Source: Chiloscyllium plagiosum (Eukaryota). From it: DNA of 64,000 nt. Both the position numbers and the translations under genes were made by a program. The stretch covers positions 101,072,219-101,136,218 of the forward strand of contig NC_057718.1 of NCBI RefSeq assembly GCF_004010195.1. The letters run 5' to 3'. A model generated the notes under the pieces. That model was not told where the DNA came from. It saw only the letters and a program-made list of their open reading frames with translations, and made no database searches. Below, one piece after another: positions 1 to 64,000 of this stretch (the stretch's first letter is position 1; every line of letters starts with the position of its first letter).

Positions 1-1019
1 TTTTGTCATTTACATAAATGATTTGGATGCGAGCATAAGAGGTACAGTTAGTAAGTTTGCAGATGACACCAAAATTGGAGGTGTAGTGGACAGCGAAGAG
101 GGTTACCTCAGATTACAACAGGATCTGGACCAGATGGGCCAATGGGCTGAGAAGTGGCAGATGGAGTTTAATACAGATAAATGCAAGATGCTGCATTTTG
201 GGAAACCAAATCTTAGCAGGACTAATACACTTAATGGTAAGGTCCTAGGGAGTGTTGCTGAACAAAGAGACCTTGGAATGCAGGTTCATAGCTCCTTGAA
301 AGTGGAGTCGCAGGTAGATAGGATAGTGAAGAAGGCGTTTGGTATGCTTTCCTTTATTGGTCAGAGTATTGAGTACAGGAGTTGGGGAGGTCATATTGAG
401 GCTGTGCAGGACATTGGTCAGACCACTGTTAGAATATTGCGTGCAATTCTGGTCTCCTTCCTATCGGAAAGATGTTGTGAAATTTGAAAGGGTTCTGAAA
501 AGATTTACAAGGATGTTGCCAGGGTTGGAGGATTAGAGCTACAGGGAGAGGCTGAACACGCTGGGGCTGTTTTCCATGGAGCGTTGGAGGCTAAGGCTGG
601 GGCTGTTTTCCATGGAGCGTTGGAGGCTAAGGGGTGACATTAAGAGGTTTACAAAATCATGAGGGGCATGGATAGGATAAATAGACAAAGTCTTTTCCCT
701 GGAGTTAGGGAGTCCAGAACTAGAGGGCATAGGTTTAGGGTGAGAGGGGAAAGATATAAAAGAGACCTAAGGGGCAACTTTTTCACACAGAGGGTGGTAC
801 GTGTATGGAATGAGCTGCCAGAAGATGTGGTGGAGGCTGGTACAATTGCAACATTTAAGAGGCATTTGGATGGGTATGTGAATAGGTAGGGTTGGAGGGA
901 TATGGGCCAGGTGCTGGCAGGTGGGGCGAGATTGGGTTGGGATATCTGGTTGGCATGGACGGGTTGGACCGAAGGGTCTGTTTCCGTGCTGCACATCTCT
1001 ATGACTCTATGATTCTATG
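1..1019 (+). mobile_element. CR1 LINE 3' portion (RT C-terminal half plus 3' UTR), young but disrupted
   Basis: Translates to SKFADDTKIGG...LQQDLD...WQMEFN, then LVRPLLEYCVQFWSP and RGHRFRVRGERYKRDLRGNFFTQRVVRVWNELP. Frameshift near 385, stop at 534-536, (CTCTATGA)n-type tail at about 997-1019. Confidence 0.95.
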
Positions 1020-2121
1020 TTGTTCGCCAGGGTCTTAAATGTGCTGTCGCCCTTGCACCATTGTTATCAACTGGTGCTTGTGGTATCTTGCTAGGCAAAA
1101 AACACTTTGATTCAACAGGTGTTGGAAAGTGTCTCAACTGGGCCTGTTGTTGCTACCTTGCTCCAGCAGCGTTTGCAACATGGTCTTGTTAATGCTAAAA
1201 TATTACCCTGTAGTGCAAACTAGACAAACAACCACTTCATAGCAAGGCACTTTATTATTGTCTGTTTATAATCTACTTATAGACCATATACCTCCATAAA
1301 ACAATCAGAGTTTTATCGAGATAAGCATACAATAAACGGAGATATGATCAGAGATAAGTCAAGTGAGGTGTACTCACAATATTCTGCTCTGTAATAAAGA
1401 ATAAAGATACTTACCTCTATAAATAAGCTGGATTTGTTTTGTGCTACATTGCTAAGGAAAGAGAATGGTCACTAATGCTTATATAAATAATTTGTGTCCT
1501 TGTTCAGTTTTAGTGATACAATGCGAATGGTTATGACCTCTTGTTTTGCTATCATCGTCATGGTGGTGCTCATTATGACCATATATTTGAGCTCCTTCAA
1601 TATTATTGAAATGCGCCAACAGCAGCCTGCATTTATGCAGCACCTTCAACAAAGTGAAACGATTCAAGGCAATGAGGAGTGTTGATATGGAACGATAGCA
1701 TCTTTTTAAAGCAATGATTGCACAACGGCTTCCTTTCAATATTATTATTGCAGAACAAAACAGGTTTGCAGATCAGAAATAAAGAGTATTGGGTGAGGTG
1801 TTGGGTAGCGGTAGTGCAAAGGTTGTGCTTTTTAACGGAACGGTAGATTTGATGGGAGAATCGCTGAGAAAGTCTTTGTAATGTAATTGCTGTTTCATGT
1901 AGGTGGATAGAGGAGAATACTGTTTGCAATTTCCTTACAGTTTTTTTGATCTGTCTAATCTAGACTGACATGTGGAAGCACACAAAATATGCCATCCATT
2001 TTCAGCAGTTTCAGAGTGGATGACTCATATCCTCCAAGCTAGTTGCGCATTATATCTGTAAATGTTTTGTTTTTTAAAATCTTGTAATGATTGTTTCCTT
2101 GGTCATTCTTGGTTTGCAAGT

Positions 2122-2650
2122 AGGAGGCAGAGGAGGTGGTGGAGGGTTGTTTTTCAGACCGGAGGCCTGTGACCAGTGGTGTGCCTCAAGGATTGGTGCT
2201 GGGTCCACTACTTTTTTGTCATTTATATAAATGGCTTGGATGTGGATAGAAAGGATGTTGAGCTAAAGGGAGAGGCTGAATAGGCTGGGGCTATTTTCCC
2301 TGCGGCATCATGAGGGGCATGGATAGGGTGGATAGCCAAGGTCTTTTCCCTGGGGTGGGGACGTCCAAAGCTAGAGGGCATAGGTTTAAAGTTAGAGGGA
2401 AAAGATTTAAAAGGGACCTGAGGGGCAATCTTTTCTTTCAGAGGGTGGTGAGTGTATGGAATGAGCTGCCAGAGGAAGTGGTGGAGGCTGGTTCAATTGC
2501 AACATTTAAAAGTTGTCTGGATGGGTATATGAATAGGAAGGTTTATAGGGATATGGGCCAAGTGCTGTCAAATGGGACTAGATTAATTTAGGGTATCTGG
2601 TTGGCATGGAGAGGTTGGACTGAAACAGTTGTTTCCCTGCTGTACATTGC
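2122..2650 (+). mobile_element. CR1 LINE fragment with internal deletion
   Basis: The SGVPQG-region DNA (gtgaccagtggtgtgcctcaagga) is joined directly to the 3' ORF2 region (RGHRFKVRGKRFKRDLRGN) and 3' UTR. Confidence 0.9.
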
Positions 2651-3479
2651 CAAGGCTCGATGTGGTTCATTTTCAGCAGTTCCAGAGTGAATGCCTCACA
2701 TCCTCAAAACTGGTCGTTTATTACATCTGTAAATGATTTGTCTAATTTTTTTTTAAAAACCTTGTAATGATTCTTTCTTGCCCAATCTTCTTCAAAGTTT
2801 TAAGCAGTGCTTTAAAAAGTAAAGTATTGTATCAGTGACATCCTGTTAATCATACTGTACAACGTGAAGTAACTTTGCATCTGTGTAAACTACATTGTAT
2901 GTTGGATTGGATTTTTTGTGGTCAGTAGCAAATATTTGGCACTCCTCATTGACCTCCATCCAGGAAAGCTACACCCAAACATCTAGCAATTGCTGTGGTG
3001 TTGATTTCGGTTGATTTCCTCTATTCCAGCCAACATTCTTTCAGATGTCAGAAAGGACAAACTGTTTACATTGAAGTATTCCCATAAAACCACTAAACAT
3101 CTTTTAGTTTTAATCTTCTGCTTTTCAGAGTGAAATAAATATAATGTACGCATGGGATTAAGTAGAAGATAAAATATCATACACAAGCTTACTTCTTTTT
3201 AATAAAGTGGATTTTAAAAAAATAATTATCATGAAATTTCACATTCAATGCATAGATGCTGCTCTTTCAGGGCCAGAGAGAGTGTTTAGAAGTAATTATA
3301 AAGCTTTATCATTTAAAAAAGATAGTTACACTTCACTTAACAAGTTTTAACGCTTTCATTTTTTTTACGTGAGACTACCAGTTTAAGAATGGAAGCTGAC
3401 ATCAGTTCATTGATATCTAATTGATAAAGAGAGCTCAATAGCACATCCTCTGTGAAAGCATTTTATCACTAATTTCTAG

Positions 3480-3681
3480 GAGATGCTGGAGCTCAGAGTC
3501 GAGAGTCTGGTGATGGAAAAGCACAAGCAGGTCAGGCAGCATCTGAGGAGCAGGAGAATCAACATTTCGGGCATAAGCCCTTCATCATGAACCTGGTTCC
3601 TGATGAAGGGCTTATGCCCGAAACATCAATTCTTCTGCTCCTTGGATGCTGCCTGACCTGCTGTGCTTTTCCAGCATTACA
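3480..3681. mobile_element. Penelope-like fold-back insertion (family A) with hammerhead motif
   Basis: Two inverted arms. CTGATGA-AGGGC-TTAT-GCCC-GAAAC-ATC at 3600-3627. Perfect 15-bp TSD ATCACTAATTTCTAG at 3465-3479 and 3682-3696. Confidence 0.85.
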
Positions 3682-4589
3682 ATCACTAATTTCTAGTAAC
3701 TTCTAATTTTCTACTTTAACTGCACATGTTCTGGAGTGCAAACGTCATTGACAGTTTGAGAGAAGCAGTGATGACAAATACTAAGGCTTGAACCAATATC
3801 TTTAAGTTGACAAACATCTGGCCTAAAAGGCTAGCTTGTTTTTTGTGGAGTGTTAGATTTCTCTATTACAATGAAAGTTGAACTCTTTAAAGCTTGTTTA
3901 CAACATTCAAGTTTCTACTTCAGTGTCACAATAATTTGTTTTGCACTCTGTAAAATGACAATTTTCACTTCCTTTTACATTTTAATAAGCTTGCTGTGAG
4001 GATCCTTCAGTGTGATTGGCTGTCCATCCTGCTTGACATTATTACTGTTATATCTTAGCTGGAGATCCCTTGACTTGACATATGATTCAAAATGTACTAA
4101 TGAAATCAGACCGTATGCTATGCTTCAGAGAATTATAGACTAACGCTGTACAGAATGTGACAGAAAGTAGTTCTGCAGGCTCTGTGATAGAATTATCCAA
4201 TTACTCTCATTCCCCTCCTCTTTATCCATAACCCTCCTCTTTTCCTCCAAGAATTTATCTCATTCCCTTTTGAAAATTATGGTAGAATTTGCTTTCACCA
4301 TCCACTGCAACCGTGGATTCCAGATCACAATAACTCACTAGGTTAAAAAAAACCCATTTGCCAATATCTTTTGCTTTGATTAAAGGTGACTGTGGTTAGA
4401 CATAAGGTTCACTTTTGTAAACAAAAGAATCTTTTATTCCAGTGTCTAGGCGTGATCCAATTTATATTATTACATTTTTTTTTCAAAAACATCACTCATG
4501 TTTGGCAATGATTCTGCTCTGCAAAAGCTGATCACTTCTCCATGTCTTTTGAGTGAAGCAGTGGAGTAGAATTTGCTGTCGTGAAGAAG

Positions 4590-4695
4590 GATTCTGAGGA
4601 AGGGTCACTAGACTCGGAGCATTAACTCTGCTTTTTCTCCACAGATGCTGCCAGACCTGCTGTGTTTTTCCAGCAATTTCTGTTTCTCTTGCTGT
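4590..4695 (+). mobile_element. Penelope-like 3' tail fragment (family B)
   Basis: ctgaggaagggtcactagactcg...gatgctgccagacctgctgtgtttttccagcaatttctg, the same tail as the GIY-YIG-linked copy at 52275-52775. Confidence 0.7.
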
Positions 4696-4697
4696 AG

Positions 4698-5150
4698 TTT
4701 GATTTGATTTGATTTATTATTGTCACATGCGCCTCGGTACAGTGAGAAGTTTTGTTTTGTGTGCAGTACAGGCAGACCACACTGTACAAAGTGCATTCGG
4801 GTAATAGAACAGAGCCAGGAATATAATGTTACAGCTGCAGAGAGGATGCACAGAGAGTGAGATCAACATTAAAGTTAAAATTTGACAGAACCATTCAGAA
4901 GTCTAATACCAGTGGGGAAGAAGCTTTTCTTGAATCTATTTGTACGTGTTTACAAACTTTTATATGTTCTGCCTGACAGGAGAAGGTGGAAGACAGTATA
5001 ACTGGGGTGGGAGGGGTCTATGAATAGGGGTCTTGCTTCCCTGAGGCAGTGGGAAGTATAGATGGATGGGCTGTGTTCATGACTCTCTGTAGTTTCTTGT
5101 GGTCTTGGAAAGAACAATTGCCAAACCACGCTATGATACATCCAGATGTT
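4698..5150 (-). mobile_element. Rex1/Babar-type LINE 3' end
   Basis: The minus strand encodes DPSHPSYTVFHLLLSGRTYKSL (Rex1/Babar C-terminal DPSHP...LLPSGRRYRS motif) and ends in catgtgacaataataaatcaaatc. Confidence 0.75.
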
Positions 5151-5523
5151 GCAGTGATGTTGGTGAATTTGCCTTTCCATTGGGTCAGTTTTCAAGCACA
5201 GGAGGTGGGGGTTATTGTTATCCTGTTGGCTCAGATTTGGTTGTTTTTTTCTTTTTTCAATCCAGGGATTTTGGCCTGTTGCGAATCCCACTGGTTTTAA
5301 TCGCTTAGTGATTAGCAACTGTGCCGTCAGTTACCTGGGGATTACGTCTCCTGAAACCTGCCGTTCTCTCTCTCTTGTCTGCTGGTAGACATTCCATAAA
5401 ACCTATTTGCCAAGCTCTCGGTCCCAATTTCCTTATGTGACCCAGTGATCTGATTTAGTGTGACGTTGCTCCTATGAAACACCTTGGGGGTTTCTCAGTA
5501 CGGTATAGGCACTACAGATATGC

Positions 5524-5750
5524 AGGCGAAAGTGAGAACTGCAGATGCTGGAGATCAGAGTCTAGATTAGAGTGGTGCTGGAAAAGCACAGCAGGTCAGG
5601 CAGCATCCGAGGAGCAGGAAAATCGACGTTTTGGGCAGGAGTCCTTCATCAGGAATGAGGTCAAAAGGCTCCTGCCCAAAACGTTGATTCTCCTGCTCCT
5701 CGGATGCTGTCTGACCTGCTGCGCTTTTCCAGCACCACTCTAACCTAGAC
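5524..5750. mobile_element. Penelope-like fold-back insertion (family A)
   Basis: Inverted arms agtctagattagagtggtgctggaaaagc... and ...gcttttccagcaccactctaacctagact. Degenerate hammerhead on the minus arm. Confidence 0.85.
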
Positions 5751-5860
5751 TGCAAGAATGCAAGTTGGTGTTGTTGCTATTACCTGTGGCAGTGTGAATG
5801 TCTGAAGCAAGCAATACTGTGCTTTAGTTTCTGATGGCCTCCATTATGCTTTGCTTTCAG

Positions 5861-5977
5861 TCGATGGCTGCATTCACAGAGCCGCGGGACCGAAATTGTT
5901 GTTAGCCTGTCGCCAACTAAACGGGTGCAACACCGGAGATGCCAAGATTACACCAGGCTACGATCTTCCTGCAAAGC
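5861..5977 (+). CDS. MACROD2: Internal coding exon of a macrodomain ADP-ribose glycohydrolase (MACROD2-like)
   Basis: Acceptor ttgctttcAG (5859-5860), donor GTAAGT (5978-5983), 117 bp, phase 1/1. Encodes (V)[38 protein letters not shown], matching the segment after the GGGG loop of MACROD proteins. The LNGC and GYDLPAK motifs favour MACROD2 over MACROD1 as I recall them. The paralog assignment is less certain than the exon. Confidence 0.9.
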
Positions 5978-7365
5978 GTAAGTGCTCTCATTTTATCTCA
6001 GATAGCCTGTTGAGCATGTCTATGTTCCAGTGTACTGTTTAACCACATCAGCTGCAAAGTTTCTGGCATGAAGCTGGTGCCCTCTTGGCTATTCCCAAAG
6101 AGGTTATTGTTGATGCATCTCCCTGTGTGTGGAGGACTAGAGAATTATCCTGAGGGAACCCCATTGCACTTCAGCGACTCTGAAAGTCTCAGCTTTCAGT
6201 CAAAGTTGCAGTTCCTGCAGCTGAAGGAAAGGAAGTAACTGCGGTGACAATTGTTTCGATGCTGATCTCCTTCCGAGCAATTAATTCTGGTTTTATCAGA
6301 AGTTGCTTTAAATGTGAAGGATTTTGTACAAAAGATCAATGGGTTTTGCTCTTGTTCTGTTGAAATCAAATGCTTGATCTTCCATGTTGCCTTGTGACAA
6401 TCAGAGCCTGTTACATCTACCAATGGCTTAATGCGGTAATTAGCAGCAATGCGTGGTCGTTGTAAAGCAAGCTCTCAAAGGTGAAAGTAACTTCAGGTTA
6501 AATGTTTGACCTGGAGCATATGGCAAGTATCTAATTACATTTCAAAAAGATCTTACAATTTTTGTAATGATTTCACTTTGTAAAAGCTGATTACTAACTC
6601 CATTCTTTGAGGGAAATTGCAGAGTCTGCTGTATGTGATACTGGTGAAAGTATTGAATCTGTTCTAGAACTCAGCGTTATTGGAAGTCTGTTGCTGCAAA
6701 CCTGCTCGTTCTCAGCTTCTCTTGGAGTTGGCTTCTTTGAACATAATGCAAATGATTGAATGGAGGAAGCAGCAATCTTAGACCTTGGACCATCTTATAG
6801 AAACTGGCTTGGACAATATTGAGGATGGCCTCTGCTTCTGGAGACATATATCGGAAGATAAGAAGCTCAGAGACCTTTAACTCTCATGAAATTATCTAGT
6901 AGCTGGCTGCCAGTCTGAGATCTTTTTTATATTTTGTAATATCGGTGGTTGGTGCTGGGCGAGAGTTTGAGCTGATGATCTTGTGTAGAATTTGGTCAGC
7001 CATGTTGTTTGAAAAACAAATGTTGGTGTTGTGTTGTCACAACTTGCTACTTTGCCACTTCTCAGGCCACTTTTTTTTCTGTCACTGTGTGAGGATGAAA
7101 GAATCAGGGCTGTCATGAACTGTAAATGTGAGCAATGAGTTGCTATGATATTCGCTCTAAATAGCATGGGACGGGCTGTGGTCACCTGCTCGTGCTTTCT
7201 CTCAACATTCCCCCCCCTCTTGGTGCAAACAAACTCGATTAAATTGGGATGCAACATACTTGGAAGAGGTTTCTTAGACTTGGATGAAATGCTTCCTCCA
7301 AGCTTCAAAGGGTCTGAGCTGCTGTTCAGAAACAGATGCATTGATTGCCAATTGCGCAAGTTGGA

Positions 7366-7462
7366 GATAAAACAAAAATTGCAGATGCTGGAATCCAAAA
7401 TAGACAGGCAGGAGGCTGGAACAACACAGCAGGCCAGGCAGAATTAGAAGGTGGAGAAGTTG
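7366..7462 (-). mobile_element. Penelope-like 3' tail fragment (family D)
   Basis: gcagatgctggaatccaaaatagacaggcaggaggctggaacaacacagcaggccaggca matches the terminus of the element at 32810-33320. Confidence 0.65.
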
Positions 7463-8536
7463 CTATCGCACTTGGATCTAGAAGATCTGTACAGTGGCAG
7501 GGAAGACTAGAGGGAATGTAGCATGGAAGTTGAATATATCATTCATAGCCCTACCACCTCCCTAGCGATGCTGTTCATGTATGCATCAGAGAATCAGTAA
7601 TAATTTTGAAATGATGTTCTCCTCCAGCCCCACAAGAGATCACAGCACACATCTGATTCTGGTCTCTTGAGCATCCTTGATTTCGGTTACTCTCACCATT
7701 GGCAGCCATTGCCTGGGCCCTAAGCTCTGTACCTCCCTGGCTAAGCCTCTCTGCTTCTTTACATTTTTTTCCTATCTAAGACACTCTGTAAAACTTACAG
7801 CAAAACGTGAACAATCTTTGTGTCATGTACCTTAATCCCAGCTCTGGTGGATCGGTTCCAAATTTTTATTGAAGACATTTTTTGCAAATTGCCGTGGGAG
7901 GGATTTACAATGTAATCGGTGCTAGACAATTGCAATTTTTTCAGATTGCGATGAAATTGATTTTTGTTATTAGAGTATCTAATGAGAGTTAACAGTCTAC
8001 TTAAATAAATTACAATGATATCTAAGTCAGAATTTGACCGATGCAGGACATTTCTTCAGAGATCACCAAAACTAAGGCCGCAGAAAATCCTCAGGCTTTC
8101 TGACTCACTCCCACCCTGACTTGAACATCAGCCCTTTGGATGTAGGTTGGCTTGTGTTCCTGCCCTAAAGGAAGCCTTGTGCCTGGTAGAGCAGCCTCCA
8201 GTCCATTTACAAAGGTGTTGGTCTTGATGGGAATTGGGAAATGGAATTTGGATGTTGCTGCTTTCCTGAGAGAGCAAATTCAGTGGAATCCAGTTATGTA
8301 CCAACCATGGGAAATGCCCTAGTTATCCTTGATGGGACCCATGAATTTTAAATTTTCAAGCACTTTGCTGAGGTGAAATTGCGAAGGAGAATTTCCCTTC
8401 GGGCTCTGGATGGTTAGGACAGAGTCTCTCACCAATCCTCCTCCCTAGGTATTTTCAATAAATGTTCAGATATTCAAACATTCTAAGATACCTCTAGATT
8501 AGGTGGAATCTGAATCCGGCTCTTCTGACCCAGAGG

Positions 8537-9052
8537 TACTGTGCCCAGTTCTGGTCGCCCTGTAATAGGAAGGATATTATTAAACTGGACAGGGTTCAGA
8601 AGAGACTTACCAGGATGTTGTTGGGTATGAGAGGTTTGAGTTGTCAAGAAAGGAAGGATAGGCTGGGACTTCTTTCACTGGAGGTTGAGAGGAGATCTTA
8701 AAGAAGTTTATAAAATCCTGAGGGGTATGGATAGGGTTAATGATAGGTGTCTTTTCTCTCGGATGGGGGATTTCAAGACTGGGGACATATTTTTAAGGTG
8801 AGAGGAGAAAGATTTAAAAAAGACATGAGGGAAAATTCTTTACACAGAGAGTGATTCGTGTATGGAATGAACCTCTTGAGGAGGTGATGGGTGTGGGCAC
8901 AATTGCAAAATTAAAATACATTTGGCTAAGTATATAAATAGGAAAGATTTGGAGTGATATGGGACAGGAACAGGCAGGTGGGACTAGTTTAGTTTAGGAC
9001 AATGTTCGACATGGACTGGTTGGACCAAAGGGTCTGACTCCAACTCTATGAC
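8537..9052 (+). mobile_element. CR1 LINE 3' fragment (second subfamily)
   Basis: tactgtgcccagttctggtcgccc...gtatggaatgaac...ggaccaaagggtctg...ctctatga. Confidence 0.85.
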
Positions 9053-10964
9053 ACTACCAGTGTACACAAGTTTAAGAGCCTGTCTAATTATAAAAAGGTA
9101 GACATTAGACTGCGGGTGATTCTTAACAAGAGGCACTTGTCTTATGTAACAAGAGATTATTGCAAGACAGCAGCAGCCTCAAGTTACATTTGCTAGTTTG
9201 CCATGATTACTTTAGGTTATCAGGAGGTAGGGATGTCACTTCTGACCCCATTGGGATTTCACGCAAAATTGTTGCATTCTCGCCCAAAGATTGCAAGATA
9301 TCGCCAGATCAGATGGGACATAATTTAACTTCAGTATCGACTCTTTGAGAGCTGTTACCTTATGCAATAGGGAAATCCAACATCCTCCTCTGAGCTGACA
9401 CTGTTTTTAATGGCTTGTTAAATACCCTGGATGTAACTATGTTACAGTAGGCATCCATCATTAATTTGATTTTGATTTTATTCTCATGTGAACTCAAGTT
9501 CAAAAGTGCAGGAGTACAATGCAAACTGCATAATGTCACCATACAAGATGCTGCCTTGGATACAGGTACAGAATCTTAAGGACAAGGTAAAAAGAAAGAT
9601 CAAAGTTAAACACTTGCAGTAATTATAGTAAGGCATAGGAAATAAAGTTTAAAGTTACACATTGCAGACCTTCTTAGTTTTAAATGGAAAATGAAGAAAT
9701 AAATCTGAAAGAGCCACATGAAACAGTGGATCCTGTAGTGTATTGAAAATAGCATTGTGTATTTTATCCAGACGAGGCTGCAAAATTGACACACATCCCA
9801 GCAGGTGAAGTCTGTGGGCTGAGATAATGAAAGGTCTGTGTCAAACAGCTCGTGTCATTCTTATTCTCACTCTCGCTGGGCTGAGCATGCAATTGCTTCT
9901 TTCCCAAGAACTTCACAGATCCCTGAATGTTGAAGCTGGATGTCCTGGCTGTTGTATTTTGACATGTGCAGATTTCTGAGGGGACTACGGTCCACAGGTT
10001 CTGGCACAGCACGGTGTCTTATCTAAACATTTTTTTGAATGCAGTGATGCTCGTCTGACACTTCATATTTCACAAGTGAGTTGGAATTCATCTCGATGAT
10101 CAGGTTAGCTCCTCTGTGTCAGCAGTAGGTTTTTCTTCATTTGCACTTCCCAAAGATAGGAAGGGCCCGACAGTAATGTATCTTCGTTCCTGAAGTGATT
10201 TACCTGTATTGTGCAAAGAGATAAATGCAGCACAACATGAAAGATCTTGTCACTGTGAAAGGAAAGGGATAGATTTACTGACGCCTCCTGCTTGTGTGGT
10301 CTTCCTGCTTCACCTTGCTGAAAAGCAGCTCCAATCACATTCACCGTCAAACACAGCAAAAGTCATCTGCTACTTTCAACGCTTTTGACATTAACATGAG
10401 CCCCACCACCGTCAGACACTGTGACCCGATGTTCTGTTGTTGAAGCCTGTAGTTTTATTTCCACTGACAGGAATGCTGTGAATACCCCAAGCTGGGCAGC
10501 CTGAGTTGGACCTTAAGACTCTTCCTCGTTCCTGGGGATGGATGTTAAGATCTGGGATCTTTGCTCTGTCAGTCCGACCGTCTTTTTTTCCAAAAGAAGG
10601 GGAGGCCATTCACTCCATCGTGACTGTACTTGTATTTAGACTGAGCAGTTGTGTTTACCCTGAGGCACGCCTCCCCTCCCACATACACCCCCATCCATCC
10701 TACAATCCTTTGGTCAATATTGTCTATGTTGAGGTTATTCACTCTAGCGGCTGGCTAAACTCCTTTTTTAAGTTAATTATGGAATTCTGCCACCTTCTCA
10801 GCTCGACTGCTCCAAGCCCTGAAAATTCTGAGGGGGGTGGGCTGGTGGTGGGGTGAGTGGAAATTTCTCATCTCTCCTCCAGGTTTGTTGTCGATGATTT
10901 TTAATCTGCGTCTTCTTGTTGTTGATTTTTGTGCACAGGAAAGAAACAAAGTTGACCCTCTCCA

Positions 10965-11620
10965 TGTAGTACTGAGGGAGTGCTACACTGTTGCTGGTAC
11001 CTAGATTTCAGAGTAGACATTAAAACTGTCTTCCCCCTCAGGCGAATTTGAAATATTCCAGGGAATTACGTTATGGAAGAACAGCAGAGAAGTTGCCGTC
11101 AGTTCCTTGGGTGGTGTTTATTCCTCAATAAACGTCATAAATGATCTAGATATTAGCACGGTGGCTCAGTGGTTAGCACTGCTGCCTCAGAGCGCCAGGG
11201 ATCCAGGTTCAATTCCAGCCTCGGGTGACTGTCTGTGTGGAGTTTGCACATTCTCCCCGTATCTGTGTGGGTTTCTCTGGGTGCTCCGGTTTCCTCCCAC
11301 AATCCAAAGATGCGCAGTTCAGGTGAATTGGCCATGCTAAATTGCCCACAGTGTTCAGGGATGTGTAGGTTAGGTGAATTAGTCAGAGGTAACTGGTCTG
11401 GGTGGGTTACTTTGCGGAGGGTCAGTGTGGACTTGTTGGGCTAAATGGTCTGTTTCCACACTGTAGAGATTCTATAATAGTTCTCAGTGCTGTTTGTGAA
11501 AGCTTGTTGTTGCACATTTCCTGCATTACAGCTGTGAATACATTTCAAAATTACTTGCACCAAATTTTACTTCAGGTGCTTTAGAACCTGTGACAGTCAT
11601 GATGGGTGGTGTCGGAATGC
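10965..11620 (+). mobile_element. Old Deu-domain SINE remnant (SacSINE1/AmnSINE1-like), interrupted by an HE1 SINE
   Basis: gtagtactgagggagtgctacactgtt...gaagaacagcagagaagttg...tttattcctcaa resembles the Deu domain. The element resumes after 11480. Confidence 0.55.
11156..11476 (+). mobile_element. HE1-type V-SINE (tRNA-derived)
   Basis: A box tggctcagtgg, B box ggttcaattcc, V-domain ctgtgtggagtttgcacattctccccgt, CR1-like tail. Confidence 0.9.
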
Positions 11621-12579
11621 AAGACTATGTTCATTTTTAGATCTCATGTGAGATTTCCATATGATCCCTCTCAGAAAAACAGCCATCGAGTTCATGGTAG
11701 TAGTGTCCTAGCCTCTGAGCCAGATGGCTTGGGTTCAGGTCCCACCTGCTGCAGACGTGTGTAATAACATCTCTGATTAGAAAATATCGAGTGCCTGGCT
11801 AACTTCTTTTTAAATGCCGGCTGTTTCCGCTCCCTAAATCCACCCAAGATTGAATGGATCCTATTATGTTTTCCTTAATGGATTTTTCTTTCTGTACTTT
11901 ACTCGATGCAATAAATCTTTTGTCTCCTGCTCAAATGACAGTTTATACAATCACTTCCTTCTGTTACAGCGATGTGTCAGGCTTCTGCAGCTCAACACTG
12001 TGGGGGTTGGGAAGAGTATGGACTTTTCTGAACCGTCCGCCTGAAACCTTACAGATATTGTTTTAAGTCGATTAACAACATGTACCAATCATGCAAAATA
12101 ATTCAGCGAATTGTGAAAAAATATACAAGTGCAATGAAGTGATGGGGAATTGCAATTATATTTCACTTGCCTGGTTATCTCCTTTAATTATATAATGTTT
12201 TAATCATCATGAGTGGAGGAGGTTGATGAGGATTTTTTTTGAATAAGTTGAAATGAGGCTGGTGTGTTTGTGCATATCAATCATAGCAGAGAAATGGGAT
12301 ATTTATTTATCTTTCTGCATTCCAACAGTGACTGCGTACTGCAGAAAGGTACTTGTCTGGCTGCATTTTGGGATGTCTGGCTGTTGTGAAAAGCAGTATA
12401 CAAATACAAATCTGTCTTTTTTTTAAAATCAGCTAATGTAGTGCCAGCAAAACAGTTTCCCTTATCAGCGGCAAGGATGATGTCTCTGTCCAGTTAGAAG
12501 TGGAATTGTTTTGGTAAAGTTAAATGGGAGCATTACCCCTGCACTGCCATGCCACCTGCCTCTAATTGTATTTTTTTTA

Positions 12580-12925
12580 ATTTGCATTCAATTACAGGAT
12601 CTGGGCATCATTGGCCATTTATTGCCCATCCCTAATTGCCCAGGGGAATTAAGAGTCAACCACATTGCGCTGGGTCTGGAGTCACATGCATCCCAGACCA
12701 GGTAAAGATGGCAGTTTCCTTCCCTAAAGGACATTAGTGAACCAGACAGGCTTTTTTCTTCTGACGATGGCGTCATGGTCATCTTTAGACTCTTAATTCC
12801 AGATTTTGTGTATTGAATTCAAATTTTACCATCTGCCGTAACAGGGTTTGAACCCAGGTCACTCGAACATTACCTGGGTCTCTGGATTAACAATTCAGTG
12901 ATAATACCACAAGGCTATTGCCTCC
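12580..12925 (-). mobile_element. tRNA-derived SINE (local family S2)
   Basis: Reverse complement of the copy at 16712-17062, with B box gggttcaaaccc on the minus strand. Confidence 0.8.
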
Positions 12926-13282
12926 CTTTCTTGGAGGGAGAATTATTGCAGGGTTGTGTGGAAAGAGCTGGGCAGTTACATTACTTTTTCATGCCACTCC
13001 CATGACGCCTGAATTGCTGATGGAGGTACTGACAGAGTGGGAGGGGAAAGATCCAGTTGCTGTTGCCCATAAAGGTACCAATGACAGAGGTAACACTGGA
13101 AAAGAGTTTCCACTGAGAGATTACGAACAGTATGGGGCTAAAATTTAAAAAAATAGAACCACAAAGGTGATAATATTGGGATTCCAACCTGTTCGATGTG
13201 AAAATAGGCATAGTGTAAATCAGTTTAGAGAGATGAATGAATGCTTCAGAGATTGGTGTGGGAGAAATGGGTTCTAATTCAT

Positions 13283-13890
13283 GGAAACAAAAGCAGAAAA
13301 CGCTGGAGAAACTCAGCAGGTGTGGCAGTATCTGTGGAGAGAAAGCTAATGTATCGCGTCCAGTGACCCTGCATCTGTTCTGGTCTCCTTATTTTGAGGA
13401 AGGATGTGGAAGCAGTTGAGAGGAGATTCATCAGATTGATTCCAGAGATGAAAGGACTGTCATATGAGGGGCGGTTGACTAGCATAGACTTGTACTCACT
13501 GGAGTTAAAAAAAAAAGGGGTCGGTGGGGACCTGACTGAGGGATATAAAATGCTAAAGGTGACCAGGTGATCCCCCTTGTGGAACAGTCTTGATCAAGAG
13601 GGCACGCATATTGAGTGAGAAGAGAGAGGTTCAGAACTGGCATGAGGAGAAACAACTCCTCTCCAAGGGTAGTGAATCTGTGGAACTCACTGTCCCAGAA
13701 TTCAACGGAGGCACAATTAATCAACAGATTCAAGAAGGAAATAGATCAGTTTCTGATGAAGAGTGGAATAAGGGGAGCAGGCCGGTGAGTGGAGTTCTGA
13801 CCAGGATAAAATCAGCCATGATTATGTTAAGTGGTGGAACAGGCTCGAAGGGCTGAATTGCCTACTCCCACTCCTAATTTCCTATGTTTC
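13283..13890. mobile_element. PLE family-B tail (minus, 13283-13370) abutting an older CR1 3' fragment (plus, 13375-13890)
   Basis: gctggagaaactcagcagg..., then ttctggtctccttat...ggctcgaagggctgaattgcctactcc. Confidence 0.7.
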
Positions 13891-13899
13891 TCCGTCTGT

Positions 13900-14930
13900 T
13901 TCAGGTTGGAAAGATGTAATTAGAGGAGTGTGCTACAAGTGTCAGATCCAAGCGCTCAATTATTAACCTTCTACGTTAATGGCTGGAAAGTGTAATGTAT
14001 CCAAAGTTGCTGATGATTCAAAAATAGGCAGGAGGACATGTAGTGCTGAGGACATAAGGAGTCTGCAGGAGGGTATCGGTAGATTGAGTAAGCGGGCAAA
14101 ACACTTAGCAGATGGAGTTTAATGTTGGAAAGCGTAAGGTCATGAAAACCCAAAAGACAGACAGTTATTTAAATGGAGAGAGACCCCATGAAAGTGCAGC
14201 ACAGAGAAATTTGGGTGTTGATGTGCATGAAATACAAAAGGCTAGTATGCAGGTGCAGCACGTAATTAAGAAAGGAACTGGAACTTTGGCCTTTACAGTT
14301 AGTGGGCTAGGGTTTAAAATTAGAGATGTCTTGTTTTAACTGTACAGTGTATTGGTGAGGCCAGCCCTGCAGTAATGTGTTCAGTTCTAGTTCCCGTATT
14401 TGATAAAAGGATATTTTGGTGTTGGCAGCAATTCAAAAGACATTCACTCGACTGATTCCTGGGACAAAGCGGTAAATTTATCAAGAATGGCTAAATAGGT
14501 TAGACCTTTAATTCACCAGAATTTAGAAGAAAGAGGTGTGATCTGACTGAAAATAAAGGATTTTGAGAGGATTGATAGGGTAGACAGAGAGGACATTTCC
14601 ATTGATGGGGTAATCTCAAACTCGGAAACATAGCTACAGAATATCAGGACGTTCAATTAAAACTGAGATGCCATGGCATTTCTTCTCCCAAAGGGTAGTG
14701 ATTGTCTGGAATTCTCTACCCCAGAGAGTTGGGGAGATTGGATACTGAAAGTCGAGTTGATAAAGTATGGTGCAGGAATTAAAAGAGGAGGGCAATAGAC
14801 TCTTGAAATGTTGAGGAGTTGAGGGGCTAGCACAAAAGAAAGGATAAAACAGCCATGACCTTACAGAATGGTGGGATAGGCTTGAGGGGCTCAATGGCCT
14901 ACTCCTGCTCCAATACCTTATGTTCCTATT
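13900..14930 (+). mobile_element. Old CR1 LINE (RT C-terminus plus 3' UTR)
   Basis: Degenerate SK(F)ADD, QMEFNVGK and YLNGE motifs, ending in gaggggctcaatggcctactcctgctcc. Confidence 0.85.
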
Positions 14931-15579
14931 TCCCCAAGAGATAGCTTTGATGAGTTCTCTTCCTGCAGCTGAATAAATTCTTGACTTTATCTTTGATGTA
15001 TCTCAAAATGGACCAATGTATTCTTGGCATAGGTATCATGTCTTTTGGATACTAGAATCCTTTTATCTTTTGTAGCTTGATGAAGCAACTGCTTGAAATG
15101 GTATCCAAGCAATATTTCTGCCCAGGACGGCAAAATTGCCTAAAATAAAAAGATTTGATTTAAGCTGTGTAGACTCAGTTGATAGAGTGATGTGAATTAA
15201 CTTGGGTAAAATTGACTTTTTCATTGGTGTTATATGAAAGTGTTTTACTGTAGAAACGTGGATTGTTTTCTGGGAAGTAAAAATTGAATCCCAAGATTGT
15301 GATCTTGTGATGGTAACAAAATAATTATTGGATTTTTTTCTCATTACATTTCAACACAAGCTTTAATTTGAGTTTTTCAACTTGAGAACTGTCTCAGTTG
15401 ACAATTCCAATTGTAGTTATTTTTTTTCAGAAATTGAGTTCTTGCAGCACTGGAGACTGGAGTTCAGTGTGAGTCTGAAGCTTGGCTGCGTGTTAATTAA
15501 CACATTATATTTTTGTTTCATGCCAGACATGATGAGTGTTTATAGAGTGACCTTTGCTCCATTTAACTTTTGAAGCTGA

Positions 15580-15870
15580 GGGTCGGTTTGCTCAGTTGGC
15601 TGGAAAGCTGGCTTGCTGATGCCAACAGCATGGATTTAACTCTCACACTGGTTGAGGTGACTTACGTCATCTGCAAAACAAACACAGCTCAAGTCAAATT
15701 CTTTTATTTTAAATAATTTCATCTTCCTGGGCAGAAATATCACCTGGATCCCATTGAAAGGCAAGCTTTCTCAACCCTGCCTGAGGTGTGTTGACCCTCA
15801 GGTTAAGCTCAGTATCAGTTAGCCCTCTCTCTGTAATGAGAGAGCAGCCTCTGGGAGAATGGGAACTTAG
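15580..15870 (+). mobile_element. tRNA-derived SINE (local family S3)
   Basis: gctcagttggctgg head and cctgaggtgtgttgaccctcaggttaa body. Related copies at 40470-40700 and 43715-44075. Confidence 0.6.
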
Positions 15871-16082
15871 ACTTACACAAACTTTTGCTGGGTTGGTAGC
15901 AGTAGGATTTGATTCTAGGTGGTAACTGTAACAACTCCGAGTATAGCCTCGTCAGCCATGAATGTTATAGTTGGCTTGAAAGGCCGAATGGCCTACTTCC
16001 GCTTGCTCCTATCCTCCATTGTGGGTTCATAAAACCATCACCCTATCCCATCCAAAAGTTTTTTTTTAATGGGAATTTTGCA

Positions 16083-16590
16083 ATGTGTGCAGTTCTGGTC
16101 TCCCTCGTATGGAATGATGTTGTGAAACTTTAAAGGATTCAGAAAATATTTACAAGGATGTTGCCAGGCTTGGAGGGTATGAGCTGTAGGGAAAGGATGA
16201 ATAGGCTGGGGGTGTTTTCCCTGGAACGTTGGAGGATGAGGGGTGACCTTATAGAGATTTATAAAATCATGAGGGGCACGGATCGGGTAAATAGACAAGG
16301 TTTTTTTTCCCTGGGGGTGGGGAAGTCCAAAACTAGAGGGCATAGGTTTAAAGTGAGAGGGGAAAGATTTAAAAGGGACCTAAGGGGTAACTTTTTTCAC
16401 ACAGAGGTGGTGCACGTATGGAAGTGGTGGAGGCTGGTATAATTACATCATTTAAAAGGCGTCTGGATGGGTATATGAATAGGAAGGGTTTAGAGGGATA
16501 CGGGCCGGGTGTTGGCAAATGGGACTAGAAGAGGTGAGGACAAGTTGGACCGAAGGGTCTGTTTCTGTGCTGAACATCTCTATGACTCTA
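16083..16590 (+). mobile_element. CR1 LINE 3' fragment
   Basis: MLPGLEGMSCRERMNRLGVFSLERWRMRGDLIEIYKIM plus 3' UTR. Confidence 0.9.
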
Positions 16591-16711
16591 AGAGTTTCAA
16601 GTAAAATGTTCCATGTAATTGAAAATGAAAGCAAGAAGAAAGAAGCATGATCAAATAAAATGTCTGAAGACCAAAGGCCATTTGAAGGAAAACATGTTGC
16701 TGGCCCAACTG

Positions 16712-17062
16712 GGGTGGTGATGGCCTAGTGGTGTTATCACAGAATTGTTAATCCAGAGACCCAGGTAATATTCTGGGGACTCAGGTTCGAACCTCTACCA
16801 TGGCAGACAACAGAATTTGAATTCAGTAAAATTCTGGAGTGAAGAGTCTAATGATGACCATGAAATTGCTATCAATTATCAGGAAAAACCCATCTGGGTC
16901 ACTCATGTCCTTTTGGGAAGGAAGCTGCCAGCCTTATCTGGTCTGGCCTATATGTGACTCCAAACCAACCTCAATGTGTTGGCCTCTTAATCACCTGCTG
17001 GGCAATTAGGGATAGGCAATAAATGGCGACTGAGTTGTGATGCTCTCATCCCATGAATGAAT
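16712..17062 (+). mobile_element. tRNA-derived SINE (family S2), near full length
   Basis: A box tggcctagtgg, B box ggttcgaacc, ends cccatgaatgaat. Confidence 0.8.
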
Positions 17063-17539
17063 TAATGGAAAAAAAGACAAAATAAAATCCATAAATTTCT
17101 CAAATCTTTGCTGCAAAGCGCAGTGAGCGTTTCGAAGTATGGGCCCCCTGTGGTTGGCATTGACTGGTCAAGTTGTGGAACTGATGAGCGCTCGTCCAAA
17201 GGTATGGACGAAAACAGGAAATGGTCTGGTTTTGAATGAAATAACGGTACAGCTGAAAACATGACTGAGGTGGTTGCTGGGGTGGGAGAAATGTTGAAAG
17301 CAGCAATACACAGAATGTTTCAAGAATTTTCTTCGTATTTAATGTTCCCTGCTTAATCTGGCCACTCAGAGTTATGGACAGATTTGTAAAGAGATATTTT
17401 AAGTCAAATTAGACTGTTTTGGCACAACTCTTCATTTTTGTGACAAAACTGTCCTGTTCTCAATTTCTTGAAACTGCTACAAAGTTCTTAAGGGTCATAC
17501 TAGATTGGAACTGTTAACTGTTTGTCTTTCTACAGTTGG

Positions 17540-18060
17540 GGATAGTGAGGATCGCAGGCACTGGAAAGTCAGCGTTAATAAAATGCGGAGCTGGAAAAAG
17601 CGCAGCAGGAGATCGACATCTCGGGCAGGACCCTTCATCAGGATCGGGGGGGAGAGGGAAAGGAGCTGAGAAATAAATAGAAGAGGGGCGGCCTGGGGAA
17701 AAGGTAGGTGGGGATGGCGATAGGCAGAATGCAGGTAGGAGGTGATTGTGATTGGTCAGTGGGAATGGTAGAGTGGATTGGTGGGAAGGAAGATGGACAG
17801 GATAGGTCAGGTCAGGTCAAGGGGCTGGGGTGGAGGGGGTGGGCTGGACCTGGGATGAGTTTGGGGGTGGGGAGATTTGGAAGCTGGTGATTTCTATACC
17901 TACCTTTCCCCCAGGCCCACCCCTCCCCCTATTTATTTCTCCGCCCCCCTTACCCCTTCCCCAGTCCTGATGAAGGGTCCTGCCTGAGATGTTGACTGTC
18001 CCGCTCCTCTGATGCTGCTCGACCTGCTGTGCTTTTTCCAGTTCCACAATTTATCAACTC
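17540..18060. mobile_element. Long Penelope-like fold-back (3' UTR/pLTR arms) nested in a family-B tail
   Basis: Minus arm 17540-17890 reaches the ORF end (TSFQISP). Plus arm 17895-18060 has TATTTAT (17930), then CAGTC-CTGATGA-AGGGT-CCT-GCCT-GAGA-TGTT-GACTG. Confidence 0.8.
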
Positions 18061-18169
18061 TTTCTACACTTGCTGCCAGATCTGCTGAATTTCTCCAGCA
18101 TTCTGTGTGTCTGTACTGTGCTGAACTTTGACTGTTATTCTTCTGACGGGAATCTCATTTGATTTTAAA

Positions 18170-18526
18170 AGAATAGAGAATTATAAAATTATGTTGGGCG
18201 TGGATAGGGTAAATGGGCAAGGGGGAGCCCAGAACTAGAGGGCTTAGGTTGAGAAGGGAAAGATATGAAAGGAAGCTAAGGGACAACTTTTTCATGCAGA
18301 GGTTGGTGTGTGTATGGAATGAGTTGCCAGAGAAAGTGGTGGAGGCTGATACAATGACAACATTTAAAAGGCACCTGGATGGGTACATGAATAGGAAGGG
18401 TTTAGAGGGATATGGACCAAGTGCTGGCAAATGGGACTAGATTAATTTAGGATATCTAATCGGCATGGACGAGTTGGACTGAAACGATCTGTTTCCGCGC
18501 TGTACATTTCTATGACTCTATGACTA
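18170..18526 (+). mobile_element. CR1 LINE 3' fragment
   Basis: NFFMQRLVCVWNELPEKVVEA plus ctatgactctatga tail. Confidence 0.9.
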
Positions 18527-19519
18527 AATAAACCTAGATTCAATCTTAAAGCAAAATCCTGAGTTTATATTTTCTTCCTTTTCTTCTTTGGTCAGTGAGT
18601 GTTTGTAACGTCGCCTCTTAGTTCGAACTGGAAGAATTCGGCTTTAATGTTTTTGCTCATATTTTTTCTTCACATATCGGAAGATATTTCAACTGGTTGC
18701 TATGTGTAACGAAAGAACCGCAGATTAAAAGGGATTTAATTGTTTGCAAGGGTTTTCCAACTCAGTGCAAATGGTTAGTGCAAGGTGACTCAAGTGTTGA
18801 TCTGTACATAATGCCGTCCATTAATCAACGGCAGTTCATGCTTGAGAGTTATACAGGAATTGACAAAGGTTTACTTCCCACATTCATTATTGCTGGGGTA
18901 ATGAGGTAGTGTGCCCACCTGAGTGAAACAGTTTTATGCTGACTGCAGTCTTCCAAATGGGTTCCATAAATCAGAAATCTGCTGGTTGTGTTCACCGGGT
19001 GAAGAACATATTTTGATATTGGAGCAAACAGCAGGGAAGTAAATTTACATTTTTAAAAAATTAGCAACAAGCCACTTCCCCCACACCATTGTGGTTTCAA
19101 TTAAAACTGAAACAACTGCTTGGAATTGTTTGAAGCATCTCATTCAAACACCATGGTGCCTGGTCCGTCAAGTTTATCTACTTCAGTGAAGCCATATATT
19201 TGACGTGTATCTTTAAAATTTGCAATGTACGCGATATTTTAGCCACAGCTTGGATTTCAAATTGATCGTTTGGGCTAAGCGCAAGCCATGTACAGTTTAA
19301 CAAAGACACAAAATATTTCTTGTATTCCAACACTTCCATCTTAAAAGTCTCTGTCTCAAATCATGATACCTAAATTCCTGTTAGGGGTAAAGAGCAACAT
19401 TACTCATATATTTAACTGAGCATCAATTTTCCTGCAAACTTTTCATATGTCTTGGTGTGTGAAGGCTTGTGGGAAGCATAAATACTGGCTTGTACCTGTG
19501 TTTGGAACTGAGCACCTTG

Positions 19520-19795
19520 ATCCACAGTCTAACAATAAAGGGTAAGCCGTTCAGGACTGAGATGGGGAAGAATGTCTTCACTCAGCGAGTTGTGAACCTG
19601 TGGAATTCTCTCCCACAGGAAGCTGTTGGGGCCAGTTCATTAGATGGATTCAAGATGGATCTGGACATAGCCCTTGTGGCTAAAGGGATCAAGGGATATG
19701 GAGTGGGATACTGAGATTACATGATCAGCCACGATCATATTGAATGGTGGGGCAGGCTGAATGGCCTACTCCTACACCTATTTTCCATGTTTCAT
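19520..19795 (+). mobile_element. CR1 LINE 3' fragment (older subfamily)
   Basis: FTQRVVNLWNSLPQEAV plus 3' UTR. Confidence 0.85.
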
Positions 19796-20244
19796 GTAAT
19801 ATGTACATTTTGGTTCCTACTTTCTCTAGCCAAACACATCTTAAAAGCCTCTTCATGGGATGTGAACACTGCTGGCTAGAATGAGATTTATCACCCATCC
19901 CTGCTTGTCTCTGGTGAGGTGGTGGTGAGCTGCCTTCATGAGCTGCTACAGTCCTTGTGGTGAAGATACCCCTACAGTGTCGTTAGGGAGAGAATTTTGT
20001 CTGAGTGAGACTGAAGGAATGGTTATTTATTTCGGTCAGGAAGGTGAGTGACTTGGAGGGGAACTTGCATGCAGGGAGTGGTATTCCCATGGATCTGCTG
20101 CCCTTGTCCTTCCTGATAGAAGTGGACATGGGTTTGGACATGTGCTATCCAAGGAGGTTTAGTGAATTACTGTAGGGATTCTTGGAGATGATACACAATG
20201 CTGCCACTGTATGTGTGGGTGATGAAGTAATCCTCAGTAAAATA

Positions 20245-21335
20245 ACCCTGAAAAGAGTGCAAAGGAAATTTATTAGAATAATACCACCATGGGAGATTTT
20301 AGATAGGAGAAAGTGAGGAATGCAAATGCTGGAGATCAGAGCTGAAAAATGTGTTGCTGGAAAAGCGCAGCAGGTCAGGCAGCATCCAAGGAGCAGGAGA
20401 ATCGACGTTTCTGGCATAAGCCCTTCTTCAGGAATGCCCGAAACGTTGATTCTCCTGCTCCTTGGATGCTGCCTGACCTGCTGCGCTTTTCCAGCAACAC
20501 ATTTTTCAGCTCTCGATTTTTAGATAGGAGGAAAGATTAGAGAAATTGGGCTTATTTTCCTTGGATCAGCAAAAGGTAAGAGGTGAGCTTATTGAGGTGT
20601 TCTAAACTATGAGCAATTTTGACAGGGTAAAGAAGGATATTCTGTTTCCAGTGGTTAGTATGGCAGTAACTGAGATTGTCAACAAGAGAATGTGGAGTGA
20701 GGTGAGGAAAGACTTCTTTACTCAGAGAGAGTTGTTAGGATTTGGAACGTGCTTCCTAGGAGAGTCATGGAGGCAGATTCCACAGGATGTTTCAAACAGG
20801 AACTGGACATATATTTGATAGTGATAAATTTAAAGGGTACAGAGATAGGTCTGGAGAATGGGACCAGCTGTGAAACTGTTTCAGGCATGATGGGTCAAAT
20901 GGCCTCTCTCTGTACTGTAAAAGTGTTATAGTAATGAACAGGTTGAACCTATACACATTGAAGTTTAAAAGATTAAGAGTGATCTTATTGAAATGTATAA
21001 AACCCTGAGGGGATTTCACAAGATTAATGGTAGGGGGCTGTTTCCCCTAGAACTAGGGGGCACAGTTCCAAAGTTATGGGTATCCCTTTTAAGACTGAAA
21101 CAAAAAGTAATTTCTACTCTATGGGATTCTCTGTACCAGTGAGCAAAGGACACTGGGTTATTGAATCCAGGCTAAGTTAGGCCAATTTTCCATTGATCAG
21201 AGTGTTGCGAGTTGGAGTGAGGGGTGCGGTCAGACAAATAATGAAATTGAGACTACAATCAGATCACGATCTTATTGAATGGTGGAGTGGCTTGAGGGTG
21301 GAATGGCACATTCCTGCGTCTCATTCTTGTGCTCT
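20245..21335 (+). mobile_element. Two adjacent old CR1 3' fragments; the first is interrupted by a PLE fold-back
   Basis: Degenerate RGDLIE-like DNA at about 20580 and 20978, each followed by a CR1 3' UTR. Confidence 0.7.
20305..20514. mobile_element. Penelope-like fold-back insertion (family A)
   Basis: Inverted arms. TSD gattttagataggag / gatttttagataggag, whose last bases (ggag) are also the element terminus. Confidence 0.85.
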
Positions 21336-22637
21336 TGTGACAAGTCTCTGCCATACTTCACTGTGCAGGTAAAATTTGTGAAAAACAAAGTAATGGCCCT
21401 TTCTTGAGGACATTCCACTTAGGGGATCCTGACTTAATAAATAGCTAATGATGACAGAACATACTTGGTTCGGGATGTGTTAGGAATTCTCCTGTCTCTG
21501 GGTTAGGATGTCACGGGTTCAAATCCCACACCAGGAAACAACATGGTACAGTGGGAAGCCTTTCAGCCAGCTGAGTCTGTGCCGGAGTCTAGGCTGACAC
21601 TTAGGTAGAGAAGAAGGTTTTCATTATTGGGGGAAAGAGTCCTTTGGATGAGATGAGATGAGATGAGAAGGGAAGCGAAGGCAATTGAAATGAATACTGA
21701 CACTTCTATGATAAAGAGTTTAGGAGTGTCTGTTGAACATTTATCCCTTAACCAGCAACATTCAAAGAAACTGACTGGAATTCTTCCTCATTTGCTTTTC
21801 ACTGGGCATGGGTGTACTCAAATTGGCTGATTCAGTTGCCTGCATGACAATTAGAAGAACACTTCAAACGTAATTGATTGGCAGTACAGCTATCTGGGAC
21901 ATCCTGGGGCTGTGAAAAACATTATGCAAATGAACATTCATTCCATCTCTTTTATGTTTTCTTTTAAGAAATCAACAATGACCTAGTTTCTCCTGGCTCA
22001 GAACATGATTCTGATTATAAACCCATCCCACATAACCCAGTGTCCTCCAGATAATATGGTCAGAGCATGTATCACATTTCAAGTCACACTCTGTGTAAAA
22101 CCTGAGCTGGTGCAAGGACATTTTTTATTGACTGTGGTGACTGCATAATGAAGATTTGGAGAACTTGCCAAATCCCCGAGGGATATCGAGAAGGGGCCTG
22201 CAGACTCGAAAATGAAATTACTCTCTTTCCTTTGTGCCCTCAAGACTCCTGAGAAATTGTCCCTAGAGTCGTAGCTTCGGTGACGCCCAAATGTAGCCGC
22301 ACTCGGAGGAGCGATGGAGCTTTTGAAGATTTGAAGAGCTTTGATATCAAAATTTAATTCCATCAAAACGATGCTTCCGCCAATTGATTCCCTGACACAG
22401 CTCTGAAAGCTTTTGAAGTCGGATCAGAACTTCGGAAGGAGAGATTGAAGGTGTGGGACTTGGCACTGCTGATCCTGAGCCAAGTCTGGCACTTTGTCAG
22501 GATGCCAGAGCTTATAACGATCGAGCCTCACCTACTGGGAAGTGAAGTGAAGCATGCACTAACTGGATTTAGATTATTTCTAAATATTGAGTTTATTTTT
22601 TCCCCTTAATTGAGCCAATAAACCAGTCTGAACAAAT

Positions 22638-22745
22638 AGTTCTGAAGAAAGGTCACTGAACCAGAAATGTTAATTCTGCTTCTCTCTCCACAGACACTGC
22701 CCAGAACTGCAGAGATTCTCCAGCAGTTTTTCTGTTTTTGCTTCA
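22638..22745 (+). mobile_element. PLE family-B tail with degenerate hammerhead
   Basis: agttctgaagaaaggtcactgaaccagaaatgttaatt. Confidence 0.7.
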
Positions 22746-22763
22746 TAAATATTTGACCCGAAT

Positions 22764-23114
22764 TATAGAATCCCTACAGTGTGGAAGCAGGCCGCTCAGC
22801 CCAATCGAGTCCATACCAACCCTTCGAAGAGCATCCCACCCAGACCCACCTGTCCCTGTGACCCTGCATTTCCCATGGTTTACCCACCTAACCTACACAT
22901 CGCTGGACACTATGGGCAATTTAGTATGGCCAATCCACCCTAACCCTACACATCTTTAGATTGTGGGAGGAAGCCAGAGCACCCGGAGGAAACCCACGCA
23001 GACACGGGAAGAATGTGCAAACTCCACACAGACAGTCGTCTGAGGTCGGAATTGAACCCGGGTCCGTGGCACTGTGAGGCAGCAGTGCTAATCACTGAGC
23101 ACCTGAGTCGCCCC
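22764..23114 (-). mobile_element. HE1-type V-SINE
   Basis: Reverse-complement V-domain and tRNA head. Confidence 0.9.
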
Positions 23115-23169
23115 AATATTTGCACTTTGGTTGTAATGTTGCATGAAAGGGGCAAAGCATTGTAATGAA

Positions 23170-23350
23170 CATGATTTGGAGATGCTGGTGTTGGACTGGG
23201 GTGTACAAAGTTAAAAATCACACAACACCAGGTTATAGTCCAACAGGTTTAATTGGAAGCACTAGCTTTCGGAGTGTCGCTCCTTCATCCACCTGATTGG
23301 AGACAACCACCTGATGAAGGAGCAGTGCTCTGAAAGCTAGTGCTTCCAAT
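23170..23350. mobile_element. Penelope-like fold-back insertion (family C) with hammerhead
   Basis: Inverted arms. CAC-CTGATGA-A-GGAGC-AGT-GCTCT-GAAA-GC-TA-GTG at 23308-23342. Confidence 0.8.
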
Positions 23351-23672
23351 TTAATGAAGAAAGTTTATGTGGAGCAGTTGGATGTTACCAATGTTAACAA
23401 CTGTATTTGCTGATAAAATTTGGCCTTTGTCTCTTTTGTAATTAAAAACAATGTGCATAGCGCATGAAAGAAAGGGCAGATCCCCGTCCATATCCGAAGT
23501 GTCTTTGGTTCCTTGGAAATAAACTCAAGGGTGAGTCAGTAGCTGGATTCCACCTCCAACTGCTGGCTGCAGGAATGGCCCAGACCACTCTGCAGAAACA
23601 TTCCCAGACTGACCAACAAACCGTGAGCCGGTTGGTAGCACTATCCTCTGAGTCAGATGGTCCCATACTTCA

Positions 23673-23893
23673 GGGAGAAAGTGAGGCCTGCAGATGCTGG
23701 AGATCAGAGCTGGAAATGTGTTGCTGGAAAAGCACAGCAGGTCAGGCAGCATCCAGGGAGCAGGAGAATTGATGTTTCGGGCATAAGCCCTTCTTCAGGA
23801 TTTTCCTGAAGAAGGGCTTATGCCCGAAACGTCGATTCTCCTGTTCCCTGGATGCTGCCTGACCTGCTGCGCTTTTCCAGCAACACATTTCCA
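23673..23893. mobile_element. Penelope-like fold-back insertion (family A), young
   Basis: Near-perfect inverted arms. 14-bp TSD GGTCCCATACTTCA (23659-23672) / GGTCCCATGCTTCA (23894-23907). Confidence 0.9.
23803..23837 (+). ncRNA. Minimal type-I hammerhead ribozyme motif (intact core)
   Basis: CTGAAGA (23806-23812), extra A, GGGC-TTAT-GCCC, GAAAC, GTC (23831-23833). Stem III is reduced to palindromic ACGT. Activity is not shown. Confidence 0.7.
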
Positions 23894-24009
23894 GGTCCCA
23901 TGCTTCACACCACCTGGGGCCTTGTGCACAAACAAGACAATGAATGCGGTGAATGTGGGTCAGAGAAGAACATACAACTGGACAGCATAGGTCCACTATG
24001 TCTATGTCA

Positions 24010-24480
24010 ACAAGACTAATACCTGAAATGAACGGATTTTCTCATGAGAAAAGACTAGGCCTGGATCCTCTGGAGTTTAGAAGAGTCAGAGGTGATTTAA
24101 TTGGAACCTATAAGGATGAGATTTGACTAGGTGCGTGTGGAAATAATGTTTCCTCTTATGGGAGAATCTAGAACTGGAAGATCATGGTTTAAAAATAAGG
24201 GGTGTCCTCATTTTAAGGAGAGATGTGGAAGCATTTTCTCTCTCTGAGGGTTGTGAGACTTTGGAATTCCCTGTCTCAAAAGACAGTGGATGTAGAATTT
24301 TTAAATATTTTTAAGGCAGAGGGAGATAAGATTCTTGATGATCAAGAGGGATGACGGATTATCGGGAGATGTGCAGGAATGTAGAGTTGACGTTAAAATC
24401 AGATCAGCCACGATCTTAATGAATGGAAGACCAAAGCTGAAGGGTTGATTGGTCTACTGTTGTTCCATGTTTGTATATTC
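24010..24480 (+). mobile_element. Old CR1 LINE 3' fragment
   Basis: ctggagtttagaagagtcagaggtgatttaatt...gatcagccacgatcttaatgaatgg. Confidence 0.75.
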
Positions 24481-24894
24481 CAATTCTGATCTGTTCAGGG
24501 AACTTTCCCTGGGAATGAGAAGCCTTACTTTACTGGTGAGTGTGAAGGGTCCTAAAGCACTCATCAAACAAAAGCTGACGAGTTCTCCGTATTGTGTGTG
24601 CTGATATTTACTGTACAACCGCTAGCACTAATACAATAACACGGCTGTTCATCTCATTACAAGTTGTTGCACCTTGGTACACGCAGATTGGCTATCTTGT
24701 TTCCCATCCTTATACTTGTGACTGCACTTTGGTCAGACTTCAGTGCCTGTGAAAGTGCCATCCTTGTCCTTCATTCCCCATAACCGTTGATATTTGGAAG
24801 CAACGTTGACTTACAATGGGTTAAGAAGTCTCTGCCCTTTGCCAACTGAAATGTTGAAAAGGGTTCAAGCTAGGGGTTATACTTTTTGTTGTTG

Positions 24895-25215
24895 TGTCAC
24901 TGCCTGGACCAGCATTTATTGCACATCCCCATTTGCTCACTGGGCAGTTAAGAGTTAACCACATTGCTCTGAGTCTGGAGTCAGATGTAGGTCAGATCAG
25001 GTAAGGATTACAGTTTCCCTCTTTGCCAGACATTAACGAATGCTAGTTTTCCCTGAGAATTGGCAGATGGTTTTGTGGTCACCATTAGATTCTTAATTCC
25101 GAATTTTTATTGAATTCAAATTCCACCATCTGCCATGGCAGGATTCGAACCCAGGTCCCATTGAGCATTACTTTTGGATTAACAGTTTAGTGTTAAGATC
25201 ACTAGGTCACCACCT
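24895..25215 (-). mobile_element. tRNA-derived SINE (family S2)
   Basis: gaattcaaattccaccatctgccatggcaggattcgaacccagg. Confidence 0.8.
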
Positions 25216-26529
25216 CGCTACAAAAAAGATTATGGGTAGAATAAGTAAAGAGAAACTGTATCGAGTGACTGAAATATCAGTAATCAAATGGCTCTTATTA
25301 AAGGAAGTTGGCAAATGATTTAGAGGTAATGAGAAAATAATGTTGACAGGAGGTTTGTGGAGTATTTCCTGCCAGATTGGGCAATGAATCTGGTCTTGTC
25401 TTTGATATTTATCTTCACCAGGAAGTAAGTACTTGATGAAGTAAACAATTGCAGGGTAATGGGGAATGCGCAGAAGTTTGGGGATAAATTGAATTGCTCT
25501 ACCAAAGAGCCAGTGTGGATTCGATGGGCTGAATGGCCTCATCCTGTGCCCTGATGTTCGATGATTGACGATGCACATGAGCCAGCAAGCTGAATTGAAA
25601 TCCTCATTTATGGAAAGTGTAAGGTTACATCCCACTCTGGTGATTTTTCACTATCGACTGCTGCACTTTTTAAAACTAAGGTTAGTTTTGAGGATATGCC
25701 TATCTTATTGACTTGCAAGACCACACTTTATTTTTACAGATCCTAGTGCTAAACGTAAAGGAAGGCACTCACAAACGATTGAGCGATGTGTCTTCCTCAG
25801 TGGCGTCAAGTGCATTAACTAGTGTTGGGTTTCAGTGCAAATGTGGAAAAGCAGGTTAATCTAAAAACCGCCAATTTATGGCAACAGATGTTCTGTTCCT
25901 CTTCAAAAATGTTGCAACAGCATGTTGAATGTACAAGTAAACCCCTTCCCACTCCAAATGTTGGAAATAGTCCTGAATAAATCAAAAATTGATGAAAGCC
26001 TCAAGCATTGCCTGTCTGAATTGTCTCTGTTGTTGATGAGACTTATCCACATTTGCTCTTAATTACTTGTTTATTTCCCAGCAGCTTCACTGCTGTCTAC
26101 AGATTCAGCAATTCTTCGGGACATTGTCAATTGTGAACATAATGCTGCCATTTAGTGATCTGGCAGTGAATCAAGCAAGTGCAGTCCTTTGTGTTGTTTT
26201 ATTGTCCTGTCAGTTTAGGAGCATTTAGTCAGGTGGAATATTTTATGGTGCGACCGCTGACACAATTTGTGCATCATATCACACGAGTCCTGTTCAACAC
26301 CCTTGGTGGATGCGCTGTCTTTTCATAGGAAGGCTCTTTGTACTTTTAGCTGAATGTTTCAAATTGCATTTCTTCAGACATAACTGATCAATATGCGTCG
26401 ACGGAAATTGATTAGGAGGAGCAGGACAAGGAGTGAGAGTTATTACTCTGTCAGGCAGGATGCACTTTGTGGTATCTTGCATAGATCTCTGCTCAGACCA
26501 CAGGTTTTTGCTGCATTTTTGGAGAACTG

Positions 26530-27245
26530 AGATAAAGAAATTTGGGAACCAAAACTTCAGACTTGCTGATGACACCGAGCAAGGTATCAGAAGCAGAAAA
26601 TTGCGAAGTGTTGTTAATAATGTAGGTGAGCAAGCAAGATGGTGGCAGATGGAGTTCTGTGTCAGGGAAATGTCAGCTCAACCATTTCGAGCTGAGGAAA
26701 GATAGTCTCTCATCATCTAGAACATTCTCTGATCTGAGAACGGCGGAAGAGTAGAAAGATTTAGCAGAAGTAATGAAAAGCAGATGAGAGTTATAAAATC
26801 TAATTTAAAAATTGAATGGAATGTTGGATTTTATCTCAAGGGTCAAGGGGTATAGAAGGAAGTGGAAGTTATGTTAAAGCTGTACAGAACTCTGGTTAGA
26901 TGAAATGCTGCATTTGATTCTGAGATGATCGTAGGTGACTGTGGAGGCAATGGTATTGGGCTAAAAGGATCACACTGAGGGCAACTTGCACAGACTGTAT
27001 TAGGACTGAGATTGCTGGAGTGCATGTTTGCAGATGAGACAAAGCTGAGTGGGAGGGTGAGCTGTGGGAAGGATGCAGCGATACTTCTGTGTGCTGATTC
27101 AGTGAGGAAGTGCATGGCAAATGAAGTACGATGTGCAAAAACGTGAGGTTACCCACCCTGGTCGCACAAACAGGAAGGCAGATTATTACCTGAATGGCGA
27201 TAAATTGGGAACGCAGGAAATGCAACGAGACCCGGGTGCCCTTAT
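26530..27245 (+). mobile_element. Degraded CR1 RT fragments
   Basis: LADDTE...WQMEF and FADETKLSG...YYLNGDKLG motifs. Confidence 0.7.
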
Positions 27246-27475
27246 AAACAGAAATTGCTGGAGAAACTCTGCAGGTCTGGCAACAGCATTGGAGAGAGAA
27301 AGCAGAGTTAACATTTTGTGTCCGGTGACCCTTCTTCAGAACACCAGATCACTGGACTCGAAACATTCATTCCGCTTTCTCTCCACTGCTGCTGCCAGAC
27401 TTGCTGAGTTTCTCAAGCAATGTCTGTTTTTGTTTCAGATTTCCAGCATCCTCAGTTCTTTGTTTTATTTTAATG
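27246..27475. mobile_element. Penelope-like fold-back insertion (family B)
   Basis: aacagaaattgctggagaaactc... and ...gagtttctcaagcaatgtctgttt inverted arms meeting at the hammerhead. Confidence 0.8.
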
Positions 27476-28120
27476 TAACAGCTGAGGTGAGGGTGGGCAC
27501 CCCACTTTGCCTTGGGCAGAGCTCTGCAGACTCAGACCTGCTGGGTCACCGCCATCTTGAATCTCCCTCTTTGTTTTATTTTAATGCTGAAAGTACGGAC
27601 TTGCTGACAAATGGTATGTTGGCCTTCATGACAAGAGGTTTGGAGCACAGGAGCCAGGTTGTCTTGTTGCAGTGTACAGGACCTTGATGAGAGCCCAGAC
27701 ATCCCCCAGCCTTTCAAATGGACTTGTAGCCTATGTCTTTAACCACAGCTTATCACAAAACATAAGTGTCAAAAAACTAAATAAGGTATCTTCATAACAA
27801 CTAGGATTATATTTCTTTGAATAACAAACACTAAAGGACGATCTTGTCAGAGTATTTAACATAAAGGAGTTGATTAGTTAGGGAGAAATCATTTCCCAAC
27901 TCCAGAACCTTGGTGTGACAGCCCAGTCAATCAGGGTGAGGTCAGGATGTCACACTGTGAGTGATTCGACAAGATCTCTTCAAAAGAGCCTTCATCGTCC
28001 AATTCCTGACTTTGGAATACAGGATGCGGAGCCTCAACGTTCAATCCTGTTTCCCTCCAACCCAGAAGTGGCTGAATTGGATATGCCCTCTGGAACAAGG
28101 GAGGGGAAGGAAACAGCAGA

Positions 28121-28676
28121 GCCACTGCTGGAATATTGTGTGCAATTCTGGTCTCCTTCCTATCGGAAAGATGTTGTGAAACTTGAAAGGGTTCAGAAAA
28201 GATTTACAAGGATGTTGCCAGGGTTGGAGGATCTGAGCTACAGGGAAAGGCTGAACAGGCTGGAGCTGTTTTCCCTGGAGCGTCGGAGGCTGAGGGGTGA
28301 CCTTATAGAGGTTTACAAAATCATGAGGGACATAGATAGGATAAATAGACAAAGTCTTTCCCCTGGGGTGGGGGATTCCAGAACTAGAGGGCTTAGGTTT
28401 AGGGTGAGAGGGAAAGATATAAAAGAGACCTAACGGGCAACTTTTACACGCAGAGGGTGGTACGTGTATGGAACGAGCTGCCAGAGGATGTGGTGGAGGC
28501 TGGTACAATTACAACATTTAAGAGGCATTTGGATGGGTATATGAATAGGAAGGGTTTGGAGGGATATGGGCCAGGTGTTGGCAGGTGGGACTAGATTGGG
28601 TTGGGATATCTGGTTGGCATGGACGGGTTGGACCGAAGGGTCTGTTTCCATGCTGTACATCTCTATGACTATGACT
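28121..28676 (+). mobile_element. CR1 LINE 3' fragment, young subfamily
   Basis: PLLEYCVQFWSPSYRKDVVKLERVQKRFTRMLPGL; very similar to 420-1019. Confidence 0.95.
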
Positions 28677-28727
28677 AAATAAGCACCAAAAAATACTAGA
28701 GAAACTCAGTGGGTCCCTCAGCATCTA

Positions 28728-29052
28728 GGGGGCAGCACGGTGGCTCAGTGGTTAGGAACGCTGCCTCACAGCACCAGGGATCTCTGGGTTCAATTCCACC
28801 TCAGTGTGGAGTTTGCACATTCTCCCTATGTCTGCGTGGGTTTCTTCCGGGTCCTCCGGTTTCTTCCCACAATCCAAAGATATGCTACATTGCCCATAGT
28901 GCCCAGGGATGTGCAGGCTAGGTGGGTTAGCCATGGGGAATGCAAAGTTACAGGGATAAAGTAAAGGGTGGGTCTGGGTGGGGTGCCCTTTGGTGGGCTG
29001 GTGTGTTTTTGATGGGCTGAATGGCCTGCTTCCACACTTGAGGCATTCTGCG
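28728..29052 (+). mobile_element. HE1-type V-SINE inserted in a PLE family-B tail
   Basis: ggggcagcacggtggctcagtgg head. Family-B minus-strand sequence lies on both sides (28680-28726 and 29054-29110). Confidence 0.85.
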
Positions 29053-30479
29053 ATCTGTGGAGAAAAAGCAGAGTTAATGTTTTGGGTCTAATATGATTAA
29101 TTTTTTAGAACAGGTAAGGAAAATATATTATTTTTTACATCTTAGACAGGGACAGAAGAGCAGCAAGAGGGCAGACTGTGTCGAGGCCCAGTGCAAAAGA
29201 TGAAGGGGTTGTTAATAGTGGGGAAACCAAAAGAGATATGAAACGGGTGTACGTTAAAGTGTGAAAGAGAGATAATTGGTCCTCAGTGCTATTTGCAAAG
29301 TGAACAACAGCTCCCAAGGCACTTTGTGGCTTGGTTAACCAACAGACCTTCTGGGATGGAGCTGGACAATCTAATATCATAAAGGGTCTTATCTCAAGCA
29401 ACGTTACTTTGATTGCATGTTCCCATGTGCCCTCTAGGTGTGAGACATGGAGTGGAGGGGCAAATTATCTTCTGCTCAATCTTTTAACACTTATGTGGAA
29501 CTAATGTTTGCTTTTGAGATTCACTTCCCCCAGAGTTTTTTTATCAGACTCAAGGTTCCAATGGGGCAGAGAGCCAAGAGAAACCTCTAGATCGTGGTCA
29601 TGTAAAGAAATGTTATTGAGAAATGACCTCTAGCAACACAGGCACCACCCATATGAATAGCATTGGGGAATATTTAACAGTTCATCAAAGGGTTGCCCTT
29701 GTATTGAGTAGTTCGTATTTCAATGCATTGCATTCCTCTAAAGTCTCCACTGCATTTTATGGAAGCAAAGGATAAAAGTTATGATTCCTCATATTTCTTA
29801 TCTGGGGGACAACAGAGACATAATTTGCCATTACTGAACTCATCTGGCTTTTATGATGGTTGCTCATAACAAGGCCCACTGCTTGGGTGATTTACATTTA
29901 ATGTATAAAATGTTGCGACTTAATCTTAAGTCAACTGAGCATCATATTGCAAATGAAAAGATGCACTGATATATTATTTTGAAATAACAGCATGTGTTAA
30001 GTGATATGCTACAAGTCTGCCTTCTTTCTAATCGGGTAAATTATTTTGAAGTTTAGATATTGGTTTGCTCCTGATATATGCCGTCCAAAAAGGCATCAAA
30101 CGTCTCGCATTTCCTTCTGATTCTGTTTGGAACAGTTTTATGAGAGCGTGAATTGTTTTGCACAAGTGGCTTTGCAATTCCAGAGTTTTTGACATCTTGC
30201 AATTTCAAGACATATTTCTGCAATGAATGGAGTGGCGCTCACAAGCATGACTCTGCATTCAGTGCGAGTTTATTAATGCGTATGATATCCGTAGTGGAAC
30301 TTTACGAGACGAGGATCTGATTTAACGTTGCTGCAGTTATATCTTGTGAATTCAATATCACAACAATATGAATTGTCATGACACTAAGGGTATTGTTATT
30401 GAACTTGCTAGTGTTTGGTAAGCGATGATTTATAGCTCATTTGGATTTGCAATACTGTCTTTTGGCAAAGTGAATCAGT

Positions 30480-31285
30480 AAAAGGAAACAAATCTCTTGA
30501 CTGGTTGTTGTCCCAATGCTTCTGTGCTTGGTCCTCTTCCATTTCTCATCTACTTGCTGTTCCTCAGGACATTAACCTGATAGATCAATCGCTGTTCCCT
30601 TTATTCATTCACTGAACATGGGCATCACTGGCTAGGCCATCCTTAATTGCCCAAGGGACAGTTCAAAGCCAACTATATTGTTGTGGGTCTGGAGTCAGAC
30701 GTAGGCCAGACCAGGTAAGGATGGTAGATTTCCTTCCCTAAAAGGATGAGTGAATCCAATGGGTTTTTCGCCGATACTGATGTGAACCTGTTCTACCTCA
30801 ACTCACCACTTCTCTCAACTCCCTCCACTGCCCTGCTTTGTCAAACTTCTCGTCCAACGTCCAATTCTGGATGAACGGACGTTTTGTCTGACTGAACATT
30901 GAGGAGACTGACATCATTGCCTTTAGTTCCTGCTCCATGATCCATGCTGTAGCTACTGATCCCTAACTCTCGCTGACAGTTGTCTGAGTCTAAGCGTAGC
31001 TGTTTGCAACCTTTGTGTGTTAATCGCAAGAGGAGCTTCTGACCCCTTAACCTGCTCCATTACCAAGGCTGTCCATTATCACCTCTGTAACATCCCCTGA
31101 CTCTGTGCCTGTCTCAGCTTATCCACTGCTGAAGGCCTCATTCATGCCTTTCTTTCCTCTATTCTTCACAATTACAATTGGCTTGTCTCTCATCTTCCAC
31201 CATCCTTAAACCTGAACTTATCCAAATCTTTGTGCCCACATCTTCACCCACACCATGTCCTGTTTGCTCATCACCAATGTGTCCT
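30480..31285 (+). mobile_element. Degraded L2-like LINE fragments with an S2 SINE piece (30604-30775, minus)
   Basis: Pyrimidine-rich, degenerate L2-like ORF2 DNA (gaaggcctcattcatgccttt, aaacctgaacttatccaaa). Confidence 0.45.
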
Positions 31286-32299
31286 GTTATAAAATGGATG
31301 TTGACCACCCCCCCCTCCGTGAACTAAAACCAAAACACTCACAGAGGAGCACCCCACCCTATAATCTGTAAAAGGAGTGTGAGAAGGGCTGCAACCTGCT
31401 TTTCGGCAACTTCTCAAGGTTAAATAAAATAATTGTTGAAACTTTATTGCTGGAACAGCACAGCAGGTCAAATCTGTAAAAGGAGTGTGAGAAGGGCTGC
31501 AAAGCATCTGCAGACCTCACTTTCTCCTTAAATAAAATAATTTCCTGGCACTCACTTTAAAATCAACAAGTAACAATTCATTCATCTAACTCTAATGGTG
31601 GACAAATTAACTAAACTATGAACAAACTGAATAAATCCCTTCTAACTACTAACTATTTTTCAATACAGCAAGATTCTAATGGTGTTTGTTCCAATAAATG
31701 CAGGTCCCACTCATATTACAAAAAGCATGGAATTTAGCCTCTTGAAATGTTAACCAGGTTACGTGTCTTCCAGAATGTTCTTGGCCTTCTCCATCAATTC
31801 TTCTGTAGGGCGTATTCAGTAGTTGTGCCATTGGTACTGTTGTTATTTTGATGGTCATTTCTCTAAGACATAGAGGAGGCTGTGAGAGCCAGCGATTCTC
31901 GAGAGAGAGAGCTGAGGTCCGTTAGCTCTGGCAGCTTGCTCACGGATCTCTGTCCAACTGCCCCCTTCTTTTACACCCTTGATGACACCTCAACATTTCT
32001 TACAATAGAATTGGTCCCATGTTGTCAAAACCATCAAGTTTAAATTTAATAGGTTTTTGGTATCTAAGTGCCTGTTTCAAATTGATGGACTAAATTAAAA
32101 AGCCTGTTGGCTTGGTAAAATCTGCTGCTTGGCCTGCTAATGGTATGGCCTTTTGAAATAAATGTTTCAGATCGGCCATCTCAATGCACTTGCAACGCCC
32201 CAAGCTGCTGCTCACAGATATCCATTTTGAATCTCTGAGCTAGCTCATAAAAATCACATGATCTTTTAAAAGGGCCACGCAATGCTTTCCCCCTTTACA
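31286..32299 (-). mobile_element. Probable solo LTR (Gypsy-like), about 1 kb
   Basis: TG...CA termini (TGTTATAAAA...CCCCTTTACA) and non-coding. No clear TSD seen. Confidence 0.45.
31435..31527. mobile_element. Very short PLE two-arm insertion with a captured copy of flanking DNA
   Basis: 15-bp TSD TTAAATAAAATAATT (31420-31434 and 31528-31542). Contains an inverted arm, 32 bp of flank copy, and the 3' tail agcatctgcagacctcactttctcc. Confidence 0.85.
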
Positions 32300-32419
32300 A
32301 ACACCAAGTTCTAACTTCCTGCCTCCCAATCCACAAGTACTCTACTCAACTTTGCAATATTCCTCAATGTGGGTTGCCTGTACAGCAGCCAAAAGTGTCC
32401 CATGCAACCCTAACATAAA

Positions 32420-32620
32420 TAGGTATGTAATGTGTATGTAATATAAATCATATATGTGCATATAACATATATGTGTACATGTTGTATCTGGTTAAGTAAT
32501 GTGTGAATTTACATGCCTAATATGTGTATCTGCATATGTGCATAATATGTATTTGTGTGTACGTATATCTATATGTGTATTGTGTGCATATATATATATT
32601 ATATATAAAATGTGTGCACT
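32420..32620. repeat. Degenerate (TA/TG)n low-complexity tract
   Basis: atatgtgcatataacatatatgtgtacatg...tatatatattatatata. Confidence 0.8.
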
Positions 32621-32809
32621 TTGCAGTAGTTGTCATAGTTGGATAACTATTGAAGCAGTGACGAAATCTCTCTTAGACTTTCAATAAAGCACTACCATCT
32701 TTCATCATCTTTGATTTATTGCTGTTACACAGTAATCAGGAGAGATTCTAAAAAGAAAACAGATTGTTTGTGTAGGCTGAGAGTTCTTTTGTTTTCTTTG
32801 CTACACATG

Positions 32810-33320
32810 AGAAATAGACAAGAAGGAGGCTGGAAGAACACAGCAGGCCAGGCAACCTCAGGCGGTGGAAAAGTCAATGTTTTGGGTGTACCCTTCTTCA
32901 GGACTCAGGGTGGGGGTAGGGGAAGCTGCAGATGAAAAGATGGGGAGGAAGGTTTATGGGTGGGGAGAGGGGGAGTGTGGTGAGGTAGTGATGGGTATAT
33001 ACAGGTGATAGGTATGACCTGGTTGGTTGATGTGAAGAATGAATCCGGTTGGTAGCTGGAAGAAGGGTCATTCAGAGGAATGGAAGTGGGGGGGAGGGGG
33101 CAGGGCTGGAAAAGGAGTAAGGGGATGGGGAGGGAGGTTACTTGAAATTGGAGAACTCAAATGTTGAGTCCTCTGGGCTGTAGGCTGCCCAGGCAGAAGA
33201 TGAAGTTTTGTTCCCCCAGTTTACAGTCTGATTCGCCGAGGCAATGGAGGAGACTGAGGATGGACATGTCGGAGAGGGAGTGGGAAGGGGAATTAAAATG
33301 TGAAGTGACTAGGAGGTCAG
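32810..33320 (-). mobile_element. Penelope-like element 3' end with GIY-YIG C-terminus (family D)
   Basis: The minus strand reads HFNSPSHSLSDMSILSLLHC...KLGEQNFIFCLGSLQPRGLNI then EFSNFK* after a 1-bp shift. The 3' UTR follows with AGTC-CTGAAGA-AGGGT-AC-ACCC-AAAAC-ATT-GACT. Confidence 0.85.
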
Positions 33321-33911
33321 GCCCATCTAAGTGACAAGTGGATTGTGTTTTCCACAGACAGTTTTTTCAAATGGGAACCCTTTCAGCAAGGAGAAAGTTT
33401 GTGCGCAGTATGGGCTCGGTGTATTCTGACAGATATGGGATCAGAATGAAACGGAGATGAGTTATATCAGTTCTGGTTGATTCAGATGTGCCTTTGATTC
33501 TCCCTTTCGAGTTGGGGGCACTGTAGCTGAGTTAACCAAAATATTGGAACGGAAACAAAATCCTTGAGTTAAAGACTACTTGCAAAGAACAAGAAATAAA
33601 AGACTGTTTTTAAACATTGTATTGGACACTTGTAGCTGCTCTGACAGTCTATTTGTGCTGCAATATAATGTTGATGTTTTATCCGTAATATGTGTTCAGT
33701 AATTTGGATTCAGTTTGTTCCTAACCCACACTGCTTATCAATCGCTTATCATCCCTACAAGATCTCTGCTGTCCTCTAGCTCCAGAGGCTTGAACATTCC
33801 CGATTGTAATCATTCCACCATTGGCAGTTATTTCTTGAGCTGTCTGGGAACAAAACGCACCATTCCTTTACCAAATGGCTCCTCTTCACTTTCCTACTTG
33901 AAGATGCTTTC

Positions 33912-34258
33912 GGGGGAGGCAATGGCCTAGTGGTTTTATCGCCGGATTGTTAATCCAGAGACCCAGACAGTATTCTGGAGACCCAGGTTCAAATCCCACA
34001 GCAGATGGTGGAAGTTGAATTCAATAATTTTTTTAAAAAATGTGGAATTAATAGTCTAATGGTGACCACGAATCCATGATCGATTCTCGGGGGAAAAAAC
34101 CCATTTGGTTTACTGATGTCCTTTAGGGAAGAGAACTGCCATCCTCATCTTGCTCTGGCCTACATGGGGCACCAGACCCTTAGCATGTGATTATCTCTTA
34201 ACAACTCTCTGAGCAATTAGAGATGAGCAATAAATGCTGACCTAGCCAGTAATGCCCT
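33912..34258 (+). mobile_element. tRNA-derived SINE (family S2)
   Basis: gggggaggcaatggcctagtgg...ggttcaaatccc. Confidence 0.8.
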
Positions 34259-34774
34259 TTGCCACCTGAAGAACAAGATTCTTGAAACAATACATCCTTG
34301 CTAATCTGTAGTTTTAGCAAGACTTCTCTCTTTTTTATATATAGTCCAATCCTTTTGAAATAAAGGCCAATATTTTACTTGCTTTATCCATTACCTGCTG
34401 ATAATTTGGTGGCTTATGCATGAGGCAATCCCTCTGTGCTGCGGCTTTCTGCAGTTTTTCTTCATTTAAATAATATTCAACTCCACTTTGCTTTCTGCCA
34501 AAGTGCATGACTTATAATTCTCCACAGTATATTGCAGCTATCATGTTCCTACCGATTCATATAACCTGTCTATATCCCTGTGTAGACTTTTTGCATTGTC
34601 CTCATTTTAGTGAAATCTGCGAGTTCAGTGACAGTACTTTTACCTATCCAGGTAAATTAGTGACCATTTCAATCCGAATGAAGACTTTGGGATAAGATTT
34701 TACAGGCAGCTGTCCTTCAACTCCCAATAACTTTGGGAACTGATCTACCCTTTTATGTACCGACGTAATTTATC

Positions 34775-35584
34775 CATGAAGGATATTATTAGGCTTGAGA
34801 GGGTTCATTGAGAGGGTTCAAAAGAGATTTACCAGAATGTTGTTGGGTATGGAATGTTTGAGTTATAAAGAAAGGCTGGAACTTCTTTCACTGGAGCGTA
34901 GGATTAGATTAGATTCCCCACAGTATGACAACAGGCCGTTTTGCCCAACAAGTCCACACCAACCCTCCGAAGAGCAACCCACCCAGACCCATTCCCCCAC
35001 CCAATATTTACCCTTGACTAATGGACAATTTACCATGGCTAATTCACCTGGCCTGCACATCTTTGTGATTGTGGGAGGAAACTCACACAGACACGGGGAG
35101 AATGTGCAAACTCCACACAGGCAGTTGCCCGAGGCTGGAATTGAACCCGGGTCCCTCGTGCTGTGAGGCTGCAGTGCGAACCACTGAGCCACCGTGCCGC
35201 TCATTGCTGAGAGGTGACCTTTTAGAGGTTGATAAAATCATGAGGGAAATAGGTAGAGTTAATTGTAGGCACCTTTTCCCAAGAGGGGGGGGGGGGGGAT
35301 TTCAAAACTAGGGGGCAGATTTTTAAGGTGAGAGGAGAGAGATTTTAAAAAGACATGAGGGGGCGAATTTATTGCACAGAGGGTGGTTCGCGTGGGAAAT
35401 GAACGTCCTGAGGAAGTGGTGGATATGGGTGCAATTACAATGTTTAAAAGACATTTGGATAAGGACATGAATAGGAAAGGTGTAGAGGGATATGGGCCGG
35501 GAGCAGGCAGGTGGGACTAGTTTAGTTTGGGATTATGGTTGGTGTGGACTAAATGGTCTGTTTCCGTGCTGTGTAACTCTATGA
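34775..35584 (+). mobile_element. CR1 3' fragment interrupted by an HE1 SINE (34902-35200, minus)
   Basis: ERVQKRFTRMLLGMECLSYKERLELLSLER, then the SINE, then LRGDLLEVDKIMRE. Confidence 0.9.
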
Positions 35585-35849
35585 TCATCCCCCTGTCTCA
35601 CCATTGCAGGGACTGGCTCCTTCCTGGGATAAAGAACATGAGGCATTTGGAACCTCAGTATTTTTTGCCAGATTTTCACATGTAATCATAGATAACACCG
35701 ATTATAGGGCCATTGCACCAGTCACAACATTAGCAGGGATTGGAACAAATGCAACGCCAGTAGTGATGACATCTATTGCAATCAAACCTCAAGTATAAAG
35801 AGATAGAAGTAATAGTTTGGCTTTGCAAGGGAATGAGTGGATACCACCT

Positions 35850-36645
35850 GGAGTTACTGTGAGCAGTCCTGAGCACCACACCCTTGCAAGGATATAATGG
35901 ACTTATAGGGTCTACTGCCCAGATTTAAGGCATGGACTCCAAGGATTGATTGAGGAAATATTGCACAAACTATACTTACAGCTCATGGAAATTAGGAGTT
36001 TAAGGCATGATTTGATAAAGAATATTCTCAAGATTAAGGATAATGGATGGAGGGAACCTTTACCATTCATTAGGAAATCTAGGCCAAGGTGACATAGTCT
36101 AAAAGTTAAAGCTGAGACATTTGGGAGTGAAATTAGGACATACTTCAACATCGAAAGGGTGGTGGAAGCTTGAACTGTCTTCTGCAAACAACATTTGATG
36201 CTGAGTCAATTGCTGACTTTAAATCTGAGATCGATTAACAGAAATCTGTCAAAGGAATTAAGAAATATGGGGCATATGGGAGAAATAGTTACTGGATTAG
36301 CAGTAATCCAGAGACCAGACTTAATTGTCTTGGGCCATGAGCTCAAATGCCACCAGAACAACTGGTGGAATTTGAGCTTGTTTAGTAAATCTGGAGTAAA
36401 CGTCGTGAGTATGAACACCATCATTGGCTGTCGTAAAAACCCATCTGGGTTACTAATGCCCTTGAGGAATGGAAATCCGACATCCTTACCTGGTCTGGCC
36501 TACATGTGACTCCACACCCACAGCAAAGTGGTTAATATTGAATTTCCCACTGAAATGATCCAGCAAGCCCATCAGTTCAAGGGCAGTTAAAGATGGCCAA
36601 CAGATGTTGGTCTTGCCCGCAAAGTCTAAATTCATGGAAGAATAA
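35850..36645 (+). mobile_element. Old CR1 fragment (35850-36280) followed by an S2 SINE (36290-36645)
   Basis: ccacctggagttactgtgagcagtcctg...; aaaaacccatctgggttactaatgccc. Confidence 0.65.
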
Positions 36646-36894
36646 AGAAAAATAATAAAGGGCAAACATGGGTGTTTATATCGTAGTATAAATGTACTGA
36701 TCTGTGGCATACAGCTTTTTTTAATCAATGTGTTCAGGCTTGCTATGACAGACCCCTGTGGCAAGTGGGACTTGAACTGGCACCGCACCCACATAACATA
36801 TACACCCACCCACATGTAGGTCATTAATCAGTGATGGTCCTTTTGCACAGTGGGACAGAATGTGAGGCCAAATGGCCACCTCCAATTTACTTTT

Positions 36895-37238
36895 ATAGAG
36901 TCCCCACAGTGTGGAAGGAGGTCAGTTGGCCCATTGAGTTCATACTGATCGTCCAAAGAGCATCCTGCCCACACCCAGCCCCCCTACTCCATCCCTGAAA
37001 CTCCCATGGCTAATCGACCCATCCCCACTTAACCTACACATGCCTGGACACTATGGGCCAATCCATCTAACTTGCACATTTTTAGACTTTGGGAGGAAAT
37101 GGGAGCATCTGGAAAAAACCCACACAGACACGGGGAAAATGTGCAAACTCCACATAGACAGTCCCTAAGGGTGGAATCAAACCCAAGTCTCTGGGTCTGT
37201 GAGGCAGCGGTGCTAACCACTGAGCCACTGTGCTGCCA
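36895..37238 (-). mobile_element. HE1-type V-SINE
   Basis: gtgcaaactccacatagacagtc...gtgctaaccactgagccac. Confidence 0.85.
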
Positions 37239-37759
37239 TGAAACCACTGACTCTCAGCCATGCCTGAGAATACTCCTGTAGTCCTGGTAAGGATTCCTAT
37301 CTCATTTCTTCCGGGCTCCCCTTTGGGCGTAGAAGTTGCTTGTTGTCCCCTTATCGATATCCTGGCTGTCTTTAACTAATGTGGGGATTGGAAGCAGGAT
37401 TATACCTGTCTGTAACACTGCCATAACCCACTAAACTATTTGCAAAAGGGCTTACATTTTCCCTCAATTTAAATTTCAACAAATACTCCAAACAACCCCA
37501 AATGACTGTTTATAAAACCTCTACTTTATCACTGCCCATGGACTGCCTGGAAGCTGTTAATGGTTTCTAAAAATGAAATCAATCCATTTGTACTGGAGCT
37601 ATTGAAGTGCTGTTTGTTGGAGTACTTTCCACACCACCAAAGCTGGTGATACTGGCAAGACCCATTCCGAATTATCTCGCCGTCACAATGATACTTCCTC
37701 TGTAGCAACAAAATGATTTTCATCGTTAAGTCACAGCAAAGGTTCCGCACTTAAAGAAA

Positions 37760-38035
37760 ACTAGAAGGCATAGGTTTAGGGTGAGAGGGAAAAGATTTAA
37801 AAGTGACCAAAGTGGCAGCTTTTTCACACAGAAGCTGGTGAGTGTGTGGAATGAGCTGCCAGAGGAAGTGGTGAGGCTGGTACAGTTACAGCATTAAAAA
37901 GGCATCTGGATGAATATATGAATAGGAAGGGTTTAGAGGGACATGGGCCAAATGCTGGCAGATGGGATGAGATTAGTTTAGAATATCTGGTCAGCATGGA
38001 CGATTCAGACCAAAGGGTGTACATGTCTATGACTT
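37760..38035 (+). mobile_element. CR1 LINE 3' end
   Basis: ggcataggtttagggtgagaggg...ggaatgagctgccagagg. Confidence 0.85.
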
Positions 38036-38037
38036 TA

Positions 38038-38460
38038 ACAGCAGATGCTGAAGATCTGAAACAAAAACAGAAATTTCTGGGGAAACTCGGCGGGTCTGGC
38101 AGCATCTGTGGGAAAAAAATTGAGAATGTAGTGCTGGAAAAGGCAGCGTCTGAGGAGCAGGACAATTGACGTTTCCAGTATAAGTCTTTCACCATTTCCT
38201 GATGAAGGGCTTATGCCCGAAACATCGATTCTCCTGCTCCTCAGGTGCTGCCTGACCTGCTGTGCTTTTCCAGCACTCCACTCTTGACTCTGATCTCCAG
38301 TATCTGCCGTCCTTACTTTTTCTGTGGAGAAAAAGCAGAGTTAACGTTTTGAGTCTGATGACATTTCTTAAGAACTGGACTCAAAACGCTAACTCCGCTT
38401 TCTCTCTGGACAGTTGCTGCCAGACCTGCTAGGTTTCTCCAGCAATTTCTGTTTTTGTTC
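38038..38460. mobile_element. PLE family-B fold-back containing a nested family-A fold-back (about 38120-38320)
   Basis: The inner element is flanked by TCTGTGGGAAAAAA / TCTGTGGAGAAAAA. Hammerhead cctgatgaagggcttatgcccgaaacatcg at about 38198-38228. Confidence 0.8.
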
Positions 38461-39409
38461 AAGACTTTCTACTTTGCTGCTCCAGCATTTGTGATTTGTC
38501 ACATACTGAACTCTTGTTGACTCCAACCTTTGGAAATTTACCCAACTTATTTAGTCGTGAATTGGTGGTAAGTGCCATGTTTGGTAACTGGCAGTGCCTG
38601 TGGTAAATAATGCCTGCAATGTGATGTGTTGGCATTGAACAAAGCCTCGCTAGACCCTCTGAGCTTTCCCAGAAATTTCTGTTTTTGTTTCTGAATTCCA
38701 GTGTCCGCAGTTCTTTGTTTTTTTTATTATTGTTCAGCTGTAGAAATTATTACACGGTCCTGAATCATAGAGATTGCACCATCAACAAGTTGAACACCTT
38801 CGGAATTGTGGTGAGGGAAGTATTTGTTGATTGAATTTGTGGAAATTGACCCACAAGAAGAAAGCAATTGCAATGATTTTTGGACAGCATTGTGCTCTTT
38901 GTCAAACAATGTGATCAAAGTGCTGAAATGTGACACAAGAGACCAAGCTGAACTTGTAACACTCAAGTCTTTGTGAGTCTTAATGCCAGGCTTTATGTTA
39001 GGTGTGAAGTAGACCATGCAAAGATAAATCGTTTAGCGTAACACACACAAAATATCTTTGGCCCATCTTAAACTGAAAGTATTATTTTCTTTGGTAGACA
39101 AAATAGTCTTACAAAAGGCATGACTCAATTTCTTTCAGAGCTACAAGATGCATTGATTTAACCCCGATTACCTTTTGTAATCCAGGTTTCAGCTGCCTAA
39201 GGGGGAACTGATGTTGTACTCTCACGTACCAGAAGACCATTGTGTTCAGGTATGTTTCCTGAAGAAGTAATTTCGAAACTTCAACACTGCCTTTTCTCCA
39301 CAGATACTGCCAGACCTGTTGAGTTTCTCCAGGAATTTCTGTTCTTGTTTCAGATTTCCAACATCTGCAGTTCCTCGTTTGACGTTTTCACTTATGCTGG
39401 GTAGTGGAC

Positions 39410-39960
39410 TTAGAGTCAGTTGTCCCTCGAGTCAAGGTTAACGTCTACTCAACATCAGAAGTTTCTGTCATGTGTCATCATGTGATTGAGCGGGCACAAT
39501 CTGGACCCAGTGATCTTTGATCATGTGGGGCAGGATGTCCCACAAAGTCATGGAATCTAGAGTGCTTCCTTTCCCTCTCTGCCACCTCCCTGCCTTACCA
39601 TCAAGACTTCGTGATTCAAGTGTTGAAATGGGCCAATTGCCGCCATTTTGAGTGATCGATAGCAAGCATCTCCCAGTCACTAATGTCAAGATGCTGCATT
39701 TCAGGATGAATTTCAGAGTGTCTCTGAAGCAGCTTCTCTGTCTTTCCAAGGAACGTCTGCTACTTAAGAATTCCGAAAACCGGACCTGAAAGGGTGAATA
39801 CCTTTCAGACATTTGGATGGACTGTCTGGTCCAAGGCAGCTGAATATGAAGGAATTCTGCCTGAATGCCTGCTTCAGAAAGGCAGAATTTACTTGACTGT
39901 CCTCCCACTGAAGCCTAAGGATGCGGCAGAAGCACTACAGGATGCAGTTTCTCGAGCACT
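39410..39960 (-). mobile_element. RTE-clade LINE 3' fragment
   Basis: Minus-strand FSEFLSSRRSLERQRSCFRDTLKFILKCSI resembles the RTE/BovB C-terminal ELxxGKRxxGGQxKRFKDTLK motif. Confidence 0.7.
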
Positions 39961-40025
39961 CCTTTGTGTCACTGGTACACAGTCCAGGTCTCAGTGCTGG
40001 GTAGATCTGTGGCAACTTTCCTGAT

Positions 40026-40368
40026 TTAGATTTAGATTTAGATTAGATTAGATTACAGTGTGGTAACAGGCCCTTCAGCCCAACAAGTCCACACCGACCC
40101 GCCGAAGCGAAACCCACCCATGCCCCTACATTTACCCCTTACCTAACACTACAGGCAATTTAGCATGGCCAGTTCACCTGACCTGCACATCTTTGGACGG
40201 TGGGAGGAAACCGGAGCACCCGGAGGAAACCCACGCAGACACGGGGAGAACGTGCAAACTCCACACAGTCAGTCGCCTGAGGCGGGAATTGAACCCGGGT
40301 CTCTGGCGCTGTGAGGCAGCAGTGCTAACCATTGTGCCACCGTGCCGCCCACTGCCACCGTGCCGCCC
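40026..40368 (-). mobile_element. HE1-type V-SINE, young, with (TCTAA)n tail and duplicated head
   Basis: CpG-rich intact copy; gccaccgtgccgccc occurs twice at 40336-40368. Confidence 0.95.
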
Positions 40369-41971
40369 ACAGTGAAAGGCTTTTGCCCGAAACATTGATT
40401 TTCCTGCTCCTCAGATGCCGCCTGACCTGCTGTGCTTTTCCAGCATCACTCTAATCTTGACTCAGGTCTGTGGCAATGTCAAGTCGCTATTGTCTTACAG
40501 AACCATTGACTGCTGTCTCATTAGAGAGTGAGGCAACTGGTGGTGGTTTAGCCTGTGGCCCACCACACCTCAGGCAAGGGGAGAGGTTGAGAAGGAGAGC
40601 ACTTCATAATAACGTCAGGTGGTGGTGGGAATTGAACCCACATATTGACATCACGCTGCTTCGCAAACCAACCTTCCAGCCAACTGAGCTAAACCGCAGC
40701 CCAACTGTGGGAATGAGAATTGTGCACTGTGCTCTGGCACTTTCATGTCTTTGTCAAACAGTCTCTGCTATAGTTTGTAGAAGACTGAGCTGGTGTTGAT
40801 GATTTGGTGTTGGACCCCAGTACTGGAAAGTGGGACTGGAGTAGATTTAGTACGCTTTTGGCAACAAAGCTTTGATGGGCCGAAGGGACTCGCATGTACT
40901 GTATGATTCTGCATGACTCCTCAATCCTGCTAAGGTTAAAAAGGCTAACTTACCTGAGGATCTGACTTCTCCCGAAATGTATTGCAAAGGGAGAATGCTG
41001 GAGAAACTCAGCAAGTCCGGCAGCATCTGTGGAGAGAGATTCAGAGTTAACGTTTTGAGCCCAATCTTTACAGAGCTGTAAAGTTGTGTATTTTTTATGT
41101 TGGAGGCAGAGATGGGGAGGAAGGAGTAAGCGGAACTGATTGTAAGGCTGTCCAGAGCAAAAGATAAAGGAGTTGCACGTGGTAGTGAAGGAGGGATAGG
41201 GATGCAAAATGGGTGTGAGTGAAGATATGAAAATGGATAAAGTGGTTCTACTCTGTGGAGTTAGTTCCCAAAACCTGTGATCAATGACCAGCCAGGAAGA
41301 ATTCTAGTATAACAAAGCAAGAAAACGTGTCCTTTTTTCTTTTGAAAATGAAAGTTCTCCACTCTTTTGGGCTCGGTTGCATTGATAAAAGCATATTTGA
41401 CTGTGCTTGGTGGATACAGGTGAGAGAGAGAGAGAGAAAGCGAGCGAGCCAGGGGCTGAGAGCATGTGCTCATCTTGAAGCCCCAGCCTCTTGTGTTACT
41501 GTGACATAAGTATATGTTTAAAACAAGCTCAAGATTGGCACTGCTTTCCTATTGATCTGCTGCTACTTCACAGCTGTCATAATGACAGCTACTACACTTC
41601 AAGAACAATTCTCTGTATTAAGTGCTTTGAAATGTTTCGATGAAGTGACAAAATGCGATGTTAATGCGAGTGTTTCTGTTAGTCTCAGAAAACTGTGGCA
41701 ACTCTTTTTTTCTCTCTCTCTGTTTGCACATGCAGCATTTATTCCTGGGCAGAGATACTTTTTTTTTGCATTTTGAGTTCAACATCCAATTTTCTGGATC
41801 GACGAGATACATTGGCCAGAATGTCCATTTTCTTTGACATCTGCTATCACATCAAGCAAACCTCCTTGTAATTGAAGAGGGGTGGGCAGGTGTGAAGATA
41901 CAATAGCCACATTTCTTGTTTTCTTCTCAGTTTCCACACTTAAACTGACTTGCTTGAAAAGAATGTACAAA

Positions 41972-42800
41972 TATTGTGTACAGTTTTGGTCTCCTTATCT
42001 GTGGAAGAAGGTTCAAAAGTGACATAGGTTTAGCAGAAGGAAAATCAGAACTTGCTGGAAAAGCTCAGCAGGTGTGGCAACGTCTGCGGAGAGAAATCGG
42101 AGTTAACATTTTGGCCAAGTGACTTTTCCTCAAAAGTTTTGCAGACTGATTACTGAAATGGGGGTGAAAGTGAGGACAGCAGATACTGGCGATCTGAGTC
42201 TAGATTAGAGTGGTGCTGGAAAAGCACAGCAGGTGCTTCCTAATGAAGGGCTTTTTCCGAAACATCGATTTTCCTGCTCCTCGGATGCTGCCTGACCTGC
42301 TGTGCTTTTCCAGCACCATTCTAATCTAGACTCTTGAAATGTGGGGACTGGCATACAGAAAGAGACTCGATCAATTAGGATGACATTCTGATAGGAGTTT
42401 AGAGGGAGGCAAGGGAATCTCTTATAACATTCTAGACAACATAATCACAGGAAGGATGTTCCTGATGATCAGGAACTCGGAGACCAGGGCAGTCCAGAAC
42501 TAGATGTCACGGTCTAACGATACAGGGTAGGCCATTTAGGACCCCGAGATGAGGAGAAATTTCTTCATCCAGAGAGTGGTGGGCCTGTGGAATTCTCTGC
42601 CACAGAAAGCAGTTGTGGCCAAAACATTGAATGCTTTCAAGGAGTTAGAAATCATCCTTAGAGCTAAAGGGATCATGGGTGTAGAGAGAAATTGAGAACA
42701 GGGCTCTGAGTTGGACGATCAGCCATGATCATATTGAACAGTGAAACAGGCTCGAAGGGCTGAATGGCCTACTCCAGCTTCTGTTTTCTGCATTACGGTA
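41972..42800 (+). mobile_element. CR1 3' fragment interrupted by PLE pieces (family B 42035-42135, family-A fold-back 42163-42333)
   Basis: tattgtgtacagttttggtctcctta...; inner inverted arms with approximate TSD tgaaatggggg / tgaaatgtgggg. Confidence 0.75.
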
Positions 42801-43389
42801 TCCAAAATCTGTGTCATACCTGTGGTAATAACCTTTTCTATGGTTATTCATTCACCTTCTGGAGCTCTTTAGACCAGAGAAGGTGAAAAAAGGATGCAGC
42901 CCTGATGCTCCAAACAACAGAAGGTTTTTCATAGAGTGGTACGGCCAAACTTGTTCCTCACAGCTGAACCAGGGCCACAGAGTGAGAAGAGAGGGATGTG
43001 GTCAGTTTTTTATCTGCACTGTGATTTATAGCGAGTCACTGGAGAGTCGTTACCCCTTGTGGGAGACAGCAGACAAAGCATCGTACTGGACTTCCAACAC
43101 GTTATATAACCCATGCTGTGCCTGTCCTCATCCCACTGGCAATGTCATTCCTGCTTCATTGTCTGTCATGCTGTTCCCTGAGGATAAATAATATCACACA
43201 CGTCTGTCTTGACAATGTGCCTTCCACCCGACATCAGAAGAACTTGTATTACTGTGTGAATTTCTTCACTTCACACATCTTTATGGACTCTGTGGTGGGG
43301 GGTTGATGACCACTTTGCACGTTGTTCATACACAGAAACCAACAGCCACAGGAGAACTCTTCATTGCATTGCTTTCAGTTTAACTTAAT

Positions 43390-43705
43390 TTAGAATCTAA
43401 ATGACCTGCATTTTTATAGCACCTTTCATGACCCCAGGGTGTCCTCACACACCTTCCAGCTTGTCAAAGCGTCGGCAGTGTAAAACACCGCAGCCAATTT
43501 GCCAAAGGTTCCACAAGCAGCAACGAGATAATGGCCAGATTGTTTCTCTGAATGATGATCAACGAGGAAGGAACATGAGGAAGGACACTCCTGTGCCTCT
43601 CTGAAATAGTGTCACCTTCTTTTTTTGTCTGAGAGAGCACAGAGTTTCAGTTTGATCTCTCATTCTCGACAGATAGAATTTCCAAAGTTGCAGTGCTCCC
43701 TCAGT
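43390..43705 (-). mobile_element. Old Deu-domain SINE remnant
   Basis: gcagtgctccctcagt plus ctgcatttttatagcacctttcatgacc tail, the reverse complement of the element type at 10965. Confidence 0.5.
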
Positions 43706-43740
43706 CAAGGTTAAAGTTGCTGATAGTCCCAGAGGACCAT

Positions 43741-43838
43741 AGACCCTTTATTCCTGATGAAGGGCTTTTGCCCGAAACGTCGATTTTGCTGCTCGTCGGA
43801 TGCTGCCTGAATTGCTGTGCTCTTCCAGCACCACTGAT
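43741..43838 (+). mobile_element. Single-arm PLE insertion with intact hammerhead core
   Basis: 12-bp TSD CCAGAGGACCAT (43729-43740 and 43839-43850). CTGATGA-A-GGGC-TTTT-GCCC-GAAAC-GTC at 43754-43781. Confidence 0.85.
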
Positions 43839-44091
43839 CCAGAGGACCATTGGGCTGCTCGCTCACTTAGAGAGAGGAGAGAGAGAGACAGTTGGTGGTA
43901 GGTTAACCTGAGAGTATCCAAACCTCAGACGAGGGGAGAGGCTGGGAAGGAGAGTTCTGCATGGTAACCTCAATCTTTACAGGACTGTAAGTGGTTTGGT
44001 TAGCTCAATTGACTGGATGGCTGGTTTCTGTTGCAATGTGATGCCAACAGTGAGGGTTCAATTCCTGCAACTACTGAGAAATTTGGTACAG

Positions 44092-44826
44092 GAGGGACAA
44101 ATGAGCTTAGTAGTATTGTCACTAGACTATTAACCCAGAAAAACAAATAATGTTCTGGTGCCCTGGGTTCGAATCCAATCATTGCAGATGGTGGAATTTG
44201 AATCCAATAAAAATCTGGAATCATTAGTCTACAATGACCATGGAAATTATTGTCGAACATTGGGAAAACCCATTTGGTATCCTTTAGAGAAGAAAGCTAC
44301 AATCCTTACTGAGTCATAGAGATGTACAGCCTTCAATCCAACTCATCCATGCCGACCAGATATCCTAACCTAATCTAGTCCCATTTGCCAGCATTTGGCC
44401 CATATCCCTCTAAACCTATGTTATTCATATACCCATCCAGATGCCTTATAAATGCTGAAATTGTACCAGCCTCCACACTTCCCCTGGCAGCTCATTCCAT
44501 ACATGCACTGCCCTCTGTTTGAAAAAGTTGCCCCTGCAGTCCCTTTTAAATCTTCCCCCTCTCACCTTAAACCTATGCCCTCTAATTTTGGATTCCCCCA
44601 CCCCAGGGAAAAGATCTTGTCTATTTATCTGATCCATGCCCCTCAAGATTTTATAAACCTCTATTATGTCACCCCTCAGCCTCCGACGCTCCAGGGAATA
44701 TAGCCCCAGACTATTCAACCTCTCCCTATAGCTCAAATCCTCCAGCCCTGGCAAATCCTTGTAAATCTTTTCTGAACCCTTTCAAGTTTCACAACATTCT
44801 TCTGATAGCAGGGAGACCAGAATTGT
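44092..44826. mobile_element. S2 SINE (plus, 44092-44310) abutting a CR1 3' fragment (minus, 44311-44826)
   Basis: Minus-strand PGLEDLSYRERLNSLGLYSLERRRLRGDIIEVYK. Confidence 0.9.
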
Positions 44827-45052
44827 ATGCATGACTTGAATTATGTGATGAGGTTAATTTAGGTTATTTGGTCAGCATGGACGAGTTGGAATGAAGGACC
44901 TGTTTCTGTGTTGTATAACTCTATGACTTGCATTTGTGCGGTCATATCTTGCAAGCAGTCTGGATGAATAATTTTTAATATTTCTCCATCAGAGTGAATT
45001 TGTGGGTTTGATATAAATGCAACCTTTTTCAGTCAAACACCAAACTTGCAAG

Positions 45053-45220
45053 AGCACAGCAATTCAGGCAGCATCAAGGAGCTTCAGCAAAATCATCAAT
45101 GAAGGGCTTTTGCCCGAAACGTCGATTTTGCTGAAGCTCCTCGATGCTGCCTGAATTGCTGTGCTCTTCCAGCACCATTGATCCAGAATCTGGTTTCCAG
45201 CATCTGCAGTCATTGTTTTT
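45053..45220. mobile_element. Penelope-like fold-back insertion (family A variant)
   Basis: Perfect 14-bp TSD ACCAAACTTGCAAG (45039-45052 and 45221-45234) overlapping both element ends. Confidence 0.9.
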
Positions 45221-45872
45221 ACCAAACTTGCAAGGGCAGGCAAGAGAAACACTCACACCCTACTGAGCCGCAGGAAGACGTTACTGAGGCCACGTTGTAT
45301 TTTGTGTACAACTTGCGGTTCTCATCTTTTCTAATATTTCCTTTTTGTAATAGTCTCTCTTTTGTTTTGTTCAAGGATGTAAGCAGAGTGTCACACTGTG
45401 AATATGGTAATCAGTGTATTTTATGCTGTCTTAATGGCATGGAGTGTAAAATGCTTTAATCAGCTCCAGATCCCTTATCCCAGCTTACAACACACTTGAA
45501 AGTTCATTATCAAAGCTTCTCCATAAAAAAGGCTGTAAATAATATTCTGTGAAAAGCTCATTAAAATGCAAGCCATTATGGTAGTCACTTACGAGCTTGG
45601 AGATAAAGGGTTCAATATGTTGTAGCAATACAGAGCCAGAGATTTCCTTATGCCTTGTCGTACAGGCTGTTTCTTACAAAATGTTCCCGGGTCCTCAAGG
45701 ATCAGGATGTAACTAAGGGTTTGCTTTGTGTCTACCAGAGCACTTTTTGAATTAACATTACTCTGTCTTCCAACAGCTCATGTGATGGCAGGGTCCCTGA
45801 TGTAGTACTGGCAATGAATTTGTAGATGACTCTTAGAATTACAGGAATAGTTCCAGACATTGAGGATCTTCA

Positions 45873-46298
45873 ATAGAATCATAGATTCATAGAGTTATAT
45901 ACCACGGAAACAGACCTTTCGGTCTAACTCATCCATGCCGACCAGAAATCCTAAATTAATCTAGCCCCATTTGCCAGCACTTGGACCATATCCCTCTATC
46001 CCTTCCTATTCATATACTCATCCAGACGTCTTTTAAATGCTGTAATTGTACCAGCCTCCACCACTTCCTTTGGCAGCTCATTCCATACACGCACCAGTCT
46101 CTGCATGAAAAAAGTATCCCTTAGGTCCCTTTTAAATCTTTCCCCTCTCACCTTAAACCTATGTCCTCTGCTTTTGGACTCCACTACCCTGGGGAAAAGA
46201 CCTTGGCTATTCACTCTAAGCATGCCCCTCGTGATTTTATAAACCTCAGCCTCCGATGCTCGAGGGAAAATAGCCCCAACTTATTTAGCCTCTCCCTT
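45873..46298 (-). mobile_element. CR1 LINE 3' fragment
   Basis: Minus-strand RGHRFKVRGERFKRDLRDTFFMQRLVRVWNELP. Confidence 0.9.
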
Positions 46299-46851
46299 AT
46301 GATATAGATTGGTCTAGCTGGGACTGTTCTCCTTGGGGATCGAGATGGTTACAAAATTACTTGGTGGAACTCTTTTAAAGCCATATGTTTCTGGTCAGAG
46401 TAGACAGAGAGAAATTGTTCCTCTTGTCAGGGGGAAAGATCAAGAATTATCGGCCAATGATTGTCAAAAACATCCGGGGGCAGCAGTTAAAGCATTCCTA
46501 CCCTGCAGGTAGGTATGACGTTGTCCCAGAGTGTGGCAGAGTCAATTTTAGTCAAAGCTTTCAAACAGAATTGGAGGGAAAATACATCATGTGGCCCAAT
46601 TGGCCTGGTAGAGGTACTTGCAGATAACATGATGTCTGAGCAATGAAAAGGTTTTCAAGAGGGAAATTGCAAGTATATACCGCTAAGGACTCTACCATAC
46701 TGAGCCCTTTGATACCTGCCAAAAGCTTCTCTTTTCTTCCTTAATTCTAATCTTTATGTCACTTAACATCCAGGGTTCTCTGGTATTAATCCCACCCTGG
46801 AACATATCAATCCCAGACAGAAACATATTTACCTGGGTAGTTAAGTGACAT

Positions 46852-47161
46852 AGGTGGCACAGTGGTTAGCACTGCTGCCTCACATCGCCGGAGACCTGGG
46901 TTCAATTCCCGCCTCAGGCGACTGACTGTGTGGGGTTCGCACATTCTCCCCGTGTCTGCGTGGGTTTCCTCCGGGTGCTCTGGTTTCCTCCCACAGTCCA
47001 AAAATGTGCAGGTTAGGTGAATTGGCCATGCTAAATTGCCCGTAGTGTTAGGTGAAGGGGTAAATGTAGGGGAATGGGTCTGGATGGGTTGCTCTTCGGA
47101 GGGTCAGTGTGGACTTGTTGGGCCGAAGGGCCTGTTTCCACACTGTAGGGAATCTAATCTA
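46852..47161 (+). mobile_element. HE1-type V-SINE
   Basis: ggtggcacagtggttagcactgctgcctc...aatctaatct. Confidence 0.9.
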
Positions 47162-49078
47162 AAAAAAACTATTGTAAAGGTAAGCTTGATTAGTAACTGT
47201 ACAAGTCATTCATGTATTGACCCAGATTACATGGTCACAGTCCTCAAAGAATACAATGTGACAGGCTTCACAACGGAAAAGGACAATGCAGCTAGAGACA
47301 TTCGGGTGGAGAAGACATTGACACAGAGAGAGGAGGTAATGATGGATTTAGCAGCTTTAAAACTGGATAAACCCACAGACCCAGGTGAGATATATCCCAG
47401 GCTGTTGAGGGAGCAGGTATCATAAAGTTGTACAGCATGGAAACAGACCCTTCAATTGATTCCAAGATGGTGGCTTTGGTGAGGTTGGTCCAGTGGTGAG
47501 TGATGGTTACTTTGGCGTTGATGGGTCCGATACGGGCAGCTGTGAGGGGCAGGACTCAAGGCAGTGGCATAAGCAGTGGCTCAGCAATGGTGACACCACG
47601 GCATTGGTGAGCCCAGCTCAAGTCTGATGGCAGCAGCAGCATAGGTGATCTGGACATTTTCACCCTTCTGTTTCTGCCCTTTAATTTTTGTTCTTGTTAT
47701 TAATTCCAACTATCGATGATGCCAGAGAGTGGCAACTCTGTTCACGTTTCACTGTTCTCCTGTACTTGGGTACATGTGACAATAATCTTCTACTCCCCAT
47801 GATGTAATCATAGAAGCATAGAACTTTGCAGCCCAGAAGGAGGTCACTTGGCCCATCCAATCTGTACTGGCTCCCGAAAGAGCTACCCAACCAGTCCCTC
47901 TCTTCAACCCTCCCTAAGTAGCCCTCTAACTTTGTGCCTTTCAAATATGTATCCAAAACTTTCAGAGCGATGCCACTGGACCCCCCCCACCGACATGAGC
48001 AGAGGCAGCTTCCAACCGTCAGGAGACAGCATCAGCCATGCTGCATGTTACAGCTGTGCCAATGAGGTGGGTTCTCCAATGTTGCATGGTGCCCACCTCG
48101 ATTTGAATGGGCATGGGCTTATCACGAATTGTCACTTCCTTGGCCGAACCTCAGACCCTGATCTCTCACCACGAGGCTCTTACAAGAAAATAATAGCAAC
48201 TATTCTTTTAGCCAGATTGGTTTCTAAAATTGATGACTCTCATCACTTGCGTTTATTGTGGTACAGCTGGTATCTCTAAGTTCAAGGGCAGTCACCCTTT
48301 GAAGATAAAGATGGTTTGGAAATGTACATGAGTTCAAAGAGGTTTCAGGAAAATAATAAAGCAAAAATGTGAGCATGAAGATTGGAACTCCTTCTCATAA
48401 TGCTCTTCTGAAAGTTCTGTCAAATTAGCATGGTCCAAATTGATAGAGAATGGAGAAATGGGCATACATCCAAGAATCTTGTATCTGTGACAAAGACAGA
48501 GCACTTGCAGCTAAATAACCATCTGTGCCTAGTGTTCTTGAGCATGCAGCATTTAACTGCAATATGTGACCAGAAGTCACAAAGTTTTAAGAGCAGTAAG
48601 TAATGTATGCCGAGTTGGGGAAGCACAAAGGAATAGACCATCTGCCTCTTTGTTTTCCTCTGCTTGATATTCACCAGCATTGGAGCATTGAATGCCGGCT
48701 TATTAAAAAGTAATCAAAAAGACTCAAGGAATGTTCGCCTAGGGATGGATTTCAAAATTGAGTGAGAGGTGCTTCCGTCACACGCAGTCTCTGGTAGGTC
48801 CCAGCTTCACTGCTGCGTTCAGTTTTGGATACCGGGGAGCAGAGATTTTCCCTATGGGTTTCAGAACCAGTCAGGGCTCAGCAGTGGCAAATACAGAGAA
48901 TGCTGGAGAAACTCAGCAGATCCAGCAATGTCTGCAGAGAGAGAAGCAGAGTTAATGTTTTGAGTCTGGTGTGATGCGAAACCTTATCCATCAGTTTGCT
49001 TTCCATTCTTGACACATGGGGACTTATTTCTCTTAAAAATACTATTGATCTCCAACCCCCTGAGATTTCTACTAGAAT

Positions 49079-49428
49079 GGCATGATGGTTCAGTGGCTAG
49101 CACTGCTGCCTCACGGTGCTAGGGACCCAGAGTTCATTTCCGACCTCGGGCGACTGTCGGTGTGGAGTTTGCACATTCTCCGCGTGTCTGCGTGGGTTTC
49201 CTGTGAGTGCTCTAGTTTCCTCCCCCAACCAAAGATATGTAGGTTTTGTGGATTGGCAATGCTAAAATGCCCATAGTGTTCAGGGATGTGTAAATTAGGT
49301 GGCTTAGCAATGGGAAGTGCAGGATTATAGGGTGGGGGGATGCATCTGGGTAGGTTGCTCTTTGGAAGATCAGTGTGGGCATGATGGGTTGAATGGCCTG
49401 TTTCCACACTGTAAGGATTCTATGATTC
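49079..49428 (+). mobile_element. HE1-type V-SINE
   Basis: V-domain plus gattctatgattc tail. Confidence 0.9.
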
Positions 49429-50602
49429 TTCCCTCTTGCCAGTCCCCTATTTTTATTGCTTGACCATTGGCTAAGCACTGAGGCTCTGGAACTTCCTCAG
49501 CTGTCCTTGAGTCATTCCTCAAAGCTGGACTGTTTGACAAAGTTTCAGGCCACTTATTGTATTTTGTCCTTCCCTGGCCAAGTGTGGTTTCTCTTGCCAC
49601 ATTTTGTTGCATTAAAATGGAGGCAATATGGGACTGGGACACAGTGTTAGACAGTGAGCACAGGAGAGCGATGGGGGAAACAAGACTTGGTGTTAGTCTG
49701 AACACATGGAGCAGAGGTGTTATTTTGAAACCATGCTAAGAAGCAGTGTATGACACTTTACTCAAATGGGTGGACAGCAATGATTAATGTGGGCCTAGGG
49801 TTAATGTGCAATGGTACATTTAACTCGCTGTGGTTGTCCTACATTTAACCAACCCACATAAAATGAACTTTAAAAAAAATGTCAACACCCATTAATGCCA
49901 TTAACCTCTGTACATCCTTTCAGCGATATCAAGGAATGAAGGCTGATGTGGCATTCTATCTGGAACATTATTTGCCAGAATTTCACTTAAAAGTGTCTGA
50001 TTTTCTCTGTCATAGTTGTTTTAATATGAAATCTCCAATTCTTCATGAAACCTCAGGTCAAACCTTGTTTTTAAAGTATTGTTCATTAACAAGAATATAC
50101 ATGACAAAATGGCGGCAGAGCTTTGGGCAACAAGAGCTCCAACCTTCTAGCAGAGTCTTCTCAAGTCAGGTCACAGCTACATTGCAGCATAGCTCAGAGG
50201 CTTATCTGCATATTCATTAAACCCTGTTTGTACAATAGTCATAACAATTACAATATCTGTAAGGACTCGTTTCTAATGAAATGATTAACTAATTTCAGCA
50301 TTGCTATAGTAAGGACTTAACCTGGGTTCGATTGATCATTTTGAAAAGACTGTACCTTTTTTCATTTTTCCGTATTTTTAATTGTGGGCAGAAATTGGAA
50401 AATAGCTGCTTTGAAAACCAAGGACTGCTGAAAGATTACTCGAAAGGTTTAAAAGGAAGTAACCTGACACTTATTGTTTACATAGCGACTTCTTCAAACA
50501 GGCATTGAAGTGTAGTTTGCAAATGAGTGAATGGGTGCAAATATAGATTCAGCCAGCAACAAGTGGCTGATAGGTCTGCAGCCGGGTGACTATGATCACT
50601 TA

Positions 50603-50742
50603 GGAGAAAGTGAGGACTGCAGGTGCTGGAGATCAAAGTTGAGAGTGTGGTGCAGCACCCAAGGAGTAGGAGAAATGGCGTTTTGGGCATAAGCCCTTCA
50701 GGACATTCCTGACTTACTGTGCTTTGCCAGCACCACACTCTC
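50603..50742. mobile_element. Degenerate PLE fold-back (family A)
   Basis: ggagaaagtgaggactgcaggtgctgg... and ...ccagcaccacactctcga. Confidence 0.75.
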
Positions 50743-50959
50743 GACTATGTTTAATAGCAAGATCTTTTGCTTGCCAACAATTACATGATTGGTTAGCTGA
50801 ACACCATGGGGCTGTGAATTAGATTGCGAGTTGGAATCAAATCTCCACTAGCTCAGAAACTCTGCAATATAGACTACTTTAAGTCTGATGAAAGCAAGTT
50901 TATATTTCCTTGAATTGCTGTTCATTGTGGTATTTAGTTAATAAATCTGAGACTATATA

Positions 50960-51377
50960 CAAATGTTAACCACCCACCCTTCAAATCCATGACAGCAACT
51001 AGAGAAGGAAGACTGACCAACAGCGGCCTGATCAACACCAGGGCCATCTTAACAGAGATCACTGAACTGGGTTCCTAGTTTTCCTTTTATCCATAACACC
51101 TATATTTTTCCCTGAGAGTGTGTGTGTGTGTAAGCCAGAATTTCTTAGGGGGTTAGAATTTCACCTAGTTGAGTTATAGGCCAGTGATTCAGAGTTATAA
51201 ATAAATAGCAATTCTTGTTAAATACACAACCCTGATCCGAGCTTTCTGTAAAACTGGATCGAGAAGACAAATAAATTGAGCAATTATTCAACTTGAAAAA
51301 GATTTTTAAATCTTTTGTGACAACTCTGGGAACAGCAGGACTTGAATTCCAGTGCACTATCTCAGTGAGGTGTAACA
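50960..51377 (+). mobile_element. Probable LTR 3' portion
   Basis: AATAAA near 51198 and a ...gaggtgTAACA terminus. Non-coding. Confidence 0.4.
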
Positions 51378-52274
51378 ATTCGGTCTCTAAACATCTGGTT
51401 AAGAGGATGACATTGTGCATCACTTCACTTTGTATCACAGCGTAATAGACCCAAGATTGTACATTATATATTTTAAGCCTGTGATACTCATTAAAAAAAA
51501 ACAATGACTTCCTTATTTCAGACATTGTCATAGGATCACTTAAAGTGATTGACTTCTCGCTCTGCCACGTGACAGTTGTGTTTACCTCTGTGATGTGTTG
51601 GTTTTGGTACCAAAATTGCCCTTCCTCAGCTGTTTGTTTTCTTCTGTGTTTGGCCCATTAGCTGTATCTGCCAAGTGTGGAGGTGTAGGGAGGGAATCCC
51701 AGAACGTAGGGCTCAGACAGCTGAATGCATGGCTGCTAGTCTTGTTGAGATTGGAACTGGAGTGCACAAGTCTGGTTTTGGGTCTTTTTTTAACTTTCCT
51801 TATTACTTTACACGTATTTCGCATCGAAGTTAGCAGCTTCAGGGGCCAGTTAGGAGTCACATGTAGGCCAGATCAGGTAAAGATGGCAAATCCCATCCAT
51901 GAAGGACTTTAGTGTAACAATTGTTTACGGCAATCAACAATTTTTTACGGCAACCATTAGTTGTTCAATGGTCAGCATTGGACATGCTTTTAATTTTAGA
52001 TTCATTTATTGATTTTAAAACCCCACAGCTGCTGTGGTAGGAATTGAACCAGCATCTCTCAATATTGAGTTCAGTGACATTGCCACTGTGCCATTGTCTA
52101 TCAATTGCCATCCTCAAGTGATTATTTGGGATGTGGGAGATGGACTATTTAGAGGTGGATAGATTCTTGGTCGTCCAAGAGGTGAAAGGTTATTGGGGGT
52201 ATGTGGCGCTGAGGATATAGAGACATCAGACTTAGTGGCGCAGGCTAGAGGGGCTGAATGGCTGACTCACAATC

Positions 52275-52775
52275 CTCAGGCCTACTGCAGCAAAGCTGAC
52301 CACAAGCTGAAAGAATGATACCTCATCTTCCGCTTGAGGCCCCTACGCCCTTCAGGATTCCACATCAAGTTTAACAATTATAGGACATGAACACCACCTT
52401 CCATGTCTGTGGCTCACACCCACACCCCAGGTCCTGTCATGAAGTGGATTGTTGTCTGTACAGCCAACCTGTTTTCACCCACTTATAGTCCCCATTATCA
52501 CCTATTGAGCTTCTCTTCTTGCCTGGCTTACAATCAGCAATCCCTTTGACTGTTCACCTCATGTTTTTTTCTCTCTCTTTTGGTGCTCTGTTTCTACCTA
52601 CTCTTCCTCCCTCCCTGCCCTCCAACCTCCGTCATCAATATAAATACCACCTTTTTCTAGCTGCTATCATTTCTGAAGAAAGGTCGCTGGACCTGAAACG
52701 TTTACTCTATTTCTCTGTCCACCTGCGCTGCCAGATCTGCTGAGTTTCTCGAACAATTTCTGTTTCTGTTTCTGG
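52275..52775 (+). mobile_element. Penelope-like element 3' end with GIY-YIG C-terminus (parent of family B)
   Basis: KLKE*YLIFRLRPLRPSGFHIKFNNYRT*, then 3' UTR, TATAAAT (52639-52645), hammerhead CTGAAGA-A-AGGT-CGCTGG-ACCT-GAAAC-GTT (52673-52702) and family-B tail. Confidence 0.85.
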
Positions 52776-52939
52776 CTTCTCCAGTGGTGCGTGCAATGCA
52801 TACAGTTCTATCTACTTCACAGGACTATCTCTGCCAGACTGATCCCATTTGTCAGCAATAACCCGGGAGGTCAATGAGATATATGAAAAAAGTAGCATTG
52901 TGCCATATAATTGTACTTTGAGCATTTACAGCGTTTCAG

Positions 52940-53810
52940 TGAATGAGTCACAAAACGTTAGTGTACAGGCACAGCAAATAATTCAGAAGGATAATAGAAT
53001 GCTGCCCTTTATTACAGGAGGAATTGAACACAAAAGTCAGGATATTCTGCTTCAGTTATACAGGGCACTTTCTCTGGTGCATGTATGGAATGAGCTGTCA
53101 GAGAAAGTGGTGGAGTTTGGTACAATTGCAACATTTAAAAGGCATCTGGATGGGTATATGGATATGAAGGGTTTGGAGGGATATGGGCCAAATGCTGGCA
53201 AATGGGACTAGATTAATTGAGTATATTTGGTTAGCATGGACGAGTTGGACCGAAGGGTTTGCTTCCGTGCTCTATGACTCAATGCCTTTGTTGCATTGGT
53301 GGGACCACAGCTCAAATATTGTGGACAGTTGTAGCCTCCTTACTGACAGAAGAATGTAAATGCGCAGGAGGTGGGTCGGAGAAGGTTCACTAGAGTTCTC
53401 CTGGAATCACCTGTTTGTCGTATAAGGAAAGGTTAGACAGACTGAGTTTGTTATCACTGGGGTTTCGAACATTGAGGACTGACTTGATTGGAGTACATAA
53501 GATCCTGGATAGTCTTGAGAGGGTGGATGAGGAAATTGTGTTTCCTCTTGTGATTGAGTCCACAATTTGGGGCCACTGTTATAAAATTGGAGCTTGTCCT
53601 TTTAAGACAGGGATGAAGAGGAACTGTTTACCTTCCAAGTGTTGTGCGATTGTGGTACTCTCCAGGAGTGAAGGTGGTGAGATTATTACATTTTTAAGGG
53701 TTAGGCATGATAAATTCTTGTTCGGCAGGGGAATCAAAATGTATTGGGAAAGATAGGAATATGGAATTTGTAACACTAACTGATGAACCATGTTATTATT
53801 GAATGGTGGA
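52940..53810 (+). mobile_element. Old CR1 with a younger CR1 3' end (53072-53282) nested inside
   Basis: LLQLYRAL, then VWNELSEKVVE...ctctatgactc, then cattggtgggaccacagctc...SYKERLDRL. Confidence 0.8.
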
Positions 53811-53843
53811 GCAGATTACTTCTGCCAATTCATATATTCATTG

Positions 53844-54183
53844 GGGTGGCATGGTGGCTCACTGGCTAGTACTGCTGTACCATGGTGCCAGGGACCCACC
53901 CTCGGGCAACTGTCTGTGTGGAGTTTGTATGTTCTCCCCGAGTCTGCGTGGATTTCCTCCGGGTGCTCCGGTTTCCTCCCAAAGTCCAAAGATGTGCAGG
54001 TCAGGTGGATTGGCCATGCTAACTTATCCATATGTCTGTAAGTGTGCAGGCTAAGTGGGTTAGCCATGGGAAATGCAGGGCTATAAGGATAGGTTAGGGA
54101 GATGGGTGGGTTGCTCTTCGGAGGGTTGATGTGGACTTGATGGGCCGAATGGCCTGCTGGCACTCTGTAGGGATTCTATGATT
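53844..54183 (+). mobile_element. HE1-type V-SINE
   Basis: gggtggcatggtggctcactgg head, V-domain and tail. Confidence 0.9.
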
Positions 54184-54211
54184 TGTAAATCTGGTAACTA
54201 TTCTAGTTTTT

Positions 54212-54512
54212 TTTAGATTAGACTACATTACCTACAGTGTGGAAACAGGCCCTTTGACCCAACAGGTCCACACCGACCCTCTGAAGAGTACCCCACTAGG
54301 ACCCATTCCCCTACCCTAAGCTTACCCCTGACTAATGCACCTAACACTATGGGACAATTTAGCATGGTCAATCCACTCTAACCTGCACATCTTTGGATTG
54401 TGGGAGGAAACCGGAGCACCTGGAGGAAACCCACGCAAATTTGGCTGGAATTGAATCTGGGTCCTTGGTGCTGTGAGGCAGCAGTGCTAACCACTGAGCC
54501 ACCGTGCCGCCC
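54212..54512 (-). mobile_element. HE1-type V-SINE (internally deleted) followed by a poly-C run
   Basis: Reverse-complement copy; poly-C at 54509-54531. Confidence 0.9.
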
Positions 54513-54654
54513 CCCCCCCCCCCCCCCCCCCACCTCCCCGTTCACCTCCGACTTCCCCCCGTTCAATTTAGTCCATGCCTCGACATATCAAGAAAACAAT
54601 TTCTGCTGTTCTGCCTGCAGAAAAAGCTAGTCGTGAAAATGAACTCTGGGACCA

Positions 54655-54910
54655 CCAGACCATTAATCCAGAGACTCAGATAGTGTACTGCAGGCCATGG
54701 CTGATAGTGGAATTTGAATTCAACAAAAACAAAACCTGGAATTAAGAGTCTAATAATGGCCATGAAACTGTCATTGCTTGTTGGGGTAAAGCCCATCTGG
54801 TTCACTAATGTCCTTTGAAGAATGAAGTCCTTAGCTGATCTGGTCTATGTGTGACTCAAGACCCGTGAGCAATAAATACTCGCCTAGCCAACAATGTGAG
54901 TTCTGTGAAT
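54655..54910 (+). mobile_element. tRNA-derived SINE (family S2), partial
   Basis: tggaatttgaattcaac...cccatctggttcactaatgtccttt. Confidence 0.75.
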
Positions 54911-55870
54911 TGATATAAAAAACAATTAAAATGGAATAACTGTCCTCAGTTATAGAAAGGAGGCTGTCTGCTGATTTTGGCATTCCCCATCTACATGACT
55001 ATGCAAGTGCCTTTGTTAGTTATCAAAACAATCTAACGTTTTATAGCCACAGGTGTGAGGTGAGGGCCAGTACTCTTTCCTTCCATTTCAGTTGAAGCTA
55101 TTTTAATTCCAAACCTTGCACTCACTTATTGGTGGTGGATCAATACTGCTGTTGAAGACCGACTTAGGTAGATTGATACTATGAATCTTAGAACTAAGAC
55201 TCCAGAGACACTGATTTGTTTGAGTGGATACAGAGAGAGGTTTGAGAAGTTTCACACGTTGTATAATATAGTAGTTCTGAACGGGTGAATCTTCATTACA
55301 TTGGCTCCACCCATTCTCCTAAGTCACATGGTCTGTTGGAAGAGACTAGGATTCTATTCCCGTCTTTAAAGGGGGCAGATGTATTTGTATCAACTCCCCA
55401 TATATGCATGACCTTCTTTCTATCATGCTTATCGTTATGCAATAAACCTCCTTGGTATCTAAGAACAATGCTTCATCTGTGGATATTCTACAGTGGGTTT
55501 TGATCACTCGACATGCTCAAGGTAAAGCAAAAGCAGCATAGGATTGGTGGCAACAAACCACCTCATACAACCCTCATCCAGTAGCACAAATCCCACGGAG
55601 GACCTGGACCAACTGAGAAAGTACTGTAATATCCAGAGAAACTGAAACAGAACCATTTCTGTAGGTTTGATTGACAAAAACTGTGAACCATCTCTAGATC
55701 ATCTCCAGACACAAGCGGAACAATAAGTTCTGCTTTCTCTCATATTGACCGTGGGGATATTTGTGTAACCCTGCTTAAACTTGGACTTTTTCATGTGCCT
55801 TCCTAATCTGTAAAGGTATTTGACCAAACTTTCCTTCTCTCCTTGCGAGGAGTTCCATCGTAGAAAGACT

Positions 55871-56228
55871 CATGTATGGAATGAGCTGCCAGAGGAAATG
55901 GTGGAGGCTGGTACAATTACAACATTTAAAAGGCATCTAGATGAGTATATGAATAGGAAGGGTTTAGAGGGATATGAGGTAAAGACAAGGACTGCAGATG
56001 CTGGATACCAGAGTCTAGATTAGAGTGGTGCTGGAAAAGCACAGCAGGTCAGGCAGCATCCAAGGTGCAGGATGCTGCCTGCCCTGCTGTGTTTTTCCAG
56101 CACCACTCTAATCTAGAGGGATATGAGCCAAGTGCTGGCAAATGGGACTAGATTAATTTAGGATATCTGGTCTGCGTGGATGAGTTGGACTGAAGGGTCT
56201 GTTTCTGTGCTGAATATCTCTGTGACTT
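55871..56228 (+). mobile_element. CR1 3' end interrupted by a PLE fold-back (55979-56113)
   Basis: Perfect 14-bp TSD TAGAGGGATATGAG (55965-55978 and 56114-56127). Confidence 0.9.
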
Positions 56229-56430
56229 CGAGGTGCTGGTGTTGGACTGGGGTGGACAAAGTTAGGAATCACACAACACCAACTTATAATCCAACAGGTT
56301 TGTTTGGAAACATTAGCTTTCGGAGCGCTGTTCCTTTATCAGGTGGACAACTACCTGATGAAGGAGCAGAGCTTCGAAAGCTAAGTTTCCAAATAAACCT
56401 GTTGGACTATACCCTGGTGTTGTGTGATCC
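56229..56430. mobile_element. Penelope-like fold-back insertion (family C) with hammerhead
   Basis: Inverted arms. CTGATGA-A-GGAGC-AGA-GCTTC-GAAA-GC-TA at 56355-56383. Confidence 0.8.
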
Positions 56431-56772
56431 TAGAAAGAGGTAGCGATTGTCTTCTTTATTTACCTTGCTCTGAATCCACCTCGATGTAGCAGTGTATTTC
56501 TTTCTTGAATGCAATGCACTGTTCTACATGTTTCAAGCTCGCTACCCGCCGGTATTGTAGCTGACCCTTCTGAAGCTCCATTGCTTGCTATTCTTTCCAC
56601 AATCCGACTTATTTTGGTCTCTATTATCCTAAATGTATAAATTTCCCATTTGCATGAGTGGTACAGTCTGCCTTACCTGAAGTGATGCATAGAATCCCTA
56701 CAATGCAGATAGAGGCCATTTGGCTCAATATGTCTGTACCAGCTCTCCAAAGAGCATCTCACCCAAACTTAC

Positions 56773-58062
56773 CTGGTCTTCTTCCTATCGGAAGGATGTT
56801 GTGAAACTTGAAAGCGTTCAGAAAAGATTTACAAGGCTGTTGCCAGGGTTGGAGGATTTGAGCTCTAGGGAGAGGCTGAACAGGCTAGGGCTGTTTTTCC
56901 TGGAGTGTCGGAGGCTGAGGGGTGACCTTATAGAGGTTTACAAAATTATGAGGGGCATGGATAGGATAAATAGACAAAGTCTTTTCCCAGGGGTCGGGGA
57001 GTCCAGAGACAGGATGTACATGTATTTGGAAGGGCAAGGACAGATTCGGGATAGTCAACATGGCTTTGTGCGTGGGTAACCATGTCTCACAAACTTGATT
57101 GAGTTTTTTGAAGAAGGAACAAAGAAGATTGATGAGGGCAGAGCAGTAGATGTGATCTATATGGACTTCTGTAAGGCGTTCGACAAGGTTGCCCATGGAA
57201 GACTGATTAGCAAGATTAGATCTCATGGAATACAGGGAGAACTANNNNNNNNNNNNNNNNNNNNNNNNNNNNNNNNNNNNNNNNNNNNNNNNNNNNNNNN
57301 NNNNNNNNNNNNNNNNNNNNNNNNNNNNNNNNNNNNNNNNNNNNNNNNNNNNNNNNNNNNNNNNNNNNNNNNNNNNNNNNNNNNNNNNNNNNNNNNNNNN
57401 NNNNNNNNNNNNNNNNNNNNNNNNNNNNNNNNNNNNNNNNNNNNNNNNNNNNNNNNNNNNNNNNNNNNNNNNNNNNNNNNNNNNNNNNNNNNNNNNNNNN
57501 NNNNNNNNNNNNNNNNNNNNNNNNNNNTGGAATATGCGTGCAATTCTGGTCTCCTTCCTATCGGAAAGATGTTGTGAAACTTGAAAGGGTTTAGAAAAGA
57601 TTTACAAGGATGTTGCCAGGGTTGGAGGATCTGAGCTACAGGGAGAGGCTGAACAGGCTGGAGCTGTTTTACCTGGAGCATCGGAGGCTGAGGGGTGACC
57701 TTATTGAGGTTTACAAAATTATAGGATAAATAGACAAAGTCTTTTCCCTGGGGTTGGGGAGTCCAGAACTGGAGGGCATAGGTTTAGGGTGAGAGGGGAA
57801 AGATATGAAAGAGACCGAAGGGGCAAATTTTTCACGCAGAGGGTGGTACGTGTATGGAATGAGCTGCCAGAGGATGTGGTGGACCATTGCAACATTTAAG
57901 AGGCAATTGGATGAGTATATGAATAGGAAGCATTTGGAGGGATATGGGCCGGGTGCTGGCAGGTGGGACTAGATTGGGTTGGGATATCTGGTCGCCATGG
58001 ACAGGTAGGTCCGAAGGGTCTGTTTCCATGCTGTACATCCCTATGACTTTATGACTCTATAA
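56773..58062 (+). mobile_element. Two young CR1 pieces spanning an assembly gap
   Basis: 3' fragment 56773-57008, RT N-terminal part SQHGFV...AVDVIYMDFCKAFDKV 57010-57244, and 3' fragment 57528-58062. Confidence 0.9.
57245..57527. other. Assembly gap (283 N)
   Basis: Run of N. Confidence 1.
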
Positions 58063-58065
58063 CTC

Positions 58066-58310
58066 CTCATTTCCCCATGGCTAACTCACCCAGCTGACAC
58101 ACCCCTGAACACTATGGGCAATTTAGCATGACCACTTCACCTAACCTGCACATTTTCGGACTGTGGGAGGAAATAGCACCTGGAGGAAATCCACCCAGAC
58201 ATGAGGAGAACATGCAAACTCCATGCAGACAGTCGCCTGTGGCTAGAATTGAACCTGGGTCCCTGGTGCTGGGAGGCAGCAGTGCTAACCACTGAGCCAC
58301 CGTGCCACCC
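58066..58310 (-). mobile_element. HE1-type V-SINE
   Basis: Reverse-complement V-domain and head, ending ccaccgtgccaccc. Confidence 0.85.
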
Positions 58311-60265
58311 AAAATGGGCTGATTCAAATCTGGAAACTGCTACAAAGAGAGAAATTCTGTCACAAAGCATCCAAAGACCCAATCAGTCATAATTCATTCT
58401 GATATCCCTCACATTTCATAGAATCATAGAAAGTAGGCCATTCAGTCTGTGGACTCTACACAGCCTTTCCATTCCTGTACCCTACCCTTGTAACTGTGCA
58501 TTTCCCATGGCTAGCACACCTAGCCTGCACATTTGTTTGCCCCTCTGTTCTCTTGCTGCCATTTCTTGTAACCCTCTTGAAATCTCTTCCTTGGAGATCC
58601 TCCCCACTGCACAGTCCATAAACTGTGATTGCTGGCGGCCAAACAGATTGAAGAACAGCTACCTCGATACATGCGATGACAATAAATCAAACTCAGATTG
58701 AAGTCTCTGTGTTCCCTCCCACTGTAATTTCAAAGGAATTACTGGAGGTAGATGATCATAACAAATGAGTGCTGGAAATAAATTCCATTGATTCCCTGCT
58801 CATTCAACAAGACACTTACGTGAAGAATCAATAGACCCTTTGCTGCACAGCCCTTCTGACAACAACAATCCATTTGGTTCTCCTCCAAAACTCTCACAAG
58901 AGCACACCTTATATTCTTCCTCTGTTTGCTCGCTGGCATTTTTCTGTAAACGAGATGCTGTTGTGAGGCGTCACAATCTGGGTATTTTGCTCGAATTCAG
59001 GTGGCATGATGCAAATCCGGAGTCTGCTCCAAAAAGAAAATGAAGAAAGTATCATTCTGTCAAACCACATTCAAAATTACAAACTGTCAGAATTGATCAG
59101 TTTATTTAGCTAATCCCAGGAGAGGTCATTAATCATCCTAACGTTAACATCATGCTTGTCTACTAAAACAGGTACTGTTTGTGATGGATGCAGCTCTGTA
59201 TGTGGCTAGGTGTGAAGAGGTGTTAACCCTTTGGGAACCTTTGAAAGTCTTCTCTTCTCAATGTATTCCTCACTGTGGCTATAGGACCAGGAAATGTCAC
59301 AATAGACCTCCTTCTCTGCAACTGTATTTTACTCCCACACTCCCAGGAAAGCAGCAAGCAGTGTCGGTGGGTTCCGGAAATTTCCAAGAATGACCCTCCT
59401 GAAAAATAATTCCGAAACGAGATTGGTTTACATTACTATGTCGAGAGTCACAGTATTGAGAAGGAAACATGTTGTCCAGGCATTGCGCCTATTATATAAA
59501 AGCATGCTGGGAAACCGCTCCCAGGTGCCAGCTCCTTAGTAACACTTTGACCAATCAGAGCCATCTTGCCAACCAATCAGCACCCTTTTTCACGCTATGT
59601 AAATAGGCGAAATTTGGCATTCTTGTGTTTCTGTTCTGATGAGTGCAAGACAAGAGTCTTCAGCAGTTTGTTTTTTCTTGGCAATACTCAAGAAATGAGG
59701 TATAGTTAGTTCTTCTATAACACGATGGTTACATTCTTGTGCAATCCTGCGTTATAGAAAAATTGCGCTTAAAGTGTTGGCAATGTAATCGCGTTACAGG
59801 CAACACACGTTTTAACAGTTCACGCTTTAGAAACAGCGTCCCCAATTCATCAATCATGTTACAGCGAATTTGCGTTGACAAAATGCTGAATGATCTGTAT
59901 CTGGTTAATTTCAGGTTGTCAACTTTAAGGAATCTTATTCTCTCTCCTTTTACTGTGTTTTTGTCTTGAGCATCTTTTCTTTTCCTGCAAATCTCCCCAC
60001 TTTTTAAAGTAATGGGGTGAAACCTTCTGCTTGTGTATCCTGATGTGATGTTGACTGAAACATTTCTATTCCTTGATACAGTGGGTGTGCCCTCATATTG
60101 CATTTGTATTTTGGGATATTTGTCCAGTGGGGAAATAAACACCATTCAACAAGACAGAGGGTGAGGACAGTAGGGGCTGGGGAAGATAAGCACAGCATAC
60201 TGGATCACCCCATCTCCAAATAGGAAGTAACTGCACAGCATATATTTAAAGAAGGCTTGATGTTA

Positions 60266-60560
60266 ACAATCCTTTATCTGAGAAGCTCCAAAATCTGAAA
60301 TTTTCTTTTTGGAGTGTGGAGCGTCATTTTGGCATGCGAACAGGTGACCCAACTCCACACCCACTGGAATCCCGTCATTCAGATGTGACGTGGCCCAGCA
60401 CTGACAGGCACCAATTGTGTCTCAGCCCTTATACTATTCACACATGCGTCTGCTGTTAGGTAATTTATTTTAATTTCACTAGCAAAGTGTCATTTATTCC
60501 GAAATCCGAAAAATGCTGAAAAAAAACAACTGACCCCAAAGATTTCAGATAAAGGATTGT
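60266..60560. mobile_element. Non-autonomous DNA transposon (MITE, Tigger/MER46-like)
   Basis: Perfect 16-bp TIRs ACAATCCTTTATCTGA (60266-60281) and TCAGATAAAGGATTGT (60545-60560), with internal tccgaaa repeats. Confidence 0.7.
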
Positions 60561-60626
60561 GTACTTGTATTTCTTTGTGAGTGTACAGATCAGTATTCCC
60601 AGGCTGGATACCAGTTGGTTCCCACT

Positions 60627-60745
60627 TAGAGTCATAGAGTCATACAGCACGGAAACAGACCTTTGGTCCAACCAGTACGTGCCAAATATAACCCCAAACT
60701 AAGCTAGTCCCAACTGCCTGCTCCTAGCCCAAGTCCCACCAAACC
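60627..60745 (-). mobile_element. CR1 3' terminal fragment
   Basis: tagagtcatagagtcatacagcacggaaacagacc. Confidence 0.8.
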
Positions 60746-62367
60746 CACATCAGCCTGTAAAGACAGCAAAGTATTTCTGTCCTGGCCCTCTGCAGTTTAG
60801 TACCAGATCTTTTCTGAAGTCCAGGAATGCCTGAATTCCTGAAGTAGGGAGTCTCTGGTCCCGCACCTACTTGTTCAATATGTCCAAGCATTCTGTAGTG
60901 GATGATCCAGCATTAAGATTGGGCCTGGATCTGTTGGAATCCAGAAAGCTCTGTCTGAAAGATTGATGGAAACCGATTTGCAAGGGGATTGAGGAGGGTG
61001 ACACTTTTACATTTTGGGGGTTAAAGAGTGGGGGTAATGGACCCCGTACAATAGCACTACCTGAAAACATGCACGGCACAAGTGGCCTCCTTGAGTGGTG
61101 TAAATGATGTTATGAACCAGTGTATTCGACTGCAGGCTTAGCAATTGCAATCTCCACCCATCCTGCAACACAATCCGACTCCACTGACGGATCCTGAGCT
61201 CCACATTTTGTGCTATCAATATGGAACTCTGTTAAGCCATACACTGTCATTTGGAAACATTGTGCACTGGGTGAGCAATCGAATGAGATGTTATCTCGCT
61301 AGGAACATACAAAGTAGAAGAAACACATTACAGCATGACGCCTAGTGGTGAGGCGATTACAAAAGTTATTGGAATTTGTACATTACATTCTCTATCACTC
61401 AAGGCCGTACAACGTGAAATTCTTTGTGCATCCCACTCAAAGGTTGGCAGTAGCCTTAATCTGGTTGCTAGAATCCTTCCAGGTCACTGAATACATTGCT
61501 GACAACTTTCCCTTTCATCTTTATTGTGATGAACAAGGCCAGTGTCTCCGTCACTGAGCGCAATAACAATTATATTGCTAGGATTTTAAAGGATATTTGT
61601 CACAAAGCGTGCAGCAGTAGGGTCCTCACTTCAGTAATCTGTTTCTCAGAAGTGGATTTGAAGAATTTTCATTCAGTTCTCAGGCTGTGGGTGTTACCAT
61701 TAAGATTGGCAATTATTGCCTGTCGTAAGATATGACTGCAACTCGCACCTGGTTCTGCTCAGATCTCCTTTCGATAAATGCCAATCCCACTCATTATTCC
61801 TTGGATAGATTTTAAAAATATTTTTGTCAAGTTGTAAAAACTTTGTTCACGGGATGTGGGTGGGACAGCACTTATTTTAAATCATTTGAAAAGGGTGTGT
61901 CAAAGGATGACCACAAAGTCTTGGTGGAAGGGGCTCGATTTTGAGCAACAGCGATGGTTTATTGCATAACAGTAACAGCACGTTAGAGAGGAGTATCTTC
62001 TAAGAGATATTTGTCTCTTTCTCTCTCTCTGCCTCCTTGCACCTATTCGCTCACTCCTTTTCTCTCCACCCCATCTCAGTCATCGTCCTTTTTTCTCTCC
62101 ATAGATGCTGCCAGACCTGCTGAGTTTCTGTTTTTGTGTGTGTTTGCCTTCTGAAAGATGCCAAGTTAACCAAAGCGACCTAATTGTTAACAGTAAGACT
62201 GACAGACCGCAGCAGCGCAAACTGAACTGACTAGATCTTCCCAGAGAGGGTTGCTTATATCCTGGTGGGTGTCTTCAGAGTTAACACTTTCAGGCCAACA
62301 CTCTTACGTAATAGTGTCCATCCCTAGCTACTCATGATTATCTTGTTGAACCGGAACCAGTACAACT

Positions 62368-62646
62368 GGGCGGCACGGTAACTCAGTGGTTAGCACGGCT
62401 GCCTCATAGCACCAGGGACCCAGGTTCAATATCAGCCTTGAGTGACTGACTGTGTGGAGTGGGGTTTCCTCCAGGCATTCCGGTTTCCTCCCACAGTCCA
62501 AAGAAGTGTAAAGTCACATGGATTTGTTATTGGAAATGCAGGATTACAGGGATTGTGGGAGAGCGGTCTGGGTGGGATGCTCTGCGGAGGGTTGGTGTGG
62601 AATCAATGGGCCGAATGGCCTGCACCACACTGTTGGCATTCTATGA
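62368..62646 (+). mobile_element. HE1-type V-SINE (internally deleted)
   Basis: gggcggcacggtaactcagtggttagc head. Confidence 0.85.
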
Positions 62647-63320
62647 ACTGAGTGAGGCCAGCCCCAGAGCTCTGTCAATGATAGGGGTTTGGGACTGGAA
62701 TCGAACATTAGCCGTGACCAGGTTTCCTCCCCTAAAGGAGCCAGGTGGTTTCAATAGTACTGGCAACTCATCTTCCTTCTCAGCTGCTCCGAGGTTGCGC
62801 GCACACTGATTGGCATGCCACGCGTTGACTTCAGCTTTGTAAGTTGCTGATGTGCATTAACCTCACAGGTCCAGGTACTGAAGGAAAAAATTACAAAGCT
62901 CATGGTCACTTCACTGATGACAGTCTTTCTATTTTTGGACTTCTTTGTCAGATTTAAATATATATTTTATGAAGACACTGCACATTACAAAGTGTATTCA
63001 GGAAGTGTGCATTGATGCAGGCAAGTTTTTTTTAGCAGAGATGTCTTGGGAGCAGTGCGGGATTTCATATTGAGGTCACTCATTTGATCTTGGTCTTTAG
63101 GTCCAATACATTGGGAAATGGAAGTTCCTGATAAATGAGTATCAAGTGTCTCATAATTAATGGATGGATTACACTGATTTGCTGCGAATTGTGAAAAAGT
63201 GGTTTGCGTGACTGTAATGCCTCTGATATGAAGCACTACTTGATAACACCTCAGTTTCCCTCCTTGGTCCCCATCGGTGTGGGTGAGAAAGACTCTCATG
63301 CCTTTGACCATTGATTTCTG

Positions 63321-63501
63321 TGTCAAAAAGTGTTGCGCTGGAAAAACACAGCAGGTCAGGCAGCATCCGAGGAGCAGGAGAATCGACATTTCGGGCATAA
63401 GCCTGTTGACTGTCCTGCTCCTCGGATGCAGTCTGACCTGCCATAACAGTGCCGCACTTTTCGACTCTGATCTCCAGCGTCTGCAGTGCCCACTCCCTCT
63501 C
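63321..63501. mobile_element. PLE fold-back insertion (family A, older)
   Basis: Inverted arms; degenerate TSD accattgatttctg / accattattctctg. Confidence 0.75.
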
Positions 63502-64000
63502 ACCATTATTCTCTGCTCAGGGATTTCTCGGAGAGGTGGTATTTTCTGGAATTCAAATCGTTATGTAGATTTTGGAGCGTACTTAACAGTAGCTTACATC
63601 AGTGCTCCTGATGTGCTTGTGTCAATGACCCAGAGCTGTATGTCAGGACAATTAATCTGTATACCTCACTGTGAGGGAGTTTAAGGATGACTCAATTTAC
63701 TCAAACCCCACCTCTCAAAAGGTATTAATTTCCAAGTATTTGAGTAGCCCTGCATCAATCAATTTTGCCAGCCATTATCTGAGTGTATTTGACTGCATTA
63801 AAATAAAAATCTCATCGAGAATTTTGGTTGAAAGAGATTAGTAACCTGTATTTTGCCGTCAAGTATTGGATTACAGAATCTTGCAATAGAAAATGGATCA
63901 TTCCAATTAAAAGTTCTTTAGTCTGTCAGAGATGCAAGTCATTGGCTTCATATTAAATTTGGAGGGGTACAGAAAAGATTTACAAGGATGCTGCCAAGGT

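Follow-up and report, generated by a model that had tools for sequence, protein, structure and literature searches.

Recurrence of a hammerhead motif

The 64-kb stretch of DNA analyzed here (the window) contains many short repeats with a hammerhead ribozyme motif, which raises the question of whether they form a separate system of short ribozyme-bearing families, as the first-pass annotation proposed, or are the ends of ordinary Penelope-like elements (PLEs). We searched for the motif with a strict descriptor (CTGANGA-A-stem II-GAAA-NN-TH), using 40 dinucleotide shuffles of the window as a control. Eight sites matched, against a mean of 0.05 in the shuffles, and 12 against 0.73 when one mismatch was allowed. 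The recurrence claimed earlier is thus borne out, as is the high copy number, with 24 motif-bearing arms in 64 kb. Coordinates and letters previously cited for 23806, 43754, 52673, 23308-23311 and 17962 are correct, but three other cited copies deviate from the core attributed to them: 17967 reads GAGA for GAAA, and 32901 and 27339 read AAAA, the family B copy at 27339 having in addition a G.A mismatch within stem II.

The 11 invariant core bases are present in the majorities of families A, B and C, and one core change each is found in the sole D arm having the core and in both arms of the A-lineage unit E. All 11 bases are kept in 10 of the 24 arms, and the G10.1-C11.1 closing pair in 18. The extra base between positions 9 and 10.1 is an A in all 24, an identity that also served as the tie-break when these arms were anchored. 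Core, palindrome and a 3-bp stem I are intact together in a single arm, that of family C at 23311. Rfam returned 32 matches at E values up to 10, all sub-threshold, mostly to miRNA hairpins and none to a hammerhead family, and the exact family A pattern had 0 matches in metagenome contigs.

Families and their stems

Several base pairs change at the level of the family. Pair 3 of stem II goes from G-C to A-T in C; pair 4 is C-G in A, T-A in B and D, and G-C in C. Pair 1 of stem I is C-G, but T-A in B, and pair 2 is T-A, but A-T in C; stem III has CG or GC. Other differences cited as diagnostic belong to individual copies. The AGGT/ACCT stem ascribed to family B is that of 52673 (A-T at the first pair in 1/6 B arms, G-C in 3), and the hammerhead described for this family combined stem II of 52673, which lacks stem I, with stem I of another copy. 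Likewise, the GCTCT strand of family C is a change in one of its four arms, the other three having G-C; position 23331 is mostly C in reads and contigs of this family. The stem III palindrome holds as AGCT in 4/4 C arms, but of the 20 non-C arms only 6 have ACGT intact, CG being replaced by CA or TG in the remaining 14, probably through CpG decay. In family A, stem I has just two Watson-Crick pairs; pair 3 is T.T in 9/11 arms. Subfamily variants also exist. The families are not otherwise different, as had been thought: A, B, D and the long arm have common downstream sequence and are therefore related lineages, and only C stands apart.

Link to Penelope-like reading frames

Two copies, one each of families B and D, reach back on their upstream side into the terminal part of a GIY-YIG reading frame. 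The D frame end (33160-33324, the C-terminal 55 residues) matches 84 proteins (best E value, 2e-12); of the 10 whose origin was looked up, nine belong to sharks and rays and the tenth to a sea urchin. A Pfam search with the D frame fragment gave no direct match. A relative, P0056, aligns to this frame end at an E value of 9e-15 and has RT, Cys linker and GIY-YIG in one ORF; since RT and linker are absent from the truncated copies of the window, the assignment to a clade rests on similarity. The B frame end (52289-52384; E value, 4e-7) lies 289 bp upstream of hammerhead 52673. In the A lineage, unit E shows a weak frame match of 15 to 18 residues (E values of 0.06 to 0.2). Within the window, no arm of family A proper runs upstream beyond the motif, family C has neither a long arm nor an ORF link, and there is no full-length element or RT region. 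The hammerhead thus lies in the pLTR, in sense orientation and downstream of the ORF, for the B and D copies and, weakly, for the A lineage. The Penelope origin claimed for all families holds for B and D and is weakly supported for A by its long arm; for C, the motif and the tail pattern agree with such an origin. Searches with the shark-type endonuclease alignment gave 245 pattern matches in viral and 109 in prokaryote contigs, none of them confirmed.

The same motif occurs in sense orientation, 72 to 177 bases past the ends of related endonucleases, at 55 of 80 loci outside the window. There, pairs 2 to 4 of stem I are kept in 47/51 cells over 17 clusters (25.4 when shuffled; 0 of 10,000 shuffles as high), and stem I shows strong covariation (0.444 versus 0.141). 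The extra base is present at 54/55 of these loci, and stem III has CG at 48/55. A model built solely from the outside loci ranked 14 A, E, B and D arms at the top in the window, and listed no family C arm at E values up to 10. Core, extra base and palindromic stem III together identify the motif as the minimal type I hammerhead of PLEs, as first named.

Decay, folding and RNA

Among family A copies, to which this comparison is confined, the core changes as often as the flank (9/121 versus 31/494; p = 0.68); a p of 0.015 for family B was set aside, the majority having been built without gaps. The expected excess conservation of the core is therefore seen between family majorities, where it stays constant as stems change, but not within family A. 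Palindromic copies fold into one long hairpin on both strands, which buries the motif. Folding was no better than in shuffles for single hammerheads (z of -0.19 to -1.82; six motifs), and three whole arms gave z of -0.97 to -1.32. Family sequences occur in poly(A) RNA reads, which cross the core; read begins and ends did not pile up in one single-cell poly(A) run (about 2% read), a library type that cannot show cleavage.

That genomic copies are kept as working ribozymes processing host transcripts is hence highly improbable: presence in RNA and the 10/24 arms with a complete core speak for it, but the family A core decays like its flank, only 1/24 arms retains core, palindrome and 3-bp stem I, the palindromes bury the motif, and RNA reads span it.

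Architecture of the insertions

The arms are solo or head-to-head and start directly at the hammerhead (Table 1). In 15/15 two-armed units, a PLE "tail" is found on one arm only and the arm ends are offset by about 30 to 40 bases. Near-perfect palindromes have arms of 68 to 94 bp, and their centres vary from unit to unit. Target duplications of 12 to 16 bp flank 7 of 28 units, at a score threshold of 12 that the other 21 do not reach, and 0 of 148 controls. For the unit at 23673..23897, contigs of two related organisms show the empty site, joining 23658 to 23894. None of 7 tandem repeats covers a hammerhead arm and the window holds no tandem dimer; head-to-head units cannot form cis dimers.

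Table 1. Repeat units of the window, with their hammerheads and target duplications
Family	Unit	Positions (strand)	Hammerhead	Target duplication	Remarks
A	palindrome	3481..3680	3588 (-), 3600 (+)	15 bp, 3465-3479/3682-3696	
A	palindrome	5520..5751	5652 (-), G12 changed		plus arm starts within core
A lineage	long two-armed unit E	17545..18060	17641 (minus arm), 17967 (plus arm); both GAGA for GAAA	14 bp, 17525-17538/18059-18072	minus arm: last ORF codons (17897, weak match), hammerhead, A-type tail
A	palindrome	20305..20513	20431 (-)	13 bp, 20297-20309/20518-20530	
A	palindrome	23673..23897	23798 (-), 23806 (+)	14 bp, 23659-23672/23894-23907	tail on minus arm
A	unit nested in B unit 38037..38467	38141-38322	38199 (+)		
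A	solo arm	40373..40469 (+)			starts within core
A	two-armed unit	42151..42334	42240 (+), G5 changed		
A	near-solo arm	43751..43843 (+)	43754, core intact	12 bp, 43729-43740/43839-43850	
A	palindrome	45047..45223		14 bp, 45039-45052/45221-45234	core box 1 partly replaced
A	two-armed unit	50602..50749			worn, internal deletions
A	palindrome	55976..56117	none	16 bp (1 mismatch), 55963-55978/56112-56127	
A	two-armed unit	63326..63494			core box 1 missing from both arms
B	solo arm	4592..4694 (+)	4594, two core changes		
B	arm	13284..13377 (-)			core worn
B	arm	22640..22745 (+)	22642, core intact		stem II broken
B	two-armed unit	27246..27475	27339 (-), G12 changed		tail on plus arm
B	two-armed unit	38037..38467			contains nested A unit
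B	arm	39258..39385 (+)			has tail; stem II deleted
B	arm	40996..41063 (-)			starts within stem II
B	arm	42034..42135 (-)	42133, worn		
B	arm	48888..48966 (-)			starts within stem II
B	copy	52289..52774 (+)	52673 (C3), intact core, no stem I		PLE frame end 52289-52384 (one stop), then pLTR carrying TATAAATA (-34) and initiator-like TCATTTC (-4)
B	fragment	62084..62129 (+)	none		
C	two-armed unit	23172..23354	23311 (+), intact		tail on minus arm
C	palindrome	56228..56432	56342 (-, G8 changed), 56355 (+)		
D	arm	7364..7460 (-)			has tail; starts one base past predicted cleavage site
D	copy	32812..33324 (-)	C3 at 32901, G12 changed		GIY-YIG frame end 33324-33136 (one frameshift), pLTR about 235 bp, short end

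The 5' ends were tabulated for 45 arms, 3 duplicate or misplaced rows having been left out of 48. Of the 25 arms that reach the core, 21 have their end at the core edge or 2 to 8 bases ahead of it; 21/45 contain the whole core and start about 30 bases upstream of the predicted cut, 3/45 start within a few bases of that cut (7460, 63404 and 56072), and 4/45 are long ORF-linked copies (B, D and E). A pile-up at one spot is unlike random truncation and leaves room for dedicated short templates. Loose ends before 23803, however, converge upstream on the ending ACTTTCCTCA, both in RNA (agreement of 0.54 over 346 reads) and in DNA (0.35 over 406 contigs), which points to a longer parent. Two causes of the boundary were discarded: a splice acceptor, as A and B have no AG there, and stalling of RT at the ribozyme fold, which would presumably stop downstream of the core.

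Origin of the repeats

We conclude that the repeats are very probably (roughly 0.8) 5'-truncated insertions of several endonuclease-bearing PLEs, those of A/E, B and D being Neptune-like and those of C another lineage. The evidence fits truncated ends of ordinary PLEs, with an inverted-copy-plus-tail architecture, rather than a separate system of short ribozyme-bearing families. An element protein would nick the target and start reverse transcription at one of two internal sites, known for an Anolis PLE and here placed about 80 to 100 and 110 to 130 bases downstream of the hammerhead. Copying would mostly run as far as the front of the hammerhead and leave an arm of 95 to 135 bp; where another copy, begun at the alternative start site, is added in inverted orientation, a head-to-head palindrome with a tail on one arm only would result, closed by the 12-16 bp target duplication; the architecture is observed, the steps are our reconstruction. 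The hammerhead would be the standard minimal PLE ribozyme, maintained by selection on active parents, in which, by analogy with the literature, it may cut once dimerized or when assisted by the element protein, and inserted copies, most of which are worn, would decay neutrally. The weak stem I of family A, the commonest family, is not easily reconciled with strong selection on cleavage.

Families A and C might instead be dedicated non-autonomous mini-elements, SINE-like partners of PLEs issued from short master copies. The sharp 5' boundary (21/25), the lack of upstream extension in any arm of C or of A proper in the window and the existence of subfamily variants would suit such an origin, which we nevertheless consider unlikely given the longer parent suggested by ACTTTCCTCA, the differing palindrome centres and the ORF-linked long copies of B, D and E. 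Far less credible still is a retrozyme-like cycle in which the short copies arise by reverse transcription of RNA cut by the hammerhead: the three arms that start near the predicted cut are outnumbered by the 21/45 that start about 30 bases upstream with a whole core, no tandem hammerhead units occur in the window, and uncut RNA is the template in the Anolis PLE (PMC11167929). The first-pass annotation rightly warned that the repeats could be mistaken for MITEs, a reading that near-perfect palindromes flanked by duplications would suit. Genuine MITEs, in which long inverted repeats would come from a DNA transposon and the motif would be incidental, can practically be dismissed, as arm ends lie about 30 to 40 bases apart in 15/15 units, many arms are solo, duplications vary from 12 to 16 bp, arms run on into GIY-YIG ORF ends, and the motif covaries in outside PLE loci.

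Within the truncated-PLE reading, the boundary of the arms at the front edge of the core is perhaps an RNA start. We tentatively suggest, as a possibility somewhat against the odds, that transcription begins at the first base of the hammerhead, driven by a TATA-like box (-34 to -38) together with an initiator that is also the 5' strand of stem I, and that run-off copying yields the stubs. Because PLE RT starts internally about 100 to 130 bases further in, every transcript would carry a priming site close to its 5' terminus; run-off copying would then give a complete, "strong-stop-like" mini-insertion, and the stubs would be a built-in by-product of PLE priming that needs no separate master. 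In favour are the 21/25 arms ending at the core's front edge, a TATA-like box in 3/4 long arms (2/3 independent units) and an initiator at -4 in 2/4, both patterns having been chosen after seeing the sequences. Against it, a box at -30 to -40 is found at 0/55 outside loci and an initiator at -3 to -6 at 8/55, and family C has no initiator. Our literature search found no published statement of this idea, which, if true, would explain a vast stock of SINE- and MITE-looking stubs.

Comparison with known systems

Motif and architecture are already published; the locus keeps its value through the scale of the set and its sharply defined 5' boundary. A very frequent type of repeat in a shark-like genome can now be annotated as ends of PLEs instead of MITEs, SINEs or miRNA hairpins, and a very large set of dated insertions would offer a direct test of the PLE RNA start, of how inverted arms are made and of whether the hammerhead plays any part in transposition.

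Cervera and de la Pena (2014, PMC4209133) described minimal hammerheads of metazoan PLEs in fish as well as in coelacanth, with about 4,000, and Xenopus, with about 9,000. The window motifs share with them a type I core without loop 3, the extra base between 9 and 10.1, G10.1-C11.1, the palindromic 15.2-16.2, multiple covarying consensus families within one genome and a predominance of solo motifs, which were attributed to PLE truncation; motif pairs lying on opposite strands, described there at 100 to 700 bp, have a similar counterpart here. Unlike in that survey, in whose consulted passages sharks are not named, the density is far higher (24 motif arms in 64 kb), stem II has 4 to 5 bp, and 5' ends pile up at the front of stem I. 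Non-LTR retrozymes, described as non-coding, pLTR-derived, carrying type I hammerheads and present in one chondrichthyan genome (Li, Clavereau, Pollet, bioRxiv 10.64898/2026.07.22.740005; see also PMC7229834), are arrays of head-to-tail units with at least two motifs, whereas the window has only solo and head-to-head arms.

In Poseidon of Anolis, two internal RT start sites define the tail, the hammerhead lies shortly upstream and requires the element's protein to cut, and uncut RNA is the template (Frangieh 2024, PMC11167929). The window elements, known from their sequence, would by analogy share the two start sites and the hammerhead placement, but A, B and D belong to a different clade. A tail on one arm has been described for PLEs (PMC8557442, PMC11167929, PMC3846280). 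Units of the EN+ Neptune clade are reported to have a C-terminal GIY-YIG, 5' truncation, an adjacent inverted truncated copy, head-to-head palindromes, a 30-40 bp tail at one end and target duplications (Arkhipova 2013, PMC3846280; Craig 2021, PMC8557442). The window units share this architecture, but are cut down to about 100 to 230 bp, and their duplications measure 12 to 16 bp compared with 8 to 10 in Adineta.

Link to Penelope-like reading frames

Followed upstream along its own strand, one family D copy reaches a stretch of 55 codons with matches to 84 proteins (best E 2e-12), and the best protein relatives of this remnant come from sharks and rays. Weak GIY-YIG matches occur in several of the proteins that match the D-copy ORF end. 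One relative, P0056, aligns with the D-copy fragment at its C-terminus (E 9e-15) and carries an RT, a Cys linker and GIY-YIG, which is the Neptune layout according to PMC8557442. Searching the window with the related proteins revealed a second ORF end (E 4e-7; table) 289 bp upstream of B hammerhead 52673, named like the others by the position of core base C3, and, at 17897, a weak match of 15-18 residues (E 0.06-0.2) that precedes hammerhead 17641 in the long arm E by about 255 bp. Given the ORF ends upstream of D and B, and the weak match for E, the hammerhead sits in the pLTR of the Penelope-like element (PLE), 3′ of the endonuclease, in B and D, and probably also in the A lineage. Family C was without an ORF link in the window. 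Two annotated ray proteins, P0011 and P0030 (neuromedin-U receptor 1 and NYAP1-like), contain a PLE endonuclease end and are probably gene models that took in a repeat.

Motif variation and insertion anatomy

The descriptor CTGANGA-N-stem II-GAAA-NN-TH, with at least 4 stem II pairs, found 8 sites in the window against a mean of 0.05 in 40 shuffles; with one mismatch permitted, it found 12 against 0.73. Similarity searches of the window gave 52 arm segments (an arm is one repeat copy), reduced to 45 distinct arms by removing short, duplicate and misplaced rows. A recognisable hammerhead motif was present on 24 arms, all with the extra A, 18 with the G10.1-C11.1 pair and 10 with the complete 11-base core. 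Hammerhead 23311 is the sole copy to combine the core and the palindrome with a stem I of three pairs, and 9 of the 11 arms of family A, the commonest, have T.T at stem I pair 3.

The first-pass annotation had proposed otherwise different families with a shared core and family-specific stems. Its quoted sequence letters were correct, and its core was present in the cited copies except for three, in which the GAAA box is broken. Real changes between families affect the third and fourth pairs of stem II, the first two pairs of stem I and the dinucleotide of stem III. The stems assigned to families B (AGGT/ACCT) and C (GCTCT) each reflect a change in one copy only, and the B stems had been combined from two different copies. 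Only C proved otherwise different, as A, B, D and E have a common downstream block and tail.

All 15 two-armed units are head-to-head, and in each of them just one of the two arms has the tail motif. This matches the PLE pattern published in PMC8557442 and PMC3846280, in which a truncated copy lies inverted and one end bears a tail of 30-40 bp; according to PMC11167929, two internal RT start sites delimit the tail. Direct repeats of 12-16 bp (score at least 12) flank 7 of 28 units versus 0 of 148 random intervals, and the other 21 units have none scoring 12 or more. In two related organisms, contigs join 23658 directly to 23894, without the A palindrome and with one duplication copy kept. As these contigs start within the C arm (23322-23354), the C insertion there looks older and shared with both organisms. 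Nested and adjacent units (table) suggest that some copies inserted within or next to older PLE ends. Each DNA run yielded 149,913-198,803 contig records on a 901 bp stretch at 88% likeness, totals that are not a copy number and that show great abundance in three organisms. In outside loci from metagenome contigs (L004-L080), homology often stops at about +52 and at +79 to +86 after C3, marking a tail of about 30 bases that resembles the window tail.

Coordinates of features in the window
Feature	Coordinates	Remarks
ORF end upstream of a B hammerhead	52289-52384	
Family A unit nested in family B unit	38037-38467	
Adjacent PLE ends	17545-18114	E then B
Adjacent PLE ends	42034-42334	B then A
C arm with poly(T) loose ends	23233-23253	minus strand
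Worn LINE-type RT fragments and 3′ ends	2-211, 2139-2216, 57080-57241	also many 300-500 bp segments
Other dispersed 300-350 bp repeat families	12586-12926; 28727-29097	first, eight more segments; second, and similar
Assembly gap	57245-57527	283 N, within LINE fragment

The window has no long genes. ORFs of at least 110 codons include, in our reading, worn LINE-type fragments, which we take to be CR1/L2-like, and self-comparison gave 81 repeat segments. The dispersed 300-350 bp families are probably SINEs; on visual inspection, one of them has a tRNA-like head.

Selection on the motif

An alignment of related endonuclease ends was used against metagenome contigs, and the best 80 of 173 loci were taken, 71 of them with at least 250 bases of downstream sequence. 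The same motif occurs in sense 72-177 bases after the endonuclease match in 55 of these best 80, with the bulge A in 54 of the 55 and CG in 48. Stem I pairs 2-4 were kept in 47 of 51 cells from 17 clusters, which are not fully independent, versus 25.4 when shuffled (0/10,000). For 38 of 46 distinct motifs from the same best 80 loci, the pair counter gave 95% paired, and covariation was 0.444 versus 0.141 with relatedness uncontrolled. A model made from those 38 outside motifs only placed 14 window arms (A, E, B, D) on top (E up to 0.081) and listed no C arm in the window.

Judged from these alignments, the motif is under selection outside the window and not inside it. The excess of core over flank conservation expected at first pass fails in family A copies, in which 9/121 core versus 31/494 flank changes from the majority were counted (p = 0.68); such flank-like decay is expected for neutral decay of copies from constrained parents. 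One outside family (L001, L002, L015, L058) has CAGAUGA, with A at position 4, in 4/4 loci with stems intact, and is a possible natural core variant.

The 5′ boundary

Relative to C3, the start lies between -5 and +3 in 21 of the 45 arms, between +4 and +24 in 10, close to the cut site in 3 and further on in 7; the other 4 extend at least 60 bases upstream. The A and C references include just 3-4 bases ahead of C3, and a few arms match by eye to about -8. Nine of 15 joints shown terminate at 23803, 3 bases ahead of C3, a pile-up that perhaps partly reflects this copy's own letters. Because it lies some 30 bases 5′ of the cut, the boundary is not a cleavage end. The loose ends at 23803 have the common ending ACTTTCCTCA, which points to a longer family A parent and which completes an initiator-like TCATTCC. 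Of the four long arms, three show a TATA-like box between -34 and -38 and two an initiator at -4; both patterns were noted post hoc, and one unit accounts for two of the arms. Together with the boundary position, these signals could reflect transcripts that begin at the first base of stem I, with run-off copying initiated at internal priming sites, a model that we advance tentatively and lean against. Among the 55 motif-bearing loci from the best 80 of 173, a box at -30 to -40 was found in none and an initiator at -3 to -6 in 8, which counts against its generality.

RNA reads of the C family have poly(T) loose ends at 23233 (713 reads) and 23236 (534 reads); an ATTAAA/AATAAA hexamer precedes these ends by 12-15 bases, and a GT-rich stretch follows them. 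In hammerhead-sense transcripts, C arms appear to serve as polyadenylation sites.

Cleavage and relation to known systems

According to PMC4209133 (Cervera and de la Pena), the minimal PLE hammerhead shows no cutting as a monomer and low cutting as dimers. Cutting by the Anolis motif requires the protein of the element, and the motif is dispensable for insertion in vitro (PMC11167929); among Xenopus dimers, 1 of 9 was active (bioRxiv 2026). The window has no tandem units; in head-to-head units the second motif is antisense, and 4/4 folded units form one long hairpin on both strands. With these features, a single complete copy (23311) and a weak family A stem I, the majority of window copies are best read as inert.

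Retrozymes are ruled out by the lack of tandems, and MITEs by offset ends, duplications of varying length and the ORF links. A search of main article texts, largely from outside the subscription journals, found no study of such motifs in shark genomes. For fish, coelacanth and frog, PMC4209133 already describes families that covary, copies that stand alone and pairs on opposite strands, and every testable sequence feature published for the minimal PLE hammerhead is present in the window motifs.
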